In this document: positions 1 through 64,000 of the stretch, piece by piece
Layout of the letters: every line of letters begins with the position of its first letter
How positions within the stretch are numbered: the stretch's first letter is position 1
Assembly (NCBI GenBank): GCA_045533905.1
Contig: JAZSIR010000001.1
Location: forward strand, 7,617 to 71,616
Length of the DNA: 64,000 nt
Direction of reading: 5' to 3'
From: Clostridia bacterium
GTDB lineage: Bacteria; Bacillota; Clostridia; UMGS1883; UMGS1540
Made by a program: the position numbers and the translations under genes
Notes under the pieces: model-generated
What the model was told of the DNA's origin: nothing
What the model saw: only the letters and a program-made list of their open reading frames with translations
Databases searched by the model: none

Positions 1-2109
1 GGTGTTATGACAGCATCTATTCAGGCAGTTATGATGCCAAAGCTTGTTCCTGACGCAGAATATATGGAATTTAATTCGATATCAGATTTGATTGCAGCAC
101 TTAACAGTAACAAAATAGATGCTTTTGGCTGCGATGAATCCTTATATACATCAATGCTTTGGGAAGGTCAGGCAGTTGACCGCATTGATGAGCCTATTGA
201 TAAAAGTAATTATGGACTTATATTCCAAAAGGGCAAAAAACTTGAGCTTCAGAACGAGGTTAATGAGTTTATTGCCACGATAAGTGCAGACGGAACGCTT
301 AAAGCGTTGGAAGAAAAATGGTTTGGTGCGAAAGAACCGACAGAGTTTGCATCATATGAAAACTTAAATGGAACAAAGGGCACAATTACAGTTGCCACCA
401 ATTCTGCTTCCATGCCGTTTGTATATCGCAAAAATAATAAATTTGTCGGCTTTGATATTGAATTTATTACCGCCTTTGCCAAAGAATACGGCTATAATAT
501 TAAGTTTGAAGATACAGAATTTGCAGCTATTCTCAGCGGTGTTGGGTCAGGAAGATATGACCTTGGTATATCGGGCATTACCATAACCGATGAAAGAAAA
601 GAAAGTATGGACTTTTCTGATGTTTACCACGTAGAAGATCTTGCTGTAATTATAAGAAGAGAAGCAGGTGCAGATGAACTTTCGCAGTTTAACAGCGCAA
701 CACTCGGTGTTGTTACAGGCTCACTATACGGTGGATATTCTAAAGAGCAGTTCCCGGGCGCAAGCATCAAAGAGTTTAACAACTTCTCTGATGTTCTTGT
801 TGCCTTAAAGCAAGGCAAAGTTGACGGGATTATGCTTGATAAACCAAACTTTAACTCCGTTGCACGAACAGACAAGAGCCTTAAATGTATCATAGTTCCC
901 GCATATTCTGTGGAAATCGGTTTCGGATTCCAGAAAAATGACGGTGGCGATGCACTTCAGGCACAGATGAACGAGTTTTTGGCAAAGCTTGATAGCGATG
1001 GTACAACAGAGAAGCTCATAGATAAATGGTATGGCGAAACAGAGCCGGAAGAGACTATTGCATTAGAAGAACTTAAGGCAAACGAAAAGACACTTAATGT
1101 ATCTATCGACACAACAAGAAAGCCTTTTGTATATATGTATAAAGGAAAACCTGTGGGATTTGAAATTGAAGTCCTTTATATGTTCTGTAAGGAATATGGC
1201 TACAATGTAAATATCTCGGATGTTTCCTTTGCATCAGGACTTGCAGGCTTGGCAAGTGAAAAATATGACCTTGTTTGTGGCGGACTTTATATGACGCCTG
1301 AAAGAAAAGAAAGTGTAAACTTCTCCAATCCTTATATGAACGCAGAAGTTGTTATGGCAAAATGCGAAAGGTCAGGATTTGATAACTTTATGTTATCCAT
1401 TAAGGAGAGCTTTGAAAAAACCTTTGTAAGAGAGCAAAGATGGAAGCTGATTGTAGAGGGTATTTGCACCACAATGATTATAAGCTTGTTCTCCGCTTTG
1501 GGCGGAACACTACTTGGCTTTGCGCTTTATATGGCGGCACGCAGCAAGAAGAAGTGGCTCTCTAAACTTGCTAAAGGAATAGCAAAAGTGTATTCCACAA
1601 TTATTGCAGGCACACCTACGCTCGTTGTACTTATGCTTTTGTTCTATGTGGTATTCACTTCTCCCGATATGAGTGGAATTGTAGTTGCAATCGTCGGCTT
1701 TATACTGACCTTCGGCTCATTTGTTTACGATAATCTTGCATTAACCGTGTCAGGCGTTGACAACGGACAACTTGAAGCTGCATATGCTCTCGGCTATTCA
1801 AGAAACAGAACATTTTTCAGAATCATTCTGCCGCAGGCAATGAAGATGTTTGTGCCAAGTTATTCGGGCGAAATTGTAAACCTCATAAAAGCAACATCCG
1901 TTGTTGGTTATATAGCAGTAAACGACTTAACCAAAATGGGAGATATTATCAGAGGTAATACATACGAAGCTTTCTTCCCGCTTATTGCAGTTGCAGTAAT
2001 TTACTTTGCAATCACATGGGTTATAGCAGGACTTCTCGGAATTTTAAGAAAGAAAACCGAACCAAAAAGAAGAAAGAATAAAAACATATTAAAGGGGGTT
2101 GTAAGATGA
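1..2109 (+). CDS. Polar amino acid ABC transporter, fused substrate-binding domains plus permease (His/Glu/Gln/Arg/opine family). Probably 5'-truncated by the window edge, because the N-terminus begins inside an SBP domain with no signal peptide.
   Basis: ORF 7..2109 shows repeated SBP_bac_3-like segments (GFDIEF..KEYGYN.., DLGISGITITDERKESMDFS) followed by a C-terminal permease with the EAA-like motif (ALGYSRNRTFFRIILPQA). The stop overlaps the next gene start (ATGA). Confidence 0.8.
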   Translation, partial: GVMTASIQAVMMPKLVPDAEYMEFNSISDLIAALNSNKIDAFGCDESLYTSMLWEGQAVDRIDEPIDKSNYGLIFQKGKKLELQNEVNEFIATISADGTLKALEEKWFGAKEPTEFASYENLNGTKGTITVATNSASMPFVYRKNNKFVGFDIEFITAFAKEYGYNIKFEDTEFAAILSGVGSGRYDLGISGITITDERKESMDFSDVYHVEDLAVIIRREAGADELSQFNSATLGVVTGSLYGGYSKEQFPGASIKEFNNFSDVLVALKQGKVDGIMLDKPNFNSVARTDKSLKCIIVPAYSVEIGFGFQKNDGGDALQAQMNEFLAKLDSDGTTEKLIDKWYGETEPEETIALEELKANEKTLNVSIDTTRKPFVYMYKGKPVGFEIEVLYMFCKEYGYNVNISDVSFASGLAGLASEKYDLVCGGLYMTPERKESVNFSNPYMNAEVVMAKCERSGFDNFMLSIKESFEKTFVREQRWKLIVEGICTTMIISLFSALGGTLLGFALYMAARSKKKWLSKLAKGIAKVYSTIIAGTPTLVVLMLLFYVVFTSPDMSGIVVAIVGFILTFGSFVYDNLALTVSGVDNGQLEAAYALGYSRNRTFFRIILPQAMKMFVPSYSGEIVNLIKATSVVGYIAVNDLTKMGDIIRGNTYEAFFPLIAVAVIYFAITWVIAGLLGILRKKTEPKRRKNKNILKGVVR

Positions 2110-3197
2110 TTAAGATAAATCACTTAAAGAAAGAATATGCAAATGTTACTCCCTTAAAGGATGTAAATGTTCATATTCATAAGGGCGATGTCATTTCTAT
2201 TATTGGTCCTTCAGGCACCGGTAAATCAACCCTTATCAGATGTATCAATATGCTTGAAACTCCCACTTCCGGCGATATTTTCGTTAACGGTGAACGAATT
2301 ACCGACAAAAAATGTAACATAAACAAAATCCGTCAGAAGATGGGTATGGTGTTCCAATCCTTCAATTTGTTTAACCACATGAACATTATTGAAAACATTA
2401 TGGCAGCACCTATGGACTTACTTAAAAAATCAAAGCAGGATGCTTATGACGACGGTATGGAGCTTCTTCGCACAGTTGGTCTTGCAGATAAAGCCTTTAA
2501 CTATCCCGATGAGCTTTCAGGCGGTCAGAAACAGCGTGTTGCCATAGCAAGAGCACTCGCAATGGAACCCGAAATAATACTCCTTGATGAGCCGACATCG
2601 GCGCTCGATCCCACAATGGTCGGTGAAGTTCAGGCGGTAATTAAAGACCTTGCAAAAAAAGGCTTAACTTTAATGATAGTAACTCACGAAATGCGATTTG
2701 CAAGAGAAATTGCAAACAGAGTTTTCTATATGGATGAAGGCGGTGTTTATGAAGACGGAACACCTGAAGAAATCTTCGATAATCCAAAGCGAGAAAAGAC
2801 AATCAGATTTATTAAGCACCTTAAAGTATTTGAAAATCTTATCACCTCAAAGGATTTCGACTTTATAGGCTTTAATACATCTTTAGAAGAATTCGGCAGA
2901 CGAAATCAGGTTCCGCAGGAAACCATTTACCGCGCACAGTCGGTATTTGAAGAACTTGTTGTGCAATGTCTTCTTCCAAAGCTTGAGGAAGAGTTTACTC
3001 TAAGTATTGCCTTTGAATATTCTCAAGATGAAGAAACACTTTCGATGATTATGAAATATGACGGAGAACATTTCGATGTACGAAATACACCTAATGTTAT
3101 TTCGTTTGCTATTGCTGAAAATGCATCAGAAAGCATTGATTATACTGAGTGTAACGACGGTAATTTTACAAACCTCGTGACGGTGAAAATCAAATAA
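2106..3197 (+). CDS. Polar amino acid ABC transporter ATP-binding protein (GlnQ-like) with a C-terminal extension of about 120 aa that resembles a degenerate RsbW/SpoIIAB (GHKL) anti-sigma-factor domain.
   Basis: Walker A GPSGTGKST, signature LSGGQKQR and Walker B ILLDEPTSALD are present. The C-terminal block ESIDYTECNDGNFTNLVTVKIK aligns with DDIAYEYKDGHNILKIKK of the RsbW-like kinase at 13992..14402, and MIMKYDGEHFD aligns with its G1-box region. Confidence 0.85.
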   Translation: MIKINHLKKEYANVTPLKDVNVHIHKGDVISIIGPSGTGKSTLIRCINMLETPTSGDIFVNGERITDKKCNINKIRQKMGMVFQSFNLFNHMNIIENIMAAPMDLLKKSKQDAYDDGMELLRTVGLADKAFNYPDELSGGQKQRVAIARALAMEPEIILLDEPTSALDPTMVGEVQAVIKDLAKKGLTLMIVTHEMRFAREIANRVFYMDEGGVYEDGTPEEIFDNPKREKTIRFIKHLKVFENLITSKDFDFIGFNTSLEEFGRRNQVPQETIYRAQSVFEELVVQCLLPKLEEEFTLSIAFEYSQDEETLSMIMKYDGEHFDVRNTPNVISFAIAENASESIDYTECNDGNFTNLVTVKIK

Positions 3198-3209
3198 CGA
3201 GGTGATAAA

Positions 3210-4781
3210 TTGGAACAGTATAATTTTTCAAACAGCAATATTGACCTTGCCTGTGAGGATGTTGGCGTTTTTCTGACATCGGTCGGAGTGGAAAAACGCG
3301 AAGTTTTGCGAAACAAACTCACCCTTGAGGAAATACTCCTTGAATACCAAGCAAAGTTTGGTGAAGAAGCGAACTTTAAGGTAAGATGCGTAAACCGCTT
3401 TATGACCATCAAGGTTGAGTTAATTGTTTCGGGACGGGTTTACAATCCGCTTGAAAAGAACGAGGAAGAAAACATCATACATGGAATTTTGGCAGGTATC
3501 GGTCTTGCCCCCTCATACGGATACAGAAACGGAAAGAATTATATCATTTTCACTCCCAAGAAAAAACCGTTGTCAAGCACGGTTAAAATGGGTGTGGCGA
3601 TTGGACTTTCGCTCATTTGCGGTTTTTTCCTTAATCTTCTGCCCGATTCAGTTAGAGCAGGTGCAAGCAAATATGTACTTTCGCCTGTGACCGATGCGTT
3701 TATGGGATTGATTTCGGCTGTATCGATTCCGCTGATTTTCTTGTCTGTCCTTGGTAGCATCTGCTCTATGGGCAACATGGAAACTCTCGGCAAAATTGGA
3801 AAAAAGACCATTAAAACTATTCTCCTGTATTTGACGGCGTTCAGTATACTTATGACAGCACTTGGAAGCTTGTTCTTTCACGTACAGTGGGGTGGCGGAG
3901 GAGCATCAGGTTTCTCACAGGTTTTCGATTTGATTTATAACATCATTCCATCGAATATGTTTGAACCTTTTATAACGGGAAATACTCTGCAGCTTATCTT
4001 CATTTCCATTATAGTTGGACTTGCAATGCTTGTCCTTTCGACAAGAGTGAACGGTGTTTTCAAACTTGTCGAACAGTTGGGCGCGATTGTGCAAACAATT
4101 ATGTCAGGACTTTCATCTATGCTGCCGATTTTGATTTTTGTACTCTTTACGGGAATGATATCCGGCGGAGAGTTCGGAACTCTGCTTGATTCTTGGAAGA
4201 TTATTGCAGTTTTCCTGTTGCTCGTTATGGTTTACTATGCAACAACTGTTTTGTACATTGCATTTAATAAAAAAATTTCGCCGGCTTTGCTATTAAAAAA
4301 GACATGGAAGACGCTTATTATTGCTCTTACAACTGCATCTTCTGCTGCGGCATTCCAAAAAAATATTCGCGATTCAAACAAAAAGTTTGGTATTGACAAA
4401 CGTCTCGCGGAATTTGGGGCATCCTTGGGACAAGTGTTGTTCAGCCCTGCTGATGTTGCTATTCTCATTGCAATGGAGGTTGGGTTTGCGGAAATGTATG
4501 GCATTGCGATCACTCCGCAGTTTTTAATCATTGCGTTGATCACGAACCTACTTTTGTCATTTTCCATTCCTCCCGTACCCGGAGGCTCTGTGATGGGATA
4601 CACTATTGCATTCACACAGCTTGGTATTCCTTTGGAGGTTATGGGTGTTGTTCTTGCCTTGGATGCGATCATTGATTTTCCGGCAACAGCGTGCAACATT
4701 TCGGGATGGCAGCTTACAATGATTGAGGTTGCTGACTCGCTCGATATGCTCGATAAAGAAACACTTTGCAAAAAGAGATGA
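3210..4781 (+). CDS. DAACS (sodium:dicarboxylate/amino acid symporter) family transporter with an N-terminal extension of about 120 aa that is homologous to an RsbW/SpoIIAB-like domain. Paralog 1 of a tandem pair.
   Basis: About 400 aa polytopic membrane core. The C-terminal motif VLALDAIIDFPATACNISGWQL matches the SDF-family 'GxDRxLDMxRTxVNVTGD' region. N-terminal blocks IDLACEDVGVFL, IKVELIVSGRVYNPLEKNEEE and HGILAGIGLAPSYGYRNGKNYIIFTPKKK parallel IDIAIDELFGNI, VVITFIDNGVPYDPLAKAEPD and GGLGIYMV..YEYKDGHNILKIKK of the kinase at 13992. Confidence 0.6.
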   Translation: MEQYNFSNSNIDLACEDVGVFLTSVGVEKREVLRNKLTLEEILLEYQAKFGEEANFKVRCVNRFMTIKVELIVSGRVYNPLEKNEEENIIHGILAGIGLAPSYGYRNGKNYIIFTPKKKPLSSTVKMGVAIGLSLICGFFLNLLPDSVRAGASKYVLSPVTDAFMGLISAVSIPLIFLSVLGSICSMGNMETLGKIGKKTIKTILLYLTAFSILMTALGSLFFHVQWGGGGASGFSQVFDLIYNIIPSNMFEPFITGNTLQLIFISIIVGLAMLVLSTRVNGVFKLVEQLGAIVQTIMSGLSSMLPILIFVLFTGMISGGEFGTLLDSWKIIAVFLLLVMVYYATTVLYIAFNKKISPALLLKKTWKTLIIALTTASSAAAFQKNIRDSNKKFGIDKRLAEFGASLGQVLFSPADVAILIAMEVGFAEMYGIAITPQFLIIALITNLLLSFSIPPVPGGSVMGYTIAFTQLGIPLEVMGVVLALDAIIDFPATACNISGWQLTMIEVADSLDMLDKETLCKKR

Positions 4782-4790
4782 GGTGGTTAA

Positions 4791-6365
4791 TTGGAACAGT
4801 ATAATTTTTCAAACAGCAATATTGACCTTGCCTGTGAAGAAGTCGGTGAGTTTCTTTCCAAAGTCGGTGTAGAACGACGCGAGGCTCTCCGAACAAAGCT
4901 CACATTTGAGGAAGTATTGCTTGAATACCAATCCAAGTTCGGAGAGGAAGCCACCTTCAAGGTGAGACTTCTGAAACGCTTGTCCTCTATAAAGGTCGAG
5001 ATCATCGTAGAAGGAGAATCCTACAACGCTCTTGTCAAAAACAGCGACGAGGGTGACGTGATACAAGGTCTGCTTGCAGGTATCGGTCTTGCTCCTACTT
5101 GGAATTACAAGAACGGTAAAAATTACATCGTATTTATACCAAAGAAAAAACCGCTGTCCGGCACGGCCAAAATGGTCGGTGCAATCGGACTTGCGGTGAT
5201 TTGCGGAATTATCTTAAATCTCTTGCCAGACGGAATCAGAGCAGGCGCAAACGATTATGTGCTAACACCCGTAACGAATGCGTTTGTGGGACTTATCTCA
5301 GCAGTATCAGGGCCGCTGATCTTCCTATCGGTTCTCGGCAGTATCTGCTCCATGGGCAATATGGAAACCCTCGGCAAGATCGGAAGTAAGACGATTAAGG
5401 TTATCCTTCTTTATATGACGGTAATCGCAGTATTGATGACCGCATTCGGCTGCCTGTTTTATCACATTGAAATGGGTGGCGGAGGGACATCGAGCTTCTC
5501 GCAGATTCTCGATTTGATCTATGACATCATTCCGTCAAATCTGTTTGAACCCTTTGTAACCGGAAATGCTTTGCAGCTGATCTTCATTTCCATCATGGTC
5601 GGACTTGCAATGCTTGTCCTATCGTCGAGAGTCAGTGGCGTGTTCAAGCTCGTGGAACAGCTCAGCTCCATCGTGCAAACGATTATGTCGGGGCTGTCCT
5701 CAATGCTTCCGATTCTGATATTTGTTCTCTTTACGGGAATGATTTCAAGCGGTAACCTTGGTGCAATTCTCGATTCTTGGAAGATGATATTAGTCATCGT
5801 GCTAATGATTGTAGTTTACTACGTACTGAATCTTCTGCGAATCTCCCTTATGAAAAAGATACCGCCGGCTTTGCTGATGAAGAAAGCGTGGCAGACACTT
5901 CTCATTGCACTTACCACCGCATCCTCGGCTGCCGCGTTCGGTACGAACACCCGTGATGCAAACAAAAAGCTTGGTATTGACAAAAAGCTTGTTGAGTTCG
6001 CAACTCCCATCGGTCAGGTATTGTTTATGCCCGGATATGTCGCCATGCTTTTTTGTATGGAAATGGGCTTTGCGGAATCCTACGGTCTTCCGATTACTCT
6101 ACCGTGGATATTTATCGCTCTTATCACAAATCTTTTGTTATCATTTGCAGTCCCGCCCGTGCCCGGTGGTGCAATGATGGGATTTACGATTGCTTTTACA
6201 CAACTCGGCATTCCTATGGAGGTTATGGGTATTGCGTTGGCGGTGAACGCTATCATTGATTTCCCCTGTACAGCCTGCAATGTTTCAGGATGGCAGCTTA
6301 CTCTTATTGATGTTGCTGACTCACTTAATATGTTGGATAAAGAATCATTACATAAAAATAATTAA
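4791..6365 (+). CDS. DAACS family transporter with the same RsbW-like N-terminal domain. Paralog 2, about 70-75% identical to the preceding gene.
   Basis: Same architecture and motifs as 3210..4781 (IKVEIIVEGESYNALVKNSDE; VNAIIDFPCTACNVSGWQL). Tandem duplication with a 9-nt spacer. Confidence 0.6.
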   Translation: MEQYNFSNSNIDLACEEVGEFLSKVGVERREALRTKLTFEEVLLEYQSKFGEEATFKVRLLKRLSSIKVEIIVEGESYNALVKNSDEGDVIQGLLAGIGLAPTWNYKNGKNYIVFIPKKKPLSGTAKMVGAIGLAVICGIILNLLPDGIRAGANDYVLTPVTNAFVGLISAVSGPLIFLSVLGSICSMGNMETLGKIGSKTIKVILLYMTVIAVLMTAFGCLFYHIEMGGGGTSSFSQILDLIYDIIPSNLFEPFVTGNALQLIFISIMVGLAMLVLSSRVSGVFKLVEQLSSIVQTIMSGLSSMLPILIFVLFTGMISSGNLGAILDSWKMILVIVLMIVVYYVLNLLRISLMKKIPPALLMKKAWQTLLIALTTASSAAAFGTNTRDANKKLGIDKKLVEFATPIGQVLFMPGYVAMLFCMEMGFAESYGLPITLPWIFIALITNLLLSFAVPPVPGGAMMGFTIAFTQLGIPMEVMGIALAVNAIIDFPCTACNVSGWQLTLIDVADSLNMLDKESLHKNN

Positions 6366-6384
6366 AAGAAAGAGGTAGATTACT

Positions 6385-6681
6385 ATGACTATCGAAAAAA
6401 ACTTAAACGGAACCGAACTGACAGTTGCCATTGTTGGCAGACTTGACACAACAACCGCACCTGAACTTGAAGCATCTTTAAAAGAAAGCTTTACTGGTGT
6501 AGAAAAACTTGTGCTTGATTTTGCTTCACTTGAGTATCTTTCTTCTGCAGGACTTCGTGTTCTTCTGGCGGCTCAGAAGGCAATGAACAAGCAGGGCGAA
6601 ATGATTATTAAGAATGTAAACGAAACCATCAATGAAATCTTTGAAGTAACGGGATTTATTGATATTTTGACAATCGAATAA
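6385..6681 (+). CDS. STAS-domain anti-sigma-factor antagonist (SpoIIAA/RsbV-like), copy 1.
   Basis: 98 aa. Carries the conserved phosphorylatable-serine context LEYLSSAGLRVLL. The C-terminal 48 aa are nearly identical to the paralog at 11805..12101. Confidence 0.8.
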   Translation: MTIEKNLNGTELTVAIVGRLDTTTAPELEASLKESFTGVEKLVLDFASLEYLSSAGLRVLLAAQKAMNKQGEMIIKNVNETINEIFEVTGFIDILTIE

Positions 6682-6701
6682 TTGCTTAGGGAGGGCTTTG
6701 T

Positions 6702-7595
6702 ATGCCGAATTACGATTTTTTGCTTGAGCATAAGCTGAAGGAACTGAATAGTGAGTTTGCATATCGGCATACCTGCTGTATGTCACTTTTTGAGCAAATG
6801 CTGAAAAGGTTTCTCGCCGTATTCCCAACATTTACCGATCATACACTCCTACATACTTTGAGTGTGACAAACATATCAAACCAACTGCTTCGTGAAAATG
6901 TTATGAAATTAAATGCAAGCGAGATATACATATATCTTATGGCGTGTGCTTTGCATGATATTGGAATGGGTGTTTCGGACAAGGACATTGGCTCATTTAT
7001 TGATGCATCCGGTCTCAGAGGATATGTAAACGAACATCCTGAAATATCTAAGCCTAATTTGATACGCAAATTTCACAACGATTTTTCAGCACAGTTTGTA
7101 AAAAAGTATTGGGAGATACTTGAGATACCAAATAAGCGGTATGCTGATGCGATTGCTGAGGTCGGACGAGGGCACAGAAAGACGGATTTGATGGATGAAG
7201 CACTTTATCCTACAGATTACGAACTTGGTGACGGAAGCAAAGCGAATCTTGCCTTGCTTGCGGCACTTATACGACTTTGCGATGAGCTTGATATAGCATC
7301 GGACAGAAACCCTGATTTGCTGTATGATACCGAAACTATGGAGGGTATGAGCGAGAAGGATGTATTTGAGTTTTCCAAGCACGAGGCTATCCATACGCTA
7401 AAGTTTAGTGAGGATAATATTGTGGTTATTGCTGACACAGATAAACCGGATATTGCCGATGGAGTTATAGAGGCGATCCGTACTGTTAAAGAAACTCTTG
7501 AATATTGTCTTTCTGTAATCAGCAAACGTAGTGATTTTCAAATTGATTGCGAAACAATAAAACTGATATTAAATGATAAAGAAGTAGAGGTGTAA
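6702..7595 (+). CDS. HD-domain metal-dependent phosphohydrolase.
   Basis: H..HD..H..D motif series (LHTLSV, ALHDIGMG, GRGHRKTD, LCDELD). Sits between STAS1 and deoD. Confidence 0.6.
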   Translation: MPNYDFLLEHKLKELNSEFAYRHTCCMSLFEQMLKRFLAVFPTFTDHTLLHTLSVTNISNQLLRENVMKLNASEIYIYLMACALHDIGMGVSDKDIGSFIDASGLRGYVNEHPEISKPNLIRKFHNDFSAQFVKKYWEILEIPNKRYADAIAEVGRGHRKTDLMDEALYPTDYELGDGSKANLALLAALIRLCDELDIASDRNPDLLYDTETMEGMSEKDVFEFSKHEAIHTLKFSEDNIVVIADTDKPDIADGVIEAIRTVKETLEYCLSVISKRSDFQIDCETIKLILNDKEVEV

Positions 7596-7599
7596 AAAT

Positions 7600-8313
7600 A
7601 TGGCAACTGCACATATAAATGCAAAACCGGAGGATTTCGCAAAAACGGTGCTTATGCCCGGCGATCCTCTCCGCGCAAAGCTGATCGCGGAAAAATATCT
7701 TGAAAACGCTGTACTTGTAAATAATGTCAGAGGCGTTCAGGGCTATACGGGTACATATAAGGGCAAACGAGTGTCCGTTATGGCGAGTGGTATGGGAATG
7801 CCGTCAATGGGTATTTATTCTTATGAGCTTTACAAGTTTTTCGGAGTAGAAAACATTATTCGTATTGGTTCAGCAGGTGCTCTTAATACCGATATTTATG
7901 TTCGTGATGTTGTAATCGGTATGGGTTGTTCTACTGATTCCAATTTTGCGGCAAATTACAAGCTTCCCGGAACTTTTGCTCCACTTTGCAGCTACAAACT
8001 GATGGACGCTTGTGTTGAAAGTGCAAAAGAAATGGGTGTAACATATCACGTGGGCAACCTTCTTTCGTCAGATATTTTCTATGGTGATGACGAAACGGCA
8101 AACGACGCCTGGGCAAAGATGGGTGTTATGGCAATAGAGATGGAGGGTGCGGCACTTTATATGAATGCTGCGCGTCTTGGCAAAAACGCCCTTGTTATTT
8201 GTACCGTATCCAATCACATAATCACGGGCGAGGAAACTACTGCTGAGGAAAGACAGAATTCCTTTGGTGAAATGATTACATTGGCACTTGAAACCGCCTT
8301 GAAGTTAGACTGA
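7600..8313 (+). CDS. deoD: Purine nucleoside phosphorylase, DeoD-type.
   Basis: Canonical DeoD N-terminus (MATAHINAKPEDFAKTVLMPGDPLRAKLIAEKYLEN..VRGVQGYTGTYKGKRVSVMASGMGMPS), about 237 aa. Confidence 0.9.
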   Translation: MATAHINAKPEDFAKTVLMPGDPLRAKLIAEKYLENAVLVNNVRGVQGYTGTYKGKRVSVMASGMGMPSMGIYSYELYKFFGVENIIRIGSAGALNTDIYVRDVVIGMGCSTDSNFAANYKLPGTFAPLCSYKLMDACVESAKEMGVTYHVGNLLSSDIFYGDDETANDAWAKMGVMAIEMEGAALYMNAARLGKNALVICTVSNHIITGEETTAEERQNSFGEMITLALETALKLD

Positions 8314-8327
8314 CGGAGGGGGTACTG

Positions 8328-8966
8328 ATGGTAGAAATATTGAAGGGACTTGGCATCACCGTTTTTCTGACTGTTGCATGCTTTATAACAGCATCCTTGA
8401 TTGGAGCATTAACTTGTGCCGGCTTTTGCTCTAAAAACAAAATAGTCAGAACGGTATGCAAGATTTATAATGGCTTGGTGATTAAGATTCCTCCGCTCGT
8501 TATGTTAATGCTTTTCGCATTAGTCGTTATGGGCGACCGTAATAAAGGAACTATATTTATTGCTTTTGTAGGACTGTCTCTTTTTGTTGCAGCAAATCTT
8601 ACCGGTGTTTTCTGTGGCGGTGTTTTTTCCGTTGCAAATGGAGAAATTGAAGCGGCTCGCACGTTGGGAATGAACAAGATTCAAACATTTTTTCATGTTA
8701 TGTTACCTCAGATAATTGAAAACATTGTTCCGGTATATATGTCAATGTTTGTGATGTGTATGCAGATTACAAGTGTGGCATCCGTTATTGGAGTAGGTGA
8801 ATTTCTTAGCGTAACCGATGGTATTTCCGATGCTGTAATTGGAATTGTGATTTCGATTTCAGGTTATTTTGTTATTGGAACACTCGGTGATTTCGTTATC
8901 ACCCGTATAGGAAAGATAAAACATATTAAAGCAAAGGATTATCCTGGAAAGGCGGAGGTGAGATAA
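8328..8966 (+). CDS. Polar amino acid ABC transporter permease.
   Basis: 212-aa polytopic protein with the EAA-loop-like motif EAARTLGMNKIQTFFHVMLPQ. Immediately upstream of the ATPase gene. Confidence 0.8.
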   Translation: MVEILKGLGITVFLTVACFITASLIGALTCAGFCSKNKIVRTVCKIYNGLVIKIPPLVMLMLFALVVMGDRNKGTIFIAFVGLSLFVAANLTGVFCGGVFSVANGEIEAARTLGMNKIQTFFHVMLPQIIENIVPVYMSMFVMCMQITSVASVIGVGEFLSVTDGISDAVIGIVISISGYFVIGTLGDFVITRIGKIKHIKAKDYPGKAEVR

Positions 8967-8967
8967 G

Positions 8968-10059
8968 ATGAGTCTTGTAGAAATAAAAAATCTTACCAAG
9001 CGTTTCGGAGATAATCTTATTTGGGAGAATGTCAACGAATCTATCGAAAAAGGCGATGTGATAGTTATTGTCGGTAACTCGGGTTGCGGAAAGACAACTT
9101 TCCTTCGGTGTATCAATATGCTTGAAACACCTTCATCCGGTCAGATTTTCATTGATGGTGATGAAATAACTGCAGTCGGTGCTGATATTGATAAAATTCG
9201 CAGTAAAATGGGTATGGTGTATCAGAATTTCAATTTGTTCTCACATCTTACTGTACTTGAAAACATTATTAAGGCACCAATGGTGGTTAATAAGATTCCC
9301 AAGGAGCAGGCAATCAAGGAAGGTATGGAATATCTTCGTATGGTAGGTATGCAAGAGAAAGCAGATTTTATGCCCGATCAGCTTTCGGGCGGACAGAAAC
9401 AGCGTGTGGCAATTGCCCGTTGTCTTGCTATGAAGCCTGAAATCATTCTGTTTGACGAACCGACAAGCGCACTTGATCCTACAATGGTGGATGAGGTTCT
9501 TGCGGTTATTAGAAATCTTGCTAAGAGTGGGTTCACTTGTGTAATTGTAACCCACGAAATGGCATTTGCTAAAAGTGTGGCAAGTAAAATCATCTTCTTT
9601 GCTGACAGAGGAATTTATGAGGAGGCACCGCCTGTTGAGTTTTTTGAGCATCCCAAAAGAGAAAAAACAGTTGCCTTTGTTCGCAAACTCAAGACCTATA
9701 CCTACGAGTCTGAGGTTTGCAATATCGATCTTTATACACTTTTAGTTCAGGTCAACAATTATTGTAGTAAATATGCATTTCCGCTTAAATCTGCAAACCG
9801 TTTTCAATTAGTAGTGGAAGAACTTTTAACCTGTTTGCAAAGTATTGGCGGAGATGGCGAGATGAACTTGACTGTGGCGTATGAAGATACCACAGGCAAA
9901 AAAGAAATTATTTTGCGCGAAAAAGTGTGTAAGGGAAATATACTTGATGCGGAGCAGATGGACGAACTGAGTCTGATGCTTATTAAGAACTGTGCATCCG
10001 ATATTAAGCACTGCGTTGAAAACGGATATAATGTATTAACAATTGAAATAAAAGAATAG
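8968..10059 (+). CDS. Polar amino acid ABC transporter ATP-binding protein with a degenerate RsbW-like C-terminal domain. Paralog of 2106..3197.
   Basis: Walker A GNSGCGKTT, signature LSGGQKQR and Walker B ILFDEPTSALD. The C-terminal FQLVVEELLTCLQS, EMNLTVAYEDTTGKKEIILREKVCKGNILD and DIKHCVENGYNVLTIEIK align to the N-box, G1 and C-terminal regions of the kinase at 13992. Confidence 0.85.
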   Translation: MSLVEIKNLTKRFGDNLIWENVNESIEKGDVIVIVGNSGCGKTTFLRCINMLETPSSGQIFIDGDEITAVGADIDKIRSKMGMVYQNFNLFSHLTVLENIIKAPMVVNKIPKEQAIKEGMEYLRMVGMQEKADFMPDQLSGGQKQRVAIARCLAMKPEIILFDEPTSALDPTMVDEVLAVIRNLAKSGFTCVIVTHEMAFAKSVASKIIFFADRGIYEEAPPVEFFEHPKREKTVAFVRKLKTYTYESEVCNIDLYTLLVQVNNYCSKYAFPLKSANRFQLVVEELLTCLQSIGGDGEMNLTVAYEDTTGKKEIILREKVCKGNILDAEQMDELSLMLIKNCASDIKHCVENGYNVLTIEIKE

Positions 10060-10082
10060 AATTTTCGGCAAGTGAGGTTTTT

Positions 10083-11771
10083 ATGAAACGATTGTTGTAT
10101 GGCGGTACGGTTGTTAATGTGTTCACAGGCGAGCTTGAGCAAACGAACGTGCTGATAGAAAAAGATAAAATTGTAGGTGTTGGTGCATATTCTCCCGATG
10201 ATGCGGATATGACCGAGGATATTACAGGAAAGTACATATGCCCCGGATTTATTGACGGTCATATTCACATTGAAAGCACGATGTTGACACCCTCAGAGCT
10301 TGCAAGACTGTGTATGCCTCACGGAACTACCGCAATCGTTGCCGATCCTCACGAGATTGCCAATGTATGCGGTATGGATGGCATCAAATATATGATGGAA
10401 GCAAGTAGCGGTATCCCTCTCTCGGTTTATTTTACATTGCCTTCCTGCGTTCCCGCAACACCGTTTGATGAATCGGGTGCGGTGCTTGAGGCGGACGATA
10501 TCAGACCACTGTACGAAAACAAGCGAGTTGTAGGACTTGCCGAAATGATGAACTATCCCGGAGTTCTCCTTGGAACGAGCGATGTGTATAACAAAATCGG
10601 TGATGCAATAGAACACGGAAAAGTCATTGATGGCCACGCCCCCTTCTTGTCAGGAAAAGAACTTGATAAATACATTTGTGCAGGTATTACGAGTGACCAC
10701 GAGTGCTCGGATGTGGGTGAAGCGATAGAAAAAATCAGAAAAGGTCAATGGGTGATGATTCGCCAAGGAACGGCTGCTCGTAACCTTGCAGAGCTATTGC
10801 CATTGTTTGATGATGCTTATAGCCATAGATGCGTTCTTGTCACCGATGACCGTCATCCCGCAGACCTTATAAGAGACGGACATATTGATAATATCATCCG
10901 TCTTGCCGCCCGAGGCGGGAAATCAGTTATTACGGCAATTAAAATGGCTACGATACAGGCAGCTCAGTGCTTCGGTTTGCGATTCGTTGGGGCTGTTGCT
11001 CCCGGTTACCGTGCAGATCTTCTTGTACTAAACGACCTTAATGCAGTTGATATTGAAGACGTTTATTCAAAGGGAGAAAAGGTTGTAGAGCGAGGGCAAA
11101 TGAAAGCGTTTGACCGTCCCAAAATTGACGGGGGGTTGTGCGAAACAGTACATAACTCGTTCCATACAAAAGAATTGACGATTGCTGATTTTCACATTGA
11201 AGAAAATAGCAACAAATGTCGAGTGATAGAGATTATTCCCGGTCAGCTTCTCACGGGGGAACAAGTGTGTGAGATTGATTGGAGCAAGAGGAACGGCATT
11301 GACACCACGAGAGACATTCTTAAACTCGCGGTTATTGAAAGACACAAAAACACAGGTCATATTGGACTTGGCTTTATTAAGGGTATTGGAATAAAAAATG
11401 GTGCTATTGCATCCTCCGTATCTCACGATTCACACAATATTATTGTGATTGGCTCAAATGACGAGAATATGGTGATTGCCGCAAATAACATCCGTAAGAA
11501 TGGTGGTAATGTAGTTGTTTCTGCCGGAAAGATTATTGCCGACATGGCATTGCCGATAGCAGGTCTTATGACCAATCTTTCAGGCGAGGAAATTGCCCTT
11601 GCCAATGAAAATGTACGCAAAGCCGTGTATGAGCTTGGCGTGTCGAGGAATATCGAACCTTTTATGAATATGGCGTTTGTGAGTCTGCCTGTAATTCCGT
11701 CACTCAAAATGACGACGCAGGGGCTTGTGAACGTAGATAAACAAGAAAGAATATCGCTTTACTGCGATTAA
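10083..11771 (+). CDS. ade: Adenine deaminase.
   Basis: 562 aa of the amidohydrolase family. N-terminus (LLYGGTVVNVFTG..ICPGFIDGHIHIESTMLTPSE) is typical of Ade. Confidence 0.85.
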   Translation: MKRLLYGGTVVNVFTGELEQTNVLIEKDKIVGVGAYSPDDADMTEDITGKYICPGFIDGHIHIESTMLTPSELARLCMPHGTTAIVADPHEIANVCGMDGIKYMMEASSGIPLSVYFTLPSCVPATPFDESGAVLEADDIRPLYENKRVVGLAEMMNYPGVLLGTSDVYNKIGDAIEHGKVIDGHAPFLSGKELDKYICAGITSDHECSDVGEAIEKIRKGQWVMIRQGTAARNLAELLPLFDDAYSHRCVLVTDDRHPADLIRDGHIDNIIRLAARGGKSVITAIKMATIQAAQCFGLRFVGAVAPGYRADLLVLNDLNAVDIEDVYSKGEKVVERGQMKAFDRPKIDGGLCETVHNSFHTKELTIADFHIEENSNKCRVIEIIPGQLLTGEQVCEIDWSKRNGIDTTRDILKLAVIERHKNTGHIGLGFIKGIGIKNGAIASSVSHDSHNIIVIGSNDENMVIAANNIRKNGGNVVVSAGKIIADMALPIAGLMTNLSGEEIALANENVRKAVYELGVSRNIEPFMNMAFVSLPVIPSLKMTTQGLVNVDKQERISLYCD

Positions 11772-11804
11772 AAATAATAATAATTTAGAAAGAGGTAATT
11801 TATA

Positions 11805-12101
11805 ATGACTATCGAAAAGAACTTAAGCGGTACAGAACTTAATGTAAAGGTGTCAGGCAGACTTGACACAACAACCGCACCGGAACTTGAAGCAGAAGTT
11901 ATGGGCGCAATCTCAGGTGTAACAAAACTTGTACTTAACTTTGAAGCACTTGAGTACCTTTCATCTGCAGGACTCAGAGTACTGCTTCAGGTACAAAAGA
12001 TAATGAACAAGCAGGGTGAGATGATTATTAAGAACGTAAACGAAACAATCAATGAGATTTTTGAAGTAACAGGATTCATTGATATTCTGACGATTGAATA
12101 A
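11805..12101 (+). CDS. STAS-domain anti-sigma-factor antagonist, copy 2.
   Basis: 98 aa. LEYLSSAGLRVLL. Paralog of 6385..6681. Confidence 0.8.
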   Translation: MTIEKNLSGTELNVKVSGRLDTTTAPELEAEVMGAISGVTKLVLNFEALEYLSSAGLRVLLQVQKIMNKQGEMIIKNVNETINEIFEVTGFIDILTIE

Positions 12102-12144
12102 GGTGAACTCCAATGAACCAAACAAGTATTGGAGGGATATACCT

Positions 12145-13995
12145 ATGAAACCAAAAAAGCAAACAAGCATTTCCTACAACTTCCTAAAATGGCTCTTATT
12201 CTTGATGCTCGTCGCCTTTATTGCCACAACCGTGTTCCTGTGGGTATTCCAAACACGACTCGCAAACAACAATGCCGACAATCTCTTGCGGTTGAACATC
12301 ACTGATGTCAAGGCAGACATAAAAGACGCCACCAACGACCATATGCTTGAGATCGTTCGCAACATATCGGCAGAGCTTGACGATATAGATGCAGATACCG
12401 CATCAGAAGAAGAAATGAGTGCACGAATTGCGGAAATGCTCACACGGTACGATGTAACGGAGATTGATATTATCAACAGTAAAGGTATCATCGTGGCGTG
12501 TAATATCGAATCTTTCGTCGGCTTCGATATGGCATCGGGCGAGCAATCCAAAGAGTTCTTGGTGTTGCTCGAAGGCGAAAAGGAAATGGTGCAGGAATTT
12601 CAAGCTCAGTCCTATGACAGCTCCATTGAGCGTAAGTATGCAGGCGCATCGCTTACAAACGGCGGTCTTGTGCAGATTGGTTATGACTACGCGCATTTGC
12701 AGGCGAGCGTTGACCACGAGGTTGTTTCGCTCACCCGTAACCGTCACGTGGGCAACAACGGACGAGTTCTGATTGTTGACCAAGATAAAAACATTGTCAG
12801 CAATGTCAAAGGAATTGACCGTAAAAAACTTGATTTAGAAGCGTTCGGAATAAAACCCGGCTCTGTTCAATCAGGACAACGTGTTACCGCAAACGTAGAG
12901 GGTGTTGATTTCTACTGTATGGCAGAAATGGCCGAAGGCTACTACATTATATCCGCAATACCGGTTAAAGAAGTAACCATCACACGAAATATGGTTGTCA
13001 TTATGGCAGTTGCGGTTGAAATGCTGATATTTATTGCCCTGACGCTTCTTGTCTATCTTTTGATAAAGAAACAGATCGTCGTCAGCGTGAACCGTATCAA
13101 CCATTCGCTATCGGAGATCACAAACGGAAACCTTGATGTTACGATGGACGTGCGTAACAATTTGGAATTTGACTCACTTTCCAACGACATCAACGCAACG
13201 GTAGATACTTTGAAGCGGTACATCAAGGATGCAGAAGAACGCATCGACGCAGAGCTTGCCTTTGCAAAAGCCATTCAGCACTCGGCGTTGCCGTCTGTAT
13301 TCCCGCCTTATCCGAATAGAAAAGAGTTCGAGATCTTCGCCACGATGCACACGGCAAAAGAGGTTGGCGGTGATTTCTACGATTTCTATTTTGTAGACGA
13401 AGATAACCTTGCGTTCTTGATAGCAGACGTATCCGGCAAGGGTGTCCCTGCGGCAATGTTTATGATGCAATCCAAGACCATCATCAAGAGCTGTGCCGAG
13501 TCGGGCATGAGCGTTGAGCAGGTATTCACCGTTGCCAACGAAAAGCTCTGCGAGGGCAATGATGCAGGTATGTTCGTTACCGCCTGGATGGGTATTCTGA
13601 ATACCAAAACCGGCAAGGTACTCTTTGCCAATGCCGGACATAACCCGCCTCTTGTCAAACACGCAGACGGTACATACGAATATCTCAAATCCCGTGCAGG
13701 TTTTGTGCTTGCAGGTATGGAGGGTGTTCGCTACCGCAAGAATGAAGTTGAGCTTGCACCCGGTGATGCGATTTATCTCTACACCGACGGTGTTACCGAA
13801 GCAACCGATCTGAACACCGAGCTTTACGGAGAAGATCGTCTGCATATCGTTCTTGAAAAATACAAAGATGCAGCACCGCAAGTGATCTGTGATGAAGTCA
13901 AAAAGGATGTAGACGCCTTCGTCGGGGAAGCTCCGCAGTTTGATGACATTACAATGCTTGCGCTGAAATACTACGGGAAGGAGGATGCACAATGA
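12145..13995 (+). CDS. Membrane sensor PP2C phosphatase (SpoIIE/RsbU family) with TM, a periplasmic dCache-like domain, a second TM and a HAMP domain.
   Basis: Start chosen at MKPKKQ, which has a GGAGGGA RBS. The ORF track begins earlier, at 12094. TM1 is FLKWLLFLMLVAFIATTVFLWVF, followed by about 270 aa extracytoplasmic, then TM2 and a HAMP-like linker. The PP2C core is GGDFYDF..FLIADVSGKGVPAAMFMM..DGVTEA. The stop overlaps the next start. Confidence 0.75.
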   Translation: MKPKKQTSISYNFLKWLLFLMLVAFIATTVFLWVFQTRLANNNADNLLRLNITDVKADIKDATNDHMLEIVRNISAELDDIDADTASEEEMSARIAEMLTRYDVTEIDIINSKGIIVACNIESFVGFDMASGEQSKEFLVLLEGEKEMVQEFQAQSYDSSIERKYAGASLTNGGLVQIGYDYAHLQASVDHEVVSLTRNRHVGNNGRVLIVDQDKNIVSNVKGIDRKKLDLEAFGIKPGSVQSGQRVTANVEGVDFYCMAEMAEGYYIISAIPVKEVTITRNMVVIMAVAVEMLIFIALTLLVYLLIKKQIVVSVNRINHSLSEITNGNLDVTMDVRNNLEFDSLSNDINATVDTLKRYIKDAEERIDAELAFAKAIQHSALPSVFPPYPNRKEFEIFATMHTAKEVGGDFYDFYFVDEDNLAFLIADVSGKGVPAAMFMMQSKTIIKSCAESGMSVEQVFTVANEKLCEGNDAGMFVTAWMGILNTKTGKVLFANAGHNPPLVKHADGTYEYLKSRAGFVLAGMEGVRYRKNEVELAPGDAIYLYTDGVTEATDLNTELYGEDRLHIVLEKYKDAAPQVICDEVKKDVDAFVGEAPQFDDITMLALKYYGKEDAQ

Positions 13996-14402
13996 AAGAA
14001 CTAACCATTGCCGCAACAGTAGAAAACATTGAAACTGTAACGGACTTCGTAAACGAACAGCTTGAAGCGTTTGATTGCCCTATGAAAGCACAGATGCAGA
14101 TCGACATTGCCATCGACGAGCTTTTCGGCAACATTGCGCACTATGCGTACAATCCCGATGTAGGAGAAGCGACCGTTCGCGTGGAGGTTACCGAAGATCC
14201 TCTTGCCGTGGTAATCACCTTTATTGATAACGGCGTACCTTACGATCCTCTTGCAAAAGCCGAGCCCGACACAACGCTTTCCGCAGAGGAAAGAGACATC
14301 GGTGGTCTTGGCATCTATATGGTGAAGAAGTCTATGGACGACATTGCCTATGAATACAAAGACGGACACAACATTTTGAAAATCAAGAAGAATTTGAATT
14401 AA
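13992..14402 (+). CDS. Anti-sigma regulatory factor / serine protein kinase (RsbW/SpoIIAB-like, GHKL ATPase).
   Basis: 136 aa. N-box DELFGNIAHYAY, G1 FIDNGVPYDP and G2 GGLGIYMV are all intact. Translationally coupled to the phosphatase (ATGA). Confidence 0.75.
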   Translation: MKELTIAATVENIETVTDFVNEQLEAFDCPMKAQMQIDIAIDELFGNIAHYAYNPDVGEATVRVEVTEDPLAVVITFIDNGVPYDPLAKAEPDTTLSAEERDIGGLGIYMVKKSMDDIAYEYKDGHNILKIKKNLN

Positions 14403-14415
14403 AGGATTATTGCAA

Positions 14416-16602
14416 ATGAAGAACTTAAACAAAAAACTTTTGACCTTCGGTATAGTTTTGTGTATGCTTCTCTCGTGTTTTTCGGGAGTGGTATTTGCAA
14501 AGGATATCGAAACAATCGTTATTCTTTATGAAAACGATGTTCATTGTGCAGTAGAGGGTTATTCTAAACTTGCAGCAATGAAAAATGAATTATCAGAAGA
14601 TTATGAATATGTAGGCGTTGTATCCTCCGGCGACTTTGTTCAGGGCGGAACTCTTGGTGCAGTTTCTCGTGGTGAATACATAGTAAGCCTTATGAACCTT
14701 GTGGGATATGATGCCGTAACACTTGGTAATCACGAATTTGATTATAAGCTCCCACGCCTTGATGAACTTGCAGAATTGATGAACACCGAACCTATCTCTT
14801 GTAACTTTCAAAAGATAGGTGAAACTGAATCATATTTTGAGCCGTATTCCATCGTAACCTACGGTGATGTGGATATAGCATATATCGGTATCACAACACC
14901 ATCTACATTGTCCTCATCGTCACCTGCACAGTTTAAGGGTGAAAATGGTGAGTATATTTACACATTCAATGTAGATACCCTTTACGATGTGGTACAGGCA
15001 AGTATTGATTCTGCAAAGGAAGATGGTGCTGATTACATAATCGCCCTTTCTCATATTGGATATGAAGAAGATGAGCAGTATGAGGATGTTGTTGACTTAA
15101 TTGAAAACACATACGGATTTGATGTTGTTCTTGATGCTCATTCTCACTCTGTTATTGAAAATATGAAGCTGACCGATGAGGGCGGAAATGAGGTTGTTCT
15201 TACCTCAACAGGCACAAAGTTTGAAAATATCGGCAAGCTTACAATTTCAGGCGGTGAGATAACAACAGAGCTTATAGAAACTGAGAACTACACAAACACA
15301 GATACAACCGTTGATGCAAAACTTGCGGAAATAAACGAAGCATATTCTGCTCTCGGTAATCGCAAGATTGGTGAAAGCGAAATAGAGCTTATCACGAACG
15401 ATGCGGACGGAAACCGCCTTGTTAGGACAACAGAAACCAATCTCGGCAATTTGTGTGCAGATGCAATTAAAACAGTAACGAAAGCTGATATTGCCTATGT
15501 AAACGGCGGCGGAATCCGTGCACCGATTGAAATTGGCGAAGTATCGTTCAATGACATTTTTAGTGTTTTTCCATTTAACAATCAGATTGTTGTAGCAGAA
15601 ATGACAGGTCAGAAAATACGCGATATGCTTGAAATGTCACTTATGAATTATCCGGCAGAAGATGGCTCTTTCCCTCATGTTGCAGGACTAACATTTTCGG
15701 TTAATAAATCCATTCCAACATCTGTTAAAACAGACGAAAACACAGTTTTTACAGGCGTTGACGGTGAGTATAGAGTTTATGATATTAAAGTATTAAATGA
15801 AGACACAGGCGAATACGAGCCTATTAAACTCGACGGAACATACTCCTTTGCAAGCTTCAACTACTTTGTTTTAGACCAAGGCGGCGGTATGAGTATGTTT
15901 GACGGTGTAAAAATATTAAAGAATGACGGAATGCTTGATGTTGAAGCGTTAGAAACATACATCACAGAAAACCTTGGCGGTGTTATCGGCGAAGAATATG
16001 CAGAGGTAGATAACAGAATCAACTTTACAGACGGTGAAGATGCACTTAATAAGTTCACCGATTTGTCCGATGATGCTTGGTATAGTGATTCTGCAAAGTA
16101 TGTTTTGGAAAACGGTCTTATGAAAGGCGTAACAGATACCACCTTTGCACCAAACGAAAACTTAACAAGAGCAATGCTTGTTACAGTTCTTTACCGTGCA
16201 GAAAATGAACCTGCCACAAACCGCAGCATTCCTTTCTCTGATGTTGATACGGGTGCTTACTATGCAAGTGCAGTTTCTTGGGCAAAGCAGAACGGTATTG
16301 TAAACGGTGTAACAGAAACAGAATTTGCACCGAATGACAATATCACCCGTGAACAGATTGCGGCAATTATGCACAGATACGCACAGTACAAGGGTTATGA
16401 TGTCAGCGTAGGAGAAAACACAAATATTCTTTCCTATGACGATTTTGACAGCATTTCCGAGTATGCAATAGCTTCTATGCAGTACGCTTGCGGCAGCGGC
16501 TTGATTAAGGGTAAATCAGAAAGCACCCCCAATCCGCTTGATAATGCTACAAGAGCAGAAATAGCAGCAATACTTCACAGATTTATTGAAGTGAATAAGT
16601 AA
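14416..16602 (+). CDS. Cell-surface 5'-nucleotidase / bifunctional metallophosphatase with C-terminal SLH domains.
   Basis: Signal peptide, then a calcineurin-like N-domain (ILYENDVHC..GDFVQG..GNHEFD) and a 5'-nucleotidase C-domain. Three SLH-like repeats follow at the C-terminus (FTDLSDDAWYSDSAKYV..; FSDVDTGAYYASAVSWA..). The ORF track starts at a TTG at 14410; the ATG at 14416 is preferred. Confidence 0.8.
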   Translation: MKNLNKKLLTFGIVLCMLLSCFSGVVFAKDIETIVILYENDVHCAVEGYSKLAAMKNELSEDYEYVGVVSSGDFVQGGTLGAVSRGEYIVSLMNLVGYDAVTLGNHEFDYKLPRLDELAELMNTEPISCNFQKIGETESYFEPYSIVTYGDVDIAYIGITTPSTLSSSSPAQFKGENGEYIYTFNVDTLYDVVQASIDSAKEDGADYIIALSHIGYEEDEQYEDVVDLIENTYGFDVVLDAHSHSVIENMKLTDEGGNEVVLTSTGTKFENIGKLTISGGEITTELIETENYTNTDTTVDAKLAEINEAYSALGNRKIGESEIELITNDADGNRLVRTTETNLGNLCADAIKTVTKADIAYVNGGGIRAPIEIGEVSFNDIFSVFPFNNQIVVAEMTGQKIRDMLEMSLMNYPAEDGSFPHVAGLTFSVNKSIPTSVKTDENTVFTGVDGEYRVYDIKVLNEDTGEYEPIKLDGTYSFASFNYFVLDQGGGMSMFDGVKILKNDGMLDVEALETYITENLGGVIGEEYAEVDNRINFTDGEDALNKFTDLSDDAWYSDSAKYVLENGLMKGVTDTTFAPNENLTRAMLVTVLYRAENEPATNRSIPFSDVDTGAYYASAVSWAKQNGIVNGVTETEFAPNDNITREQIAAIMHRYAQYKGYDVSVGENTNILSYDDFDSISEYAIASMQYACGSGLIKGKSESTPNPLDNATRAEIAAILHRFIEVNK

Positions 16603-16620
16603 ATAGCAAAATGGCACTAA

Positions 16621-16650
16621 GGAGTGAGTCGAAAGGCTCACTCCTTTTAC
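16621..16650 (+). terminator. Rho-independent terminator ending the 16.6-kb plus-strand gene block.
   Basis: Stem ggagtgag/ctcactcc with an 8-nt loop, followed by TTTT. Confidence 0.7.
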
Positions 16651-16784
16651 ATACCCTCATATTAAAATATGGTCCACATTAATCAAAGAAAAGGACTTTG
16701 AAAAAACTTCGTAGACTTATGTCATCTTCTGTGGTATGTTTGTGTTGCCGAAAAGGTAAATACAAATTTAGGAGATGAAATTTT

Positions 16785-17339
16785 ATGAAGAAAAAAGTAT
16801 TATGTACGGCATTGGCAGTGACTATGTTGCTAACAACAACTGCATCGGCAACTGCAAAACCTTGGTGGCTCAGTAAATACCGAGTAACTTTCGACAATGA
16901 ACTTGGAATCGTAGGAAATGTAACCTTAACCTTCGCCTCAGACGGCGGTAGCTTTATCAGGCCAATAACCAAAAGATATGGCGAGAGCATCAGTCTTGAA
17001 AGTTATGTACCAACAAAATACGGTTACACATTCAAAGGATGGTTCACAGATCCAAGAACAAAGCAAAATCAGGTAACAACATTCAAATTCACAAAGCCTG
17101 ATGTGCTTTACGCTAAGTGGCAGCCTAACCCACAGGAGCCTATAAATCCGAATGACGAAATCATAGCAAAAGATACCTGCTACCTCACGGACGAAGAAAC
17201 AAAAATACGAAATGAAATTATAGAAGAAAAGAATAAGACATACATCGAAGGCTTCGGTTATGTAGCTCCAAGTAAAACAAAAACAATCATCGTAGACTCA
17301 GGCGGTGATATAAATAAAATGGTCGGCACAATGGAATAA
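16785..17339 (+). CDS. Secreted hypothetical protein with a Listeria-Bacteroides-type repeat.
   Basis: Signal peptide MKKKVLCTALAVTMLLTTTASA. The YGYTFKGWFTDP motif is typical of the Flg_new/List_Bact repeat. AT-rich context. Confidence 0.5.
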   Translation: MKKKVLCTALAVTMLLTTTASATAKPWWLSKYRVTFDNELGIVGNVTLTFASDGGSFIRPITKRYGESISLESYVPTKYGYTFKGWFTDPRTKQNQVTTFKFTKPDVLYAKWQPNPQEPINPNDEIIAKDTCYLTDEETKIRNEIIEEKNKTYIEGFGYVAPSKTKTIIVDSGGDINKMVGTME

Positions 17340-17355
17340 AAAGAATAACTTAAAT

Positions 17356-17396
17356 GGCGGTATGCTCGAGATTACCTCGAACATACCGCCGTTTTG
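17356..17396. terminator. Hairpin terminator between convergent genes.
   Basis: ggcggtatg ... cataccgcc stem followed by TTTT. Confidence 0.6.
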
Positions 17397-17400
17397 TATC

Positions 17401-18486
17401 TTATATTTCTTTCAGTAGCCTGATGGCTTCATCAAGTGAAATTTCTCCGGACTCGCCACGATCTTTAATATCCATAGCCAATGTACTCTGTTCAAGCCAC
17501 TTGGAATAATCCAATCCGCTTGATTTTCGCTTAGCCAATCGATCGTAAGTTCTGTCATATTCTTTTTTTATTGGAGACCTGAATTCATCTGAGTTTTCTT
17601 TTTTGTGAGCACCTACCTTGCTGCATGTCCTGCCTTTCGGATCGTTAGGAGCCACTCTGTTGCAATAGTGGGTATCATGACCTGTTGGCAAAAGAAAAAA
17701 ACGTTTGCAATTATGACATCTTTTCGGTGAGTGTTTAACATTTAATCCTCTGAACAGGTCTGAATTTAAAAAGCCGCCAATAGACCTGAAAATGACTCTT
17801 TCTGCCAATATATAATTTTCTTTGCAATCAGGATCAGGACAAGTGACATATTCAATATTTGCCGGCATTTCTGCTTTAAATGTAATTGCAGGATATTTCG
17901 GGATAAGAGATTCAAGATTTTGCTGTAATTCGCTATTATTCAGAAACTGATATATTGCGTGTGCAAAATGTGCAGGGGTTCTTGCAGTAACATTTTCTAT
18001 ATATAAATCAACAAATGCAGATGCATATATTTTAAAAATCAGTATTTCATCATTGATTGATAACAAGCCTACTAAAATTCTGTTTAATATGCTTCTGCTC
18101 TCGCTTTTGGGATGGGTTTCATATATTTCCCTGAACTCCGATATATATCTTCTTTTATCAAATTCAAAGCGGTCATATAAAGGCAGGCTAAGGATAACAT
18201 CTAATGCCTTGCTTAGATATGGAGCAAAGCCATCAAAACTGCATGATGATATAATCATTAAATTTGATTCGTATTCCCCATATAGTTTTTCTAGAAACGC
18301 TTTCCTTAAATTTGATAATACTGTTTTCAAATTATCAAGCTGTTCGTCAGATAGCTCCAGAATTTCAGTTGAAATCTGACCAAGCGAGACCTTTTCTTTT
18401 CCGATAATGACATAATCTTTATAAAATTGTGCCGTTATATATCCAAAATCAAATGGTTTTTCATCTAAACTTTTTATACTTGCCAT
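17401..18486 (-). CDS. Hypothetical protein with a Cys/His-rich, probably Zn-binding, C-terminal region. Island-encoded.
   Basis: The ORF track gives 17401..18507. Start chosen at MASIK, which has a GGAAGTGAG RBS. The C-terminal motif cluster is CPDPDC..CHNCKRF..HDTHYCNRV..C. The region is very AT-rich. Confidence 0.5.
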   Translation of the reverse strand: MASIKSLDEKPFDFGYITAQFYKDYVIIGKEKVSLGQISTEILELSDEQLDNLKTVLSNLRKAFLEKLYGEYESNLMIISSCSFDGFAPYLSKALDVILSLPLYDRFEFDKRRYISEFREIYETHPKSESRSILNRILVGLLSINDEILIFKIYASAFVDLYIENVTARTPAHFAHAIYQFLNNSELQQNLESLIPKYPAITFKAEMPANIEYVTCPDPDCKENYILAERVIFRSIGGFLNSDLFRGLNVKHSPKRCHNCKRFFLLPTGHDTHYCNRVAPNDPKGRTCSKVGAHKKENSDEFRSPIKKEYDRTYDRLAKRKSSGLDYSKWLEQSTLAMDIKDRGESGEISLDEAIRLLKEI

Positions 18487-18549
18487 ATACTCACTTCCAC
18501 GATACATATTTTATAATTCCACTACTTTTGAAAATGGCGGCAAAATCGA

Positions 18550-18578
18550 TTGACGCACATCTTGCGATATGTTAGAAT
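18550..18578 (+). promoter_or_regulatory. Sigma-70-like promoter for the recombinase operon.
   Basis: TTGACG, then 17 nt, then TAGAAT. About 240 nt of leader follow before the first ORF. Confidence 0.5.
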
Positions 18579-18794
18579 AGCCACACAACAAATTATACAC
18601 GATACAAATAAAAATGTCAATCGTGGAAATTGAACCTTGAAAACTTAATAGCCGAACCGCAAGGGATACATTCTCGGGGAAGTGTCGCCACGATATGAGC
18701 GCACCAAGAGATGAAAATACGATGTCGGTGTCAAACAAGGCAGGAGGTCAGGAACTGTAGCGGAAGTCGGTGCTAAAATAATTATATGAAGGGA

Positions 18795-18959
18795 ATGATG
18801 TTTATGAAATCTATGAATATAGAGATAGAAAAGGCTGTTGCCAAGGCTATGATTTTAAACCTGTTAAAAGCAAACCTTATAAGCGATGAGGAAGCAAACA
18901 AGCTGATAGATAAAGCCTTTGATGCATTAAGCGAGCCTTTAATAGAAAACTCAGCATAA
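18795..18959 (+). CDS. Small hypothetical protein of 54 aa upstream of the recombinase genes.
   Basis: MMFMKSMNIEIEKAVAKAMILNLLKANLISDEEANKLIDKAFDALSEPLIENSA. It is below the ORF-track size cutoff, and the call rests on an open frame only. Confidence 0.3.
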   Translation: MMFMKSMNIEIEKAVAKAMILNLLKANLISDEEANKLIDKAFDALSEPLIENSA

Positions 18960-19051
18960 TCTTTTAGTTTTTGTTTAATATTTGTCTGGATATATTAAGT
19001 TATTTGTGGTATTGTTGTCTTGAAAAAAATATGGAAAGGAGTGTGAGGCTG

Positions 19052-20593
19052 ATGTCAGAAGTAATTGTTATCCAAGGAAATCATACAAAAAACGAACCTG
19101 TGTTAAAGCGAGTATCCGCTTATGCCAGAGTAAGCTCTGCTTCAGACGAACAGCAATACTCCTTCCATAATCAGGTTCAGCACTTTACAAGCTTGATACA
19201 GGGAAATCCCGATTGGAAATATGTAGACATATATGCCGATGAAGGTGTAACCGGCACAAGAGAGGACAAACGCAGTGAATTCAACCGAATGATAAGAGAT
19301 GCCGAGGATGGACTGATGGACATTATCATTACAAAATCAGTCTCACGCTTCGGCAGAAATGTTTCAGAGTGCCTAAGAACAGTAAAACATCTCAAGGATA
19401 TTGGAGTTACCGTGATATTCGAAGAGGAAGGTCTTGATTCGGGAAAGCCTGCTGACTTTACAATGATATCTGTAAAAGCAGCAATGGCAGAACAGGAATC
19501 AATCTCTACTGCTGAGAACGGCAGAATGGCAAACCGCCAGAGAATGAAGATGGGTACATTTGTTCAAAGCAATCCTCCAATCGGTTATACATTAAACGGC
19601 ACGGAATTCGAGGTTAACGAGGAACAAGCCGATGTTATCAAACGAATATTTGCCGAATACCTGTCAGGAAGTGGTACAAGCAAAATTGCCGATGGGCTTA
19701 TGAAAGATAAAATTCCCAATAAGTATGGCAAGGTGCATTGGACACCGCAAAGTGTCAGCTATATCATAAATAACCCAAGATACAAAGGCGGTGCCCTGTT
19801 CCAGAAATCCTTTAAGACAGGATTTCCGTATAAGAAAAAGAAGAACACAGGCGAACTGCCGATGTATTATGCAGAGGATGCCAATATCCCCATAGTAAGT
19901 GCAGAAGACTTTGACAAAGCAGCCGAGCTTATGCAGACAAGGCGTGAAAAGCATGCCCAGGAAAACAACGAGAATGCAAGTATCTTTGCAAAGAAGATAT
20001 ATTGCAGGCACTGCGGTTCCACTTATCGATATAAAAATGGTACAGATACATGGGTATGCAGAACACACGATAAAGGCACAGACAAATGTCAGGCAATGCC
20101 TGTAAGCGAAGAAATGCTTAAAAAGGCATTTGTTCAAATGTATAATAAGCTGAAAGCAAATTATGAGCATATCCTTCTCCCGTTCTTAACACAGGTAGAG
20201 GCTATGAAGATAAACAAGGCAGAGCAAGATAGAATTGCTGATATCAACATGCAAATAGCACAGAATACAGAGCAGGTTTTATCGCTCCGAAGACTAAAGA
20301 GTCAGGAGCTGATAGAGCCTGCTTTCTATATTCAGGAGCTTAACCGCTTTGATAAGCAAACAATGGAACTTCGGAAAAAGAAAAATGCCATACTGCACAA
20401 CAACCGATATGATGACATTATCTCAAAGACCAGAAAAATCATAAGAGAAATGGAATCGGCTTGTGCAATAGGCAAATTCGATGCTGATAGCTTCAAAAAT
20501 CTTGTAAGCAGAATTGAAGCAGATAATGAAATAATAACCTTTATCCTCATAAACGGAATGGGGCTTGAGGTTAGCAAAAAGGAGGTGTTATAA
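19052..20593 (+). CDS. Large serine recombinase (resolvase catalytic domain, recombinase domain, zinc ribbon, coiled coil).
   Basis: Catalytic motif AYARVSSASDEQ and the resolvase core (DVYADEGVTGT..SRFGRN). The ORF track begins at 18971. A start at 19052 (MSEVIV) or 19031 is likelier; the upstream extension is AT-rich and lacks an RBS. Confidence 0.85.
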   Translation: MSEVIVIQGNHTKNEPVLKRVSAYARVSSASDEQQYSFHNQVQHFTSLIQGNPDWKYVDIYADEGVTGTREDKRSEFNRMIRDAEDGLMDIIITKSVSRFGRNVSECLRTVKHLKDIGVTVIFEEEGLDSGKPADFTMISVKAAMAEQESISTAENGRMANRQRMKMGTFVQSNPPIGYTLNGTEFEVNEEQADVIKRIFAEYLSGSGTSKIADGLMKDKIPNKYGKVHWTPQSVSYIINNPRYKGGALFQKSFKTGFPYKKKKNTGELPMYYAEDANIPIVSAEDFDKAAELMQTRREKHAQENNENASIFAKKIYCRHCGSTYRYKNGTDTWVCRTHDKGTDKCQAMPVSEEMLKKAFVQMYNKLKANYEHILLPFLTQVEAMKINKAEQDRIADINMQIAQNTEQVLSLRRLKSQELIEPAFYIQELNRFDKQTMELRKKKNAILHNNRYDDIISKTRKIIREMESACAIGKFDADSFKNLVSRIEADNEIITFILINGMGLEVSKKEVL

Positions 20594-21457
20594 ATGGCAA
20601 ACCGTTACCTTGCATTCGGCTACAAAATAGCTGACGGCAAACTTTGTGTTGAAGAAACTGAGGCAGAACTTGTAAAGGCGACCTTTACACTGTATGCGGC
20701 AGGAAAATCCTACAGCCAAATTGCTGAAAGATTTACCTTAAGCGGAATCAGATACAACATTGATTTTGACAAATGGAATAAAAATATGGTAAAGCGGATA
20801 ATTGAAAACGATAAATATATCGGCAGGAACGGTTATCCGCAAATCATAGAAGAAAAGCTCTATAACAAGGCGAACAAGACAAGAATTTCAAAAGTCATAA
20901 ATAAACCGCCTGAAAAAGCAGAGCTTGACAACTTCCTTCGGTCTCATTCGGAATGCCCGGTTTGCAGCTCCCCGATAAAAAGGCAGAATCAATGCTACGG
21001 CGAGAATAGGTCTGTGGCATATAAATGTACCAATTCTGTATGCCCGGCGAAATCTGTTAAAGAGAATCGACTTGTAAATCTCATAACGGAATTGCTTAAC
21101 GAAATTGCAAATGATTTAAGTCTTGCAGATGAACCTGTTATAACCGCAATTCCCGATGATGAACTGACAGACGATATGGCAAACGATATCTACATAAAAA
21201 TGCTGACGGAATACGATAAGGATGAAGTGCTTGCAGACATATATGAGCTTGCAAAATTCAAATTCCGAAACAGTATCAAAACAGATATGAGTGCAGTTAC
21301 AGAAAGAATAAAAAAAGAGCTTTGCAAGTATGGGATACTTACAGAGCCTCATCTTCCGCTTATGCAGAAAATTATATCAAAATTCTATGTAGGCGGTCAG
21401 GAAGAGCTTTCTATACTGCTTACCAATGGAAAATTAATAACAAGGAGTGTGAATTAA
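20594..21457 (+). CDS. Recombinase-domain / zinc-ribbon protein that lacks the N-terminal serine-recombinase catalytic domain.
   Basis: Recombinase-domain signature (YLAFGYKIADGKLCVEETEAELVKATFTLYAAGKSYSQIAE) and a Cys ribbon (CPVCSSP..C..CTNSVCPAK). It has its own AAGGAGGTG RBS and is not a frameshifted continuation of the upstream gene. Confidence 0.7.
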   Translation: MANRYLAFGYKIADGKLCVEETEAELVKATFTLYAAGKSYSQIAERFTLSGIRYNIDFDKWNKNMVKRIIENDKYIGRNGYPQIIEEKLYNKANKTRISKVINKPPEKAELDNFLRSHSECPVCSSPIKRQNQCYGENRSVAYKCTNSVCPAKSVKENRLVNLITELLNEIANDLSLADEPVITAIPDDELTDDMANDIYIKMLTEYDKDEVLADIYELAKFKFRNSIKTDMSAVTERIKKELCKYGILTEPHLPLMQKIISKFYVGGQEELSILLTNGKLITRSVN

Positions 21458-21459
21458 AG

Positions 21460-23064
21460 ATGGCAAATGTAATCGAAATACCTGCAACAAAATCATATTT
21501 CGGGCATAGTGCAAAGCGAGTCCTGAATGTGGGTGCTTATGCGAGAGTCAGCACCGAGGCGGAGCAACAAGCAAAAAGCTTTGAAACTCAGGTTGAACAC
21601 TATACCAAACTGATCAAAGAAACTACCGGTTGGAAATTTGTAGATGTATATGGCGATGAAGGTATCAGCGGAACCTCTATATACAACCGACCAGAGTTTC
21701 AGAGAATGATGAATGATTGCAGAAAAGGCAGGCTGGACTTAATAATAATTAAATCAGTATCAAGATTCGGCAGAAATTCCGCCGAGAGCTTACAATGTAT
21801 CAGAGAACTTAAGGATTTAGGTGTCGGAGTAATATTTGAAAAGGAAGGTATCAATACCCTCAACTATACGACCGAGATGTTCATTGCACTGCATACCATA
21901 TTCGCTCAATCCGAAAGTGAGTCGATGAGTGAAAATATAAAAATGGGCAGAAGTTACAGATACCGTGAGGGTAAGTGCTGCTATAACTTTAACGGAGTAT
22001 ACGGCTTCAGTCAGGACGATGAAAAAAACATATCAGTGGAAATCGGCAAAGCAATCAATGTCAGGTTCATCTTCGACTGCTTCATAAAAGGTATGAGCAT
22101 AGAACAAATTGTCAATGCACTTGCCGAAAGAGAAATCCCCTCTCCGAGAGGTAAAGAAAGATGGTCGCCCGGCTCAGTGGAAAGAATACTTAAGAATGAA
22201 AAATATGCAGGTGATGTTCTGACCTCAAAGACATTAACTCTTGATCCAATCTCAAAGAAAAAGGTAAAGAACACAGGTCAGGCTCCGCAGTATTATATCA
22301 GAGACCATCATCCGCCAATCGTAGAACGAGAACTGTTCGACAGTGTACAAGAGGAAATTAGCCGACGTGGATGTATCAAAAAGTTTGATAAAAAACAAAG
22401 CTATGGAAAATACAGCGGGAAATTTCCTTACAATGACTTAATATTCTGTGGTGAGTGCGGTGCCAAATACAGACGAACAGAATGGAAAACCCGTAGCGGT
22501 GATAAGAAATATGTGTGGCGATGCCTGAACAGAATTCAGAACGGACAAGATTGCTGTAAGAATTCTCCTTCCATCAACAATAACTTTATGAATGAGGTTA
22601 CGCTCGAAGCTATCAATGCGATATACACAAGTAGAAAAAGAGTAAAGGACATATTAAAAAGCTCAATCGCCTCTCTACTCGGGGATACCGAACAGCCAAA
22701 GATAAGTGCAAATATGGAAAAGCTTAATCTAATGAGCGACAGAATGCGTGAGGCTATATACCAAAATGCTAACGGTGAAATATCAACGGACGAGCTTGAC
22801 AGAATATGTCTGGAAGTAAAGATGGAATCGCAAAGACTGCGTCAAGAGAATAAGGAATATGAGATGGAGAGAAAGATGAAATCAACCGAGTCATCTAAGC
22901 TGAAGCTTATCTTCAAAGCCATTGATGGTATGGAAGATAAGGTGAGCGAGATTGATACACCTCTCATTCGAAGCATCATCGAAAGATACGAGGTTGTGTC
23001 AAAGAAAAAGATGATCATATGGTTCATCGGCGACATACCTTATGAGGTTGACCTACCGAAATAA
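21460..23064 (+). CDS. Large serine recombinase.
   Basis: AYARVSTEAEQQ, then VYGDEGISGT..SRFGRN, plus the recombinase domain and zinc ribbon. The start at 21460 follows an AAGGAG RBS. The ORF track's 21322 start overlaps the upstream gene. Confidence 0.85.
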   Translation: MANVIEIPATKSYFGHSAKRVLNVGAYARVSTEAEQQAKSFETQVEHYTKLIKETTGWKFVDVYGDEGISGTSIYNRPEFQRMMNDCRKGRLDLIIIKSVSRFGRNSAESLQCIRELKDLGVGVIFEKEGINTLNYTTEMFIALHTIFAQSESESMSENIKMGRSYRYREGKCCYNFNGVYGFSQDDEKNISVEIGKAINVRFIFDCFIKGMSIEQIVNALAEREIPSPRGKERWSPGSVERILKNEKYAGDVLTSKTLTLDPISKKKVKNTGQAPQYYIRDHHPPIVERELFDSVQEEISRRGCIKKFDKKQSYGKYSGKFPYNDLIFCGECGAKYRRTEWKTRSGDKKYVWRCLNRIQNGQDCCKNSPSINNNFMNEVTLEAINAIYTSRKRVKDILKSSIASLLGDTEQPKISANMEKLNLMSDRMREAIYQNANGEISTDELDRICLEVKMESQRLRQENKEYEMERKMKSTESSKLKLIFKAIDGMEDKVSEIDTPLIRSIIERYEVVSKKKMIIWFIGDIPYEVDLPK

Positions 23065-23074
23065 CGGCAGGTCC

Positions 23075-23106
23075 TTTTTACAAGAAATTTTCAAAAAGGC
23101 CTTGTA
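23075..23106. repeat. Imperfect inverted repeat downstream of the last recombinase gene. Candidate recombinase binding or att site.
   Basis: tttacaag..(16 nt)..cttgtaaa. A further cttgtaaa-like copy and a 10-bp perfect palindrome (gaataaatct / agatttattc) lie at about 23127-23155. Confidence 0.35.
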
Positions 23107-23246
23107 AAAAATATAGTTTTATGGTAGAATAAATCTTGTAAAAGAGATTTATTCTGCCTTTGGAATTGATAAGGGTAAAACCTTGAAACCCGCTTGAAAT
23201 CAAGCAAAAATTAATGTGGCAGTAAAATCATATCGTTCTTACACGT

Positions 23247-23280
23247 CGGAGCAAAGTACGCTTTGCTCCGTTTTTCTTTT
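23247..23280 (+). terminator. Rho-independent terminator.
   Basis: ggagcaaag-tacg-ctttgctcc stem followed by TTTTTCTTTT. Confidence 0.65.
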
Positions 23281-23432
23281 ATAAGAAAAACATTCGCCTA
23301 CTTCCTCTCCCCTCCTTTTCGCAAAAGGTCACGTTCAAGTCGGCTATTCGCTTGTAAACGCGCTCATAACGCCTTTTTTCACTACCAACCTTTTGCGAGT
23401 GTGCCTTCGGCACGATCTGTATTGTTATGTAT

Positions 23433-23470
23433 AAAAAGGGCAGATTTTATAGAAATCTGCCCTTTTTCTT
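23433..23470. terminator. Bidirectional hairpin terminator at the 3' end of the polyvalent-protein gene.
   Basis: A-run, then gggcagattt-tata-gaaatctgccc, then T-run. Confidence 0.6.
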
Positions 23471-23509
23471 ATTTTTCTATTTGCTTTTTCACAAGGCTTT
23501 CGTCCCATC
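23469..23509. repeat. Direct repeat copy A. Duplicate of the 3' end of the acyl-CoA synthetase gene.
   Basis: About 87% identical over about 40 nt to 27576-27616. Both copies encode ESLVKKQIEK-stop, and all four differences are synonymous. Confidence 0.7.
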
Positions 23510-26500
23510 CATATTCTTTAATATATGTATCTGCCTCTTTTAGGGCCTTTTTGTCTGTGTAGGCATCATACGAGAAGATACCGTCCTCGACCATTTTCTC
23601 AATCGTCGGTAGCGCTTCGTCAGGGGTTGCCTTGGCTTCAAGGATTGTGCGAACGGTCTGCGATACTTTCTTGTTTTTTCCTGTTTTCTGAGGCACTTGT
23701 ATGTCTCTGTGCGGTTTTTCTCCGCTTGGGATTGCGCCGTACCTTTCTATAAGCTCGTTGTAAAGTTCAGTACTTACGTGCCCTTTCTCTACATACTTTG
23801 CCAACTTGCGTTTGGCGGCCTCGTCCCCTTTTTGCAAGCCTTGAATGGTGGCAACATATTCCCTCTCCGAGAGCATGCCTTTGAGAGAAAAATCACTCTT
23901 GACTTTTTGTTCGGGATGTGCTACACTCTTGTTAAGGTCAGCACTTGTGTGCCCTGCCTCAGCATCTGTATTGATGCTTGCAGGGAAAGTGTTGGCCGTT
24001 TCTTTTTCCCAAACCCTGTGCACCCAGAATTTGTTTTTCTGCGGTGATTTTTTAATATCTAGGCGGATGGTAACGTCTTTTCCGTCGACCTCCAGCGTAT
24101 GCTCGATGTACGCAAATTTTTTATTATCGCTGTTTCCGTATTGGTTTTGAACATTATCAGCAACAAGACGTCCTTTCTCGATGATTTCTGGTAATCTCCT
24201 TATCGTAGCAAGCTTTGTAATTTTCTTATTCTTACCGAGACGTGCATAATTTTTCAAATTAAATGTCTCGTCGATTCCGCTTTTATTTGTTTCAATAATC
24301 ATACCGGAATCTTCGTTGACGTCTACTCTTTTTCGCTTCTCGGTATCTGTAAAAAAGTTTTCCCCGAGAAGAGTTTTTAGCACTTGTCTTTGCACGTGAA
24401 TGTAATCCCCAGGCGCGTCAATCCCAAAACTTTCAAAGGTGCTTTTAACAAACTCGTCCGAATAGTTGCTCTCACGCCTCGCGGGGACGCTTTCAACCGC
24501 TTTTATATAGTCGGAGTCTTTGAGAGAAAAATCACTCTTGACAATTTTTTGGGGGTGTGATATATTATCCCTAGAGTAGTTCTCTTTAACGTCTTGGACG
24601 TACGCCTTGCGGATTTCATGCAAATCAGCGAGATATTGAGAACTACTCTGTTTTTTATGTATAGCATCAATCAAGCCATACAGGTTTGGAATACTATCTA
24701 TCCCCGTTTTTACCATTTGCTTGTTAATAAGAAGTTTTTCTCTGTTATATTCCGTTGTTATTGCTTCGACATAATAAATCACATCACCCGGCATTACTTT
24801 TACATAAATCAAACCCGGATCACCATTTGCGTTTGTTTTGTAAAATACTTTATCGTAATTTTCAACAATATACGGAATTAGCTCAACATCTGCTTCGGTA
24901 ACAGGGTATTTTTCATTTGTTTTTTTGCCGTGGGAGTTCTTGATATGCCGAATATCATTATCGCGCAACGCATGAGAATAACCCGATATATCCACATCAG
25001 AAGATACTTCATTTATCAAATCCCTTCCAACCTTTAGGAATTTAATGTAAGATTTTTCATTATCGTTTAGATAGGCTTTTTCTATGTACCGGTTGATGTC
25101 AGATTGCGTAACCTCAAAATCAAACACTTTATCCGCATATCCTAATGTCTTCAAGGAAAAGTCCACACCGCCCTCTGGAGCGGTGTTCTTTTGTCCGTCT
25201 ATTCTCTTGAGTGAATAGCTCTTTTCTTCCGATTCTCTGAAGAGATTTTCGAGGACATTTCTAAAAGCTCGGCTTCCGTTGCGTTGGGATTGTCTCGGCA
25301 AAACTCCAACATTTTGATTGTGTCTTCCGCCTCCCAGGTTTCGAAGATTATTTTGACTACTGTTGACATTTTGCAACCAACTTCCTTGAGATACCCTTTG
25401 AGCAAAACTTGGTTTTCCGTTAATACCCTTGCCATCTTCTTCGTCCTCCAATAAATCAATTAAAATATCTAATTCAAAGCTTCCGTCATCGCCTTTTCTT
25501 TCGTAGAGGATTGTAGGATGTTCTGGGGTTTCCGTGCTGTATATGGCAAACAAAGCTTCTCCGTCAATTCTGCCTTTATACCAACATCCAACCGTATCTG
25601 CGATTCTTTTAGGTTCGTGATTCTCAACCTGCCGAATCCAGTCTTCCAGCATTTTGAACTGCGTTGCGTTCAAATCTGTGCGCCATTTTAACGAATAGCT
25701 TGTATTTCCATTATACTCCGCTCCCATGTTTTTTTCAAGAGTATCGGAGGAATTCTCTTTTTTGAGAGAAATTTCATTCTTGACAGAATTTGAATTTTGT
25801 GGTATATTGTCATTAGAAACACTATCCCGTGTAGCCTGTCTTTCGGCAGGCAATCTGGTCATTCTTTCGAGAAGACCAATCTCGGCGGTAGTGTTTTCTT
25901 CAATCCCAACAATATCGTATAGGTATTTGTTGCCATCAGAAGCATTCCTAATCAACAGCTCGACATCAAAAGCTCGTACCTTTGTTATCTTTCCTCGATT
26001 ATCTTTTATCGGGAAAGCAAAGGAATTAGCATAACGATACATACCATACTTCGCATCCTTATTATGTGTGTGCTGCGTCTTTTCCCACCTGCGATTCGTA
26101 GCTGTTTCTATCAATTCTCCAAAGCCGTCAACAGCTTTATTTTTACCTCTTGCGGCGGTGCGATTAACCCTACGGAGAAAAGTGGTGTACTTCGAATGCG
26201 TGTACTCTTGCGGCAAATCCTCGCCAATGTAGACCTTCTGCCCACTTTCTATAATCGTATAAACTTCGCCTATATGTTGTGCAATGTAGCCTGCAACAGC
26301 TTGATGGCTGTTTAATTGCTTGTTGGTCAGTCCACTTTCTTCAATCCATACAAAGCTCTTGCCATCAACATTTTTCAAGCTAAAGTCTACGCCGTCCTCT
26401 GTGTCGGTGTTTTTTTGTGCCTCTGCGGTCTGTTTAGTATGAGCCTTTGCTTCCACCGCCTTTTTGTTTTCCACAGCCTTTGCGACAGCAGTCTCAAACA

Positions 26501-27566
26501 TATCGCGAAGACTTGTGATTTCGTCAAGCTTTGGCTGAATCTTTGCTTTTTCTTTGGCGCTCTTGCCTGCAAGAAAATCACGAATTTTCCTAATCATCTC
26601 GGCAAGATACTCAATGTACTTCCGCAAGCCTTGCTTTGCCTTTTCGTCCGTGCCGTTGATGATGCTGTCAATAGCCTTATGGAATCGCGCCTCATCGTTG
26701 CCGTAAAGGTAGAGAATGTTGTTTGCAGAAACTTCTTCCATTGCCTTTGCAAGAGATATTTCCTCGCCCTGTGCGGCGTATGCACTTCGTTTTTGGTCTG
26801 CAACGGTAAATATAGACGGCTCATTGCCGGCAATGTGATTATACATCGCATACACAAACGCGCTGCCTTCTTCAGGGGCAAGGTCGACAACTCTATGCAG
26901 CGCTATTTCGTGCGCCGCATGGAAGACAATAGATACCTTCTGCCCGCCCACTTCTCTTTCAAAATCGAAGTCAATAGGCACTTCCCCCGTTTGCCTGTTG
27001 TACTCGGCGTTGCCTTTTAGGCCCTTTGCCATATACGCCTTTACGCCAAGTCCTTCTGCTAAAAGATTGAGCGTTGCAACCTCGCTTTGTTTAACATCGC
27101 TCGGCAGGTTTTCCGCAAGAACGCCGCTTTCCATATTTACAACTGCATTTCTAAACCTTTCTTTGGCGGCGAGGTCTTCCATTTTTCTGTCCATCTGCCC
27201 TGCCGTGAACGCATCTTCTTGTGCTTTGGATATAAATACGTCCTTGCCTTTTTTAACATTCAAGTCCGGTTGCTTAAAGCCTGTCATGTACGATGCCTTG
27301 ACCTCTTCCAGCACTTTGTTAAAGGTTGCCCCGTCTGCATTCGAATAATTGGCCACAAGTTTCGCCCCTTCCTCGCCAAACCCCGTGACCTTTCTTACCT
27401 CGTCGGCGGTTATCTCCACGCCGTTCTCGGTGAGGACATCTAGTGTTTCGCTGCTTACGATTCCTCTTCTGCGGTTTTCAAGAAGGGTGTAACCGTCTAC
27501 TCGATTTTTTCTACCGCGCCCATTGCCTTCCTTATACGCAAAAAGGCTGTGAAACCTAGGTTTCAC
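23469..27566 (-). CDS. Giant multi-module protein of the 'polyvalent protein' type found in conjugative elements and phages, with repeated module-boundary motifs and nuclease/toxin-like modules.
   Basis: 1365 aa with a GTG start. The D/Y-FSLK motif recurs four to six times (VDFSLKNVDG, VDFSLKTLGY, SDFSLKDSDY, SDFSLKGMLS, YSLKWRTD, YSLKRIDG). Between the recurrences are segments such as HALRDNDIRHIKNSHGK..VIYYVEAITTEY, with a small RNase/RelE-like flavour. No similarity to housekeeping families. It ends with the same 9 aa (SLVKKQIEK) as the adjacent synthetase. Confidence 0.55.
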   Translation of the reverse strand: MKPRFHSLFAYKEGNGRGRKNRVDGYTLLENRRRGIVSSETLDVLTENGVEITADEVRKVTGFGEEGAKLVANYSNADGATFNKVLEEVKASYMTGFKQPDLNVKKGKDVFISKAQEDAFTAGQMDRKMEDLAAKERFRNAVVNMESGVLAENLPSDVKQSEVATLNLLAEGLGVKAYMAKGLKGNAEYNRQTGEVPIDFDFEREVGGQKVSIVFHAAHEIALHRVVDLAPEEGSAFVYAMYNHIAGNEPSIFTVADQKRSAYAAQGEEISLAKAMEEVSANNILYLYGNDEARFHKAIDSIINGTDEKAKQGLRKYIEYLAEMIRKIRDFLAGKSAKEKAKIQPKLDEITSLRDMFETAVAKAVENKKAVEAKAHTKQTAEAQKNTDTEDGVDFSLKNVDGKSFVWIEESGLTNKQLNSHQAVAGYIAQHIGEVYTIIESGQKVYIGEDLPQEYTHSKYTTFLRRVNRTAARGKNKAVDGFGELIETATNRRWEKTQHTHNKDAKYGMYRYANSFAFPIKDNRGKITKVRAFDVELLIRNASDGNKYLYDIVGIEENTTAEIGLLERMTRLPAERQATRDSVSNDNIPQNSNSVKNEISLKKENSSDTLEKNMGAEYNGNTSYSLKWRTDLNATQFKMLEDWIRQVENHEPKRIADTVGCWYKGRIDGEALFAIYSTETPEHPTILYERKGDDGSFELDILIDLLEDEEDGKGINGKPSFAQRVSQGSWLQNVNSSQNNLRNLGGGRHNQNVGVLPRQSQRNGSRAFRNVLENLFRESEEKSYSLKRIDGQKNTAPEGGVDFSLKTLGYADKVFDFEVTQSDINRYIEKAYLNDNEKSYIKFLKVGRDLINEVSSDVDISGYSHALRDNDIRHIKNSHGKKTNEKYPVTEADVELIPYIVENYDKVFYKTNANGDPGLIYVKVMPGDVIYYVEAITTEYNREKLLINKQMVKTGIDSIPNLYGLIDAIHKKQSSSQYLADLHEIRKAYVQDVKENYSRDNISHPQKIVKSDFSLKDSDYIKAVESVPARRESNYSDEFVKSTFESFGIDAPGDYIHVQRQVLKTLLGENFFTDTEKRKRVDVNEDSGMIIETNKSGIDETFNLKNYARLGKNKKITKLATIRRLPEIIEKGRLVADNVQNQYGNSDNKKFAYIEHTLEVDGKDVTIRLDIKKSPQKNKFWVHRVWEKETANTFPASINTDAEAGHTSADLNKSVAHPEQKVKSDFSLKGMLSEREYVATIQGLQKGDEAAKRKLAKYVEKGHVSTELYNELIERYGAIPSGEKPHRDIQVPQKTGKNKKVSQTVRTILEAKATPDEALPTIEKMVEDGIFSYDAYTDKKALKEADTYIKEYGWDESLVKKQIEK
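27548..27565. repeat. Perfect 18-bp palindrome gtgaaacc-TA-ggtttcac at the island/synthetase junction, overlapping the polyvalent gene start.
   Basis: Self-complementary with a central TA dinucleotide. It encodes MKPRFH on both strands. Confidence 0.6.
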
Positions 27567-27575
27567 ATCCTTTTC

Positions 27576-27616
27576 TTATTTCTCGATTTGCTTTTTTACG
27601 AGGCTTTCGCCGCAGT
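27576..27616. repeat. Direct repeat copy B. The actual 3' end of the acyl-CoA synthetase gene.
   Basis: See copy A. Confidence 0.7.
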
Positions 27617-29204
27617 ATTTTTCGCGGAGTTTCGGTTTTTCGATTTTGCCGGTGGGGTTGCGCGGTACATCGGCGAAGATGATGCGGCGCGGTCTTTTAT
27701 ATCGTGGAAGTGCCTGACAAAACGCTTCGATATCTGCTTCCGTGCAGGTGCTGCCGGGCTGCAGTTCGATAATGGCCGCGGCAATCTCGCCGAGTCTGTC
27801 ATCCGGAAGGCCGATAACGCCCACGTCCTTAATCTCGCGGTTTGTGCGGAGAAAATCTTCAATCTGCACAGGGTAGAGGTTTTCGCCGCCTGTGATGATA
27901 ACGTCTTTTTTGCGGTCTACGAGGAAAATGAAGCCATCCGCATCTTCCATGGCCATATCGCCTGTGTAGAGCCAGCCGTCGTGCAGTACCGCATTTGTGG
28001 CCACCTCATCGCGATAATAGCATTTCATAACGCCGGGGCCTTTTACTGCAAGTTCCCCCACTTCGCCACGAGAAACGGTGCTTCCGTTTTCGTCAATAAT
28101 CTTCGTTTCCCAAAGATGACCGGCAATACCGATGGCGCCCACCTTATGTATATTCTCTACGCCAAGATGTACACAGCCGGGGCCGATAGATTCGGAAAGC
28201 CCGTAATTGGTATCATATGCGTGATTCGGGAAACGCTCACGCCAGCGCTTTATAAGGCTCGGCGGTACCGGCTGTGCGCCGATATGCATGAGCCGCCAAG
28301 AAGCAAGGTCATATTCTTCTATATTGACATCGCCGCGGTCAATCGCATCGAGAATATCCTGCGCCCACGGCACGAGAAGCCATACGATAGATGCCTTTTC
28401 CTCGGAAGCGGCTTTTAAAATCCACTCCGGCTTTACGCCGCGAAGAAGCACTGCTTTGCCGCCGACCAGAAAGCTTCCGAACCAATGCATCTTCGCGCCG
28501 GTATGATACAGCGGCGGAATGCAGAGGAACACATCGTCCTTCGTTTGCCCGTGGTGTTTATTTTCCGTAATGCACGAGGATATGAGGCTTCTGTGTGCAT
28601 GCAAAATAGCCTTGGGGAAGCCTGTGGTGCCGGAAGAAAAGTAGATGGCCGCATCGTCCTCTTCCGAAAGCGGTGCATCCGTAAAGTCTGCACACATTTC
28701 GGGGAGGCGCCCGTTATAATCTACGGCAAAATCGGGTGTATCCTCACCCACAAAGATATATTGTTTCACGCCGGGCATATCGCCCTTGGCCGCGGTTACG
28801 CGTTCTGTAAACTCAGGGCCAAAGATCAAAACATCCACCTCAGCAAGACCCGAGCAATAGGAAATTTCATCTGCTGCATAGCGGAAATTCATAGGCACGG
28901 CCAGTGCGCCCGTTTTGAGAATACCAAAATAGATGGGAAGCCACTCGAGGCAGTTCATAAGAAGGATTGCAACCTTATCCCCCTTCTTGATGCCAAGCGC
29001 TGTGAGCATATTGGCAAAGCGGCAGGCGCTTTCGTCAAACTCGCGCCATGTGATTTCGCGGCGCCCTGCATTTTTTGCGGCCGCTTCCACTAGCTCAAAA
29101 TCGCGCCAAGCCTGCTTTTCACGCACCTCGGGGCTGATTTCTACAAGCGCCGCACAGCTACCGTACTTCCTTGCATTTTCTCTTAAAACCTCAGTAATAA
29201 CCAT
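27576..29204 (-). CDS. AMP-dependent acyl-CoA synthetase / long-chain fatty-acid-CoA ligase.
   Basis: AMP-binding motif YFSSGTTGFPKAILHAH, then YHTGAKMHWF, then GWLYTGD..VDRKKD. Start placed at the ATG with a GGAAGGA RBS (MVITEV); the ORF track begins 8 codons earlier. Confidence 0.8.
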   Translation of the reverse strand: MVITEVLRENARKYGSCAALVEISPEVREKQAWRDFELVEAAAKNAGRREITWREFDESACRFANMLTALGIKKGDKVAILLMNCLEWLPIYFGILKTGALAVPMNFRYAADEISYCSGLAEVDVLIFGPEFTERVTAAKGDMPGVKQYIFVGEDTPDFAVDYNGRLPEMCADFTDAPLSEEDDAAIYFSSGTTGFPKAILHAHRSLISSCITENKHHGQTKDDVFLCIPPLYHTGAKMHWFGSFLVGGKAVLLRGVKPEWILKAASEEKASIVWLLVPWAQDILDAIDRGDVNIEEYDLASWRLMHIGAQPVPPSLIKRWRERFPNHAYDTNYGLSESIGPGCVHLGVENIHKVGAIGIAGHLWETKIIDENGSTVSRGEVGELAVKGPGVMKCYYRDEVATNAVLHDGWLYTGDMAMEDADGFIFLVDRKKDVIITGGENLYPVQIEDFLRTNREIKDVGVIGLPDDRLGEIAAAIIELQPGSTCTEADIEAFCQALPRYKRPRRIIFADVPRNPTGKIEKPKLREKYCGESLVKKQIEK

Positions 29205-29348
29205 GTATACCGTCCTTCCGTACTGCATAATGTACTATTTATACAGTATACCGCAAAAAAAGGAGTTTGTAAATACCCAAAATTTCTTTTCGCATACTTT
29301 TTCTGTTTGTGCACAAGATAAGAAAAGTATATAAAAAGGAGAACCCCA

Positions 29349-30596
29349 ATGTCTCTCATCCGCATCCGTCCCACGGGGCCGCTTTCGGGCACTGTGCGCA
29401 TTGCCGGTGCCAAAAATGCGGCGCTCCCTATCCTTGCCGCAACGCTTTTAGCCTCTTCCCCCTGCACGCTCTATGAAATCCCGCCGCTCTCCGATGTGTA
29501 CAATATGCTGGAAATTATCAAAAAACTCGGCGCGGTATGTTTGCCTTCTTCAAAAGGGCTTCACATTGACACGCGCGGCGTGCAAAACCTCGAAGCCGCC
29601 TACACGGATACAAGCCGCCTTCGTGCCTCTTTTCTCATTGCGGGGCCGCTTCTTGCCAAGTACGGCCGCTTCAAAATTGCGCTTCCCGGCGGCTGTAAAA
29701 TCGGCACGCGCCCTATCGACCTCCATCTGAAAGGCTTTGCCGCGATGGGCGCGCAGCTTACACATACACACGGCTATATAGAAGCAGAAGCTGCCCGGCT
29801 TCGGGGCGCAAATATATATCTGGACTTCCCGAGTGTTGGGGCAACGGAAAACATCATGCTGGCCGCGTGCCTCGCTGACGGGCAGACCGTAATTGAAAAC
29901 GCGGCAGTGGAGCCGGAAATCACCGACCTTGCAACCTTTCTGTCCCGTATGGGTGCAGAGGTGCGCGGTGCCGGCACGGATACTGTCAAGATATGGGGAA
30001 AGCCTTCTCTGCACGCCGCCGAGCACACCATCATTCCCGACAGGATTGAGGCCGGCACCTTTATGGTGGCCGCGGCCATTACGGGAGGGCGGGTGGAACT
30101 TCGAAACATTGTGCCCGAGCATATAAAGCCGCTTTCGGCAAAGCTTCGTGAAATGGGCGTGCGGATTACGGAAAGTGAGACCTCCGCCCTTATAGAGGCC
30201 GGTGCGGAGCTTATACCCACCGATATCAAAACGCTTCCCTTCCCCGGTTTCCCCACGGACATGCAGTCCCAGCTTTGTGCGCTTATGAGTGTGGCGCAGG
30301 GCACGGGCATTATCACGGAAACGGTTTTTGAAAATCGTTTCATGCACGTAAACGAGCTTCGGCGTATGGGCGCCGACATTACTATTGAAGGGCGCGCCGC
30401 CATCGTGAAAGGAAGGGCGCATCTTATGGGTACGCGCGTGGCCGCCCCAGACCTTCGTGCCGGTGCGGCGCTTGTGCTTGCGGGCCTTGTGGCCGACGGC
30501 GAAACAGAAATCGAAGGTGCAGAATATATTGCGCGGGGGTACGCGCATTTCCCTGAGAAGCTCCGTGCGCTTGGAGCAGATATGCAGGCAAGATAA
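29349..30596 (+). CDS. murA: UDP-N-acetylglucosamine 1-carboxyvinyltransferase.
   Basis: 415-aa EPSP-synthase-fold protein with N-terminus LIRIRPTGPLSGTVRIAGAKNAALPILAATLL and a C-terminal D..RAGAALVLAGL region. Confidence 0.9.
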   Translation: MSLIRIRPTGPLSGTVRIAGAKNAALPILAATLLASSPCTLYEIPPLSDVYNMLEIIKKLGAVCLPSSKGLHIDTRGVQNLEAAYTDTSRLRASFLIAGPLLAKYGRFKIALPGGCKIGTRPIDLHLKGFAAMGAQLTHTHGYIEAEAARLRGANIYLDFPSVGATENIMLAACLADGQTVIENAAVEPEITDLATFLSRMGAEVRGAGTDTVKIWGKPSLHAAEHTIIPDRIEAGTFMVAAAITGGRVELRNIVPEHIKPLSAKLREMGVRITESETSALIEAGAELIPTDIKTLPFPGFPTDMQSQLCALMSVAQGTGIITETVFENRFMHVNELRRMGADITIEGRAAIVKGRAHLMGTRVAAPDLRAGAALVLAGLVADGETEIEGAEYIARGYAHFPEKLRALGADMQAR

Positions 30597-30630
30597 AAGA
30601 GACATACCAAACGGTATGTCTCTTTTTTAC
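30597..30630. terminator. Bidirectional rho-independent terminator.
   Basis: agagacatacc-aaac-ggtatgtctct stem followed by TTTTTT. Confidence 0.75.
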
Positions 30631-31115
30631 GCGGTTTTATGAAAGTGCTTACAAATTTTTCTTCCAAGCGTTACAAGTGTAATGCTGAAAAGCGCGCCTG
30701 CCGTATCGATGCAGACATCAAAAAATTCACAGCTTCGGCCTTTGACAAAGTTCTGGTGTACCTCATCACTCACCGCATACAAAACACAGATGAGAAGTGC
30801 CCAAAGCCACACGCCTTTTTTGTTCCGGAAGGAAATGGCGGTGCAGAGGGCAAAAATACCCAGTACAAAATAAAGACAGAAGTGCGCCGTTTTTCGCACG
30901 ATGCGCGTCATAAGTGACTGCGTTTTCGGCTTGTTTGTGTCGAGCTTCGGGAATACCTTTTTCACCACCGCTTCCACCTTCTTTTGTACGGCGCCGCTTA
31001 CGGCAGATGACTTTTTCGCCGGCTGTGCGGAAAAGAAAAAAATCACGCCCATCCAGAGGCACAAAAGCACGAGGCTCAGTATTCTTTTAAACACCAGAAG
31101 TTCTCCTTTCCACAA
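30627..31115 (-). CDS. VanZ-like family membrane protein.
   Basis: Motifs KTAHFCLYFVLG and DEVHQNFVKGRS. Four TM segments. Confidence 0.55.
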   Translation of the reverse strand: MWKGELLVFKRILSLVLLCLWMGVIFFFSAQPAKKSSAVSGAVQKKVEAVVKKVFPKLDTNKPKTQSLMTRIVRKTAHFCLYFVLGIFALCTAISFRNKKGVWLWALLICVLYAVSDEVHQNFVKGRSCEFFDVCIDTAGALFSITLVTLGRKICKHFHKTA

Positions 31116-31154
31116 ATGACATTGGCGGGGCGTTTTTGCCCCGCCAAGCCTTTC

Positions 31155-34079
31155 CTAGTAACGGAAAATGATAATTGCCTTTACATTGTAGGAACCTGTG
31201 TAGTAGACCAGAATCTGCGATGCAGAATCTGCATTGTTTGTAATTGAATACGGCTGAATGTTGCCCTCAAGGCTTACATCCATCTGTACCTTCATATCGT
31301 CCTTCACGGCCGTATAGTCATACAGGAACACTTTGGCATTCTTGACATTATCAAAGAGGAACTCGTCTACTCTCTGGATACCGCCTTCGTCCTCTTTGAT
31401 GGTCGGAACCAGCGACAGGGACATCTGCCCGTTTTCTTCCTTTTCGAAGCCCATCGCCGTGCCGAACAAGAAGCCGCCTGCTGTCGCAGAATCTAACACT
31501 GTATCTACTTTGAAGATTCGTGCCTCTTTTGCGGCTTTTGCCACCTCTTCAAGTTCGCCACGAAGCGGCGTGGAAACCTCAACGCCATCGCAGTTGAACA
31601 CGGTTGCTTTCGTTGTGCCAAAATCTATGAGCTGCTGCGTATCGCTGACTTCGCCATCTGCGACTGCATACCGGAACATATCGCCTTGCTGATACTTACC
31701 GCGGAGCATTTCCTCTTTGGTGCTGCGGACATCCACTGCCGAACCGCCGGGGAATGTAAGACCTGAAACCCTATCCATAATTTCTGCAGTTTCATCGTCA
31801 CGCACGCTGGAAACCTCTGTTGCAATCATAATGGGCGATTTCGTGTTAATAGCTGCGCTACCCGCAAAAATACCGCCCGAGTAGGAAATGGCATACTTTG
31901 CGATTTTCGTACTGCCGACATTAAACGCTTCCATCTGATATTTCGTATTGCTCGTAAAGGAATTCCGGATGAAATATTTGGAGGTGTCTGTAACATCCAT
32001 CGGGATTTCCAGAACCTTGGTGGAAGAGTTTGCAATAAAGGCTACCTTCCCCTGCCCGTTTTCAAAACGGCCACTCGTGGTGTGCTTCAGTACATTTTCT
32101 CCATCCTGCTCTACCGTGTTATCCTGCGGATAGGAAACATCCAGAGAAAGGTCGGAGGAATTCTTCTTATTGAGAATCGTATCAATCGTGTCAATCTTTC
32201 CTGCAGAAGTTTTACTGTAACGAATCATCTGCGAATACGGCGTGACCATAATGCCGGCTTCCGCTTTTCCCTCGTTGTAAATGGTGGCCGCATCTTCCAG
32301 AGCCTTTAAGGCATCTGCAGGTTCGCGATACAGCTCGCCGTCAATCGTTACAGGGTCAGCAAGTACCATCGTCTGGCGCTTGGTTGTGCCCGTGATACCG
32401 TAGAAGGTAGCATATACGCTTCCGCTTTTGCCGGCTTCCTTATCCGCATCAATGAGAAATGCAAGATACGTTGTACTTTGCGCTGTGGACACGGTTGCCG
32501 CAGCGATTTTGCCTTCCATATCAAGGTATACGGAAACCTGTTCGCCAAGCTTCATTTCCGGCTTTGTGCCCGTATAGCGGGCATAGTTATCAGCAATAGC
32601 ATAATAGGCATTTCCGATTTTTCTTCTGCCGTCTCCGTCGACTTCCGTGATTTTGCCGGTGACTTTTTTCGTGGAAACAACGCCATTCCAAATGCCCTTG
32701 CCTTCTGCCGTGGGCTTGGAGCGCATAACGCTAATAACATTCCACTGAGAGAGCGAATTAATGATAGCTTCGGGCGTATCGGTGTTTCCCTGCTTTGTCA
32801 GCGAAAAATGTACGCCGGAATTTTTATAAGGGATCTCGAGTGTGCCCGCGTTGTACTTTCCGTACACCTTCGGCGGGTTCATATTCTTATCCGCGCTGTT
32901 CACTACGAAGTTTTCGTACTCGGTTACGAAGGCTACTTCGGCATCGCCGTCACCATCGTTACAAATAAGTTCCACGATTGCGGAGCCAAGGTCACCGAAG
33001 TCATCCGTATCATACGTAGCATCGTGCTTGCCGTTATAAATAACCTCTACATCTTCAATCCCCATTTTCTGGGCTCGTCCGCCTTTTTCGGCATAGTAGG
33101 TGACGATTCCGTCAGAAACGGTCTCGATCATATCCGATGTGAGCCTTACCTCTTCCGTTTTGGTTATGGTAATCTGGGATATTTCAAGGGTATCATCCAT
33201 GCCCGGTTCTACATAAGCACTGATTTTTCTGCCGAGGATGGACATTGTATCATACCCTTCGGGTACATTATAAAGTTTTTCTTCGCCTTTGACTTCTACC
33301 AGAATGCGATCTTTGGCAAGGCTTGTATCCCCGCCGTAAATACCGGTCTGCGGTACGCCCGTAACAATACCGGTGATCTGTTCTTTGCCTTGGAACTTAT
33401 CGAGGGCTGTCTGCGAGTCCGAAATAATATTGCCATCGGCATCTGTTTCTATAATTTCAACGCGCAGGCAGTTGTTTGTGAGAATCGCAACTGTGCCACG
33501 GGAGGCATAGTCCTCCACATTATTGACGGAAGCGTTCTTCAGAATGCCCTGTTCAGCCGCCACGGCCATATAGCCCGAATACCACGGGGCGCCCGGTGCC
33601 GTGCGGCGTTGTGCCATATCTCCATAACCCAGGGAGCAGACAAGCATCTTTACGATTTCCGTATATCTGACGGGTGCATCCGGTTGGAATGTGCCGTCGG
33701 TATAGCCGTTTACAATCTTCTGGTCTGCCGCAAGCTTAATGTACTTTTTGGCCCAGTGCGCTGCATCGTCCACATCCGGGAATCCGGAGGGAACTGTATC
33801 GAATGCAATGCTCTCCTGCCCGAGGAAAGAAATGATGATTTTGGAAACCTCGCCGCGCGTAATGGTGTTATCCGCGCGGAAGGTACCATCCTCGTACCCG
33901 TTGATAATGCCGAGCTTGACAAGCTCTGTAACAGCCTTTCCCACCGTGCTGCCGGCATCAATGTCTGTAAGATTTACCGCGCCCGTCGCCGTTTCTTCCG
34001 CAAAAACACCGAGAGGCACAAGCGAAAACAGCATCAAAACGCTCATAAGTGCCGCTAAAATTCTTTTTCGAATCTGCAT
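31155..34079 (-). CDS. S-layer-homology (SLH) domain surface protein of 974 aa.
   Basis: Signal peptide, then three N-terminal SLH repeats (FTDIDAGSTVGKAVTELVKLGIINGYEDGTFRADNTITRGEVSKI; FPDVDDAAHWAKKYIKLAA..), then a large beta-rich region. Confidence 0.7.
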   Translation of the reverse strand: MQIRKRILAALMSVLMLFSLVPLGVFAEETATGAVNLTDIDAGSTVGKAVTELVKLGIINGYEDGTFRADNTITRGEVSKIIISFLGQESIAFDTVPSGFPDVDDAAHWAKKYIKLAADQKIVNGYTDGTFQPDAPVRYTEIVKMLVCSLGYGDMAQRRTAPGAPWYSGYMAVAAEQGILKNASVNNVEDYASRGTVAILTNNCLRVEIIETDADGNIISDSQTALDKFQGKEQITGIVTGVPQTGIYGGDTSLAKDRILVEVKGEEKLYNVPEGYDTMSILGRKISAYVEPGMDDTLEISQITITKTEEVRLTSDMIETVSDGIVTYYAEKGGRAQKMGIEDVEVIYNGKHDATYDTDDFGDLGSAIVELICNDGDGDAEVAFVTEYENFVVNSADKNMNPPKVYGKYNAGTLEIPYKNSGVHFSLTKQGNTDTPEAIINSLSQWNVISVMRSKPTAEGKGIWNGVVSTKKVTGKITEVDGDGRRKIGNAYYAIADNYARYTGTKPEMKLGEQVSVYLDMEGKIAAATVSTAQSTTYLAFLIDADKEAGKSGSVYATFYGITGTTKRQTMVLADPVTIDGELYREPADALKALEDAATIYNEGKAEAGIMVTPYSQMIRYSKTSAGKIDTIDTILNKKNSSDLSLDVSYPQDNTVEQDGENVLKHTTSGRFENGQGKVAFIANSSTKVLEIPMDVTDTSKYFIRNSFTSNTKYQMEAFNVGSTKIAKYAISYSGGIFAGSAAINTKSPIMIATEVSSVRDDETAEIMDRVSGLTFPGGSAVDVRSTKEEMLRGKYQQGDMFRYAVADGEVSDTQQLIDFGTTKATVFNCDGVEVSTPLRGELEEVAKAAKEARIFKVDTVLDSATAGGFLFGTAMGFEKEENGQMSLSLVPTIKEDEGGIQRVDEFLFDNVKNAKVFLYDYTAVKDDMKVQMDVSLEGNIQPYSITNNADSASQILVYYTGSYNVKAIIIFRY

Positions 34080-34162
34080 AGGAAGTTCCTCCTTTTCCTG
34101 CTTTAAGCGTATTTCTATTGTACCATTTTATCCCCCGAAAAGTCAACAACTATTTCGAAGTA

Positions 34163-34945
34163 TTATTCTTCCACGTTTGCCTTTTTCCGTGCGCGATAGA
34201 GGAATATGCCGCCTATCACAAGGACGAGTGAAAAAACCTGCGAAATGCGGAGATTTCCGAGCCAGAGGCTGTCCGCCCGCAGTCCTTCAATGAAGAAGCG
34301 CCCAATCCCGTAGCCGACCATATAAAGACTTGCGGCGCGCCCTTCGAAGCCACGCTTTTTCCGCGTAAACCACAAAAAGAGGAAAAGAGCAAGATTCCAA
34401 AGGGATTCATACAAAAATGTAGGATGTACCGCTTTGCCGTCTACAAGCATACGCCACGGAAGATTCGTAATTTCGCCGTATGCTTCGGCGTTGACGAAAT
34501 TCCCCCATCTGCCGATGCACTGCCCGATAAGGAATCCGTATGCACCGATATCGAGAAATTTCCAGACCGGCAGTTTATGTTTTTTCGTATAGCAAATGCC
34601 TGCAAGTAAGGCCCCGATGACACCGCCGTAAATGGCGATGCCGCCCTCCCATATGTAAAACACAGACAAAAGGTTGTCCTTATACTCCGAAAAAGAAAAG
34701 AGAACGTAATAAAGGCGGGCGCCCACAATGGCCGCAGGAAGCCCCCACAAAACCATATTATAAAGATGGTCGGGGTCCTCACCGAGACGCTTTGTTTCTC
34801 TTGTCCCGATCAAAAGTGCCGCAATAATGCCGAGCATAATAATAAGCGCATACCAGCGGATGCCCCCGCTTCCAAACGGAAGCGGTATGGCAATCTCATG
34901 TAGTGTGAAGGAAAGGCCGAGGCCCGGGAATGCTATCTTATTCAT
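34163..34945 (-). CDS. lgt: Prolipoprotein diacylglyceryl transferase.
   Basis: Lgt signature YGGVIGA and GRWGNFVNAEAYG. 260 aa. Confidence 0.9.
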   Translation of the reverse strand: MNKIAFPGLGLSFTLHEIAIPLPFGSGGIRWYALIIMLGIIAALLIGTRETKRLGEDPDHLYNMVLWGLPAAIVGARLYYVLFSFSEYKDNLLSVFYIWEGGIAIYGGVIGALLAGICYTKKHKLPVWKFLDIGAYGFLIGQCIGRWGNFVNAEAYGEITNLPWRMLVDGKAVHPTFLYESLWNLALFLFLWFTRKKRGFEGRAASLYMVGYGIGRFFIEGLRADSLWLGNLRISQVFSLVLVIGGIFLYRARKKANVEE

Positions 34946-36209
34946 TTTCTTCCCCTCCCTTTTTCGGTTTTACAACGGAAAGGACGCATTTTGAAGCTGC
35001 AAGTCCGCCGCCGAGTGCCGCGGTTACATCTGAAAGCGTAAGCGCGCGCAAAACATCAGGGTAAGAGAGAAAATCGCCGCCGCGAAAGGCCATCGGCACA
35101 AAATTGTGCGCAATTTTCTCGGTGCTGTCCATCATACGGATCACGGTGCCCAAAGCGTTCTTTCTTGCTCTTTCAAATTCCGCCTCTCCGATGCCTTCTC
35201 TGCGCACCTTTTCCACGCGGTCTAAAATCCTGTCACGAACAACACGCGGGTTTTCGCTTTCCCCTTCTATTGCCAAAAATGCATACCCGCGCCCTGCGCT
35301 ATAGCCGCAGGAAACATCTTCGCCGATGAGGCCTTCGCCGTAAAGCTCTTTGAAAAGAGAGGTGCTTTTGCCGAAAAGGATGGACCCGAGCACTTCATAC
35401 ACGGCATCTGCAAAAACGGGGTCTTCCATAGGTTTCTCCTTAAAGCATACGGAAAACATCGGGCGCGAAACCATAAATTCGGCTTCCACTTCCGCTTTTA
35501 CAATTTCCTCGCCTTCTTCCGGAAGGCTCCACTCAAGAGCTGGCGAGCGTCTTTCTGCCGCCGTCTCCTCTACAACCTTCTGCACTTTTTCCGGTTCTAC
35601 ATCACCCGCAACGAATAAAATCATATTTTCGGGTGCATAGAACGCGTTATAGCACTGATACAAAAGTGTTTTATCGATTTTGGCGATGGATTCCTGATCG
35701 CCTGCAATATCAATCCGAATGGGATGGGTGCTGTACATTGCGCGAAGTGCCGAGAAAAAGCAGTTCCACGCCGGATCATCGCGGTACATATCAATTTCCT
35801 GCCCGATGATACCCTTTTCCTTTTCTACATTTTCTTCCGTAAAATACGGATTTTGCACAAACCGAATCAGAACCGAAAGTGCCTCGTACACATTCGAGGT
35901 GGCGGAGAAGAGATATCCCGTCATATCAAACGACGTGTATGCATTGGCAGAGGCGCCAAGTGCCGAGAATTTCTCAAATACATTCCCCTCTTCCTCTTCA
36001 AAGAGCTTATGCTCCAGAAAATGTGCTACACCGTCCGGCACGCGGATTTTTACGCTGTCCGCCGTAAAGGCAGTGTTGACAGAGCCGAAATCTGCCGCAA
36101 AAAGAGCAAAGCTCTTTCCAAATCCTTTTTTGGGAAGCACAAAGACGCGAAGACCGCTTTTATGCTTGAAATCATACAGTGTTTCACCGATGGAAGGATA
36201 TGTTTTCAT
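34938..36209 (-). CDS. M16-family zinc peptidase (pitrilysin-like), catalytic subunit.
   Basis: Inverted zinc motif HFLEH..E (GVAHFLEHKLFEEEE). Paired with the downstream M16 partner gene. Confidence 0.75.
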   Translation of the reverse strand: MKTYPSIGETLYDFKHKSGLRVFVLPKKGFGKSFALFAADFGSVNTAFTADSVKIRVPDGVAHFLEHKLFEEEEGNVFEKFSALGASANAYTSFDMTGYLFSATSNVYEALSVLIRFVQNPYFTEENVEKEKGIIGQEIDMYRDDPAWNCFFSALRAMYSTHPIRIDIAGDQESIAKIDKTLLYQCYNAFYAPENMILFVAGDVEPEKVQKVVEETAAERRSPALEWSLPEEGEEIVKAEVEAEFMVSRPMFSVCFKEKPMEDPVFADAVYEVLGSILFGKSTSLFKELYGEGLIGEDVSCGYSAGRGYAFLAIEGESENPRVVRDRILDRVEKVRREGIGEAEFERARKNALGTVIRMMDSTEKIAHNFVPMAFRGGDFLSYPDVLRALTLSDVTAALGGGLAASKCVLSVVKPKKGGEENE

Positions 36210-37492
36210 ACTTCTTTCCCTCCTTTTCCGTTTAAGAAGTAAACCGTATCCATAAAAATGCGCCCGGCAACTGCCGCAACGTCTTCCTTTCTGACTGCCA
36301 GAATCTTATCAATGACGCGGTCAATTTCTATAATATCACCAAACGGGAGCTGACGGCGGTGGTATCCCATAAGCTGGGAGGGCGAATCCTTGCAGGCGCG
36401 AAGATCCGAGATGGCACCCTGCACCGCGCCCGAAAATTCCGCATCGGTAATATTTCCCTTTCGGATTTCCGCTTCTTCCGCGCGGATAGCTTCCAGCGCC
36501 ACGGCGTACTTCGAAAAAGAAATGCCCGACTGCACAAACATAAGCCCCTTGGCGCGTTCAAGCCCCGAGGATGCATAATAGCAAAGGCTCATCTTCTCGC
36601 GCACGTTATTGAAAAGCTTTGAGGCGGTGCCGCCGCCGAACACGCGGTTATACAGCATCAGGGCATACATGTCGTCCGAAGAAGGGTCCACATCCACACG
36701 GTAGCCGATAACGAGTTTTCCCTGGAGAACCGCTTCCTTGTCCTCCACATAGCGGACTTCGTCTGCAGTCTTTCGCAGTGCTCCCGGGTATTCTGCGCTT
36801 CGCGCACCCAGCTTTTCGGCAAGGCGTTCTGCGCCACTGCGAGCCGCCGCTTCCTCAAAATTGCCGGACACAAAAATATCTACGCGAGCCGAAGAGAGCA
36901 TCTCGCGGTATATCTGATAAGCGCTTTCAGGGGTGATGCGCGGCAGGTCCTCCTCCCGCCCGTCAGCACGGATAGCATACGGCTCCCCTTTACACATTTC
37001 CTCGGCGCAGCGAACGAGGGCATACCGTCTTTTATCGTTCACAATGCCACGAATATCTTCCAAAAGCGCCTCTTTTTCACGGGTTAACACTGCCGCATCA
37101 AACCCCTCGCCTTCGGTGCGGGGGGAAAGAATGATATCGGAAAGCAGGTTTTGCATCTTTTCAAAAAGCGGTTCGCCTGCATAGGCATCGGCGATGGAAT
37201 CGGCTACAAAATACACCGTCTGCATTTCGCCCGATTTTTCTACGCCTGTATGCAGTTTCGTACCGTACAGCTCCTCGAGGTACAGATGAAGCGCCGACCG
37301 ATCAGAAAATTTCGAGTTGCCCGCCGTCAGCATTTTCGGCAAAAGTGCAAGCGCGGTTGCCTTTTCTTCTGCGAGCGGCATATGAAAATAGATGCCGATA
37401 ACACTGTTTTTGAACTTTTTGTCCGGCAGCATACAAAGCGTTATTCCGTTTTTAAGTGTTCGTTTTTGTATATCCACAGAGCTTCCTCCCAT
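36206..37492 (-). CDS. M16-family peptidase partner subunit, non-catalytic (no HxxEH).
   Basis: Homologous N-domain (TLKNGITLCMLPDKKFKNSVIGIYF versus SGLRVFVLPKKGFGKSFALFA of the neighbour). The start is uncertain (ATG 37492 or GTG 37477), and either overlaps the 3' end of cca. Confidence 0.65.
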   Translation of the reverse strand: MGGSSVDIQKRTLKNGITLCMLPDKKFKNSVIGIYFHMPLAEEKATALALLPKMLTAGNSKFSDRSALHLYLEELYGTKLHTGVEKSGEMQTVYFVADSIADAYAGEPLFEKMQNLLSDIILSPRTEGEGFDAAVLTREKEALLEDIRGIVNDKRRYALVRCAEEMCKGEPYAIRADGREEDLPRITPESAYQIYREMLSSARVDIFVSGNFEEAAARSGAERLAEKLGARSAEYPGALRKTADEVRYVEDKEAVLQGKLVIGYRVDVDPSSDDMYALMLYNRVFGGGTASKLFNNVREKMSLCYYASSGLERAKGLMFVQSGISFSKYAVALEAIRAEEAEIRKGNITDAEFSGAVQGAISDLRACKDSPSQLMGYHRRQLPFGDIIEIDRVIDKILAVRKEDVAAVAGRIFMDTVYFLNGKGGKEV

Positions 37493-38613
37493 AAAATTTC
37501 TTTCTTAGTATTTGCAGGGTTCTTGATGGCATACATAAAAAGTTTTCCGAGTGCCTCGCCGATTTCCCTGCCGGAAAAACCGATTTCCGCAAGGTCCCTG
37601 CCTGAAATTGGAAGTTCCGCCATATGCATTAAAGTGCCGTTTTCCTTTGCGCATATCCATTCTTTCTCAGCCGCCGCGTCCTGCAAAAAATCAAAAAGCT
37701 CTTCCGCGGACGAATGTTTAAGAGACGCGACATCAAAAACTATGCTTTCGCCCCTTTTATAGGCAGAAAGCTCCTCTGCGGAAAGAACGAGTGCACGCGG
37801 GGCATGCAAAGACCGCAGTGTTTCCGCGGCATCCTCGTCCAGAAGGTGCGCCCATTTTGCCGAAAGCGTGCGACACGCCGCAACCTTCTGAAATGTCGAT
37901 GCAGAAAGCGAGGCCTTTGGCACAGTGACGCGAAAGACGACCTCAGCCGCCGAAAGCGCCGAAAAATTGGCATACGTAAGGAGCTTTGTAAGTTCGGCAA
38001 AAATCCGCTCGCGGCTTATATCCTGCAGCGTAGCCGCCATTTCCCTGGCCGCTTTTTCCGTTTCTTCTTCCACAGAAAACGAAAGCTGCGCCGCAAAGCG
38101 AAAAAGGCGCAGGATGCGAAGGGCATCCTCTCCAAACCGCTGGCGCGGATCCCCCACCGTGCGAAGAAGCTTCTTTTCAAGGTCGGCTTCTCCTGAAAAC
38201 GGGTCATACACCCCGCTTTCAGGGCTATACGCTATGGCGTTTACGGTGAAATCCCGCCTTTTTAGATCTTCGTCAATCTCCGAAAGAAAATCCACGCTGT
38301 CCGGCCTTCTTTTATCGGTGTATGCACCGTCTTTCCGAAAGGTGGTAACTTCTATCGCACCCTCATCGGTTACAACTGTTACTGTGCCGTGCAAAAGCCC
38401 GGTATCATAGGTGTGCGGAAAAAGGCGCTTTACTTCCTCCGGCCGTGCGGAGGTGGCCACATCATAGTCGTGCGGCGTGCGGGACAAAAGAAGGTCCCTT
38501 ACACATCCGCCTACCGCATAGGCACGAAAACCCGCGTCCGTAAGTGTTTTACATATTGCTTCCACGTGCCGGGGCAGTGGCAAGTATCTCATCTTTTCTT
38601 TCATATTTTTCAA
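37441..38613 (-). CDS. cca: CCA-adding tRNA nucleotidyltransferase / poly(A) polymerase family protein.
   Basis: Nucleotidyltransferase motif YAVGGCVRDLLL..DYDVAT, then the RRDFTVNA head domain. Confidence 0.8.
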   Translation of the reverse strand: MKNMKEKMRYLPLPRHVEAICKTLTDAGFRAYAVGGCVRDLLLSRTPHDYDVATSARPEEVKRLFPHTYDTGLLHGTVTVVTDEGAIEVTTFRKDGAYTDKRRPDSVDFLSEIDEDLKRRDFTVNAIAYSPESGVYDPFSGEADLEKKLLRTVGDPRQRFGEDALRILRLFRFAAQLSFSVEEETEKAAREMAATLQDISRERIFAELTKLLTYANFSALSAAEVVFRVTVPKASLSASTFQKVAACRTLSAKWAHLLDEDAAETLRSLHAPRALVLSAEELSAYKRGESIVFDVASLKHSSAEELFDFLQDAAAEKEWICAKENGTLMHMAELPISGRDLAEIGFSGREIGEALGKLFMYAIKNPANTKKEILWEEALWIYKNEHLKTE

Positions 38614-39694
38614 AAATAAAATCTCCCAGACGCTTCATAGGGTTTCGCTCGCTTATGGTGCGAATCCCCTCCCGAAGGTTTTCACGCCGCCAATCATTCT
38701 GCAAAAACTGGTATACTGCCTCCTCAATCGGGCAAGTACTCGAAACAGCCATCGCAAGGCCGTTATTGACAAGGAACTCGCGATTTCTGTCCTCATGCCC
38801 CGGAATCGGGTTCATCAGAATGGTCGGCACCCCTTTGACAAGGCTTTCCGAAAGCGTAATCCCGCCCGGCTTTGTAATCATAAGGTCAGCCGCATCCATC
38901 ATCACATCCACATTGTCTACATACTCGTAAGCATACAAAGTATGCGCCGTTTTCAGCCGGTCGATATCGCGCTTCGCTTTCCTGTTTTTGCCGCAGACAC
39001 AAAGAAGCTGAAAATCATCCTGTATCTTATCAATCTGGCGTATGCTCTTTGTCATATTGCCGTAGCCCATACTGCCCATCATCACCAAAATCGTGGTTTT
39101 ATTCTCGATGCCGAGCGCCGCACGTGCCTCCGCTTTGGAAACGGACGTGGTGAATTTTTCCCGCACGGGAATCCCAAACGGCAAAATCTTATACTCCGAA
39201 ATTCCCTTCCGGATGCACTGGTAATTCAGGAGGGATGATGCGGTCACATAATAGTCAAGCCTTGTATTCTCCCAGTACGGATGCATCGTGAAGTCTGTTA
39301 CGATACCGAAGGTGGGGATTTCCCCGAGTTCTGCTTCCAGATATGTCAGATGGAGCGCCGCAAAAAGATGTGTGGTAATAATCACATCAGGCGAGAAGGA
39401 TTCGATATGACGAAGAAGCTTCTGCCCCACAACACTGTTGGCAATGCGGCTTAAGGGAATACCGTGGTGCTCGCTCTTTTCTGCAAGGCGGTACGCTCTT
39501 CTGTACATACCGGTTGCATACTGCGTGCCCACAAGATATCCCTTTTCAAGAGAATCGCTGAGAAGCGGGTTTGTTGCCTTATAGGCATCCAGCACGCGGC
39601 ACTCATGCCCGCGGGTTTCGAAATACTCGGAGATGGCCATTGCAGTCTGCGTATGACCCTGACCGGTTGAAATTGTTAAAACTAAAATTTTCAA
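38549..39694 (-). CDS. MGDG-synthase-family glycosyltransferase (diacylglycerol glycosyltransferase, UgtP/MurG-like GT28).
   Basis: N-terminus MKILVLTISTGQGHTQTA and C-terminal GT-B domain (GGITLSESLVKGVPTIL). Its 3' end overlaps the annotated cca start by about 45-65 nt. Confidence 0.65.
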   Translation of the reverse strand: MKILVLTISTGQGHTQTAMAISEYFETRGHECRVLDAYKATNPLLSDSLEKGYLVGTQYATGMYRRAYRLAEKSEHHGIPLSRIANSVVGQKLLRHIESFSPDVIITTHLFAALHLTYLEAELGEIPTFGIVTDFTMHPYWENTRLDYYVTASSLLNYQCIRKGISEYKILPFGIPVREKFTTSVSKAEARAALGIENKTTILVMMGSMGYGNMTKSIRQIDKIQDDFQLLCVCGKNRKAKRDIDRLKTAHTLYAYEYVDNVDVMMDAADLMITKPGGITLSESLVKGVPTILMNPIPGHEDRNREFLVNNGLAMAVSSTCPIEEAVYQFLQNDWRRENLREGIRTISERNPMKRLGDFIFEKYERKDEILATAPARGSNM

Positions 39695-39804
39695 AACACT
39701 TCCGCCTTTCCTGTGTCACCAAAAAAGTGGCGTTTACATACTATACTATTGAAACAGCGGTGTGCTGTTTTACAGTACTATCAATATTTAAGGAGGACTT
39801 ACAC

Positions 39805-39954
39805 ATGGGTTTATTTGGTGGATGTGGCAACAACAACGGTAATTCCTGTCTCTGGATTATCATCATTCTGATCCTCATCTTCTGCTGCGGCTGCGGCTCG
39901 AACAATCTCGTAGGTGGCTGCCAGAGCAACTGCGGCAACGGTTGCTGCGACTAA
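39805..39954 (+). CDS. YjcZ-like tiny Cys/Gly/Asn-rich transmembrane peptide (49 aa), first of a tandem pair.
   Basis: MGLFGGCGNNNGNSCLWIIIILILIFCCGCGSNNLVGGCQSNCGNGCCD. AAGGAGGA RBS 8 nt upstream. Architecture is a Gly/Cys-rich N-terminus, a hydrophobic core and a Cys-rich tail, like the 'tiny_TM_bacill'/YjcZ sporulation peptides. Confidence 0.5.
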   Translation: MGLFGGCGNNNGNSCLWIIIILILIFCCGCGSNNLVGGCQSNCGNGCCD

Positions 39955-39989
39955 GAGAATCTCTATCTAGCTTTCAGAAAGGAGTATAC

Positions 39990-40118
39990 ATGATGAACTG
40001 CGGTCTTTCTTGCGGAAACAACAGCAATAACTGCTGTGAATGGATTTGGTGGATTCTTATCATCTATGTTTTCTTGAACTGCTTCTGCGGCGGTTGTAAC
40101 AACCAGAGCTGCTGCTAA
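39990..40118 (+). CDS. YjcZ-like tiny Cys-rich transmembrane peptide (42 aa), second of the pair.
   Basis: MMNCGLSCGNNSNNCCEWIWWILIIYVFLNCFCGGCNNQSCC. AAAGGAG RBS. Confidence 0.5.
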   Translation: MMNCGLSCGNNSNNCCEWIWWILIIYVFLNCFCGGCNNQSCC

Positions 40119-40169
40119 ATCCGAAAGGGCACTGCATCGGGCGAAGTTTCGCCCGATGTAGCCTTCCCG

Positions 40170-40745
40170 CTATTTTTCAAGATATGCGCGAAACTTTGCC
40201 AGCGCTCGCGAGCGGTGGCTGATTTCATTTTTTATTTCGGGCGAAAGTTCCCCGAAGGTTTTGCCGTATTCCGGAATGTAAAATACGGGGTCATACCCAA
40301 AGCCGTTCGTGCCGTGCGGTGAAAACGAGATTACACCGCGACATTCGCCGCGAAAGACCTTTTCCTCCCCTTCGGGCGTGACATAGGCGATAACAGATAC
40401 GAATGCCGCCCCACGTGCTGCTTCGGGAATTTCCTGCATGGCGAGAAGAAGCTTCTCCACATTTTTTTCGTCTGTGGCGTCTTCCCCCGCATACCGTGCC
40501 GAATAAATGCCGGGCGCGCCGGAAAGGGCATCTACCGCAAGCCCCGAATCATCCGCAATCGCGGCTTTTCCCGTAGCGTGCATCACAGCGCGCGCCTTAA
40601 TCAGCGCATTTTCCTCAAAGCTTGCACCATCTTCTATTATTTCTTCCGTAAATCCTGCTTCCCGCATAGTAATAAGTTCATAGGAAGGCAGAATTTTGCG
40701 GAATTCTTTCATTTTACCCATATTTCCTGTTGCAACCACCAGCAT
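40170..40745 (-). CDS. rdgB: Non-canonical purine NTP pyrophosphatase (XTP/dITP diphosphatase, Ham1/RdgB).
   Basis: Ham1 signature (ATGNMGKMKEF..KARAV..ADDSGLAVDALSGAPGIYSARYAG..FGYDPVF). Confidence 0.85.
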   Translation of the reverse strand: MLVVATGNMGKMKEFRKILPSYELITMREAGFTEEIIEDGASFEENALIKARAVMHATGKAAIADDSGLAVDALSGAPGIYSARYAGEDATDEKNVEKLLLAMQEIPEAARGAAFVSVIAYVTPEGEEKVFRGECRGVISFSPHGTNGFGYDPVFYIPEYGKTFGELSPEIKNEISHRSRALAKFRAYLEK

Positions 40746-40916
40746 TTTCGTTTCTCCTTTTGGGGCTATCGGATAATCGGCAGAAATTTTCTTGCGATTT
40801 CCTCTACGCCGTAAGTATTCGGATGCACCTCGTCTGCAGAGATAAAGGACATATCCCCAAGAACAAAGCGCCCGTTTATGTAGGTCACATTTTATAGTGC
40901 ATTCCTTTTCCCCAAT

Positions 40917-41402
40917 TTATTTTTCTTCCGCCACAACAAACAAAGTCGAGTATTCTTCCACATCATAGTCGCCCGCGGCGCGAAAATCCATAAATTCTTT
41001 TTTGAGGCAGTATTCGCCGGGCGAAAGTTTGCCGTACAGATACTCCCAGTCTACCGAAAACTCGGTAGTTTCATTTTTCCGGATGATATAGGCCATTGCA
41101 TTCCACGTGTAATTTTCGATAATTGTGCTGACCGGTTCCCAGTCTTCGCCCTTTTTTTCAAAAAGCACAAAGTCCGCCCCTGTCTGAAGCTGGCCCGTAG
41201 GTTTGCCGCCTTTCTGTGTCACACGGATTTTTATACCGCCGGCGGTTACATTTTCTGCCGAAAGCGTAAGACCCCAGTCATATGTCTTCGATTCTTCTAC
41301 ATATACGGAAGTGGGGCCCTCTGCCCCGCCGATAGGGCTCTCGCCCGCGCAGCCCGAAAGAAGGCAAAGCGCCGAAAGCAGTATGAGAGATATTCGTTTC
41401 AT
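40917..41402 (-). CDS. Putative lipoprotein.
   Basis: Start chosen at MKRISLILLSALCLLSGCAG (lipobox LSGC) with an AAAGGAAG RBS. The ORF-track extension to 41600 has no signal peptide and runs antisense into the next gene. Confidence 0.5.
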   Translation of the reverse strand: MKRISLILLSALCLLSGCAGESPIGGAEGPTSVYVEESKTYDWGLTLSAENVTAGGIKIRVTQKGGKPTGQLQTGADFVLFEKKGEDWEPVSTIIENYTWNAMAYIIRKNETTEFSVDWEYLYGKLSPGEYCLKKEFMDFRAAGDYDVEEYSTLFVVAEEK

Positions 41403-41428
41403 ATTTTCTTCCTTTCCCCAAAGTGCTC

Positions 41429-42373
41429 CTACAGTAAGCCCAGAAAGCTTAAAAGGAACGTCCAGCCGAACAGGGTGATAAGGCACAGCGCTGAAGAAAT
41501 AACTACCAGGTGCGCCGCCAGCTGCTCGTCCCCACCCGTTTGCTGCGCCATCGTAAAGGACGACACGGCAACAGGTGCACCAAAGGTAATGAGCACACAA
41601 ACGAGTGCTTCACCACGGATGCCGAGGCAGGCGGCCGCGGAAAGTGCCAGAAGCGGAATCCATATGAGCTTTGCACTGACGGTAACCGTGATTTCTTTTA
41701 TACATTTCCGTATCGACTGATATTCAAACTCCGCGCCGAGCGCGATGAGTGCAAGCGGCGTTGCCACCGCGGCAACATCCTTTACTGAACTTTCGAGTAG
41801 CGAAGGCAATCGAAGATCCAAAAGCAAAAAGCCAACACCGAAAAGGCATGCTATAATTAAGGGGTTTTTGAAAATTTCCTTGACCATATGCATAGTGGAA
41901 GGGCGACCCTCGCCGTTTCCGAACCAGGTGAGCGCAAAGATGGCCAGAATATTAAAAATCGGCACGACCACGCTTACCATGAGAGATGCCACGCCGCCCG
42001 CCCCGCTTCCATAGAGGTATCCCACGAAAGGAAGCCCCAAAAGTGCGAAGTTCGAGCGAAAGGTTCCCTGCAGTATTACGCCCCTTTTTGCATTTTCCTT
42101 TGCGGTGCACATTGCCACCGCATACCCGAGGGCGAAATTTATAAGAATTGCGATAATGGTGAAGAGAACGAGCTTTCCATCAAAGATACTGCCAAGGTCC
42201 GTTTTATACAGATTATAAAATAAAAGCACAGGCAAAAAGACTTTGAAAACCATTTTATTCATCGTATCAAAGCCTCTTTTATCGGTAAGCTTTATCTTTT
42301 TCAGAAAATAGCCGATAAGCATCAGCACAAAGAGAGGCGCCACGGCATTATATGACAGCTGTAAGCTTTCCAA
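41429..42373 (-). CDS. AEC (auxin efflux carrier) family transporter.
   Basis: Ten-TM membrane-transport (Mem_trans) pattern. Probable TTG start with a GGAGGA RBS (ESLQLSYNAVAPLF...). The ORF track extends to 42436. Confidence 0.65.
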   Translation of the reverse strand: MESLQLSYNAVAPLFVLMLIGYFLKKIKLTDKRGFDTMNKMVFKVFLPVLLFYNLYKTDLGSIFDGKLVLFTIIAILINFALGYAVAMCTAKENAKRGVILQGTFRSNFALLGLPFVGYLYGSGAGGVASLMVSVVVPIFNILAIFALTWFGNGEGRPSTMHMVKEIFKNPLIIACLFGVGFLLLDLRLPSLLESSVKDVAAVATPLALIALGAEFEYQSIRKCIKEITVTVSAKLIWIPLLALSAAACLGIRGEALVCVLITFGAPVAVSSFTMAQQTGGDEQLAAHLVVISSALCLITLFGWTFLLSFLGLL

Positions 42374-42395
42374 TTGTTTTCCTCCGTACGCTTTT

Positions 42396-43064
42396 TTAGA
42401 TCTTATAGGCCTTTTCGGTAGGAATGGCGAACACAATGCCGTTTGCTTCTGAAGTAAGGCCGAACGCCCCGTTTACATCCTGCATAATCCGGCGGCTTGT
42501 TTCAAGCGGTGCAAGGATACAAAGGATTTCGCGCTCACCCTCGATATTTGTTTTGCCCATTGCGGCAAACTGCTCAACCTCGGCAAGGCGCCCTTTGATG
42601 ATCGTGCCGCCGGTGGCACCTGCTTTTCTTGCAGTATGCATTACGTCCTCGGCGTAGCCTTCATTTACAGATATGAAAATCAAATTGTTATGATGCTCGT
42701 TTTTCATTGCGCCATCTCCTTTTTCTGCGTTTACATCGTTATTGAAGCCGAGCACCTCCGTGAGAAGTCTGCTCGCGGCGGAAACCCCCAGAATAATCAT
42801 AAGACCGCCGTATTTTGAGTGGCTCTCAAAGGCCGTGCCGAAATTCGCCATCATCGTTTTGACAACACCCTCCGCGCCGAGGCTTATGATGATATCTTTA
42901 TCGTGTGAACCAAGGCCGAAGATGTCCATCATTTCCGTAGGTGCCGTGCCGAGGCCGACCGATTGGAAATTGATACGGATATCGTTCTTTTCGAGTTCTT
43001 TTATCAGTTTTTGTCCTTTATCCCGTTCTACAATGGATAAAAGGAACATCGGTTTTTTGCTCAT
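42396..43064 (-). CDS. P-II (GlnB)-like protein with two tandem P-II-fold domains.
   Basis: Two halves of about 105 aa each with a beta-alpha-beta pattern and a Gly-rich loop (GRLAEVEQFAAMGKTNIEGEREILCILAP). Coupled by ATGA to the upstream DUF1538 gene. Confidence 0.45.
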   Translation of the reverse strand: MSKKPMFLLSIVERDKGQKLIKELEKNDIRINFQSVGLGTAPTEMMDIFGLGSHDKDIIISLGAEGVVKTMMANFGTAFESHSKYGGLMIILGVSAASRLLTEVLGFNNDVNAEKGDGAMKNEHHNNLIFISVNEGYAEDVMHTARKAGATGGTIIKGRLAEVEQFAAMGKTNIEGEREILCILAPLETSRRIMQDVNGAFGLTSEANGIVFAIPTEKAYKI

Positions 43065-44584
43065 ACGCTCTCCTCCTCATCAAAGAACAGAATATCATCC
43101 TCGAGCATACTGATTTCGGTGTGAAGCCTCTGCAGCATGCGGGCACGTCTTCTCCTTTCAAAAAGGCCTAATGTCTGAATCGTGATGAGCGGTGTCATCG
43201 CAATCATCGCTACAATGCCGAAGGCATCCATCATCACATTGCCTCCGATGGCCTCGCAGGCACCCATTGCAAACGGAAGCATAAAGGTCGATGTCATCGG
43301 ACCGCTCGCAACGCCGCCCGAGTCAAACGCGATGCCGGTATAGATGTGCGGCACGAAAAAGCTGATGACAATGGATATGGCATATCCCAAAATCAAAAAC
43401 GGCATAATCGGCATCCCCGTAAGAACACGGAGCATAGAGATGCCCACAGAAATCGAAACGCCGACGGAAAGCGCCGTTGCTACGGCTTTCTGGGAAATAG
43501 CGCCGTTTGTAATTTCGCTGACCTGTCTTTTTAAGGAGTGCACCGCAGGCTCTGCAGAAACCACGAAGTAGCCCATCACCATACCGACGGGAATAAGCAT
43601 CGCGCGAAAGGAACCCCCGGCAAGCTTTGCGCCGATAAGGCGGCCTGCGGGCATAAAGCCGACGTTGGCGCCCGTCAAAAAAAGTACAAGCCCTATATAG
43701 GTGTATACAAAACCGACGGACATTTTGAGAACATTATGAATATGGAATCTCCTTGTGATAAGCTGAAAGACAAGAAAGACCAAAACAATCGGCACAAACG
43801 CCATCAAAACCTCTTTTGCATATTTCGGGAGCCAGTGTGCAAACTCGCCGAAAGCTTCCGTAGTTGTGGTAATTTCCGTCATCGTATAGGTCGAGGTGGC
43901 AGCGTGGGGCCTGAAGAAAATGCTAAGAAGAAGCACCGACAAGATGGGACCGATACTGCAAAGTGCTACAAGACCGAAGCTGTTTTCGCCGCTATGCTTA
44001 CCACCCTTGACAGAGGCAAGACCTGCACCGAGCGCCATAATAAAGGGCACCGTGATGGGTCCGGTGGTAACGCCGCCCGAATCAAAGGCTGTAGGTACAA
44101 ATTCGGCCGGTGCAAAGAAGGAAAGGCCGATAATTAAGATGTAGAAAATAAGCAAAAGTGTGCGAAGTGGGATATTCTTTTTGTTCCGGACAAGCGTGAT
44201 ACTGAGAAAAACACCGACGCCGATACCGACACAGTTTATAAGAAGTGCATTCGGAATGGTAGGCACCTGCTCGGCAAGCACCTGCAGATCCGGTTCCGAC
44301 ACGGTAATCAGAAAGCCGAGAACGCCGCAGATAATAAGCGGCAGCAAAATTTTGCTGTTTTTATTGAGAGACTTCCCGATGCCATCGCCAAGCGGTTCCA
44401 TCGATATGCCGGAACCTACCGTAAAAAAGCCCATTCCGAGGATCAGAAGAATTGTGCCGAATAAAAACAGAACGAGCACCCCGGCATCGAGCGTTACTGC
44501 GGTGACAGACAGAATTAAAACAATAATCGCAATCGGCAAAACCGAGGAAAGCGATTCTTTGGCAGATGCATAAATATGTGACAT
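43061..44584 (-). CDS. DUF1538-family membrane protein with two internal repeats.
   Basis: Polytopic, with the repeated segment GVTTGPITVPFIMALG / GVASGPMTSTFMLPFAMG. Start at MSHIYA, which has an AAGGAG RBS; the ORF-track start at 44743 lies in AT-rich promoter DNA. Confidence 0.6.
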   Translation of the reverse strand: MSHIYASAKESLSSVLPIAIIVLILSVTAVTLDAGVLVLFLFGTILLILGMGFFTVGSGISMEPLGDGIGKSLNKNSKILLPLIICGVLGFLITVSEPDLQVLAEQVPTIPNALLINCVGIGVGVFLSITLVRNKKNIPLRTLLLIFYILIIGLSFFAPAEFVPTAFDSGGVTTGPITVPFIMALGAGLASVKGGKHSGENSFGLVALCSIGPILSVLLLSIFFRPHAATSTYTMTEITTTTEAFGEFAHWLPKYAKEVLMAFVPIVLVFLVFQLITRRFHIHNVLKMSVGFVYTYIGLVLFLTGANVGFMPAGRLIGAKLAGGSFRAMLIPVGMVMGYFVVSAEPAVHSLKRQVSEITNGAISQKAVATALSVGVSISVGISMLRVLTGMPIMPFLILGYAISIVISFFVPHIYTGIAFDSGGVASGPMTSTFMLPFAMGACEAIGGNVMMDAFGIVAMIAMTPLITIQTLGLFERRRRARMLQRLHTEISMLEDDILFFDEEESV

Positions 44585-44730
44585 GCAAACGACTCCTTGC
44601 CCTAAACCCACACGGATTTTTCTATGTATATCCTGACGGTTTTCTGCAAATTCACAGTTATAGTTTATTATACCATATTCTTCTCTTTTTTGCAATTTTT
44701 TTGAAAAAAATAAAAAATTAAAAAAAAGAC

Positions 44731-44759
44731 TTGTATATTTCAAAAAGTTATGCTATAAT
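44731..44759 (+). promoter_or_regulatory. Extended -10 sigma-70 promoter for rpmB.
   Basis: TTGTAT, then 17 nt, then TGcTATAAT, inside a poly-A/T UP-like tract. Confidence 0.55.
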
Positions 44760-44803
44760 GTATCTGTTTCAGTATGGAAACGAACCGAAGGAGGTGTATA
44801 TAT

Positions 44804-44989
44804 ATGGCAAAGTGTGATATCTGCGGAAAGGGCGTTTCGTTTGGCATTCAGGTCAGCCACTCGCACAGAAGAGCAAATAAGATGTGGAAATCGAACATCA
44901 GAACAGTTAAGGCTATCGTTGGTGGTACGCCGAAAACGGTGCATGTTTGTTCCCGTTGTCTGCGCTCGGGTCTTGTGACACGCGCTTAA
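44804..44989 (+). CDS. rpmB: 50S ribosomal protein L28.
   Basis: MAKCDICGKGVSFGIQVSHSHRRANKMWKSNIRTVKAIVGGTPKTVHVCSRCLRSG. GAAGGAGG RBS. Confidence 0.85.
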   Translation: MAKCDICGKGVSFGIQVSHSHRRANKMWKSNIRTVKAIVGGTPKTVHVCSRCLRSGLVTRA

Positions 44990-45002
44990 TTCGTTTGGTT
45001 TG

Positions 45003-45040
45003 AGAAGAAGATATTTCCTCGCGAATATCTTCTTTTTTCA
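45003..45040 (+). terminator. Rho-independent terminator of rpmB.
   Basis: agaagatatt..aatatcttct stem followed by TTTTTT. Confidence 0.65.
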
Positions 45041-45067
45041 TTTAGAGAGAAACATAGAAAGGACTTT

Positions 45068-45958
45068 TTGAAAGTGAAAAGAAAACGTCGCTGGGGTGAC
45101 CGCAAAGACGGGAGACGCCTTCGTACTCTCCCCCCGATGTCTATGGTTTCCCCCTATATTATGAAAACACGCGCAGGCGCGCAAAATAAAGTGCATTATA
45201 CGTTGGATATTGCAAAGGTAGAAGACTATATCCGTAAAAAACGTGCCGAAGGGCTTAAGAGTTTTGGCGTTCTGCACGTACTCGTAGCCGCCTATGTGCG
45301 GACCGTGGCCGCAAGGCCCGCTATCAACCGCTTTATCTCCGGGCAGAAGATTTTTGCCCGCCACGACATTGAAACGGTGATGGCGATTAAAATGTCGATG
45401 ACGCTCGATGCGCCCGACACGATGATTAAGCTGAAGTTTGCACCGTCGGCAACGGCGGACGATGTATACCATGCTTTTGTAAAGGAAATTGATGCAAACC
45501 GTGGTGAAGGTGCTGCGGAGGAAAGCGATTTTGATAAGCTCGCACGTATTCTCCGCTACATCCCGGGGCTTCTTCTTCGCTTTACGGTTTCGATTCTGAC
45601 CTTCCTCGATTACTTCGGACATCTGCCGCGGTTTTTGACGAATTTAAGCCCGTTCCATGGCTCGATGGTCATTACCTCTATGGGGTCACTTGGTATTCCG
45701 CCGATTTACCATCATCTGTATGACTTTGGCAACGTACCGATTTTCATCGCGTACGGCGCAAAGAAAAAGATGATTGTACCGCAAAGAGGCACGTGCGAGC
45801 CGGAGTACAAGAAGTTTCTGGACTTTACGGTGACTACGGACGAGCGCATTTGTGACGGATACTATTTCGCCTCTGCCCTAAAGTATCTGTGCAGCATTCT
45901 CGAAAATCCGGATGTTTTAGACACGCCCCCGGAAAAGGTTATTGAAGATATTGAATAG
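45068..45958 (+). CDS. CoA-dependent acyltransferase-fold protein (2-oxoacid dehydrogenase E2 catalytic-domain-like / CAT-like).
   Basis: 296 aa. The SMGSLGIPPIYHHL..DHR-like core resembles the E2/CAT catalytic histidine region. Uncertain. Confidence 0.4.
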   Translation: MKVKRKRRWGDRKDGRRLRTLPPMSMVSPYIMKTRAGAQNKVHYTLDIAKVEDYIRKKRAEGLKSFGVLHVLVAAYVRTVAARPAINRFISGQKIFARHDIETVMAIKMSMTLDAPDTMIKLKFAPSATADDVYHAFVKEIDANRGEGAAEESDFDKLARILRYIPGLLLRFTVSILTFLDYFGHLPRFLTNLSPFHGSMVITSMGSLGIPPIYHHLYDFGNVPIFIAYGAKKKMIVPQRGTCEPEYKKFLDFTVTTDERICDGYYFASALKYLCSILENPDVLDTPPEKVIEDIE

Positions 45959-45967
45959 ACAAGATAA

Positions 45968-46000
45968 GGGACTGAAAACCTCGGTTTTCAGTCCCTTTTG
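45968..46000. terminator. Bidirectional terminator hairpin.
   Basis: Perfect 13-bp stem gggactgaaaacc / ggttttcagtccc followed by TTTT. Confidence 0.75.
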
Positions 46001-46002
46001 TA

Positions 46003-47913
46003 TTATACAATGCGGCGGAATTGTTTCTCTATTTCCTTTTTTGTGAGTGACAGAATAATCGGTCTCCCGTGCGGGCAGGTGGCAATGCCTTCCAGAAGAA
46101 GTGCCTTCTTCACAAGAACCTCCTGCTCCTTTTCGGAAAGGTACCGGCCGCCTTTTAAGGCCGCCTTGCAGGCGATGCTCTCGAGAGCTTCCATCTCGGC
46201 AGTGGTCTTGGTGTCCCGTCTTGCGGAAAGTCTGTCGATAATTTCCAGAAATGCGGCGGAGACATCGGTATCGGAAAGTGCCGTGGGCACCATACTGATT
46301 TTGACAATCCCCGTGCCGAACTCCTCGGCATCAAAGCCGATTTTCTGCACAAGTGCTTCGTTTTCAAGAAATACAGACATTTCGCTCGGCGAAAGCCGCA
46401 CATTCGTAGGCATCAGAAGCATCTGGCTGTCCACGCCCTTACCCTTTATATCTTCAAGGAGGGCATTATATAAGATACGCTCGTGCGCTGCGTGCTGATC
46501 AACTAAAATGAGCTTTCCTTCTGCTTCGGCCACGATATAGGTATCAAATGCCTGCCCCAAAATGCGCACAAACGGCTCCGGCTCGGGTGCGGGCACAGCT
46601 TCGGCTTTACCTTCGACTGTAGATTCCGGTACGCGTGCGGGCGCAGGTGTTACCGCAGTTTCCTTCTTCTCAGGAAACTCCGGAAGCGGAACTTCCACGG
46701 AAATACGCGGTGCAGAGCACATCTCTTCTCTTTCTCCGGCATAGGAATATGCGGGCGGCGGCGTCACGGTCACCGTGCGCGGCGACTCTCTCTTTTCCGG
46801 CGTTTCTGGCGTGGCAGCACGCGGCTTTGTGGGCGCTGAAGGCGGTACGACTTCGGTCTGCACCGGAGAAGCCGTCTCCCTCTTCGGCGGAGGCGTCGTT
46901 TCTATATGCAGCGTGCGCGTATCGCGGATCGCATAGAGCGAATTTTTCGTACCCCAGTAAATCACATCAAAAATGGGCTTGTCATTTGCAAACTTGATTT
47001 CCGCTTTCGAAGGATGTACATTCACATCACAAAGTGCAGGGTCAATATTGATATGTAAAACGGCCACAGGGAATCTTCCTGTCATAATCTGACCGCGGTA
47101 TGCCTCCATAAGCGCTATGGAGAAGCTTTTATGCATAACACTTCTGCCGTTGACAAAGAAAATCTGAAACGTGCGGTTCGGCCTTGTCAGCTCACTTTTG
47201 CCAATGAGCCCCGTAATCTGCACGCCGTCCTGCGCATAGGAGACGGGAAGCATTGCCTCGGCATAGTCACGCCCGAAAAGCGCCAGAACTGCATTTTGTA
47301 GCTCGCCGTCACCGGGCGTGAAAAAGATTTCTTTGCCGTTTACAATAAAGCGAAAGGAAATATCCGGGCGTGCGAGGGCGATTTTACGGACAATCTCCTC
47401 CGCATAGCCTGCTTCAACACTGTCTTTTTTCAGAAACTTCATTCTTGCCGGCGTATTAAAGAATAAATCACGAACAACAACGCTTGTGCCGTCGGGACAG
47501 CCGCAAGGCTCGAGCAGCGGCTCGCCGCCACCTCGTACGGCGGCGCGCGTTCCCATTGCATCCTCGCGGCGCTTTGTTATGATTTCCACTTCCGCCACAG
47601 CCGCGATACTGTAAAGAGCCTCCCCGCGAAAGCCGAGTGTTACGATGCTTTCGAGATCCTCTTCCGTTTCTATCTTACTCGTTGCATGGCGCAAAAACGC
47701 CGTGGGTACATCCTCTTCGGCCATACCGCGGCCGTTATCGGTGACCCGCATATATGTAATGCCGCCACGGCGCAGCTCCACGGTAATATGGCTCGCCAAA
47801 GCGTCAATTGCATTTTCCACAAGTTCTTTTATAACAGATGCCGGGCGTTCTACCACCTCGCCCGCAGCAATAAGCGCCGCAACTTCAGGCGCCAGTTTTC
47901 TGATTTCTGCCAT
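46003..47913 (-). CDS. mutL: DNA mismatch repair protein MutL.
   Basis: GHKL N-terminus (IKELVENAIDALA..VTDNGRGM) and a C-terminal dimerization domain. 636 aa. Confidence 0.9.
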   Translation of the reverse strand: MAEIRKLAPEVAALIAAGEVVERPASVIKELVENAIDALASHITVELRRGGITYMRVTDNGRGMAEEDVPTAFLRHATSKIETEEDLESIVTLGFRGEALYSIAAVAEVEIITKRREDAMGTRAAVRGGGEPLLEPCGCPDGTSVVVRDLFFNTPARMKFLKKDSVEAGYAEEIVRKIALARPDISFRFIVNGKEIFFTPGDGELQNAVLALFGRDYAEAMLPVSYAQDGVQITGLIGKSELTRPNRTFQIFFVNGRSVMHKSFSIALMEAYRGQIMTGRFPVAVLHINIDPALCDVNVHPSKAEIKFANDKPIFDVIYWGTKNSLYAIRDTRTLHIETTPPPKRETASPVQTEVVPPSAPTKPRAATPETPEKRESPRTVTVTPPPAYSYAGEREEMCSAPRISVEVPLPEFPEKKETAVTPAPARVPESTVEGKAEAVPAPEPEPFVRILGQAFDTYIVAEAEGKLILVDQHAAHERILYNALLEDIKGKGVDSQMLLMPTNVRLSPSEMSVFLENEALVQKIGFDAEEFGTGIVKISMVPTALSDTDVSAAFLEIIDRLSARRDTKTTAEMEALESIACKAALKGGRYLSEKEQEVLVKKALLLEGIATCPHGRPIILSLTKKEIEKQFRRIV

Positions 47914-48001
47914 ACTGTTTCCTCGCTTTTCTCTCGTTCTCTCCGTGCCCGCTAGAACAAAAAGGCAAATGAAAACTCATTTGCCTTTTTGTTTTGGCAG
48001 A

Positions 48002-48277
48002 TTACTCTGCGTCGTCTTGTTGCAGAAGCGTTTCTTCGTACTTACGAAGAATGGCACTCTGAAGAAGCTCTCGCATTTCGGCATTGATCGGGTGCGCAAC
48101 GTCCTTAAAAACACCCTCAGGCGTTTTTCTGCTAGGCATTGCTATGAACAGCTTGTCTTGACCTTCAATTACTTTGATGTCATGGATTACGATAGCGTTA
48201 TCGAAGGTTACAGAAACAACCGCCTTCATTTTGCCCTCTGCCGTCATCCGCCTGACGCGGATATCCGTGATGTCCAT
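48002..48277 (-). CDS. spoVG: Septation protein SpoVG.
   Basis: [56 protein letters not shown]. Confidence 0.9.
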
Positions 48278-48454
48278 GAATGCATCTCCTCCCGTTTATG
48301 TAGGTCAGAAGCGTCTCTAACCCCGCTTATTTACTATTTTATCAAATAAAAAATAAAATTTCAACAAAAATTACAATTTTATTGTATTTTTTTTATTTTT
48401 TAGTGTATAATATATATAATAGTATATTCTGATTTGGGAAAGGACAACATCGAA

Positions 48455-49825
48455 ATGGCATTTTTATTATCTTCCTTACCGCACGGCGCACATATTCATT
48501 TTATCGGCATAGGCGGCATCAGTATGAGCGGCCTCGCCGACATACTAATAGACCGAGGCTTTCGCGTAAGCGGTTCTGATGTGCGCGAATCCCGCCTTAC
48601 GGAGCATCTCCGTACGCGCGGTGCCACCGTGTACATAGGCCAACGTGCAGAAAACATCCAAAATCCGGATGCCGTTGTATACTCGGCAGCCATAAAGCCG
48701 GATAACGAGGAATTTCGCGCGGCCGAGGAATGCGGCGCGCCTTTGTTTGACCGTGCAACGCTGATGGGCGCGATCATGAAGCTTTATAAATACCCCGTAG
48801 CAATTGCGGGCACACACGGCAAAACCACAACCACCTCCATGATGACGCATATTGCACTCGCAGCTGACCTTGACCCCACCATTTCCCTTGGCGGGGAGCT
48901 TTCTGCCATCGGCGGCAACATCCGCGTTGGCGGCGGCGAGCATTTTATTTGCGAGGCTTGTGAATACCACCAGAGCTTTCTGCGGTTTTTTCCGCTTGTA
49001 AGTATTATTTTAAATGTAGAAGAGGATCATCTCGATTACTTTAGAGATCTTGACCATATTATGGATACTTTCCGCGGTCTCGCGGATTTAACGCCGCCGG
49101 AAGGGGCCGTAATCATCAATGCCGATGACGAAAACACCTGTACAGCAGTGTCGGAAAGTTCTGCCCGCATTATCACCGCTTCTGTACGGGACAAGTCAAA
49201 AGACTTTGTGGCCGTAGATATCGAAACGGATGAAGCCGGCTTCCCCGCCTTCTCCGTTTTAGAGTATGGAGAGAATCTCGGGCGCATTACGCTCTCCGTT
49301 TTCGGTATGCATAATGTATCAAATGCTCTTTGCACCGTGGCCGCTGCGCGTTTTCTCGGTATTCCGTTCTCGGCCATTTCGAAAGGGCTTGCTGCCTTCA
49401 CAGGTGTTGGCCGCCGATTTGAAATCAAGGGCACGAAAGACGGCGTTATGGTGGTAGATGATTATGCGCATCACCCCACAGAAATTGCCGCTACACTTCG
49501 CGTAGCGCAGGAGACCGCAAAAGGGCGCGTGTGGTGCATTTTTCAGCCGCACACCTATACGAGGACCAAAACACTGTTTGACGACTTTAAAACGGTATTT
49601 TCAAACACAGGCGTACTTATGTTAGACATTTATGCCGCCCGTGAAAAGGATACGGGACTTGTAAGCGCAAAAGAGCTTGCGGATGCAACGCCGGGCGCTA
49701 TGTACCTTCCCTCCTTTGAGGCGTGCGCCGCATACCTTCTTGAAAATGTCAGAGAGGGAGATATGGTGCTGACGATGGGCGCGGGCGATGTATACCGCAT
49801 CGGCGAAATGTTTTTAAAAAAATGA
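48455..49825 (+). CDS. murC: UDP-N-acetylmuramate--L-alanine ligase.
   Basis: HIHFIGIGGISMSGLA and GTHGKTTTTSM motifs. The start at 48455 follows an AAAGGA RBS; the ORF track starts at 48434. Confidence 0.9.
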   Translation: MAFLLSSLPHGAHIHFIGIGGISMSGLADILIDRGFRVSGSDVRESRLTEHLRTRGATVYIGQRAENIQNPDAVVYSAAIKPDNEEFRAAEECGAPLFDRATLMGAIMKLYKYPVAIAGTHGKTTTTSMMTHIALAADLDPTISLGGELSAIGGNIRVGGGEHFICEACEYHQSFLRFFPLVSIILNVEEDHLDYFRDLDHIMDTFRGLADLTPPEGAVIINADDENTCTAVSESSARIITASVRDKSKDFVAVDIETDEAGFPAFSVLEYGENLGRITLSVFGMHNVSNALCTVAAARFLGIPFSAISKGLAAFTGVGRRFEIKGTKDGVMVVDDYAHHPTEIAATLRVAQETAKGRVWCIFQPHTYTRTKTLFDDFKTVFSNTGVLMLDIYAAREKDTGLVSAKELADATPGAMYLPSFEACAAYLLENVREGDMVLTMGAGDVYRIGEMFLKK

Positions 49826-49835
49826 ACAGATATAC

Positions 49836-49870
49836 AAAAAGGCTTTAGCAAATAGCTAAAGCCTTTTTTC
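49836..49870. terminator. Bidirectional terminator.
   Basis: A-run, then ggctttagc-aaat-agctaaagcc, then TTTTTT. Confidence 0.7.
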
Positions 49871-51202
49871 TTATTGCTCCGGCATTTTCATAATGCCAAA
49901 TTCGTCTTTGAGCCAGAGAAGTACTTCTCCATCGAGGGATGCCAGGCCTAAATTGAACTGACCTTTCAGTGTTGTATCCTTTCGGATGGTTTCGTACAGA
50001 CCCTTTGCAATATCCACCTGTGCTTTGATTTCAGGTGTTTTAAACATAAACTGCCTGTCAATGATAGCCTTATCTTCATACGTTAATACATCTATAATGC
50101 AGTCATGAATCGTTGTGATTAAGAGATACGGCTCAACGCCGGAAAACTCATTGAGATGTGCACTTATGTCGTCACGCACAAATCTGAGCTGGTCGGCCAT
50201 CGCCTTGTTTTCGAGCGCGTAGTTCGGCGTGGGCGTCGGTTTCGGCGTAGCCGTTGCAGTGGGCTTCGGAGAAGCGGTTGCAGTAGGTTTCGGCGTAGCT
50301 GTTGCAGTAGGCTTCGGAGAAGCGGTTGCGGTAGGCTTCGGAGAAGCGGTTGCGGTAGCACTCGGGCTCGTAGTTGCCGTGGGTGCAGGGCTTGCCGTGG
50401 GCGCAGGAGAAGCCGAAGGGCTCTGTGTGGGAACCGGTGTGGCTGTAGGTGTGGGCGTTGTGCCGCCGACAACATTGTTGCCGCCGCCTCCACCGCCGCC
50501 TCCACCGCCGCCACCGCCGCCTCCGCCGCCGGAGGAGCTTGTGGGTTTGGGTGTAGGCGTGGGAACTACAGGCACATAGAGATTTGCAAACATCTGGCAA
50601 AACTCAGCTCTTGTTATGTTTTGCGTAGCACGGAAGGTGTTCCCCGCTTCCAGCGAAACGAATGCATTTCCAAGCGCGGCCTGTACATACGGAACGGCCC
50701 ACTCGGAAACCACGTCACTGATTTCGGTTTTAATCCCCAAGTCAAAAAGAGCTGCCGTGCGGCAAAGGATAGCGCACGCTTGTTCTCTTGTTACCATATT
50801 CTGGCCGCGGAAGGTGCCGTCCTCATACCCTACGATGTAGCCGGCCTTCTTGGCAATCAGTACATAGTCATAATACCAGTCCTCAGCCGTTACATCCGAA
50901 AAACCGGTAGCGTCTTTTTCAGTGTAGGCGAAAATGGCATTTACAATCTTGGAAAGCTCTGCACGTGTGATGGGAGCATCCGGTCGGAATGTACCGTCGC
51001 CATATCCAAGCAAAATGCCGCCGTCGGCAAGCTTGTAGATGGCTTTTCCTGCATCTGTGTTCTTATCTACATCCGTAAACACAATGGGAGTTTTCGTCTC
51101 CGCCGAGCGTGCGGAAAGCTCTGTTGCAGAAACGGATGCAAGTGTGGCGAACACTGTCATGGCAATTGCCAGAAACAATGCGCCTTTTCTTGAAGGTTTC
51201 AT
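49871..51202 (-). CDS. SLH-domain surface protein with a poly-Gly tract and Pro/Thr/Ala-rich 8-aa repeats.
   Basis: Signal peptide and SLH repeats (FTDVDKNTDAGKAIYKLADGGILLGY; FSDVTAEDWYYDYVLIAKKAG). It then has a run of 17 Gly and five copies of PTATA(S/T)PK before a C-terminal globular domain. Confidence 0.7.
   Translation of the reverse strand: MKPSRKGALFLAIAMTVFATLASVSATELSARSAETKTPIVFTDVDKNTDAGKAIYKLADGGILLGYGDGTFRPDAPITRAELSKIVNAIFAYTEKDATGFSDVTAEDWYYDYVLIAKKAGYIVGYEDGTFRGQNMVTREQACAILCRTAALFDLGIKTEISDVVSEWAVPYVQAALGNAFVSLEAGNTFRATQNITRAEFCQMFANLYVPVVPTPTPKPTSSSGGGGGGGGGGGGGGGGGNNVVGGTTPTPTATPVPTQSPSASPAPTASPAPTATTSPSATATASPKPTATASPKPTATATPKPTATASPKPTATATPKPTPTPNYALENKAMADQLRFVRDDISAHLNEFSGVEPYLLITTIHDCIIDVLTYEDKAIIDRQFMFKTPEIKAQVDIAKGLYETIRKDTTLKGQFNLGLASLDGEVLLWLKDEFGIMKMPEQ
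50225..50350. repeat. Tandem 24-nt coding repeat (PTATASPK/PTATATPK, five copies).
   Basis: Near-identical 24-mers (ggcttcggagaagcggttgcggta...). Confidence 0.7.
50456..50533. repeat. GGN-codon simple-sequence tract encoding 17 consecutive Gly.
   Basis: ccgccgcctccaccgccgcctccaccgccgccaccgccgcctccgccgcc on the plus strand. Confidence 0.7.
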
Positions 51203-51262
51203 TTTGTTCCCTCCTTGTTCTGAAAATCCGCCACGGCCACACGGCTGTGGCGGATTTTTTGA

Positions 51263-54200
51263 TTAAAATTCAAGTTTTCTCGTGATGCGAAGTGTGATAT
51301 TTGCGAAATTTACGCGAAAATCATCTCTTGTAGCGATGTCATCCGCGGTCTCCGGTACGCGGAAGGGTTCCACACCTTCCTCTGCGATGAGGCAAAGAAG
51401 ATCGTATACAGAATCCACAGTGCCTGTCACTCTACCCGAATTCTTGATTTCATCCATGCGGTCGGCCAGTGTGCCGAATCCGCCGCGGCCGGCAAAGAGT
51501 TCACCAAGCGATGTGCTTTCGAACTTGTTGACTGCTGTGCGGAGCTTGCCGGAATCAATCAGCTTCTTGAGAGCTTCCTGCGTCTTTGCTTCGAACTGAT
51601 AGAAGAGCGTATAGAGAGAATCCATTGTGATAACCGGTTCTTCCTGCCCTACAATCCAGTCGGTAAGCTTCTGTACCTTTTCGTTATTTTCAATGTCACC
51701 CGAGAGGATCAGTTCATCCACGCGCGAGCCGAGATAACGTTCTACGAGTCCCTGCAATTTTGCGCGGTTCTTAGAAAGCAGATCGGAAATCTGGCTTACC
51801 TGCGAAATGAGCGAATCTATGCGACCGGGAAGCGTTCCGTCGTTTTCGAAGGCTTCTAAAAGCTCACGGATCTTTGCATATGCCGCATCGGCTTTATCAA
51901 AGAGCGCGCTGTAAACCGCCGCAAACTCTGTCGGCGTTACGTTGTTATCATCACCGTACCAGGTGAGTGCATCGTCCGCAACAAGGAATGTTGCATAGAT
52001 GTAATCGTAATAATCCATAACATCCTTTACCGTGTAGCCTGTGAGCGTTTCGCTCCGGAGCGCCGGGTTATATGTGAGAAGGCTGTCAACAATGCTCGTT
52101 TCCACCAGATACTTAAGGTAAATGTTTTCATCGTAGCGAACACCGAGATCCCGGATCTTCTCTTCAGCCTTTGCCTGCGCCTTTTCATAGATCGGCACTA
52201 CGATTTCATTGATTACGTCGATTTTCCATGTAAGCGAGGTTGTGTACTTCGCCGGAGCACCGGTATTTCTTGCTCTGTCAATAGCGGCTTCGAGACCATC
52301 GCAGTACTCGTCACGGATTTCAGTGAAGAAGCCGTTGATGCGGTCCTTGCCGAGGATGTTGACCATCTTCGAAAGGATTGCATTATCCGTCTGCTCCAGT
52401 GCGGAATCGAGAGAGAGCGAACGGATGGCACCGGCAATGGCAATGACCATCGAAAGATTACCGCTGTTGATTTCAAATTCTTTCTTTGTTAGAAGACTTG
52501 TTAAAAGTGTATCGTACTCTGTAGTCTGGCTGATCTCGGTGTAAACGCTGTCTGCAAATGCAATCTTATCTTCAAGACGGCTAATGTACGCCTTCACAAG
52601 CGTCTCGTTAATTACGGAAGACAAATCGAATGTAGCGAGCACTTCTGTGATCAGCGCGCGGTTATCATGAATAAATTCTGCCGTAATATTGTCGATAAAT
52701 CCACCGACTTCTGTTGCAATTTCCGCGGGCGTTGCATCCTCGTTGATATAGGTCGTAGCCATAGATTCGAGCGTGGAAGCCTGCGCCGGATCTGCAATAA
52801 AGGTCTCCAGTTCTGCACGAATAAGTGTGACGTTTGCGGAGTCTGCCCCGAGGAACTTTGCGGTGTATCTGTTGAGATCGGACAGCGAGATCGTGCCAAC
52901 ACTGGTAACGAGCAGCCCCTCTACCATGGTTCTGTTTTCCGCTACCGCGGTTGCCATGTAGCCGGTGATTGCAGTGTTCGACATCGTGGGAATGTACGCC
53001 GCAAGTTTTGTCTTTAACGTTTCCTTTGCGTTCGGAACCGTATTGAACATGCTTGTGAGATTTGTAGCAATCTGTTCCTTTGTAAGGCCGCCTACATATG
53101 TCTTAATCAGGGCCTTCATTTCTGCGCCTTCACAATTTCCGGCGATGAAGGAAGACATTGTGGCCGTGCTTACTTTCCCATCCGTTACGGCATCAATCAA
53201 GGCCTTTTCCACGTCTCCGTAGACGGTGCTGCCTGCTGCCTGCACCATAGGAACGAGCTTTGAAATCAAGAGGCTGTAATTGGCATCCTGTTTTACAATG
53301 CCTTCGGCCATTGCGCGGTTTGTCGATACAAATTCGCGAATAACCGCAGCAATATCGTCCTGCTTGGTTTCGTCATGGAGCATTACGTTCTTGAGCGTTT
53401 CAAGATGTCCCTTAATGGTATAAATTTCATCTGTGCTTTCTACGTTAGTAGCTTTTACAATTTCGCCAACGCATGTAATAAGGATTTCTTCAATAACAGA
53501 TGCTACATTCGCGTTGAGAGAAGAATCTTCCGTGAGATACTTTTCTACGTATTCCACCATCTTAGCTTCAATAATGCTGTTAATCTTAGCATCGGTAATG
53601 GTGTTACCGGCGGCCAAAGCATCGAGCATTTCTACCTTGTAGGCGTCGAATTCGCTTCTTGCTGTTGCGAGGATTTCGTCGCGTGCGGCAGAATTGGTAT
53701 ACAGGTCATCCTTAAACATCTGCTGGTTTGCGCCTGCGTAATTCGTGGAGCCGTAAATAGCTGCAATCCCCGGGTTTGTAGCATACATTTCGTCATACAA
53801 ATCCGAAAGCATAGCTTCTACTTCTGTCTGCGTGATAAAGCCTTCAAAGGCACTCGCATCTACCCCACTCTGGCCGCAGATGTAGGCGTACAATGCAGAC
53901 TCATTCGGAACCACAGCGCTGAATGTGATGGAATTTAAAACTTCTGTACGCATCGCGCCACGGATATCTGTCGGTTCCTGACCGGGAAGCGGCTTGGAAA
54001 TCAAGAGTTTGAAGTTTGTGTCAGCCTTTACACGGTTTAAAATGTTCGTTTTAAACGCGGTGTTGCCGGCAAGGAGTGCTTCGATATCCGTCTTTATATC
54101 GCCGTGATGGAGGTTATCAACCACATGGTCATGGAAAATTGTGGAATGCAGAAGTGCATCAATAAATGCATCATTGGCAACAACTGCATCGATAAGTGCA

Positions 54201-57200
54201 TCGCGAAATGCCGTGTTTGCCAGGACCTTATCGATAAAGGTGTCTGCAAGAAGCATTGTGGCGATCATGTCCTTTACAGTGGTTTCCTGCAAAATGGTCG
54301 AGAGCGAGCTGCTCATCAAAATCGCTTTGCGAACATTGGTACCTGTAGATGTAGTGGTATCCAAAATAGCTGCTTTGACTTCTGTCAACACCGTGTTCAT
54401 CATAACTGAGCTTGTGCTCTTAAGGTCGGCGCAAATTACGTTTACAAGTTCGTCGCTTCCTTTAATATAGGTTACAACAGCGTCGCTTGCCGTTCCCGCG
54501 GCAAGGTCACCAATAAGTGCTTCCGCAATGGTCGTCTTAATCGTGCCATTTTCGCGAATCTCCGCAATAACAAAGTCACGCAGGGGGTCTTCCGGCGCTG
54601 TGTTCGAAAGCGAGGTAATCAGTGTATTTACAAAGCGCTTCTGCAAATCGCTTCCTTCTGTTTTGAGAAGACCGTCAAGATAGGTAAGCGCGGAAGTTTT
54701 GAGCGCGGATTGTTTCTCTACATCCTGCAAATCTGCGAGAAGTTGATTTACAATTCTTGTGCGGAATTCCCCGTTGGTTGTCAGGTAATTTACAACGAAC
54801 GAAAGCATCTTCGAAGGCGTTGCCGTAAGGTCTGTTACAATGTAATTTACAATCTGCGGCTTGAACTCTTCTGTTTTTACGAGGTTTGCAAGTTCTTCAT
54901 CCGTCATCGCGCCAATGAGACCGGATACATCGATCGTGCCCGCGAGATCCGCTACGTCAATCATGCTGAAGAGGTTATCAAGCTTTGCCTCGTCACTTAC
55001 AGTATCGCGGACAAACTGGCGAACCATGCTGTCAGCCGTGTTTCTCTTTACAAAGGTAGAAATCGGCAAGGAAATCTCCGAAACCTTGATGTTCAAATCT
55101 TCGTCGATAAGACCTGCGTTCGAAAGCTTTTCGATAAGCTGCACCTTTGTTTCATCGTACCGCGGAATCATATCGAGCGTAATGGCCTTTTCAAGCTGCT
55201 GTCTGCCGGCTTTCGCCATATCCTTGACGGAATTCATTGCGCGCGTGCTTGCATTGTAAAACGCCTGCACGTAGAGCGGCTCGGGCATGTCGCGGATAAG
55301 CGCTGTGATAGCTATACTATCGAGAAGAATGTATACATTGGTATCTTCTGTAAGAACGACCTCTGTAGTGAAGGGTACGAGTGTATTTGTATCATCTACA
55401 TACCAAAGAGAACCCTCTGTCTTGTGTGTGTATTCGTTGCCGGCGTATACAGAGGCGAGGCTCGCAGTCTCAGAATACCCTGTCTTATAAAACTGCGTCA
55501 TATCCGGAAGGTCTGCTTCCGAAAGTGTGCCGCCTACATAGGTACCGGAAGTTTTTACATTCAGAATTTCGTTGTAGCCGCGGAAGAACTTAACGACTAC
55601 CGGAGGCTTCGGTACGAAGTTCGGGAAAAGTTCAATTACATCCGGTGTTTCGTCTGTAACTTCAAAGCCCGTAAACTCTGTGCCGTCCGCAAGAATCCAG
55701 CCGCCCATCATCTGGGAAGGATCGCTTACGACTACCTTGTCGAAGTCTGCAAGCGGCGTAATGCTTGCATTTAAGATGGTGTATTCCGTAGTCGGTACAT
55801 AGCCATCTACGAAAGTGGCGTTATAGTGCACCGTGTATGTGATAATTTCAAAGTCTGCATATACATCGACTGTCGTGCCCATACCGGCTGCGACGGCGAG
55901 TGTGGCATCATACGGAACGTAACTTACGTTGCCGCCGTTTTCGACGCGCATAAACCAACCGAGGAAGGTATAACCGGTGCGGTGTACCTTATCAAGTTCC
56001 GGGAAGGTGTAGGCTGTTTCAATGTCGAAGTCCACGCCCGGCGTAAAGCCCGTGACAAAGTCGGTAAAGGCTGTACCGTCCATATTCTTAAAGACAACTC
56101 TGTACGGAATCTTTTCCCATACTGCACGAAGCGTAATGCCTTCGGCCACGGTCATATCAGCAGTAACTGCAAGCTCGGTGACATCCGCGCCCGAAGCATC
56201 CTTCCAGCCGAGGAATCTCCAGCCGAGTCTTTCAATATTTTCATCTGCCGGCAAAACTGTGGTGCCCTGATTCAGAATTGTAAAGTTTGCAGGGGCGGTA
56301 TATCCGTCCTTATAATAGGCAAACGGCGTGGTGCCGTCCGCATCCATAAAGTGAATCGGATATGTGTTCAGGGTATAATTGGAATATACCTTCATGCCGG
56401 AGGTAAGAACTGTGCCCGCGAGAACAGCTGTGCCATCTTCATATTTCCAATTGAAGGTATACCCGAGGGTATCCGCAAAGGTCAGACTTTCAATTACGCT
56501 GCCCTTGGCTACCTTCTTTTCCACATCGTCCACATAGATGGTAATCGGCCCGTCAATCCAGACTGCCTTTAAGGTAAGCCCTTCTGTCGTAGTCAGATCT
56601 TCTGTAACGGCAAGCGCAGTTACTGGCGTACCCGAAAGTGTCTGCCAGCCGTCAAGTGCAAAGCCATCTCTCTCCACATTGTCATTTTGGGGAAGAACAA
56701 TCGTGCTCTGATTTTCTACCGTGAAGCTTACGGGAGCGGTGTATCCGTCCTTATAGTAGGCAAACGGCGTTGCACCGTCCGCATCTACAAAATGCAGCGG
56801 ATACACATTCAGTGCATAGTTTGTGAAAATCTTCATACCGGCGGTGAGAACGGTTTCCGGGAGAACGGGGTCCCCGTTTTCATATTTCCAGCTGAAGGTG
56901 TAACCGAGTCTGTCTTCATACGAAATGCTTTCAATCTTGCTGCCTGCGCGGACGGCTTTGGTTACGTTATCTACATAAATGGTAATCCAGGAAGAACCGG
57001 CACCGCCTGAGCCGGGCTTTGCAAGGAAGCTTGCGCGTGTTTTCTCTAAAAGACCGGTAAATACGGCTTCATCGCGGTAATTCATAAAGGGCGTTACGCC
57101 GTTTACGTTGTTTACCACAACATTTTCGCCTAAAGTTGTATTCTGAATCGTAATGGTACCACCGCGGGCTAAAAGGCGCTTTTCCACCTTGATGCCTTTG

Positions 57201-57943
57201 AGAAGGACATCTTCATCCATCGCGCCGTCACCGATCACAAGGTCACTTGTAACAGAAAGGCCTTCGAGGGTTACATTGCCGGTGCGGAGCACCACAATGC
57301 CTGCAAGGTCTTCTTTATATGTACCTTCTTCTGTGATGTAGGTACGAATGGCATTGTGCATAAACTGAGCAAATTCCTCGCGCGTGATGAGAGCGCCGGG
57401 ATTTACATTGCCGAGATCGTCCCCGTTTACATAGCCGCGGGAAACAAGAGCAGCCATACCGTCCTTCGCCCAATCGGAAATCTTGGCGTTATCGCCGAAC
57501 TTTGCAAGACTTTCGTGATTCGTGCTTTCCAGAACGAGGACACGGGATACTGCCGTGAACACTTCTTCTCTGGTAATATTATGGTCAGGATGCATCAGGG
57601 TCGCGCTGACGCCCTGCATAGCCCCCATCTTGACTACCTTTGCAATATAGTCATAATACCAGGCTGCGCGGCTCACATCCGAATACCCGGAAATATCTGC
57701 ACGCGTTTCCGCCCCGAAGGCACGGACTATAATCGCGGCAAATTCTGCTCTTGTGAGCTTGCCTGTCGGTCTGATTTCTCCGTTCTCATAGCCATTCAAA
57801 AGGCCATTGTCGACGGCTGCCGTCATAGCCTCTTTTGACCAGCCGGTCGGAAAATCCACAAACGTTGCCGCCTGGACAAAGCTTGCGGGGATGAGCGATA
57901 ACAAAAGTACTGTCGCTACCACTAAACTAATAAGTCGCTTCAT
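51263..57943 (-). CDS. Giant SLH-domain surface protein of 2226 aa, with SLH repeats, List_Bact-type beta repeats and a long alpha-helical region.
   Basis: Signal peptide MKRLISLVVATVLLLSLIPASFVQA and three SLH repeats. Internal repeats of about 110 aa occur two to three times (GYTFSWKYENGDPVL.. / GYTFNWKYEDGTAVL.. / GYTFLGWF..). The helical region is more than 1000 aa. Confidence 0.75.
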   Translation of the reverse strand: MKRLISLVVATVLLLSLIPASFVQAATFVDFPTGWSKEAMTAAVDNGLLNGYENGEIRPTGKLTRAEFAAIIVRAFGAETRADISGYSDVSRAAWYYDYIAKVVKMGAMQGVSATLMHPDHNITREEVFTAVSRVLVLESTNHESLAKFGDNAKISDWAKDGMAALVSRGYVNGDDLGNVNPGALITREEFAQFMHNAIRTYITEEGTYKEDLAGIVVLRTGNVTLEGLSVTSDLVIGDGAMDEDVLLKGIKVEKRLLARGGTITIQNTTLGENVVVNNVNGVTPFMNYRDEAVFTGLLEKTRASFLAKPGSGGAGSSWITIYVDNVTKAVRAGSKIESISYEDRLGYTFSWKYENGDPVLPETVLTAGMKIFTNYALNVYPLHFVDADGATPFAYYKDGYTAPVSFTVENQSTIVLPQNDNVERDGFALDGWQTLSGTPVTALAVTEDLTTTEGLTLKAVWIDGPITIYVDDVEKKVAKGSVIESLTFADTLGYTFNWKYEDGTAVLAGTVLTSGMKVYSNYTLNTYPIHFMDADGTTPFAYYKDGYTAPANFTILNQGTTVLPADENIERLGWRFLGWKDASGADVTELAVTADMTVAEGITLRAVWEKIPYRVVFKNMDGTAFTDFVTGFTPGVDFDIETAYTFPELDKVHRTGYTFLGWFMRVENGGNVSYVPYDATLAVAAGMGTTVDVYADFEIITYTVHYNATFVDGYVPTTEYTILNASITPLADFDKVVVSDPSQMMGGWILADGTEFTGFEVTDETPDVIELFPNFVPKPPVVVKFFRGYNEILNVKTSGTYVGGTLSEADLPDMTQFYKTGYSETASLASVYAGNEYTHKTEGSLWYVDDTNTLVPFTTEVVLTEDTNVYILLDSIAITALIRDMPEPLYVQAFYNASTRAMNSVKDMAKAGRQQLEKAITLDMIPRYDETKVQLIEKLSNAGLIDEDLNIKVSEISLPISTFVKRNTADSMVRQFVRDTVSDEAKLDNLFSMIDVADLAGTIDVSGLIGAMTDEELANLVKTEEFKPQIVNYIVTDLTATPSKMLSFVVNYLTTNGEFRTRIVNQLLADLQDVEKQSALKTSALTYLDGLLKTEGSDLQKRFVNTLITSLSNTAPEDPLRDFVIAEIRENGTIKTTIAEALIGDLAAGTASDAVVTYIKGSDELVNVICADLKSTSSVMMNTVLTEVKAAILDTTTSTGTNVRKAILMSSSLSTILQETTVKDMIATMLLADTFIDKVLANTAFRDALIDAVVANDAFIDALLHSTIFHDHVVDNLHHGDIKTDIEALLAGNTAFKTNILNRVKADTNFKLLISKPLPGQEPTDIRGAMRTEVLNSITFSAVVPNESALYAYICGQSGVDASAFEGFITQTEVEAMLSDLYDEMYATNPGIAAIYGSTNYAGANQQMFKDDLYTNSAARDEILATARSEFDAYKVEMLDALAAGNTITDAKINSIIEAKMVEYVEKYLTEDSSLNANVASVIEEILITCVGEIVKATNVESTDEIYTIKGHLETLKNVMLHDETKQDDIAAVIREFVSTNRAMAEGIVKQDANYSLLISKLVPMVQAAGSTVYGDVEKALIDAVTDGKVSTATMSSFIAGNCEGAEMKALIKTYVGGLTKEQIATNLTSMFNTVPNAKETLKTKLAAYIPTMSNTAITGYMATAVAENRTMVEGLLVTSVGTISLSDLNRYTAKFLGADSANVTLIRAELETFIADPAQASTLESMATTYINEDATPAEIATEVGGFIDNITAEFIHDNRALITEVLATFDLSSVINETLVKAYISRLEDKIAFADSVYTEISQTTEYDTLLTSLLTKKEFEINSGNLSMVIAIAGAIRSLSLDSALEQTDNAILSKMVNILGKDRINGFFTEIRDEYCDGLEAAIDRARNTGAPAKYTTSLTWKIDVINEIVVPIYEKAQAKAEEKIRDLGVRYDENIYLKYLVETSIVDSLLTYNPALRSETLTGYTVKDVMDYYDYIYATFLVADDALTWYGDDNNVTPTEFAAVYSALFDKADAAYAKIRELLEAFENDGTLPGRIDSLISQVSQISDLLSKNRAKLQGLVERYLGSRVDELILSGDIENNEKVQKLTDWIVGQEEPVITMDSLYTLFYQFEAKTQEALKKLIDSGKLRTAVNKFESTSLGELFAGRGGFGTLADRMDEIKNSGRVTGTVDSVYDLLCLIAEEGVEPFRVPETADDIATRDDFRVNFANITLRITRKLEF

Positions 57944-57957
57944 TGTGTTCTCCCTTC

Positions 57958-58668
57958 CTAATCCATATATCGGTTAATAAAATATGCTTTCTTTGCTTTT
58001 TTCTCATTCAGATATGCACTTTCAAGCTTATCTGCAATGCTTTCATCCTGTCCGCTTTTCTTTGCAGCCTCGCGTACCTCTTCCAAAATGGCATATACCA
58101 CAGCGTCACATTCATTTTCCCATGCTACCACCTGCGAGAGATACTGGTTCAAAAGCCTTTGCTTTGCACCTTTTTTCTCCTCCGGCGACATCGCAATGTA
58201 AAGACCTCTTACCTGTGCCTCTACCCCATCGAGTTTGCCGAGATACATATTCTTCTGTACATACAGCTTCGCGATGGCTTCGGAAACTGTCTTGTCCATC
58301 ACACTCGGCGTCGGCGATGCGGTCACACCCGGTGTTGGATCCGGCCCCTCCTCTTTCGGTTCCTCCTTGGAGGTGAGCCGGTTTACAATTTCCTCTTCCG
58401 TCATCGTGCCTTCCTCCAGCGCCTTTTGCTCTTCTGGCGTAAGGTCACGTACCACGATTTCTTTGCTGTCTATATATTCCTGCAGGTCCTCTTTTGCACC
58501 CTCCAGCTGACGGTCTATATCCTCCTGCGAATACCGGAGCGCATCGAAAAATGCCTCAATGCTGTTCCGGTTTTGATACAGAATCCCCAGAAGAATAAGG
58601 AGTACGACCAGCAGAATGCACAGTACAATTTTCAGAGCTTTTTTCATACTTTTCTCCTTTTTGGACAC
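57958..58668 (-). CDS. Membrane-anchored hypothetical protein, co-oriented upstream of the giant SLH gene.
   Basis: A single N-terminal TM (ALKIVLCILLVVLLILLGILY) is followed by a charged coiled-coil-like ectodomain. 15-nt gap to the next gene. Confidence 0.5.
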   Translation of the reverse strand: MSKKEKSMKKALKIVLCILLVVLLILLGILYQNRNSIEAFFDALRYSQEDIDRQLEGAKEDLQEYIDSKEIVVRDLTPEEQKALEEGTMTEEEIVNRLTSKEEPKEEGPDPTPGVTASPTPSVMDKTVSEAIAKLYVQKNMYLGKLDGVEAQVRGLYIAMSPEEKKGAKQRLLNQYLSQVVAWENECDAVVYAILEEVREAAKKSGQDESIADKLESAYLNEKKAKKAYFINRYMD

Positions 58669-58762
58669 ACCACTCCACTATTTAAATGTATTCCAATATA
58701 TTATACAAGGTTTCCATTCAAAAGTCAAGAATAATTCTACGAATTTACGCTTTTTTTATGTT

Positions 58763-58818
58763 CAAAAAAAAGCAAATCCCTTTCCCGGAAATCCGGGCGG
58801 GATTTGCTTGTTTTTTTT
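58763..58818. terminator. Bidirectional terminator (nested hairpin).
   Basis: A8, then gcaaatccc..cccggaaatccggg..gggatttgc, then T8. Confidence 0.65.
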
Positions 58819-58827
58819 GTATTTTTC

Positions 58828-60060
58828 TTAATCCGTAAGGTTATCAAAATAGCCCTGTACCAAAACAATCGGCGTGCCCTTATCGCCCGAGCCGCTCGTA
58901 AGGTCGCACAAGGAACCGATAAGGTCTGTAAGGCGACGCGGCGTAGTCCCCTGCGAGGCCATATTCCCGACAAGGTCGCCATCTTTTTTACGGATAGCAT
59001 CGGCGATGGCATCGTTTAAGGCCTTGCCGGAAAGATTTGCAAAATCATTGTCGGCAAGATACTTGAGCTTCAGCTCGTTCGGCGTACCTTCAAGCCCCTT
59101 TGTATAGGCGGGCGACACAACCGGGTCGGCAAGCTCCCAGATTTTTCCGATCGGATCACGGAATGCACCGTCCCCGTACACCATAACCTCTACACGCTTG
59201 CCGCTTGCGGCATACAGCTTTTCCTGGATAGTGTCTACAAGAGCAAAGCACTCCTGCGGGAAGAGCTTTACTGTGTCTTCCGTGGATTTATTCGAGCCTA
59301 AAAGCCCGTATCTTTCGTTAAAGCCGCTGCCGTCTACGGAAGTGTTCATAATTTCATCCAGGCCCAGAACCCGTTTGGCGCCTGCCGCAAGGAGGATGCG
59401 CTTTGTGCGGGCACGGGAGTGAATGTCGCAGTTTAAAACTGTATCGGTATAGCGAAGGATTACACGCGGGTCATTGGCCAGAAGGATTTCCACCTCGGCG
59501 CCGCACGCGCGGATGAGGTCTCCGTAGTAGCGGACATAATCCACACCCGTGAAAGGATGGGGATTTTCGCCAAAGAGCTCTCTGTATTTTTCTTCAGTCA
59601 GAACATCCGAATAGGGATTAATGCCGGCTTCATCAAGCTGGTCAAGCGAAACGAGTGCATTGCCGACCTCGTCGCTCGGATAGTTGAGCATCAGCACAAT
59701 CTTCTTTGCGCCCTTTGCAATGCCGCGAAGGCAGATGGCGAAACGGTTACGGCTGAGAATCGGGAAGATAACGCCAATGGTTTCACCGCCGAGCTTTGTC
59801 TTTACATCCTTTGCGATCGCTTCCACGGAAGCATAATTGCCCTGCGCGCGGGCTACGACGGATTCGGTTACGGCAACCACATCACGGTCACGAAGAGCAA
59901 AGCCTTCGGATTCAGCCGCTTCCAAAACGCTATTTACAACGATAGAGGCAATATCATCACCCTCGCGGATAATCGGGCAACGGACACCTCTTGAAACTGT
60001 ACCAATTTTTCTTTCCATAAAAAATCCCTCCGACTTCTTGACATTTCTGTCTACGCTCAT
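58828..60060 (-). CDS. CofE-like (F420-0:gamma-glutamyl ligase family) protein of unknown role.
   Basis: 410 aa. The N-terminal half (GTVSRGVRCPIIREGDDIASIV..VVAVTESVVARAQG) resembles the CofE/FbiB fold. Low certainty. Confidence 0.4.
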   Translation of the reverse strand: MSVDRNVKKSEGFFMERKIGTVSRGVRCPIIREGDDIASIVVNSVLEAAESEGFALRDRDVVAVTESVVARAQGNYASVEAIAKDVKTKLGGETIGVIFPILSRNRFAICLRGIAKGAKKIVLMLNYPSDEVGNALVSLDQLDEAGINPYSDVLTEEKYRELFGENPHPFTGVDYVRYYGDLIRACGAEVEILLANDPRVILRYTDTVLNCDIHSRARTKRILLAAGAKRVLGLDEIMNTSVDGSGFNERYGLLGSNKSTEDTVKLFPQECFALVDTIQEKLYAASGKRVEVMVYGDGAFRDPIGKIWELADPVVSPAYTKGLEGTPNELKLKYLADNDFANLSGKALNDAIADAIRKKDGDLVGNMASQGTTPRRLTDLIGSLCDLTSGSGDKGTPIVLVQGYFDNLTD

Positions 60061-60124
60061 TATAATACAAATATAGCTATTAGTAAAGCAGATAATTTTT
60101 AGAACAGTGATAAGGAGAGCTTAT

Positions 60125-61000
60125 ATGAAAGCAAAGCCGGATGCCTACCGCATTTTTTATGAAACGGCGCGTTTTTCTTCCTTTTCTGCCGCCGCAGAGC
60201 ATTTATACATCTCGCAGTCTGCCATTTCGCAGTGTATCCGTAATCTGGAAAAGGATTTGCAGACGCAGCTTTTTGTGCGCTCAAGGCGCGGTGCCGTACT
60301 CACGGCGGAGGGACAGCTTCTTTTTGAGAAGGTAGAAAGCGCGATGCAGGCGCTCGACCAGGGCGAGATGCTTCTGGCGCGCCGCCGCCATCTGGAAAGC
60401 GGCTCGCTTGTGATTGCGGCCGCCGATACAATTACAAGTCATTATCTCCTCCCCTATCTCGAAAAATTCCACGCGGCGTACCCGGGGATTCGCATTGAAA
60501 TGGCAAACTCCTATTCCTCCCACATGCTGCAGCTTGTAAAAGAAGGTGCGGCTGAGCTTGCTTTCGTGAACCTACCGGCTGAGGAGGAGGCGCTTTGCAT
60601 TGCCCCTTGTCTTGAAATCCATGATATTTTTGTTGCAGGTGCAGAATATGACGTGCAGGATAGCTATACCTGGGAAGAAATTGCGAAGGAGCCTCTTATT
60701 TTGCTCGAAACACATTCCTCTTCCCGCCGGTACCTTGACCATGCTTTTGCCCTTCAAAATATACCGCTCACGCCGCAAATTGAGGTGGCGGCACACGACC
60801 TTCTTATCCGTTTTGCCTCGATTCATTTAGGCGTTTCGTGTGTGGTGGAGGAATTTGCAAAAGAAAGCATCGCGCGAGGACTGATTCGTCCCTTGCCGCT
60901 CACGCCGCCCCTTGCTCCTCGTCATATCGGCTATGCACACCTTCGAAACACGCCGCTTTCCCCTGCCGCAAAGGCTTTTTTAAAGCTGATAAAAAAATAG
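60125..61000 (+). CDS. LysR-family transcriptional regulator.
   Basis: N-terminal wHTH (FYETARFSSFSAAAEHLYISQSAISQCIRNLEKDL..LFVRSRRG) and a LysR substrate-binding domain. Start at 60125 (RBS GGAGAG); divergent from the MATE gene. Confidence 0.8.
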   Translation: MKAKPDAYRIFYETARFSSFSAAAEHLYISQSAISQCIRNLEKDLQTQLFVRSRRGAVLTAEGQLLFEKVESAMQALDQGEMLLARRRHLESGSLVIAAADTITSHYLLPYLEKFHAAYPGIRIEMANSYSSHMLQLVKEGAAELAFVNLPAEEEALCIAPCLEIHDIFVAGAEYDVQDSYTWEEIAKEPLILLETHSSSRRYLDHAFALQNIPLTPQIEVAAHDLLIRFASIHLGVSCVVEEFAKESIARGLIRPLPLTPPLAPRHIGYAHLRNTPLSPAAKAFLKLIKK

Positions 61001-61033
61001 AAAAAGCGCCAAACTTTTGTTTGGCGCTTTTGA

Positions 61034-62398
61034 TTATGCCGCATACATTTTTTGGAATGCTTTTTTACGAACACAAAGGAAGCAAATGTAATGCACTATA
61101 ACAACAACCACCCAAGAAATCGGCCAACAGAGGAAAAGCATCTCTATAGTGTGGTGGAGAGGCAAAATGAGCGCAATCCACAAAAGACGCAGGCCGCAGG
61201 CACCCACGAGAGAGTTTACGGTGCTGAGGGTAGAATAGCCGAGACCGCGAAGCACGCCGCTCATGACCTCCATCATACCACACAGAAAATACGGAAGCCC
61301 CGTATAGATCATGCGAATAACACCGAAATCAATAGCCTCCGGCGAATCTGTGATGTAAATGCGAAGAAGCGGCCGCGCAAACAGGACGGTAATCGCACCG
61401 AGCAAGGCACCGACAACGCTTGTACACGCAAGAAGCGTGTACATGGATGTATATACGCGTTTTTCGTTTTTGGCGCCGTAGTTTTGGCCTACTGCCGTTA
61501 CGGTCGCCTGCGAGAAGGCGTTCATTGCCGTATACACAAACCCTTCAATGTTGGACCCTGCGGCGCCACCTGCAATGGCAGCCTTGCCGAAGGAGTTTAC
61601 GCCGGACTGAATCGTTACGTTCGCAACGGCAAACAGTGTGCTCTGAATCCCCGACGGCACCCCGATTTTGAGGATCTCCAAAATTTCCTCCTTATAGGCG
61701 CGGATTTTAGAAAGTGTGAGTCTGTACATACCGTTTGTATGAATAAGGGCATAAATAACGGCAAACGCAGAAAGGTAATTGGAAACGCCCGTAGCAATGG
61801 CAACGCCCACAACATCCATATGAAATACAATGACCAAAACGAGATTTAAAATTACATTTACGATGCCGGTGAGTGCCAATATGTAAAGGGGACGCTTGGT
61901 ATCACCCACCCCGCGAAGAACAGAAGCACCAAAGTTATAGACAAGCGTTCCGGGAAGACACAAAAAGATAATGCGTATATACAAAACTGCGCCGTCGAAA
62001 ACTCTTCCCTCGGGCGTACCCATAAGCCGAAGCATAGGGGCAGAAATCAAAAGACCTACCACAAGGGCAATCACGCCTACAGCAAGACTGAGGAATACTG
62101 TAGTATGTACAGCACGGCGAACGCCGGCCGCATCCTTCGCGCCATATTTTCTTGCCACAACAACGCCCGCTCCTATGGAAAGCCCGACGCAGAAATTGAG
62201 AACCAGTGTGTTTAGAGAGCTCGTGGCCCCTACCGATGCCATCGCATCACTTCCTGCAAAACGGCTGACCACAATAAGGTCTGCCGCATTATAGAGAAGC
62301 TGCAAAATGTTTCCCAAAATCAGGGGAATTACAAACCGAATTACATTTTCGAAAATAGAGCCCCGGGTCATATCGATTTCGCTTTTATGCTTTCGCAT
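61034..62398 (-). CDS. MATE-family efflux transporter.
   Basis: 12-TM protein with the MATE N-terminus (IRFVIPLILGNILQLLYNAADLIVVSRF). Start at MRKHK, which has a GGAGGGG RBS. Confidence 0.8.
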   Translation of the reverse strand: MRKHKSEIDMTRGSIFENVIRFVIPLILGNILQLLYNAADLIVVSRFAGSDAMASVGATSSLNTLVLNFCVGLSIGAGVVVARKYGAKDAAGVRRAVHTTVFLSLAVGVIALVVGLLISAPMLRLMGTPEGRVFDGAVLYIRIIFLCLPGTLVYNFGASVLRGVGDTKRPLYILALTGIVNVILNLVLVIVFHMDVVGVAIATGVSNYLSAFAVIYALIHTNGMYRLTLSKIRAYKEEILEILKIGVPSGIQSTLFAVANVTIQSGVNSFGKAAIAGGAAGSNIEGFVYTAMNAFSQATVTAVGQNYGAKNEKRVYTSMYTLLACTSVVGALLGAITVLFARPLLRIYITDSPEAIDFGVIRMIYTGLPYFLCGMMEVMSGVLRGLGYSTLSTVNSLVGACGLRLLWIALILPLHHTIEMLFLCWPISWVVVVIVHYICFLCVRKKAFQKMYAA

Positions 62399-62579
62399 CT
62401 TTTGCCCCTCCAAATTCGCTTGTTACACTTATTATACACCCCAAAATCAAATATGCAAGTGAAAACACGTAAAAAAACAATGAAAACTCGCATATTTTGC
62501 GACATCTCCTGCAAAAAGACCTTGCGACGCTTTTTAAAATATGATAAAATAAATGTATACCTAAGAAAGAGGGATAAAT

Positions 62580-63458
62580 ATGAAAGAGATACGGCTTTGC
62601 GAGGCATGTATGCATTGCCTGATTAAAAAATTTACCAAAGCATATCCGGATAGCATAGACGAGCGCACAAAGCTTTCGTATATACAGGGCGTACTCGCTT
62701 GTATCGCACGCGCCGATGTAGAAATGAGCGCGCCGGAGATTGTGCCGGAAATAGAAAAAGTCTGGGAAAAGCATTTTGGGCCGCAAAAGGAATTTGCAGA
62801 AATCAAGCGGCACTTTAATCTTTTGCTTCTCTCTATGGAAGATGCGCTTTGGAAGAAGATTTCCGAAAGTGACCGGCCCCTTCTCTCAGCTCTCCAGTAT
62901 GCGATGATGGGCAATTACATTGATTTCGGCGCTGTGGAAAACGTAACAGAAGAAGCCCTTCTGGGCTTTATGGAAGACGCGGAAAACATCGTGCCGGACA
63001 AGGCTGTTTTTGAAATGCTTTTGCACGATTTGGAAAATGGGAAAAAGCTTATTTATCTTACGGATAACTGCGGCGAAATTGTACTTGACAAGCTTTTTCT
63101 CCGCACCATTGTAGAGATATATCCGCATCTGGATGTAAAAGCGATTGTGCGCGGCTTCCCTGTTCTCAATGATGCCACGATGGAAGATGCCGAAATGATA
63201 GGTCTTTCGGATGTGGTGCCCGTTTTAGATAACGGCTCCCCCATTGCCGGCACGTGCCTCGGGAAAATTTCGAAAGAAGCGGAGAACGAGATTGAAGGTG
63301 CCGATATTATCCTTGCAAAGGGGCAGGGAAATTTCGAAACGCTTCTCCACTCGGGCAAAAATATATATTATATTTTTATGTGCAAATGTCTTTTGTTTGC
63401 CGAGAGATTTGGTGTGCCACAATATACGGGTATGCTCAAAAATGAGCGTCTTTTGTAA
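62580..63458 (+). CDS. DUF89 / ARMT1-like (damage-control phosphatase family) protein.
   Basis: YLTDNCGEIVLDKLF and GQGNFETL motifs resemble the DUF89 metal-binding core. Uncertain. Confidence 0.45.
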   Translation: MKEIRLCEACMHCLIKKFTKAYPDSIDERTKLSYIQGVLACIARADVEMSAPEIVPEIEKVWEKHFGPQKEFAEIKRHFNLLLLSMEDALWKKISESDRPLLSALQYAMMGNYIDFGAVENVTEEALLGFMEDAENIVPDKAVFEMLLHDLENGKKLIYLTDNCGEIVLDKLFLRTIVEIYPHLDVKAIVRGFPVLNDATMEDAEMIGLSDVVPVLDNGSPIAGTCLGKISKEAENEIEGADIILAKGQGNFETLLHSGKNIYYIFMCKCLLFAERFGVPQYTGMLKNERLL

Positions 63459-63472
63459 AAGGAGATGACGAT

Positions 63473-64000
63473 ATGCAGGAATATACTTGTGATGTTCTGA
63501 TTTTAGGCGGCGGGCCTGCTGGGTATACAGCTGCGCTCTATGCTGCAAGAGCCGGCCTTTCGGCCATCGTTGTGGAAAAAATGGCTGCCGGCGGGCAGAT
63601 GGCCATCACGCCCGAAATTGATAACTATCCCGGATTTGATGCGGGTATTTCCGGTTTTGAGCTCGGTATGCAGATGCAAAAAGGTGCCGAGCGGTTTGGT
63701 GCGCGCACGGTGCAGGGCGAGGTTCTTTCAATAGAACTTGAAAGCACTTTGAAGGTTGCCGAAACACGCACAGCCCGTTTTGAATCCAAAAGCGTAATTC
63801 TCGCCACGGGCGCAAGTCCCCGAAAGCTCGGCCTGCCGAATGAAGAAGCTCTTATCGGGCGTGGCGTGAGCTACTGCGCAAATTGCGATGGGATGTTCTA
63901 CCGCGACAAAACCGTTGTGATTGTAGGCGGCGGCAACACCGCAGCAGAGGATGCGCTCCTCCTTTCTAAAATTTGCAAAAAGGTCATCCTTGTGCACAGA
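63473..64000 (+). CDS. trxB: Thioredoxin-disulfide reductase, 3'-truncated by the window end.
   Basis: FAD motif DVLILGGGPAGYTAALYAAR, redox-active CANCDG, and the NADPH motif start VIVGGGNTAAEDA. Not in the ORF track because it has no in-window stop. Confidence 0.85.
   Translation, partial: MQEYTCDVLILGGGPAGYTAALYAARAGLSAIVVEKMAAGGQMAITPEIDNYPGFDAGISGFELGMQMQKGAERFGARTVQGEVLSIELESTLKVAETRTARFESKSVILATGASPRKLGLPNEEALIGRGVSYCANCDGMFYRDKTVVIVGGGNTAAEDALLLSKICKKVILVHR

Follow-up and report, generated by a model that had tools for sequence, protein, structure and literature searches.

Transporters fused to RsbW-fold pseudokinase domains suggest a partner switch acting on membrane transport in a Clostridia bacterium

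Results

Four nutrient transporters with apparently dead kinase domains are encoded together with a complete partner switch, and no sigma factor, in one gene block of a gut Clostridia bacterium, which suggests that the switch controls the transporters and not transcription. On balance, we favor reading the block as a phospho-relay of the partner-switching type that acts on membrane transport in place of a sigma factor. The pseudokinase-fused transporters themselves are real and probably represent a class of output that is new to partner switching; no description of them was found in Pfam, NCBIfam or the literature searched.

The block spans positions 1–16,602 of the window, i.e., the 64,000-nucleotide stretch of contig JAZSIR010000001.1 analyzed here, and comprises 14 genes, all on the + strand and with identities confirmed by Pfam. 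An earlier note had described a same-strand block, which holds, with gaps of 0–43 nt; with the start codons chosen in this analysis the gaps range from −8 to +33 nt. The gene set it had named (two STAS proteins, a sensor PP2C phosphatase and an intact RsbW-like kinase) was recovered in full by Pfam. In the order listed below, the first half of the block runs from the SBP_bac_3/permease fusion to the purine nucleoside phosphorylase (PNP) and the second from the permease of importer 2 to the 5'-nucleotidase.

1..2109, +, fused SBP_bac_3 (at least two) and permease, polar-amino-acid ABC importer 1 (Pfam SBP_bac_3 2.4e-66, BPD_transp_1 8e-20)
2106..3197, +, ABC ATPase 1, GlnQ/TcyN-like NBD (residues 1–240) with C-terminal pseudokinase domain (ABC_tran 1.6e-37)
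2826..3194, +, RsbW-fold pseudokinase domain of ATPase 1, residues 241–363
3210..4781, +, DAACS (SDF) symporter 1 with N-terminal pseudokinase domain (SDF 3e-61, residues 129–502)
3210..3569, +, RsbW-fold pseudokinase domain of symporter 1, residues 1–120 (symN HMM, E 8.7e-58)
4791..6365, +, DAACS (SDF) symporter 2 with N-terminal pseudokinase domain (SDF 1.1e-64, residues 127–500)
4791..5150, +, RsbW-fold pseudokinase domain of symporter 2, residues 1–120
6385..6681, +, STAS protein 1, anti-sigma-antagonist type (Pfam STAS 1e-15; TIGR00377 71 bits, over cut-off)
6702..7595, +, HD-CE phosphohydrolase-like protein (PF24391 1.1e-34)
7600..8313, +, DeoD-type purine nucleoside phosphorylase (PNP_UDP_1 6e-42; NF004489 344 bits, over cut-off)
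8328..8966, +, permease of ABC importer 2 (BPD_transp_1 5.6e-13)
8968..10059, +, ABC ATPase 2 with C-terminal pseudokinase domain (ABC_tran 1.1e-36)
9694..10056, +, RsbW-fold pseudokinase domain of ATPase 2, residues 243–363 (atpC HMM, E 3.4e-49)
10083..11771, +, adenine deaminase (Adenine_deam_C 6e-58, Amidohydro_1 3e-34)
11805..12101, +, STAS protein 2 (STAS 1.6e-15)
12094..13995, +, transmembrane sensor phosphatase, dCache-HAMP-PP2C (SpoIIE 2e-51, HAMP 4e-5, dCache_1 1e-3, weak)
13992..14402, +, intact RsbW-like serine kinase, 136 aa (HATPase_c_2 4e-22)
14410..16602, +, SLH cell-wall-anchored 5'-nucleotidase, the final gene of the block (Metallophos, 5_nucleotid_C 2.5e-32, three SLH)

Homologues of the importer 1 SBP/permease fusion are ~990 aa long, and their residue ~293 is where the alignment to the window copy begins; the first gene is thus truncated at its 5' end by the window start, and the block extends upstream. 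In NCBIfam, ATPase 1 gave generic polar-amino-acid ATPase matches under the equivalog cut-offs. The two symporters are 72% identical, and importer 2 has no adjacent solute-binding protein gene of its own in the block annotation. The HD-CE gene is found beside a STAS gene again in five related loci (L002, L006, L011, L020, L028).

The extra domains comprise ~120 aa each, at residues ~241–363 of the ATPases and 1 to ~120 of the symporters. Fold search, profile–profile comparison, Pfam matches and motifs together strongly support their identity as degenerate RsbW/SpoIIAB-like domains, homologous to the kinase beyond chance, and the assignment to HATPase_c/SpoIIAB made in the earlier note is thereby upheld. 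AlphaFold (AF2) models of two single domains reached pLDDT values of 88 and 95, and the top structural matches were STAS-binding kinases specifically, rather than generic GHKL domains, with SiaB among the best for both; the domain of symporter 1 is 70% identical to the modeled domain of symporter 2. With hhalign, the symporter-domain profile (symN) matched the kinase at 94.6% probability (E 7e-8), and MATE-fused relatives linked all families (kinase 92.7%, symN 96.7%, atpC 94.6%); STAS controls gave ≤1.3%. Plain HMMs yielded weak reciprocal matches, the ATPase 2 domain and the kinase formed a collinear BLASTP alignment of 134 aa, and 28 of 58 ATPase-tail relatives matched PF13581 (HATPase_c_2; best E 2.3e-5).

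Pairwise identities are just ~17–22%, the four window domains themselves matched nothing in Pfam even at E ≤ 10, and profiles searched against PDB sequences returned no match, as would be expected of an unrelated fold (MetN-type C2/ACT, TOBE) or a chance likeness to the kinase. The fold and profile evidence effectively refutes this explanation, which we consider extremely improbable; the structure search returned the RsbW type where a C2/ACT or TOBE fold had been named as the alternative. The block-wise alignment to the kinase proposed earlier was reproduced by hhalign for Blocks 2 and 3 and for the ATPase part of Block 1, but its symporter part was out of register: symporter IDLACEDVGVFL is helix 1 and not the N-box helix, and the kinase N-box helix IDIAIDELFGNI pairs with symporter RTKLTFEEVLLE.

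Aligned with B. subtilis RsbW, the intact kinase keeps the N-box Glu and Asn, the G1 Asp-x-Gly and the G2 GGLG. In the extra domains, motif statistics show that the N-box Glu is retained as an invariant EE. The N-box Asn has become E, K, D or Q in the symporter domains, which also carry a 5-residue deletion, and Q in the ATPase tails (Cys or Gly instead in ATPase-2-type rows); the ATPase 2 domain shares with the ATPase 1 family the invariant EE and, further towards the start of the helix, a conserved Gln. The G1 Asp is changed to V or Y, and G2 is lost from the ATPase tails and persists as AGIGL in the symporter domains. The loss of motifs is narrower than the earlier note had it: the N-box Asn is gone, but G1 retains its central Gly. 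With neither the Mg-binding Asn nor the adenine-binding Asp in place, we classify the extra domains as pseudokinases, which, judged from these motifs, can most likely neither bind ATP canonically nor phosphorylate. The ATPase tails may retain residual nucleotide binding since Asn to Gln is a conservative change.

Within this operon-like block, the STAS, phosphatase and kinase genes encode a complete switch. The two STAS proteins are 81% identical, and their Ser54 aligns with the first Ser of the RsbV/SpoIIAA DST/DSS motif (Ser56/Ser58), which we assume to be the phospho-acceptor; by this alignment, both are taken to carry the canonical phospho-acceptor serine. In the phosphatase, a dCache-like domain (weakly assigned, E 1e-3) lies between two hydrophobic segments and is followed by HAMP and PP2C (SpoIIE) domains; its closest NCBIfam resemblance, under the cut-off, is to SiaA. 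In agreement with the earlier note, no sigma factor was detected among the 14 genes of the block by Pfam, among the scanned larger ORFs of the remaining window or in the scanned flanks of homologous loci. The possibility it had raised of a sigma factor gene just upstream is not borne out by homologous loci L011, L015 and L020, in which none was found and the upstream side is occupied by a LytTR two-component system. The switch could still act on a sigma factor, or on some other output, whose gene lies in another part of the genome.

The ATPase tail belongs to a family of 619 clusters, and related pseudokinase domains are also fused to MATE transporters. Genes of the switch (STAS, PP2C, kinase) are strongly enriched beside these transporters, with 29 STAS genes in the 580 kb around the pseudokinase loci against a background that we estimate at a few STAS genes per Firmicute genome. 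In the close family, a STAS gene immediately follows the symporter or ATPase gene in nearly every sufficiently long locus; PP2C and kinase genes come next in L003, L009, L012, L014, L020, L028, L031, L052 and L083. The MATE-pseudokinase fusions of L049 and L052, too, share their loci with genes for a STAS protein, a PP2C and a kinase. A STAS gene is present in 22 of 54 loci (counting those with at least 3 kb of flank) and absent nearby from the other ~60%; many more distant family members have none within 10 kb.

Discussion

From the gene-neighborhood enrichment, we infer that STAS binds the pseudokinase domains and that its phosphorylation state gates transport. In this reading, the dCache domain would sense a cue from outside the cell and thereby set PP2C activity, and phosphatase and kinase would jointly fix the fraction of unphosphorylated STAS, which would dock on the pseudokinase domains as on RsbW or SpoIIAB. 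We propose that the complex would be long-lived because these domains cannot phosphorylate STAS, and that it would persist until the true kinase captures and phosphorylates the STAS protein. Docking would alter transporter activity. It could affect NBD dimerization or coupling in the ABC importers, similar to the C-terminal regulatory domains of other ABC ATPases, and transport-domain movement in the symporters, and the sign of the effect could differ between ATP-driven and ion-driven systems. The domains are all fused at ends that lie in the cytoplasm in these transporter families: the C-terminus of the NBD and of MATE proteins and the N-terminus of DAACS symporters.

Information could also flow in the opposite direction. 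The transporters would then be inputs, their domains acting RsbT-like or as STAS sinks that, depending on transport state, bind and activate PP2C or sequester STAS and so report transport flux, with the true output (e.g., a sigma factor or another target of the 136-aa kinase) encoded elsewhere. A precedent is RsbT, a member of the RsbW family, whose binding to the PP2C RsbU activates that phosphatase. Two Spirochaetales loci, L022 and L023, have a PP2C gene immediately flanked by the genes for the pseudokinase-fused ATPase and symporter and lack a STAS gene over a distance of 10 kb; L022 also has a PP2C-kinase fusion close by. However, the window PP2C has a dCache-HAMP sensor rather than an RsbU-type N-domain and hence already has its own input, no candidate output was found in any scanned locus, and the genes adjoining the close-family transporter genes most tightly are STAS and not PP2C genes. 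We therefore hold this direction to be possible but unlikely.

Rather doubtful is a role of the domains as STAS-independent regulatory or oligomerization modules of RsbW ancestry, comparable to the regulatory domains of MetN (C2) or MalK, with the partner switch as co-regulated cargo only. Such modules might dimerize, couple importer and symporter by heterodimerization, or bind a small molecule in the remnant pocket as a feedback signal. Dimerization is obligatory for RsbW and SpoIIAB, and a ligand could be bound by the invariant EE and the conserved Gln of what was once the nucleotide pocket. A subfamily (L037, L071–L077) has no STAS gene nearby, and in L037 and L071–L074 the transporter pair is adjacent even though none of the three kinds of switch gene lies within 10 kb. 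Against this stand the STAS density far above the estimated background, the position of STAS as usually the very next gene, the structural preference for STAS-binding kinases and the recurrence of switch genes beside the MATE fusions.

The switch encoded here shares with the RsbU/RsbV/RsbW-sigmaB and SpoIIE/SpoIIAA/SpoIIAB-sigmaF modules of Bacillus the STAS protein with a phospho-acceptor Ser, the PP2C phosphatase and the small GHKL-type HATPase_c_2 serine kinase, and the RsbW/SpoIIAB fold recurs in the transporter-fused domains. Unlike in Bacillus, no sigma factor was found, four dead RsbW-fold domains are covalently attached to transporters, and the phosphatase is a transmembrane dCache-HAMP sensor. 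ABC importer ATPases are known with C-terminal regulatory domains of the MetN C2/ACT and the MalK and ModC TOBE types; these resemble the present tails as ~100–130-aa domains after the NBD that are expected to regulate ATPase dimer closure (cited in PMC7367683), but here the fold is Bergerat/GHKL of RsbW type and the presumed regulator is a phosphorylatable protein rather than a small molecule or EIIA.

Partner switching with a non-sigma output is known from SiaABCD of Pseudomonas aeruginosa, in which the membrane PP2C SiaA and the RsbW-like kinase SiaB set the phosphorylation of SiaC (PMC7647112, PMC8457831), which when unphosphorylated binds and activates the enzyme SiaD (PMC8457831). SiaB and SiaA resemble the modeled domains and the phosphatase, respectively, but SiaC contacts the diguanylate cyclase SiaD directly, with no RsbW-fold adaptor domain, and the output is c-di-GMP synthesis, not transport. 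A STAS protein acting on an ABC ATPase is exemplified by single-domain MlaB, which binds and regulates MlaF directly at an interface that includes the residue equivalent to the SpoIIAA phosphosite, where a phosphomimetic lowers binding (PMC7367683). However, MlaB touches the NBD itself, MlaF lacks an RsbW-like domain, and this Gram-negative lipid transporter has no known kinase or phosphatase for MlaB-MlaF. SLC26/SulP proteins (PMC8256260) also join a component of the STAS/anti-sigma world covalently to a membrane transporter, but with reversed polarity, the STAS domain itself being fused rather than its kinase-fold partner, and with no dedicated kinase/phosphatase pair encoded alongside. In All4160/HenR of Anabaena, a partner-switching-like module directly controls a non-transcriptional protein (bioRxiv 10.64898/2026.04.08.717354); STAS is fused there to a glycosyltransferase and neither a pseudokinase receptor domain nor a transporter is involved, but partner switching likewise extends past transcription.

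Gene content of the block

Fourteen genes, all on the + strand and separated by -8 to +33 nt, occupy window positions 1-16602. Their Pfam assignments are as follows.

Fused SBP_bac_3/permease subunit, +, gene 1 of the block
ABC ATPase 1, +, 363 aa
Two SDF/DAACS symporters, +, 523 and 524 aa, 72% identical to each other
6385..6681, +, STAS protein 1 (STAS1)
HD-CE protein, +
DeoD-type purine nucleoside phosphorylase, +
Second permease, +
ABC ATPase 2, +, 363 aa, 44% identical to ATPase 1
Adenine deaminase, +
11805..12101, +, STAS protein 2 (STAS2), 81% identical to STAS1
12094..13995, +, membrane phosphatase, dCache-HAMP-SpoIIE (PP2C)
13992..14402, +, HATPase_c_2 kinase, 136 aa
5'-nucleotidase, +, SLH-anchored

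The SBP-permease gene is incomplete at the window edge, its homologues being ~990 aa long and the window copy starting at their residue ~293. The transporter cores score above the Pfam gathering level (ABC_tran 127-130 bits, SDF 208-219 bits), and the nucleotide-binding domains of both ATPases are of the GlnQ/TcyN type, which places them among the ATPases of polar-amino-acid ABC importers (PAAT). NCBIfam equivalogs all fell below cut-off for the transporter cores, so that the assignment stays at the generic level of polar-amino-acid ABC and DAACS transporters. Pfam coverage extends over ATPase residues 1-~240 and symporter residues ~127-500, leaving ~120 aa at the ATPase C-termini and at the symporter N-termini. 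By HMM search, the whole window holds exactly four of these fused domains, one kinase and two STAS genes.

The second ABC system (permease and ATPase 2, window 8328-10059) has no adjacent gene for a solute-binding protein and may use the fused binding domains of the first. Purine salvage and catabolism genes are interspersed with the transporters and the switch (window 6702-8313, 10083-11771 and 14410-16602); they comprise the HD-CE hydrolase, the DeoD phosphorylase, the adenine deaminase and the SLH-anchored 5'-nucleotidase. One related locus from another genome has an additional adenosine deaminase (L020:11603-12616).

The fused domains adopt the RsbW/SpoIIAB fold

Relatives were gathered as protein-database fragments, as 26 loci in GTDB genomes found via the symporter domain and as 59 metagenome loci found via the ATPase tail, with ATPase 1-type sequences as the only query of the metagenome scan. 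Using these alignments, AlphaFold2 modelled the symporter 2 domain with a pLDDT of 88.1 and the topology E-H-H-E-E-H-E-E, and the ATPase 1 tail with a pLDDT of 94.8 and the same topology. The fused domains thus have the Bergerat alpha/beta fold in its compact RsbW/SpoIIAB form. In profile-profile comparison the symporter domain matched the kinase family with 94.6% probability (E 7e-8, 105 collinear columns); the match between ATPase tail and kinase was weaker (E 3e-3), yet collinear. Probabilities across comparisons were 92-97%, and STAS controls gave ~1%.

Single-sequence methods returned little. Pfam applied to the four isolated window domains at E<=10 gave nothing relevant and no HATPase_c_2 (PF13581), while 28/58 ATPase-tail relatives matched this family individually at sub-threshold level (best E 2.3e-5); the informative Pfam result therefore comes from the family members and not from the single window domains. 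In BLASTP the ATPase 2 tail and the kinase share 22% identity in a collinear alignment of 134 residues, which is suggestive only. Searching the symporter and ATPase domain profiles against PDB sequences found no kinase, and the relationship is accordingly one detected only by profile-profile and fold comparison. A word-indexed homologue search with single domains retrieved only short metagenomic fragments (just 2 matches for the ATPase 2 tail), and the contig collection contained no exact match to the kinase protein. Judged from sequence profiles, the fused domains are remote homologues of PF13581 and not members by the Pfam cut-off.

The earlier note had read the extra domains as RsbW/SpoIIAB-like, which the AlphaFold2 models, the profile-profile comparisons, the Pfam matches in relatives and a bridging family of MATE fusions bear out. 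Most of its block alignment to the kinase was in register; its first symporter block was off, having set helix 1 (IDLACEDVGVFL) against the N-box helix of the kinase, whose right partner is RTKLTFEEVLLE.

Catalytic residues are lost from the fused domains

Aligned to Bacillus subtilis RsbW, the kinase of the block retains all its motifs, namely the N-box Glu/Asn, the G1 Asp-x-Gly and the G2 GGLG. The fused domains lack the N-box Glu and Asn combination, the G1 Asp and an intact G2 box. What they keep is the N-box Glu, as an invariant Glu-Glu, and the central Gly of G1.

Table. Replacement of catalytic motifs in the fused domains
Motif; symporter domains; ATPase tails
N-box Asn (Mg-binding); E/K/D/Q beside a 5-residue deletion; Gln in 54/58
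G1 Asp (adenine-binding, DxGxG); Val in 24/26; Tyr in 53/58
G2/ATP lid (GxGxG); lid shortened, AGIGL remnant; absent

On these residue patterns the fused domains are classed as pseudokinases that have lost their catalytic residues.

MATE transporters carry a related domain

Three related loci encode MATE (MatE) transporters of 583-622 aa with a C-terminal RsbW-like domain (L049:4328-6076, L052:10267-12132 and L056:5185-7023), each gene lying directly downstream of a gene for an ATPase-pseudokinase. A STAS gene lies near the fusion in L049, and STAS, PP2C and kinase genes accompany it in L052. By profile-profile comparison the MATE C-terminal domain matches the kinase (92.7%), the symporter domain (96.7%) and the ATPase tail (94.6%), and an HMM built from the three MATE sequences matches the window kinase at E 1.4e-5. 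The L056 copy retains the N-box Asn and the G1 Asp and matches Pfam HATPase_c_2 at E 3e-9. MATE is thus, as judged by profile similarity, a third transporter superfamily carrying the fusion, and its domain family ties the kinase, the symporter domain and the ATPase tail together.

Distribution and gene neighbourhoods

Most relatives come from metagenome-assembled genomes of gut and rumen Clostridia, and two from Spirochaetales genomes. An exhaustive search with the HMM of the ATPase tail returned 619 clusters (50% identity level), of which 241 scored E<=1e-10, and the full-length members among ten scanned with Pfam were ABC ATPases or single-chain SBP-permease-ABC-pseudokinase proteins. Such single chains (865-1161 aa; P0124, P0134, P0169, P0252, P0259 and L084:7631-10363) carry the solute-binding domain(s), the permease, the ABC ATPase and the C-terminal pseudokinase together, so that an importer half and its regulatory domain form one polypeptide.

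In the close family the recurrent order is SBP-permease, ATPase-pseudokinase, one or two symporter-pseudokinases and then STAS, with PP2C and kinase genes a few genes further on in nine loci (L003, L009, L012, L014, L020, L028, L031, L052 and L083). Among the 54 loci with at least 3 kb of flank, 22 have a STAS gene, 14 a PP2C gene and 11 a kinase gene. The 29 STAS genes found in 580 kb of total flank are well above an estimated background of a few per genome.

Several neighbourhoods depart from this arrangement. The two Spirochaetales loci, L022 and L023, have no STAS gene within 10 kb; a membrane PP2C gene lies between their ATPase-pseudokinase and symporter-pseudokinase genes (L022:8546-9985, L023:4880-6313), a HAMP-PP2C-HATPase_c_2 fusion is encoded ~8 kb upstream in L022 (L022:86-1705), and a gene for a CstA transporter comes after the symporter gene in L022. 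In the subfamily comprising L037 and L071-L077, ATPase and symporter fusions are paired with no module nearby. The distant members L071-L074 (e.g., L071:1451-5970), in which the ATPase-pseudokinase gene stands beside the symporter-pseudokinase gene, have no STAS, PP2C or kinase genes within 10 kb and adjoin two ABC-exporter-type genes of ~740-754 aa; Pfam, run on one of these exporters (L071:1451-3712), identifies a C39-peptidase ABC exporter of the kind used in bacteriocin export.

Other neighbours include an N-terminal STAS domain fused to an APH-type (aminoglycoside-phosphotransferase-like) kinase domain, an unusual STAS architecture, near ATPase-pseudokinase genes (L045:1240-2427 and L084:2605-3840, - strand). 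An NRPS-like protein of ~1395 aa (condensation, adenylation, carrier, terminal reductase) is encoded directly after a STAS gene in L011 (15673-19857) and L012 (9575-13765), in the latter between the STAS and PP2C genes; the L011 stretch examined has no PP2C gene. Elsewhere a membrane acyltransferase (Acyl_transf_3) takes this position (L003:11894-13042, L020:14908-16014).

A partner-switch gene set without a sigma factor

Both STAS proteins match Pfam STAS, and STAS1, the only one scanned, also passes TIGR00377. Ser54 of STAS1 aligns with the first Ser of the DST/DSS motif in RsbV and SpoIIAA, which we take to be the phospho-acceptor (Ser56/Ser58 in RsbV/SpoIIAA). The phosphatase has a SpoIIE domain (E 2e-51) and the kinase a HATPase_c_2 domain (E 4e-22). 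The block therefore has a STAS protein with its Ser, a PP2C phosphatase and an RsbW-like kinase with intact motifs, and lacks the sigma-factor target. The amino-acid-binding dCache motif of the literature, sought by eye in the phosphatase sensor domain, was not seen, and we thus make no claim about the sensor's ligand.

Scanning revealed sigma-factor domains neither in the block nor in the larger scanned ORFs of the remaining window (housekeeping DNA and a mobile-element-like stretch), and no sigma factor in the scanned flanks of homologous loci. The earlier note had named a regulated sigma factor just upstream of the window, together with a lack of STAS binding by the extra domains, as grounds for abandoning its reading. 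On the evidence of homologous loci such a sigma factor is rejected: what immediately precedes the SBP-permease gene in L011 and L015 is a gene pair for a LytTR response regulator and a histidine kinase of the GHKL (HATPase_c_5) type (L011:3760-5713, L015:2-1882). The pair may regulate the block transcriptionally; the equivalent region here falls beyond the window. A sigma factor could be encoded elsewhere in the genome.

Proposed mechanism and alternatives

The fold, the loss of catalytic residues, the full STAS/PP2C/kinase set and the genomic linkage are shown, as is the lack of a sigma factor in the block, in the other scanned window ORFs and in the flanks scanned at homologous loci. From the known topology of ABC nucleotide-binding domains, DAACS and MATE proteins, all fusion points are cytoplasmic. 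We propose that unphosphorylated STAS protein would bind to the catalytically dead domains in the way known from RsbW and SpoIIAB, that it would not be phosphorylated there, and that docking would change transporter activity, the supply of unphosphorylated STAS being set by the real kinase and the sensor phosphatase. The gene-neighbourhood enrichment bears on the predicted STAS binding, and we lean slightly towards this mechanism as a whole. The structural interpretation is confirmed; the functional one is a plausible and testable proposal.

Signalling might instead run in reverse, with the transporters activating the phosphatase in an RsbT-like manner or sequestering STAS; we consider this direction unlikely. 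The STAS association is not universal among the loci, and the fused domains might act independently of STAS as dimerisation, coupling or ligand-binding modules, which we regard as somewhat less probable again. An unrelated fold is effectively excluded: a MetN-C2/ACT or TOBE-type ABC regulatory domain, which the earlier note had named as fatal to its reading, was considered and rejected, as the domains have neither the ACT (beta-alpha-beta-beta-alpha-beta) nor the TOBE (beta-barrel) fold.

Extending the docking mechanism across the family, we see an even chance that the RsbW-fold pseudokinase domain is a receiver module which is widespread yet has so far gone unannotated. Such modules would link STAS/PP2C/kinase switching to at least three unrelated transporter superfamilies (ABC importer ATPases, DAACS symporters and MATE); in this way nutrient uptake and efflux would be gated by phosphorylation-controlled protein-protein contacts, bypassing transcription.

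Relation to known systems

Partner switching is a textbook way of controlling sigma factors, and the block has the components of such systems except this defining target. To our knowledge, non-transcriptional outputs number only a handful, e.g., SiaD, FlgM/HsbD and a glycosyltransferase, and we know of few bacterial transporters that are regulated post-translationally by dedicated signalling proteins, e.g., EIIA-MalK, MlaB-MlaF, PII-AmtB and MetN trans-inhibition. Among the functionally closest systems is SiaABCD, in which unphosphorylated SiaC activates the enzyme SiaD (PMC7647112, PMC8457831). MlaB-MlaF is close as well: there an ABC ATPase is bound by a STAS protein, and the interaction becomes weaker when the site equivalent to that of SpoIIAA carries a phosphomimetic (PMC7367683). 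SLC26/SulP transporters are the mirror image, since they carry a STAS domain (PMC8256260) whereas the transporters here bear the kinase-fold partner. A 2026 preprint still treats the direct regulation of a single enzyme as widening the concept of partner switching (bioRxiv 10.64898/2026.04.08.717354).

Targeted literature searches, Pfam and NCBIfam yielded no description of RsbW-fold domains fused to transporters. We read the block as partner switching with what is probably a new, modular class of output. If true, a dead kinase domain would be a modular adaptor making several transporter superfamilies answer one phospho-switch, and at least ~600 sequence clusters now annotated only as 'amino acid ABC transporter ATP-binding protein' would gain a function. 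The system would also offer a directly testable route from an extracellular cue to rapid control of amino-acid uptake in gut anaerobes. The domains are a clean bacterial case of pseudokinase evolution, with catalysis lost and partner binding presumably kept.

Surroundings of the block

Immediately downstream, window 17401-27566 holds a DUF6076 gene, three tandem genes for large serine recombinases (18971-23064) and a 1365-aa polyvalent protein (PBECR3 nuclease and LPD3). At about 27 kb, where housekeeping genes start, GC rises from ~0.39-0.45 to ~0.50-0.53. The block may abut or belong to an integrative mobile element; that it is generally carried with the recombinases is rejected, no recombinase homologues occurring in the 85 related loci. 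The higher-GC part encodes very large SLH-domain surface proteins, consistent, from their domain content, with an S-layer-bearing cell envelope:

31155-34079, -, SLH-domain surface protein, 974 aa
51263-57943, -, SLH-domain surface protein with Listeria-Bacteroides repeats, 2226 aa

Follow-up and report, generated by a model that had tools for sequence, protein, structure and literature searches.

Introduction

In ICEs of Streptococcus, serine integrase genes occur as triplets at the element ends; integration by these triplets is site-specific, leaves only tiny direct repeats, and disrupts genes such as mutT, traG and hsdM (Ambroset et al. 2016, PMC4701971). SCC elements place two different large serine recombinases, CcrA and CcrB, side by side, carry cargo without transfer genes of their own and form composite arrays at one site. 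In clostridial serine-recombinase transposons the recombinase gene lies at the element end, and in the circular form an outward promoter could drive transcription across the joined ends. Insertion can also be placed by a terminator or hairpin instead of a conserved target sequence, as in class C group II introns and palindrome-targeting IS. Polyvalent proteins, giant and multi-domain, are encoded by phages and conjugative elements (Iyer et al. 2017, PMC5512222).

Here we analyze a window of 64,000 nt from Clostridia bacterium GCA_045533905.1 (contig JAZSIR010000001.1, forward-strand positions 7,617-71,616), which belongs to a 146-kb MAG contig; all coordinates below are those of this window. 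Related loci fetched for comparison are labeled L001-L003, L085-L090, L094 and L096-L102. An earlier note had read 16650-27575 as one low-GC island inserted at the 3' end of an acyl-CoA synthetase gene. The region in fact comprises at least two separate things, a widespread mobile recombinase module that integrates directly before transcription terminators and an unrelated fragment of a phage-type giant gene, and we consider it probable, though well short of assured, that the whole is a composite of two unrelated accessory pieces lying beside a host synthetase gene.

Results

A conserved six-gene module with three serine-recombinase-family genes

The segment from about 16650 to 23243 is a conserved 6.6-kb module of six genes (Flg_new, DUF6076, a 51-aa ORF, rec1, rec2 and rec3), with the following features.

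16785-17339, + strand: Flg_new (Listeria-Bacteroides repeat) protein with an N-terminal signal peptide (PF09479, E=1.9e-11; TIGR02543)
17401-18507, - strand: DUF6076 protein with a Cys/His-rich C-terminus (PF19553, E=3e-37)
18550-18578 (+), TTGACG-17-TAGAAT, and 18620-18592 (-), TTGACA-17-TATAAT: divergent promoter pair (consensus scan)
18647-18776, + strand: non-coding leader core of 130 nt upstream of the recombinase operon (cross-type alignment)
18804-18959, + strand: conserved ORF of 51 aa that opens the recombinase operon (translation; homologues)
19052-20593, + strand: rec1, full-length large serine recombinase of 513 aa (Resolvase, Recombinase, Zn_ribbon_recom)
20594-21457, + strand: rec2, 287 aa, with Recombinase, zinc-ribbon and coiled-coil parts (PF07508; CxxC...C zinc motif)
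21460-23064, + strand: rec3, full-length large serine recombinase of 534 aa (Pfam)
23065-23243, + strand: conserved non-coding right terminus, 81-95% identical between module types
23102-23130: outward promoter in the right terminus, TTGTAA-17-TAGAAT
23126-23155: hairpin in the right terminus, with an 11-bp stem

This inventory agrees closely with the gene content that the earlier note had drawn from the same DNA: its secreted List_Bact-repeat protein is the signal-peptide Flg_new protein, its Cys-rich hypothetical is the DUF6076 protein, and its three serine-recombinase-family genes are all present, rec2 being devoid of the catalytic domain. Its promoter was likewise found, as one of a divergent pair, and so was its leader, which measures about 220 nt; the small ORF given there as 54 aa has 51 aa according to its homologues.

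Both rec1 (PF00239, E=1.4e-27, motif YARVSS; phrog_95 integrase, E=3e-114; start set by homologue length and RBS) and rec3 (PF00239, E=1.6e-31, motif YARVST) encode the N-terminal catalytic domain of large serine recombinases with its active-site serine, together with PF07508 and PF13408. In rec2, Pfam detects no catalytic Resolvase domain, and in alignments the protein corresponds to the last two-thirds of rec1 and rec3. All module copies keep its length (a 287-aa gene in L085, L096 and L100), and its cluster has 58 members. Homologues of rec3 exceed 4000 at E<=1e-20, the closest being 97% and 83% identical and 534 aa long.

The Resolvase, Recombinase and zinc-ribbon architecture is that of Tn4451/TnpX, Tn5397/TndX and phage serine integrases, each of which, however, uses a single recombinase, whereas several are present here. 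Three tandem, co-oriented serine-recombinase-family genes at an element extremity recall the Streptococcus triplets, although in those all three genes encode Resolvase, whereas the middle gene of the module lacks it in every copy examined. Two different large serine recombinases side by side, cargo without transfer genes of its own, and composite arrays at one site are features shared with SCC. The best NCBIfam matches of rec1 and rec3 are to CcrB, CcrA and CcrC, at 126-136 bits against cut-offs of 700-900 (equivalog scores: CcrB, 135.8 bits against 900; CcrA, 81.3 bits against 700), and because these scores fall far below the cut-offs, a Ccr identity was rejected. The module also differs from SCC in having no rlmH target, no flanking integration-site repeats, and rec2, the 51-aa ORF, DUF6076 and Flg_new as additional conserved partners. 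The catalytic subunits would be rec1 and rec3, which by analogy with CcrA/CcrB probably form a hetero-oligomer, while the catalytic-domain-less paralogue rec2 most likely serves in DNA binding or site choice.

The termini and the leader of the module are conserved more than its genes. Across module types the leader core is 93-96% identical, compared with 68-83% for the rec genes, and the distant module of L094 retains a weak match to it; the core has no Rfam match and a fold z-score of -0.40. Flg_new is the first gene of the module and occupies the same position in L085, L096, L100 and L102. The DUF6076 gene is divergent from the recombinase operon and occurs in every module copy, with just 29-42% amino-acid identity between module types and no match in PDB, PHROG or PADLOC. 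The 51-aa gene was called at the equivalent place in all related loci; its only match in the Pfam search was to CtsR_C, below threshold, and it may encode a small regulator or directionality factor. Control of expression or directionality is the most likely role of the 51-aa ORF, DUF6076 and the leader.

Among ORFs of at least 150 aa in the first 27.5 kb of the window, and among the genes called in related loci, none has a Pfam domain of conjugation (T4SS, coupling protein) or of a relaxase; an oriT may still be present. In contrast with the Streptococcus ICEs, no conjugation module was thus seen in at least 23 kb, and neither of the features expected of an ICE or IME, a conjugation module or a relaxase, was observed. 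Phage genes were also absent across bases 1-27.5 kb, PHROG matches were confined to integrase families, and no close relatives were found in IMG/VR (2.9 million viral contigs) or in 50,697 GenBank phage records. We rejected a prophage identity on these grounds, namely the lack of structural, packaging and lysis genes and of close relatives in viral collections.

The module ends at a fixed base beside an intrinsic terminator

The same six-gene module was found in at least three other lineages, represented by L085-L090 (rec3 83% identical), L096-L099 and L100-L102 (both about 60%), and these copies have four different left neighbors and at least eight different right neighbors. The right end of every copy is ...ATATCGTNNTTACA, and the flanks differ from the next base on: among the six near-identical copies L085-L090, sequence agreement breaks off exactly past TTACA, and the BLASTN similarity between the window and L085 stops at 23243, with the same end in L096-L102. 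In the window, the right terminus carries the motif GTAAAAT-N13-CA and closes with ...ATATCGTTCTTACA at 23243. Two features lie immediately beyond it.

23247-23270, + strand: flanking intrinsic terminator, beginning 4 nt past the module end (terminator scan)
23244-23463: spacer of 220 bp with facing terminators (+ strand, 23247-23270; bidirectional, 23433-23467)

At five of eight independent junctions a T-tailed hairpin with a perfect stem of at least 9 bp starts -1 to +4 nt from the module end, compared with 0.18% of background positions (P~1e-12), and at two further junctions, those of L096 and L100, the hairpin is imperfect (-20 kcal/mol). A terminator beside the module end is the characteristic target context of this family. 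The spacer itself shows no similarity to any fetched locus and resembles an unremarkable convergent intergenic region lying past the synthetase 3' end. Unlike the streptococcal triplets, which target genes, the module adjoins the 5' edge of a terminator in intergenic DNA, and we know of no description of terminator-adjacent targeting for Tn4451/TnpX, Tn5397/TndX or phage serine integrases. Placement by an intrinsic terminator hairpin is shared with class C group II introns and palindrome-targeting IS, but those act through a ribozyme with reverse transcriptase and through DEDD/HUH transposases, respectively, as opposed to the serine recombinases present here. We propose that the right arm, GTAAAAT-N13-CA, recombines at the CA immediately 5' of the terminator hairpin. 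With a crossover at the terminator foot, transcription from the outward promoter would therefore be halted by a borrowed host terminator, and once the element is excised as a circle, transcription from this promoter would run into Flg_new.

The boundary of recombination is sharp and conserved and has an outward promoter, the left side is constant, and the right-hand DNA is variable and at related loci often consists of genes for defence or mobility (Fic, an ADP-ribosylglycohydrolase-HTH protein, Hachiman with a methylase, another serine recombinase). These traits would also befit a resident capture platform of integron-like or SCC-composite-like type, with 23244-27570 (spacer, repeat and polyvalent fragment) as one captured unit. 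Once integrated, serine-recombinase elements are nevertheless flanked by attL and attR, and these sites do not normally serve for another integration; within the 3-10 kb available, none of the right-hand segments is bounded by a second att-like site; and in the window host core genes start just 4.3 kb to the right. Since the variable segments moreover begin with a terminator, which would block the outward promoter, we regard a capture platform as improbable and retain the reading of the module as a site-specific integrative unit.

Candidate left junctions and the extent of the foreign block

On the left, the following features were delineated.

1-16649, + strand: left block (Pfam; GC3; cluster sizes)
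16620-16647, + strand: terminator hairpin 3' of the nucleotidase gene, GGAGTGAGTCGAAAGGCTCACTCC then TTTT (read from sequence)
16650-16706, + strand: left boundary zone of the module (left-end alignments)

The nucleotidase terminator hairpin sits just outside the left boundary of the module. The boundary sequence CATATTAAAATATGGTCCACATTAATCAAAGAAAAGG is common to the window, L096 and L100, and DNA similarity to L085 begins at 16707. Two left junctions are possible from these sequences. The first would be the CA at 16650-51, symmetric with the right end: a 10-bp inverted repeat pairs CCACATTAAT at 16674-83 with ATTAATGTGG at 23210-19, each copy 22 nt from its CA. The second would be the CA at 16677-78, where TAAAAT-N8-CA forms a candidate attB-type half-site; a 5-bp offset between attB and attP half-sites is known in serine integrases. 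Large serine recombinases join attP and attB with a 2-bp crossover between imperfect dyad half-sites, and the ...TTACA end, a CA at both candidate junctions, the inverted repeat, and TAAAAT-N13 against TAAAAT-N8 are compatible with such a reaction.

These left-end features bear on whether the 6.6-kb module alone is mobile, having been inserted between the nucleotidase terminator and a second terminator in intergenic DNA that was already beside the synthetase gene, with the left block native or acquired earlier in a separate event. The att-like left-terminal sequence, which lies directly upstream of Flg_new in the window, L096 and L100 beside unrelated upstream genes, argues for such an autonomous element, as do the symmetry of the inverted repeat or, alternatively, the resemblance of TAAAAT-N8-CA and TAAAAT-N13-CA to an attB/attP offset. 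In L096, furthermore, the stop codon of the upstream gene falls within the left-terminal sequence, and a terminator lies 3' of the module. The left block, however, has the same low GC3 and high database abundance as the module, and the right side has neither. The genes of the left block encode amino-acid ABC transporter components, two SDF symporters, HD-CE, PNP, adenine deaminase, a SpoIIE phosphatase with a HATPase kinase and an SLH 5'-nucleotidase (14410-16602). Between base 1 and about 27.5 kb GC amounts to 0.38-0.46, and between 28 and 64 kb to 0.47-0.52; GC3 is about 0.35 over the left part (1-23243), with values of mostly 0.33-0.43 in the left block, and about 0.53 on the right side, with values of 0.49-0.60. 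The seven left-block genes tested belong to 90%-identity clusters of 42-1051 members, and all right-side genes tested are database singletons; GC3 and cluster size both shift at 23243.

The low-GC block proposed earlier accordingly contrasts with its right flank, but low GC extends leftward to base 1, and composition therefore sets no boundary at 16650; a left limit at the nucleotidase terminator is not supported either, as the nucleotidase and all DNA left of it resemble the module in foreign composition and in database abundance. The same asymmetry between an abundant left and a rare right recurs in L085, L086, L100 and L102, and L100 and L102 are 96% identical over left flank and module with unrelated right flanks. 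This constant left and changing right, seen also in L085-L090, is not predicted by a simple two-ended 6.6-kb insertion, and together with the abundance data it argues for a larger mobile unit. We consequently hold mobility of the 6.6-kb module alone to be unlikely, and the left block may be cargo or hitch-hiking DNA joined to the recombinase module.

The left part is either a foreign block of at least 23 kb ending with the module or a portion of a chimeric MAG contig, in which left block and module from an abundant low-GC organism were joined through a shared module to the chromosome of a rare organism with GC of about 0.49. Such a misjoin would place the breaks in GC, GC3 and cluster size exactly where they fall, where a mobile element ends that many genomes have in nearly identical form, and the DNA comes from a MAG contig. 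The rare organism, however, must itself carry the module end at 23243 if the join is to assemble; the left-abundant/right-rare pattern also recurs in independent assemblies from different samples and assemblers. In four long contigs the module lies 15-35 kb from one end with 95-180 kb of unique DNA on the other side, an arrangement that a bounded insert fits better than repeated misjoins. A chimera is in our judgment quite unlikely. The searched collections hold no conspecific genome or empty site, the synthetase and other right-side proteins being singletons in them, and insertion is therefore deduced from between-species comparison and from the other module copies.

A fragment of a polyvalent gene is bracketed by a duplicated synthetase terminus

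To the right of the spacer, four features extend to the host gene.

23464-23507, - strand: distal repeat copy, ESLVKKQIEK, stop, then GAAAA (repeat search, alignment)
23469-27566, - strand: polyvalent-type ORF of 1365 aa (Pfam PBECR3, LPD3; repeated ...(F/Y)SLK linkers)
27571-27614, - strand: proximal repeat copy, the working synthetase 3' end, followed by the terminator 27548-27567
27576-29204, - strand: AMP-binding acyl-CoA synthetase of 542 aa (P0207; Pfam; singleton)

The synthetase is a host core gene, divergently paired with an EPSP_synthase-fold gene (29349-30596), a pairing kept in its nearest relatives (L001-L003). The 1365-aa ORF, previously described as a multi-module protein and indeed carrying a PBECR3 RNase-like domain (residues 857-941) and an LPD3 domain (residues 1081-1179), begins 10 nt past the synthetase stop, behind the synthetase terminator, with no promoter or RBS of its own, none suitable having been found by the promoter scan. 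Its residues 31-60 align to positions ~570-900 of long homologues and its residues ~1359 to positions ~1240-1548, and the ORF is an internal fragment of phage-type proteins of 2100-2400 aa; its 90% cluster is a singleton. Like polyvalent proteins, it combines several effector/LPD domains (PBECR-type RNase, LPD) in one giant polypeptide, and its homologues carry MuF_C, ART-PolyVal, PBECR and LPD domains. It differs from them in being truncated at both ends, with a C-terminus that is a piece of a host gene, and in lying between the host synthetase and an intergenic spacer, as opposed to among virion or conjugative-transfer genes. Of four relatives examined, three are solo chromosomal genes and one lies in a prophage beside a holin gene.

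The ORF is bracketed by a direct repeat (D3) of 44 nt, 86% identical, at 23464-23507 and 27571-27614, which covers the last 10 codons of the synthetase and whose four coding differences are all synonymous third-position changes. The distal copy is fused in frame to the end of the ORF at a GW(D/T)(E/Q)SL microhomology, and it matches the synthetase end of L001 at 33 of 36 positions, compared with 31 of 36 for the window's own. Flanking repeats with orthologue-like divergence are what an element targeting a gene 3' end with a replacement terminus would leave, but the 4107-bp segment between them contains only the polyvalent ORF and no integrase.

These observations speak against the single island of the earlier note, in which the serine recombinases would have integrated all of 16650-27575 at the synthetase 3' end along with a replacement terminus. 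The gene-terminus repeat is real, the recombinases are adjacent, and the accessory, recombinase-associated character of the region stands; the nearest synthetase relatives (82-86% aa identity) have none of this DNA downstream and the module recurs in many other contexts. The conserved module end nevertheless lies at 23243, at neither repeat copy and 220 bp before the nearer one. The repeats, at a spacing of 4107 bp, bracket the 1365-aa ORF and not the island, with no third copy near the left boundary at 16650; serine recombinases, moreover, need only a 2-bp core and not a 44-bp repeat. No related module carries the polyvalent gene, so that the ORF loses its place as a module component, and the composition break falls at 23243 instead of 16650. 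A single island is accordingly very improbable, and the empty site that the earlier note expected, with the nucleotidase terminator beside the synthetase 3' end, is doubtful.

Discussion

The composite reading, which we favor with some reserve, would have the following course. The left piece (~16650-23243) would be a site-specific integrative module run by its large serine recombinases, with which a foreign block of at least 23 kb (1-23243) would end on the right; this block, whose left end falls outside the window, would have inserted into intergenic DNA on the 3' side of the synthetase gene. The right piece (23464-27614) would be a non-autonomous, stranded remnant of a phage-type polyvalent gene, devoid of a recombinase, promoter or native termini of its own, which reached the synthetase 3' end accompanied by another copy of the final 10 codons, one that resembles an orthologue, either through a former integrative element or prophage targeting that gene end or through homology-anchored illegitimate recombination.

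More tentatively, and with doubt on our part that all of its elements hold jointly, the module may represent a widespread Clostridia family that combines two catalytic large serine recombinases and a catalytic-domain-less third paralogue with partly structure-directed targeting. One half-site would be sequence-specific and the other side would be the foot of an intrinsic terminator hairpin, recognition of which would make target choice partly structure-directed. The ultra-conserved 130-nt leader would serve as an RNA or DNA cofactor or regulator, and one-sided recombination would drag or exchange large adjacent DNA blocks, a behavior that would account for the constant, abundant left and the variable, rare right.

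Genome engineering prizes large serine recombinases as tools, and their target choice normally depends on sequence alone. A family landing reproducibly at the 5' foot of terminators would offer a new way to place DNA with least harm, and two catalytic subunits with a DNA-binding-only paralogue would be a new model of multi-subunit serine recombination. For the window itself, the break at 23243 is a warning that half of the 64 kb may not belong with the rest, being either foreign DNA or wrongly joined to it. For the Clostridia of gut and rumen, the module family seems to mark the edge of large metabolic-gene blocks that differ between strains, with contents such as purine salvage and transport, cobalamin salvage, aromatic amino-acid synthesis and surface glycosylation, and its presence at these edges bears on how such metabolic traits move.

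Gene content of the locus

ORF listing and Pfam searches bore out the gene inventory of the earlier note; the starts of the small ORF and of the three recombinase genes were set from homologue lengths and ribosome-binding sites. Overall, the note's observation was borne out in part, and its reading of the region received partial support.

Genes of the locus (window positions)
14410-16602, SLH-anchored 5'-nucleotidase
16785-17339, signal-peptide Flg_new/List_Bact protein
17401-18507, minus strand, Cys-rich DUF6076 protein
18804-18959, small ORF, 51 aa
19052-20593, rec1, 513 aa, motif YARVSS
20594-21457, rec2, 287 aa
21460-23064, rec3, 534 aa, motif YARVST
23469-27566, minus strand, 1365-aa ORF with PBECR3 and LPD3 domains
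27576-29204, minus strand, AMP-binding acyl-CoA synthetase

Some details changed. The small ORF, first put at 54 aa, is present with 51, and the promoter with a 240-nt leader resolves into a divergent promoter pair and a leader of ~220 nt. The three recombinase genes are indeed members of the serine recombinase family, but rec2 lacks a catalytic domain according to both Pfam and alignment to its neighbours, the similarity to rec1 and rec3 being confined to the C-terminal Recombinase, zinc-ribbon and coiled-coil part. For DUF6076, a PDB sequence search and PADLOC gave no match, and viral and metagenome scans with DUF6076 and rec3 returned distant relatives only; plasmid and phage BLAST searches yielded one distant match each.

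A recurrent module with a fixed right end

Homologues of rec3 number in the thousands, and we read the contigs carrying homologues of three kinds, one 83% identical (P0088, loci L085-L090) and two about 60% identical (P0132, loci L096-L099; P0115 and P0094, loci L100-L102). In all contigs read, the six genes from Flg_new to rec3 keep the same order and orientation. These comparisons show the recombinase genes to be part of a discrete module of wide occurrence. The affinities of its genes are mosaic: the window's Flg_new gene (16785-17339) is 90% identical to that of the L096 type (4973-5527) and 74% to that of the L085 type, whereas its rec genes show the opposite affinity (about 82% to L085 and 70% to L096).

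The six copies in L085-L090 are 99.7-100% identical and part company exactly after ...GTAAAATTATATCGTTATTACA. The same terminal motif closes the window module and its ~60% relatives, and the BLASTN match between the window and L085 breaks off at 23243. Together, these three observations fix the right end of the module to the base. This end is separated by 220 bp from the 1365-aa ORF on its right and does not coincide with the synthetase 3' end, where the earlier note had placed the right end of the island; no ORF of the 1365-aa type was present in any related module read.

Right flanks begin with a terminator

In the window and seven other independent right flanks, a strong hairpin and T run follow almost directly after TTACA. 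A strict criterion required fully Watson-Crick pairing over 9 bp or more, 3-10 nt in the loop and no fewer than 5 T among the 12 nt that follow. Hairpins of this kind start at -1 to +4 nt in 5/8 junctions, compared to a background of 0.18% when every position of these sequences is counted (binomial P of about 1e-12); a laxer definition gave 3/8 junctions with a background of 2.9%. The junction hairpins of L096 and L100 are imperfect (about -20 kcal/mol), and only that of L086 is weak. The window's own junction terminator occupies 23247-23270. No sequence consensus is common to the right flanks.

The flanks themselves are diverse. In L102, a defence island abuts the module (9900-17632), which encodes a DNA methylase and a Hachiman-like pair of HamA and a DEAD/ResIII helicase, while the L100 copy, 96% identical to that of L102, abuts CitMHS, F420_ligase-domain and EF-G-like genes instead. 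L089 carries a different large serine recombinase with DUF4368 (11869-13509), in opposite orientation and 87 bp from the module right end, so that two recombinase elements directly abut. Within the first ~450 nt of the L096-L099 right flank, about 100 bp are present or absent between L096/L097 and L098/L099, a difference that falls within a direct repeat beginning at the junction. L087, L088 and L090 differ in how many CACTCTT heptads follow the terminator, and a tRNA-Met gene lies ~570 nt from the L096 junction.

Conserved non-coding sequences

Judged by sequence identity, the non-coding parts are the best conserved of the module. A 130-nt leader core upstream of the recombinase operon (18647-18776) is 93-96% identical between module types, compared to 68-83% for the rec genes and 29-42% (protein) for DUF6076, and it has a weak match in a distant module, L094. 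The last 150 nt of the module are 81-95% identical between types and hold an outward promoter (23102-23130) and a hairpin with an 11-bp stem and one compensatory change. Rfam returned nothing credible in the 12-32 kb region or the leader, the stability of the leader fold is not out of the ordinary, and the five leader sequences contain too little covariation.

Left boundary and extent of the mobile unit

Each module type has its own left neighbour of Flg_new. In the window it is the SLH-nucleotidase; L085 has a PIG-L/GtrA glycosylation cluster, L096 has genes of cobalamin salvage, and L100 has prephenate dehydrogenase, DAHP synthase and EamA. The window, L096 and L100, whose upstream genes are unrelated, have CATATTAAAATATGRTNNACATTAAYCAAAGAAAA in common, immediately before the Flg_new promoter region. 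Two readings of the left junction fit this sequence. In one, the CA at 16650-51 would mirror the CA at 23242-43, each lying 22 nt from one arm of a perfect 10-bp inverted repeat; in the other, the junction would be the CA at 16677-78 after TAAAAT-N8, compared to TAAAAT-N13-CA at the right end. Serine integrases typically show such a 5-bp offset between their attB and attP half-sites. The 10-bp repeat emerged from anchored alignment of the module ends; an ungapped scan found no terminal inverted repeats. Under either reading, the 6.6-kb module would be a complete element, with a predicted circle joint of ...ATATCGTTCTTACA joined to TTAATCAAAGAAAAGG or TACCCTCATATTAAAA, and its loss would leave an empty site of AAAATATGGTCCACA or CTCCTTTTACA joined to CGTCGGAGCAAAGTACGC. 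In L100 and L102 (~2930-3020), a degenerate second copy of the module left-end sequence, recognized by a weak alignment, seems to lie just after the EamA terminator and ~200 nt upstream of the intact copy, perhaps as the trace of a previous insertion in the same place.

Three lines of evidence argue that the unit sitting in the window is larger than the 6.6-kb module. First, GC content rises from 0.38-0.46 over the first ~27.5 kb to 0.47-0.52 in the remainder, with GC3 of 0.33-0.43 in most left genes and 0.49-0.60 in every right gene; in the loci most closely related to that of the synthetase, GC is 0.49-0.50. Second, in a collection of 15 billion proteins, all ten of the left-block and module proteins found fall in 90%-identity clusters of 42-1051 members, whereas on the right side the synthetase, the polyvalent protein (the 1365-aa ORF) and all six further proteins present in the collection are singletons. 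Third, left flanks are constant and right flanks change within a module type: four right flanks occur among L085-L090, those of L100 and L102 are unrelated despite 96% identity across left flank and module, and left-flank proteins occur on 49-220 contigs as opposed to 2-9 for right-flank proteins. Composition, abundance and flanks thus place the break between widely seen and seen-only-here sequence at 23243 and not at 16650, where the earlier note had begun its low-GC block; low GC in fact extends from base 1.

In our reading, these data reflect a block of foreign DNA, 23 kb or more in length, that terminates in the module. A possible alternative is a chimeric MAG contig, joined through the module. 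An exact match to the purine-nucleoside phosphorylase (PNP) protein occurs only on contigs of up to 1.4 kb, and exact matching of the synthetase and the polyvalent protein turned up no further contig.

Within the left block read as foreign, an HD-CE domain protein (6702-7595; PF24391, E=1e-34) is encoded directly upstream of the PNP gene and shows weak similarity to the DRT UG24 model and Cas3-HD. At ~23000-27500, coinciding with the end of this block, gene strand bias and cumulative GC skew change sign, genes to the left being nearly all on the plus strand and those to the right mostly on the minus strand. The host part of the window includes a 2226-aa ORF (51263-57943, minus strand).

The synthetase locus and the polyvalent ORF

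A genome scan with the synthetase returned 80 loci, none with an empty site. The best are only 82-83% identical and have in common with the window only the synthetase/EPSP_synthase-fold pair, which accounts for this negative result; an 86% relative has other neighbours on both sides. Sliding identity along the gene, seeking a donor-derived 3' part, ranged from 64 to 84%, too low to discriminate.

Homologues of the polyvalent ORF are mostly 2100-2400 aa long. Its residues 31-60 align to homologue positions ~570-900 and those up to ~1359 to positions ~1240-1548; aligning to homologue interiors, it lacks both ends of the full-length protein. It lacks its own promoter and its own ribosome-binding site, its start falls inside the synthetase terminator, and a PDB sequence search and PADLOC gave no match. 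The genes of its closest relatives (P0002, P0003 and P0006) stand alone amid housekeeping genes, one adjoining tRNA-Met, and P0029, more distantly related, is part of a prophage, next to a holin; no flanking repeats surround the solo genes in L081-L083.

The duplication of the synthetase terminus was confirmed: the last 10 codons of the polyvalent ORF (ESLVKKQIEK, stop) are a second copy. A search for a third at the left boundary was negative. The same terminus occurs in the orthologues of L091 and of the nearest synthetase relatives, L001-L003. All four coding differences between the two copies are synonymous, and at 33/36 positions the distal copy agrees with the gene end of another species, compared to 31/36 for the window's own, indicating orthologue-like gene ends and not a fresh target duplication. 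At the fusion point, polyvalent GW(T/S)QSL... shares microhomology with synthetase ...GESLVKK; without the fragment, the synthetase end would read ...TACTGCGGCGAAAGCCTTGTGAAAAAGCAAATAGAAAAATAAGAAAAAGGGCAGATT. The junction fits an old integrative element or prophage with a replacement terminus, since decayed, and equally fits homology-anchored illegitimate recombination; no recombinase is encoded within the polyvalent segment. We regard the fragment as ordinary debris of decay, the junction of which is instructive.

The inter-domain linkers (...NIS....VK.DFSLK) of this ORF carry an extended -10 promoter-like motif, TTGACN-N13-15-TGNTAYAYT, on the antisense strand (23899-23927, 24538-24566 and 25780-25808, plus strand). 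The genes of the window, L081, L082 and L083 contain 3, 1, 1 and 4 copies, respectively, with no sense-strand occurrence. The L083 motif has its -35 hexamer in another codon register and a spacer of 18 nt instead of 17, which hints at DNA-level conservation of the motif. The solo 1939-aa gene of L083 (10001-15820) also contains internal tandem modules ~700 nt apart and 97% identical, and its stop overlaps the convergent galK 3' end.

Comparison with known systems

Polyvalent proteins are well described (PMC5512222); the domain content of the 1365-aa ORF fits them, but its context does not. Serine integrase triplets are found at ICE ends in Streptococcus (PMC4701971). In contrast with the module, all three streptococcal members have a catalytic domain, genes are disrupted and conjugation modules lie alongside. 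Staphylococcal SCC resembles the module in its two-recombinase logic and absence of transfer genes, although rec1 and rec3 score far below the Ccr cut-offs. Viral collections yielded no close relatives. The interest of the locus lies in four testable features: terminator-adjacent integration, a conserved recombinase paralogue without a catalytic domain, an ultra-conserved leader, and flanks that behave one-sidedly.

What the first reader, a model, noticed from the sequence alone, without database searches (positions are those of the whole stretch)
23469..27566. 1365-aa multi-module 'polyvalent'-like protein with recurring DFSLK boundary motifs
A very large gene with no housekeeping similarity shows the [D/Y]FSLK motif four to six times, dividing it into modules of about 200-400 aa. 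Several modules have a small-nuclease/RelE-like flavour (for example HALRDNDIRHIKNSHGK…VIYYVEAITTEYNREK). This is the organisation described for polyvalent proteins of conjugative elements and phages, which are multi-effector proteins injected to counter host defences. The gene has a GTG start 9 nt after the synthetase stop, no promoter of its own and no obvious adjacent immunity gene.
Basis: partly seen in the sequence, partly recalled or inferred. Interest (0 to 1): 0.65.

Follow-up and report, generated by a model that had tools for sequence, protein, structure and literature searches.

The report
Stranded phage polyvalent gene with antisense-promoter linkers
The 1365-codon ORF is a leftover piece of a giant multi-enzyme protein that certain gut and rumen Clostridia phages appear to pack into their virions, and the repeated 'DFSLK' boundaries lie in linkers whose DNA carries strongly conserved promoter-like, and in some relatives terminator-like, signals on the opposite strand.

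Summary
The ORF (minus strand, 27566→23469) has DFSLK four times and YSLK twice, against 0.2 expected.

Three things change the picture.
1. This copy is a fragment. Family homology covers only aa 19-1354. The GTG start lies inside the terminator hairpin of the upstream acyl-CoA synthetase gene. The last 11 codons duplicate that gene's 3' end. A 44-nt imperfect direct repeat brackets the insert and no other phage gene is present.
2. Full-length relatives (2100-3800 aa) lie in prophages and viral contigs, downstream of lysis and internal-virion-protein genes. In one prophage the gene lies close to a tRNA attachment site.
3. The linkers are conserved as DNA. At 40 distinct sites after the M2 module, the antisense strand reads TTGAC(A/T)-17 nt-TAtAnT, in two different codon phases. 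In 17 of 48 loci the linker before M2 is an antisense hairpin plus T-run.

Best reading: a prophage relic whose modules carry portable antisense transcription signals. No transcript has been shown.

The parts
23469..27566 (-). The 1365-codon ORF as listed (GTG to TAA)
   Evidence: identical to database protein P0001
23505..27512 (-). The part (aa 19-1354) that is homologous to other polyvalent proteins, i.e. the phage-derived fragment
   Evidence: N-terminal alignments begin at RKNRVDGY. C-terminal homology stops at ...EYGW, whereas relatives continue ...SF.DWM.DVEKG.VSK..(A/V)MGWALYNNAVN
26385..27512 (-). Module M1 (aa 19-394): helical, function unknown. Distant members carry HExxH; this copy has HAAHEIALH
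   Evidence: AF2 pLDDT 74, no Foldseek match in the PDB
26389..26417 (+). Antisense hairpin plus U-run inside type A linker 1 (peptide AQKNTDTEDGVDFSLK)
   Evidence: RNA fold -11.4 kcal/mol, z = -3.4. Codons shown
25773..26384 (-). Module M2 (aa 395-598): the most widely shared module, with a weak and unconfirmed resemblance to LPD3
   Evidence: 7 of 31 members weakly match LPD3, best E = 1.3e-5; a profile comparison with the LPD3 module M5 gave no support. AF2 pLDDT 61, with FSLKNV as the first beta strand
25780..25808 (+). Antisense promoter-like site P_c (TTGACA-17-TATATT with TG) in type B linker 1 (SNDNIPQNSNSVKNEISLK)
25218..25697 (-). Module M3 (aa 624-783): unknown function, shared with P0002, P0003, P0005, P0007 and P0083
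25149..25217 (-). Two linkers back to back (YSLKRIDGQKNTAPEGGVDFSLK, aa 784-806) with no module between them
25165..25192 (+). Antisense terminator-like hairpin (ACACCGC...GCGGTGT followed by TCTTTTG) in type A linker 2
   Evidence: -17.2 kcal/mol
24744..24998 (-). PBECR3 predicted RNase domain (aa 857-941) within module M4 (aa 807-1012)
   Evidence: Pfam PF18812, E = 1.3e-12, 48 bits against a cut-off of 30. The motif Y.HALRDNDIRHI.NSHG is at least 90% conserved in 63 homologs and intact here
24538..24566 (+). Antisense promoter-like site P_b (TTGACA-17-TATATT with TG) in type B linker 2 (SRDNISHPQKIVKSDFSLK)
24030..24326 (-). LPD3 domain (aa 1081-1179) within module M5 (aa 1013-1225)
   Evidence: Pfam PF18798, E = 6.4e-10, 39.7 bits against a cut-off of 27
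23899..23927 (+). Antisense promoter-like site P_a (TTGACT-17-TACACT with TG) in type B linker 3 (NKSVAHPEQKVKSDFSLK)
23505..23891 (-). Module M6 (aa 1226-1354): the N-terminal part of a domain that continues in relatives, cut off here
23464..23507 (.). Direct repeat copy A. It supplies the last 11 codons (ESLVKKQIEK) and the stop of the ORF, plus 5 nt
   Evidence: D4: 44 nt, 86% identity, spacing 4107
27571..27614 (.). Direct repeat copy B: the 3' end of the AMP-binding gene (…CGESLVKKQIEK*)
   Evidence: This C-terminus is native to the AMP-binding family (L001-L003)
27535..27575 (-). Terminator hairpin with A- and U-tracts just after the synthetase stop. It contains the GTG 'start' of the ORF
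   Evidence: -17.5 kcal/mol, z = -5.7
23430..23470 (-). Strong terminator hairpin with A- and U-tracts just after repeat copy A
   Evidence: -20.3 kcal/mol, z = -6.4
27576..29228 (-). AMP-binding (acyl-CoA synthetase type) gene whose 3' end was the insertion target
   Evidence: Pfam AMP-binding and AMP-binding_C. 82-83% identical orthologs in Oscillospiraceae/Clostridia genomes assembled from metagenomes (MAGs)

Best explanation
The ORF is a stranded fragment, cut at both ends, of a giant polyvalent protein gene from a temperate Clostridia phage.

In intact relatives (2100-3800 aa) the gene lies in a late, virion-associated block. The order read in three independent prophage contexts is lysis genes, phrog_12105, a phrog_511 'internal virion protein', one or two small or unknown genes, then the polyvalent gene; tail-fibre-like genes were identified upstream only in L085. 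In L085 the polyvalent gene lies close to a tRNA attachment site, and in L082 it is followed directly by host ruvAB. The protein is therefore presumed to be packed in the capsid and ejected with the DNA, after which its modules act on the new host. Here those modules are a PBECR3 RNase-like domain, an LPD3 domain and four unassigned modules, one of which (M2) weakly resembles LPD3. Some relatives also carry ADP-ribosyltransferase domains. This delivery route is inferred from gene context and from Iyer et al. 2017.

In this window a phage of this kind apparently integrated into the 3' end of an acyl-CoA synthetase gene. The two 44-nt repeat copies would be attL and attR. Almost all of the prophage was then lost. 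About 4.0 kb of the polyvalent gene remains, still open, borrowing an accidental GTG inside a terminator stem and the host gene's last 11 codons. The bracketing repeat, the double truncation and the absence of other phage genes are shown. The integration-and-deletion history is inferred.

The recurring DFSLK motif belongs to about 20-residue linkers of three kinds.
- Type B (N-I-[PS]-[QH]-x(4)-V-K-x-[DE]-[FI]-S-L-K). On the antisense strand it is a near-consensus sigma-A-type promoter: an upstream A-tract, TTGACA, 17 nt, a TGn extension and TAtAnT. The same DNA element is kept in relatives in two different reading phases, so the DNA is what is conserved.
- Type A (Q-K-N-T-x(3)-G-G-V-x-[FY]-S-L-K). 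On the antisense strand it is a GC hairpin followed by a T-run.
- Type C (S-Y-S-L-K). No DNA-level signal was found.

Modules M2 and M4 thus sit inside a promoter-to-terminator unit pointing against the gene, predicted to make non-coding antisense RNAs of about 600 nt. M5 has the promoter but no matching terminator. Conservation of the sequences is shown. Transcription and its purpose are inferred. Possible purposes are silencing a toxic late gene in lysogens or excluding related phages.
For: Family identity:
- PBECR3 and LPD3 score above their Pfam cut-offs.
- 86 relatives were found with the whole protein. A separate search with M4-M5 found 714 proteins at E <= 0.001, up to about 4200 aa long, with the modules at variable positions.

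Phage origin:
- 43 IMG/VR viral contigs carry M2 inside ORFs of 2100-3800 aa.
- The conserved neighbourhood with phrog_511 internal virion protein and lysis genes appears in three independent contexts.
- P0055 matches the 3513-position profile phrog_22978 with E = 1.7e-299.
- In L085 a tRNA-Gly 3' end lies about 200 nt beyond the holin gene that follows the polyvalent gene.

Relic status:
- Homology covers only aa 19-1354.
- A 44-nt direct repeat brackets the insert.
- ...CGESLVKKQIEK* is the native C-terminus of the synthetase family.
- No other phage-like gene is in the 64 kb window.
- The GTG lies in a terminator stem.
- A related orphan, P0003, is likewise truncated in M6 and lies 78 nt from the 3' end of a tRNA-Met gene.

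Antisense elements:
- The scan tool ranks the two TTGACA-17-TATATT(+TG) sites on the + strand first in this region.
- All 6 type B linkers in 4 genes use Val codon GTC, which is 15% of Val codons overall.
- An unbiased scan of 50 genes (385 kb) gives 34 antisense hits against 4 sense hits. Synonymous-codon shuffles give 4.8 +/- 2.0.
- At the M2 3' boundary the promoter score reaches 11 or more in 30 of 48 loci, against 2 of 197 control windows.
- 40 distinct sites give T40 T40 G40 A37 C37 (A29/T11), a variable 17-nt spacer, then T40 A40 T34 A36 n T40. The peptide is S-I...V-[KN] in one phase and Q-Y-T...S-Q in the other.
- The independent scan tool finds a 12/12 antisense site in L111, and an 11/12 site plus an antisense terminator in L083, a locus whose polyvalent gene has 58% GC.
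- Antisense hairpin plus T-run at type A linkers: 16 cases in 13 genes with differing stems, and 17 of 48 loci against 7 of 197 controls.

Precedent: the 786-nt antisense RNA STnc6030 of Salmonella prophage BTP1 lies opposite a DNA-injection gene and excludes superinfecting BTP1 (PMC7067206).
Against: - No close relative of this genome was available to show an empty site. The best synthetase orthologs are 82-83% identical and share nothing downstream. The att interpretation of the repeat therefore remains an inference.
- No integrase lies between the repeats. The only recombinases nearby, three serine-recombinase genes, lie outside them.
- Two separate deletions, both leaving the reading frame open, are needed. 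That is somewhat unlikely unless the ORF, or its DNA, is under selection.
- dN/dS against P0002 and P0003 is about 0.1, so no decay is visible, although this mostly reflects history before stranding.
- Three other close relatives are also lone genes at ordinary chromosomal loci. This may point to retention for a function.
- Terminator-like sites as a class are not enriched on the antisense strand over synonymous shuffles (143 against 114-155). Only about a third of M2 cassettes have a clear one.
- No transcript data exist.
Confidence: 0.62

Rival explanations
1. The ORF is the working cargo of a small integrative element that also includes the three adjacent serine recombinase genes and the DUF6076 gene. 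The element moves as a unit and delivers or expresses the polyvalent protein.
For: Serine recombinase genes at 18971-23064 lie about 400 nt beyond the 3' end of the ORF. The low-GC stretch (0.32-0.43) runs from about 14.4 kb to about 26 kb, against about 0.50 or more beyond 27.2 kb.
Against: - The direct repeat brackets only the polyvalent fragment, and the recombinases are outside it.
- No transfer, replication or virion genes are present.
- The middle recombinase ORF lacks the catalytic Resolvase domain.
- The phage relatives examined show a tyrosine integrase or tRNA-associated ends, not serine recombinases.
- The ORF is truncated at both ends relative to every full-length relative.
Confidence: 0.08
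2. The fragment has been domesticated. The protein is made from an internal promoter or by read-through, and it serves the host as a toxin or as an anti-phage factor.
For: - A 4.1 kb ORF stays open in 43% GC DNA.
- The PBECR3 catalytic-looking motif is intact.
- dN/dS is about 0.1.
- Other lone copies sit at fixed chromosomal loci and are polymorphic between strains. P0002 and P0024 have flanks 96-97% identical but an unrelated centre.
- A sense-strand promoter-like site lies at 25738-25710.
Against: - The start codon lies in a terminator stem, and no ribosome-binding site at normal spacing is visible.
- Three strong antisense promoter-like sites oppose sense transcription.
- There is no immunity gene, no secretion signal and no PADLOC hit.
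- The conserved C-terminal half seen in virion-associated relatives is missing.
Confidence: 0.15
3. The linker motifs are purely protein features: protease cleavage sites that release the modules, or the first beta strand of each module. The antisense promoter and terminator resemblance is a by-product of the codons.
For: - [FY]SLK in type A and type C linkers is kept with different codons, including Ser AGC against TCC.
- AF2 places FSLKNV as the first strand of a hairpin in M2.
- Iyer et al. propose proteolytic processing of polyvalent proteins.
- Distant M1 relatives carry HExxH.
Against: - The promoter-like element persists when read in a different codon phase with an unrelated peptide.
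- Synonymous shuffling that keeps the peptide removes most of the sites, 34 against 4.8.
- Rare codons (GTC, ATA, AGT) are used even in a gene with 58% GC.
- The invariant positions are exactly those invariant in sigma-70/sigma-A promoters (own knowledge of promoter consensus).
- [FY]S[LIVM][KR] is not enriched in the wider M4/M5 family (25 against 32), whereas the promoter-bearing linker is (72 against 2).
Confidence: 0.12
4. It is an ordinary cell-surface or adhesin repeat protein.
For: The window is rich in SLH and Flg_new surface proteins.
Against: There is no signal peptide, SLH domain or wall anchor. The modules are unrelated to one another and match phage polyvalent domains.
Confidence: 0.01

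Closest known systems
Phage-type polyvalent proteins (Iyer, Burroughs, Anand, de Souza & Aravind 2017, J Bacteriol, PMC5512222)
   Same: Several unrelated effector and LPD domains sit in one polypeptide. Two of the Pfam families built from that work (PBECR3, LPD3) are present, with ART-PolyVal, MuF_C, PBECR5 and LPD38 in relatives. Mosaicism is extreme and relatives are encoded next to virion genes.
   Different: This copy is an orphan fragment with no phage around it. No MPTase, MuF or portal domain was detected. A text search of that paper finds no occurrence of the word 'linker', so the conserved linkers and their antisense promoter- and terminator-like DNA appear not to be described there.
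H. pylori prophage jhp1044-type mosaic PBECR/LPD3 polyvalent proteins (described in PMC5512222)
   Same: PBECR and LPD3 domains are duplicated and rearranged into many architectures among orthologs.
   Different: The host phylum and the sequences differ. This was not compared directly here.
MuF polymorphic toxins of temperate phages (Jamet et al. 2017, PMC5576092)
   Same: Phage-encoded, virion-associated carrier of variable toxin domains.
   Different: There is no MuF domain here. Relatives follow an internal-virion-protein gene and not a portal gene. Several effector modules are present instead of a single C-terminal toxin, and there is no immunity gene.
STnc6030, the antisense RNA of Salmonella prophage BTP1 (Owen et al. 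2020, PMC7067206)
   Same: A long (about 0.8 kb) non-coding RNA from a host-type promoter inside prophage late genes, antisense to a DNA-injection protein gene. It is expressed in lysogens and excludes the cognate phage. This is the nearest functional analogue for the predicted antisense units.
   Different: STnc6030 is experimentally shown and is a single unit. Here the units are only predicted, are repeated, are tied to module boundaries and are conserved across many phages.
Lambda paQ and OOP antisense promoters (own knowledge; OOP is mentioned in PMC7067206)
   Same: Host-RNAP promoters inside phage genes that fire against them to tune lysis-lysogeny or late expression.
   Different: Those are single sites in regulatory genes. 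They are not embedded in the linkers of a modular effector gene.

Membership tests
Polyvalent proteins (Iyer et al. 2017) | Two or more (2-15) distinct effector or LPD domains in one polypeptide | tested here: met
   PBECR3 (aa 857-941), LPD3 (aa 1081-1179), M2 with a weak LPD3 resemblance, and three further modules shared independently with other proteins
Polyvalent proteins (Iyer et al. 2017) | [quoted passage not shown] | tested here: met
   PF18812 scores 48 bits against a cut-off of 30. PF18798 scores 39.7 bits against 27
Polyvalent proteins (Iyer et al. 2017) | Encoded by a phage or conjugative element, next to virion or T4SS genes | tested here: not met
   Not met in this window: there are no virion or transfer genes in 64 kb. 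It is met for full-length relatives, so this copy is read as a derived fragment
Polyvalent proteins (Iyer et al. 2017) | Zincin-like MPTase domain for self-processing (frequent hub, not obligatory) | tested here: inconclusive
   There is no Pfam MPTase hit. M1 relatives have HExxH, but this copy has HAAHEIALH. The AF2 model has no significant Foldseek match
Polyvalent proteins (Iyer et al. 2017) | Delivered into the recipient cell with the invading DNA | not testable with these tools
   Needs virion proteomics or injection assays
PBECR3 (BECR-fold predicted RNase) | Sequence match to the family and retention of its conserved polar residues (His in the N-terminal helix) | tested here: met
   Pfam E = 1.3e-12. 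Y.HALRDNDIRHI.NSHG and the later conserved residues are at least 90% conserved in 63 homologs and present here. RNase activity itself was not tested
MuF polymorphic toxins | N-terminal MuF (SPP1 gp7 / Mu gp30) head-morphogenesis domain | tested here: not met
   There is no MuF hit in this protein in Pfam, and no PHROGs hit at all
Integrated prophage or prophage remnant | Direct repeats (att cores) that bracket the foreign DNA at the 3' end of a host gene | tested here: met
   44-nt repeat, 86% identical, at 23464-23507 and 27571-27614. It duplicates the native 3' end of the synthetase gene
Integrated prophage or prophage remnant | Integrase and other phage genes between the repeats | tested here: not met
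   Only the polyvalent fragment lies between the repeats. This fits a remnant but not an intact prophage
Integrated prophage or prophage remnant | An empty site in a close relative | tested here: inconclusive
   No close genome was found. Exact-protein look-ups and one exact-pattern metagenome scan returned nothing. Orthologs at 82% identity have unrelated downstream DNA
Cis-antisense RNA units in prophage late genes (STnc6030-like) | Host-type promoter on the strand opposite a late or injection gene | tested here: met
   Met at the sequence level only: three sites in the window, conserved at 40 distinct sites in relatives irrespective of codon phase
Cis-antisense RNA units in prophage late genes (STnc6030-like) | A detectable non-coding transcript with an effect on the phage | not testable with these tools
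   No conserved antisense ORF exists, which fits a non-coding RNA. No expression data are available
Cell-surface adhesin or repeat protein | Signal peptide plus repeated homologous units or a wall anchor | tested here: not met
   The N-terminus VKPRFHSLFAYKEGNGRG... has no hydrophobic segment. The modules are unrelated to each other, and there is no SLH or anchor domain

The most novel reading that the evidence does not exclude
The linkers of these phage polyvalent genes are portable antisense transcription signals: a promoter-like element, in some cases paired with a terminator-like hairpin. Each such module would then come with its own roughly 600-nt antisense RNA made by host RNA polymerase. 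Orphan fragments like this one, and those at three other chromosomal loci in related MAGs, would be retained because these antisense RNAs block expression of the ejected polyvalent protein of incoming related phages. That would be an RNA-based superinfection-exclusion or defence function derived from a prophage relic. The 'DFSLK' motif would then be partly the peptide shadow of the A-tract upstream of the -35 box.
Probability: 0.2. Interest if true: 0.8.

Novelty: new variant of a known kind. Interest (0 to 1): 0.6.

Why it matters
Polyvalent proteins are a recognised but almost untested class of phage and plasmid weapons. This case adds three points.

1. It places a large, uncultured family of them (hundreds of proteins, 43 viral contigs) next to internal-virion-protein genes in Clostridia prophages of gut and rumen. 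That makes the 'ejected multi-effector' idea testable in a defined phage group.

2. It shows that a conserved 'protein motif' at domain boundaries can be a DNA signal read on the other strand. This is a caution for motif-based annotation. It is also a possible new layer of regulation, either silencing of toxic late genes or exclusion of related phages.

3. Lone polyvalent fragments recur at ordinary chromosomal loci. This raises the question of whether bacteria keep such relics for their antisense RNAs or as reservoirs of modules.

If the promoters prove inactive, what remains is an ordinary prophage relic of a known protein class.

Tried and rejected
- PHROGs on the ORF itself gave no hit, PADLOC gave none and the plasmid collection gave none. 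The cultured-phage collection gave one weak M2 hit in an unannotated record.
- hhalign of the M2 profile against the M5 sequence was uninformative.
- A second word-index search with M1 returned only one new fragment.
- Empty-site search: the exact-pattern metagenome scan returned nothing. Exact look-ups of the synthetase and of P0001 returned nothing. 80 synthetase loci share nothing downstream. Comparing the repeat copies with orthologs did not show which copy is the host's.
- Antisense ORFs as hidden immunity genes: rejected. No frame stays open across loci, and there is no visible RBS or start and no Pfam hit.
- Global enrichment of antisense terminators: not found against synonymous shuffles. 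Only the type A linker subset stands out.
- [FY]S[LIVM][KR] as a universal polyvalent-protein motif: rejected. It is not enriched in the wider M4/M5 set.
- The direct repeat as serine-recombinase att sites: considered unlikely. Such sites need not share a long repeat, and the recombinase genes lie outside the repeat (own knowledge of large serine recombinases).
- The Rfam Thr_leader hit at 23430-23503 (30.8 bits against a gathering score of 55) is the terminator hairpin and not a leader.
- No flanking repeats were found around the orphans in L081, L086 and L090 beyond a doubtful 15-mer.

Full report
**1. What is there**

The ORF runs on the minus strand from GTG at 27566 to TAA at 23469, 1365 codons. 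It follows an AMP-binding (acyl-CoA synthetase type) gene at 29228→27576 after 9 nt and in the same reading frame. Downstream and convergent are three serine-recombinase ORFs at 18971-23064, then a DUF6076 gene. GC is mostly about 0.39-0.43 over the 3' two-thirds of the ORF, rising towards its 5' end, against 0.50 or more in the synthetase gene and beyond. The rest of the 64 kb is ordinary Clostridia chromosome: SLH surface proteins, Lgt, MutL, Mur ligase and the like. The best synthetase orthologs, 82-83% identical, are in Oscillospiraceae and Clostridia genomes assembled from gut and rumen metagenomes (MAGs).

**2. The motif is real**

DFSLK occurs four times (aa 395, 803, 1013, 1226) and YSLK twice (aa 624, 784), with an EISLK variant at aa 599. 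[FY]S[LIVM][KR] is seen 6 times against 0.2 expected, and DFSLK 4 times against 0.0012. In 86 relatives the motif occurs 99 times against 18 expected. Ends of pairwise homology fall within 5 residues of it seven times more often than random positions do.

**3. It is a polyvalent protein**

Pfam finds PBECR3 (aa 857-941, E = 1.3e-12) and LPD3 (aa 1081-1179, E = 6.4e-10), both above their gathering scores. Both families come from the polyvalent-protein survey of Iyer et al. 2017 (PMC5512222).

Cutting the protein at the motifs gives six modules, and each is shared independently with other proteins at very different positions.
- M2 (aa 395-598) is the commonest. It is strongly conserved and weakly resembles LPD3, with 7 of 31 members matching at best E = 1.3e-5. 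A profile comparison with the LPD3 module M5 gave no support.
- M4 keeps every residue that is at least 90% conserved among 63 homologs, including Y.HALRDNDIRHI.NSHG.
- An exhaustive HMMER search with M4-M5 finds 714 proteins, up to about 4200 aa long.
- Relatives add ART-PolyVal, MuF_C, PBECR5 and LPD38 domains.

**4. Where the family lives**

Full-length relatives of 2100-2400 aa sit in prophage-like contexts with a constant order: endolysin or holin, phrog_12105, a phrog_511 'internal virion protein', one or two small or unknown genes, then the polyvalent gene. Tail-fibre-like genes were identified upstream only in L085. P0055 matches the 3513-position profile phrog_22978 at E = 1.7e-299.

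In L085 the polyvalent gene and a holin gene are followed within about 200 nt by the 3' end of a tRNA-Gly gene and then by host genes. In L082 the polyvalent gene is followed directly by host ruvAB. In L083 it is followed by six small genes and then a tyrosine integrase gene on the opposite strand.

Forty-three IMG/VR viral contigs of 9-48 kb carry M2 inside ORFs of up to 3788 codons. No plasmid carries a relative. The family is therefore phage-type. From its neighbours it is presumed to be an internal virion protein that is ejected; this is an inference.

**5. This copy is a stranded fragment**

- At the N-terminus, relatives align only from aa 19 (RKNRVDGY...). Where M1 is internal, or in P0024, the preceding sequence is ...LEQAAREVVA..., whereas here it is VKPRFHSLFAYKEGNGRG.
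- The GTG and the first codons lie in a 41-nt hairpin with A- and U-tracts (27535-27575, -17.5 kcal/mol, z = -5.7). This is most simply the terminator of the synthetase gene.
- At the C-terminus, relatives continue ...EYGWt.SF.DWM.DVEKG.VSK..(A/V)MGWALYNNAVN... for 90 to more than 800 residues. This ORF switches after EYGW to (D)ESLVKKQIEK*.
- That ending is the C-terminus of the synthetase itself (...YCGESLVKKQIEK*) and is native to the synthetase family (L001-L003).
- At the DNA level, 44-nt direct repeats (23464-23507 and 27571-27614, 86% identical, 4107 nt apart) bracket the fragment. The second copy is followed by a strong terminator.
- No other sequence in the window resembles any polyvalent protein or any gene from the phage contexts.

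The simplest history is as follows. A phage integrated into the 3' end of the synthetase gene and supplied a replacement 3' end plus terminator, as many integrases that target gene 3' ends do (own knowledge). Deletions then removed everything except about 4.0 kb of a gene near the attachment site.

A parallel case supports this. P0003, the closest M1/M3 relative, is also cut within M6 and lies 78 nt from the 3' end of a tRNA-Met gene. It is in the same MAG whose synthetase locus has no insert.

The history remains an inference, because no close strain was found.

**6. The linkers are conserved as DNA, on the other strand**

The promoter scan of the region ranked first two + strand sites, TTGACA-17 nt-TATATT with a TG extension, at 24538-24566 and 25780-25808. 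A third site lies at 23899-23927. All three sit in the 57-nt repeats that encode the type B linkers ...DNI(P/S).Q...VK(S/N)(D/E)(F/I)SLK.

The correspondence between peptide and antisense DNA is exact.
- V-K (GTC AAG) gives cTTGAC.
- The four variable residues form the 17-nt spacer.
- [PS]-[QH] gives TGTGn.
- N-I (AAT ATA) gives TATATT.
- K-F-S / D-F-S gives an upstream A-tract.

Four tests point to conservation of the DNA itself.
1. All six such linkers in four genes use Val GTC, which is 15% of Val codons in those genes.
2. In 50 polyvalent genes (385 kb) a strict promoter pattern occurs 34 times antisense and 4 times sense. Shuffling synonymous codons, which keeps every peptide, leaves 4.8 +/- 2.0 antisense hits.
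3. At the 3' boundary of M2, 30 of 48 loci score 11 or more, against 2 of 197 control windows.
4. Forty distinct sites, from loci whose M2 is only 31-100% identical to ours, give T40 T40 G40 A37 C37 A29/T11, a variable 17-nt spacer, then T40 A40 T34 A36 n T40. These are the positions that are invariant in sigma-70/sigma-A promoters. In seven loci the same DNA is read in a different codon phase as Q-Y-T...S-Q instead of S-I...V-[KN].

The independent scan tool confirms a 12/12 antisense site in L111. It also confirms an 11/12 site plus an antisense terminator about 575 nt downstream in L083, a locus whose polyvalent gene has 58% GC.

Type A linkers (..QKNT...GGV.[FY]SLK) form, antisense, a GC hairpin followed by a T-run.
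- There are 16 cases in 13 genes with differing stems: ACCGCC/GGCGGT, ATCACC/GGTGGT, ACCAAC/GTTGGT and others.
- 17 of 48 loci have one, against 7 of 197 controls.
- In this window they lie at 26389-26417 (-11.4 kcal/mol) and 25165-25192 (-17.2 kcal/mol).

In this window M2 and M4 are each enclosed by an antisense promoter and an antisense terminator, which predicts RNAs of about 600 nt. M5 has a promoter only. No antisense frame is conserved or has a plausible start, so any product would be non-coding.

Limits on this evidence:
- Antisense terminator-like sites as a class are not above the synonymous-shuffle background.
- Only about a third of M2 cassettes have a clear terminator (alignment).
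- Nothing here shows transcription.

**7. What DFSLK is, then**

In type B linkers F-S-L-K overlaps the A-tract just upstream of the -35 box. In type A and type C linkers the same four residues are kept with different codons, for example Ser AGC against TCC. AF2 models FSLKNV as the first beta strand of M2. The tetrapeptide therefore probably also has a protein-level role.

The tetrapeptide is specific to this subfamily. In the wider M4/M5 set it is not enriched (25 against 32 expected), whereas the promoter-bearing linker [IV][STPA]Q.{4}V[KN] is (72 against 2).

**8. Function**

For the intact phage gene, the inferred route is packaging, ejection and multi-target action of its modules (predicted RNase, LPD3 domain, ART in relatives), as proposed for phage polyvalent proteins (PMC5512222).

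For the antisense units, the closest precedent is STnc6030 of Salmonella prophage BTP1. It is a 786-nt antisense RNA opposite a DNA-injection gene, and it excludes superinfecting BTP1 (PMC7067206). Silencing of a toxic late gene in lysogens is the other obvious role.

For this window's copy, the upstream terminator, the doubtful start and three opposing promoter-like sites argue that the protein is not made. The DNA may still produce the antisense RNAs.

**9. Other lone copies**

- P0002 and P0024 occupy the same chromosomal site, between an ECF-S gene and an SLH/CAP gene followed by rpsF-ssb-rpsR, in strains with 96-97% identical flanks. Their central 2.8 kb and 1.7 kb are unrelated.
- In their shared C-terminal part, dS is about ten times that of the flanking gene and dN/dS is 0.2.
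- P0006 sits between a lactamase_B-family gene (next to ileS) and galK.
- In the strict scan, 12 of the 34 antisense hits fall in the five orphan genes, which make up about 5% of the sequence scanned. I noted this as a lead and did not test it further.

**10. Verdict**

The copy is most likely a prophage relic and not an active weapon. The boundary motif led to an apparently undescribed feature of this phage gene family: conserved antisense promoter-like elements, and in some cases terminator-like hairpins, built into the inter-module linkers.

Noticed in passing
window 17401-23064: Three tandem serine-recombinase ORFs lie at 18971-20593, 20594-21457 and 21322-23064 (+). The middle one has only the Recombinase domain plus a weak zinc-finger match and lacks the catalytic Resolvase domain. 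A divergent DUF6076 gene (17401-18507, -) and a small Flg_new/DUF6550 ORF (16785-17339, +) sit beside them. This looks like the end of a second, possibly decayed, integrative element just outside the direct repeat. Its boundaries were not found.
   Followed up: partly
L081 4166-8422 and L088 10001-13351: Two strains of one Oscillospiraceae-like species carry lone polyvalent genes (P0002, 1418 aa; P0024, 1116 aa) at the same site. The flanks are 96-97% identical but the central 2.8 kb and 1.7 kb are unrelated. In L081 the reading frame stays open upstream of the annotated start and there matches the N-terminus of P0024.
   Followed up: partly
L090 8745-8899: The orphan P0003 ends within M6, earlier than this window's copy. 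A tRNA-Met gene on the opposite strand lies 78 nt downstream, with its 3' end facing the fragment. A doubtful 15-nt repeat (AAACGACATTCTTTG / GAACGAGGTTCTTTG) flanks the fragment.
   Followed up: partly
window 25149-25217: Two linkers lie back to back (YSLKRIDGQKNTAPEGGVDFSLK) with no module between them. This looks like the scar of a module lost by recombination between linkers.
   Followed up: no
window 25710-25738 (- strand): A sense-strand promoter-like site (TTGAAA-17-TATAAT, 11/12) lies inside the ORF just after the M2 linker. It could in principle drive the distal part of the ORF.
   Followed up: no
L111 6335-6357, L083 6474-6494 and other loci: A second antisense hairpin plus T-run recurs inside M2, opposite the conserved peptide EKT(K/R)H..NKDA.YG.Y.Y, roughly 250 nt downstream of the antisense promoter. 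In this window (around 26053) the equivalent is weak.
   Followed up: partly
window 23430-23503: A weak Rfam Thr_leader hit (30.8 bits against a gathering score of 55) coincides with the terminator hairpin after repeat copy A. It is almost certainly a false positive.
   Followed up: yes
window 27576-27566 junction: The synthetase ORF and the polyvalent ORF are in the same frame, separated only by TAA plus three codons. The 3' junction with the duplicated synthetase end is also in frame.
   Followed up: no
window 51263-57943, 49871-51202, 31155-34079, 14410-16602: Several very large SLH-domain surface proteins are present, one of 2226 aa with Flg_new repeats. The host therefore has an S-layer-type envelope. 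These are unrelated to the finding.
   Followed up: no
L086 11276-15107: The orphan P0006 contains linker DNA repeats of 55-183 nt at 73-97% identity, repeated up to five times. They carry several antisense TTGACT-18-TATACT sites.
   Followed up: partly
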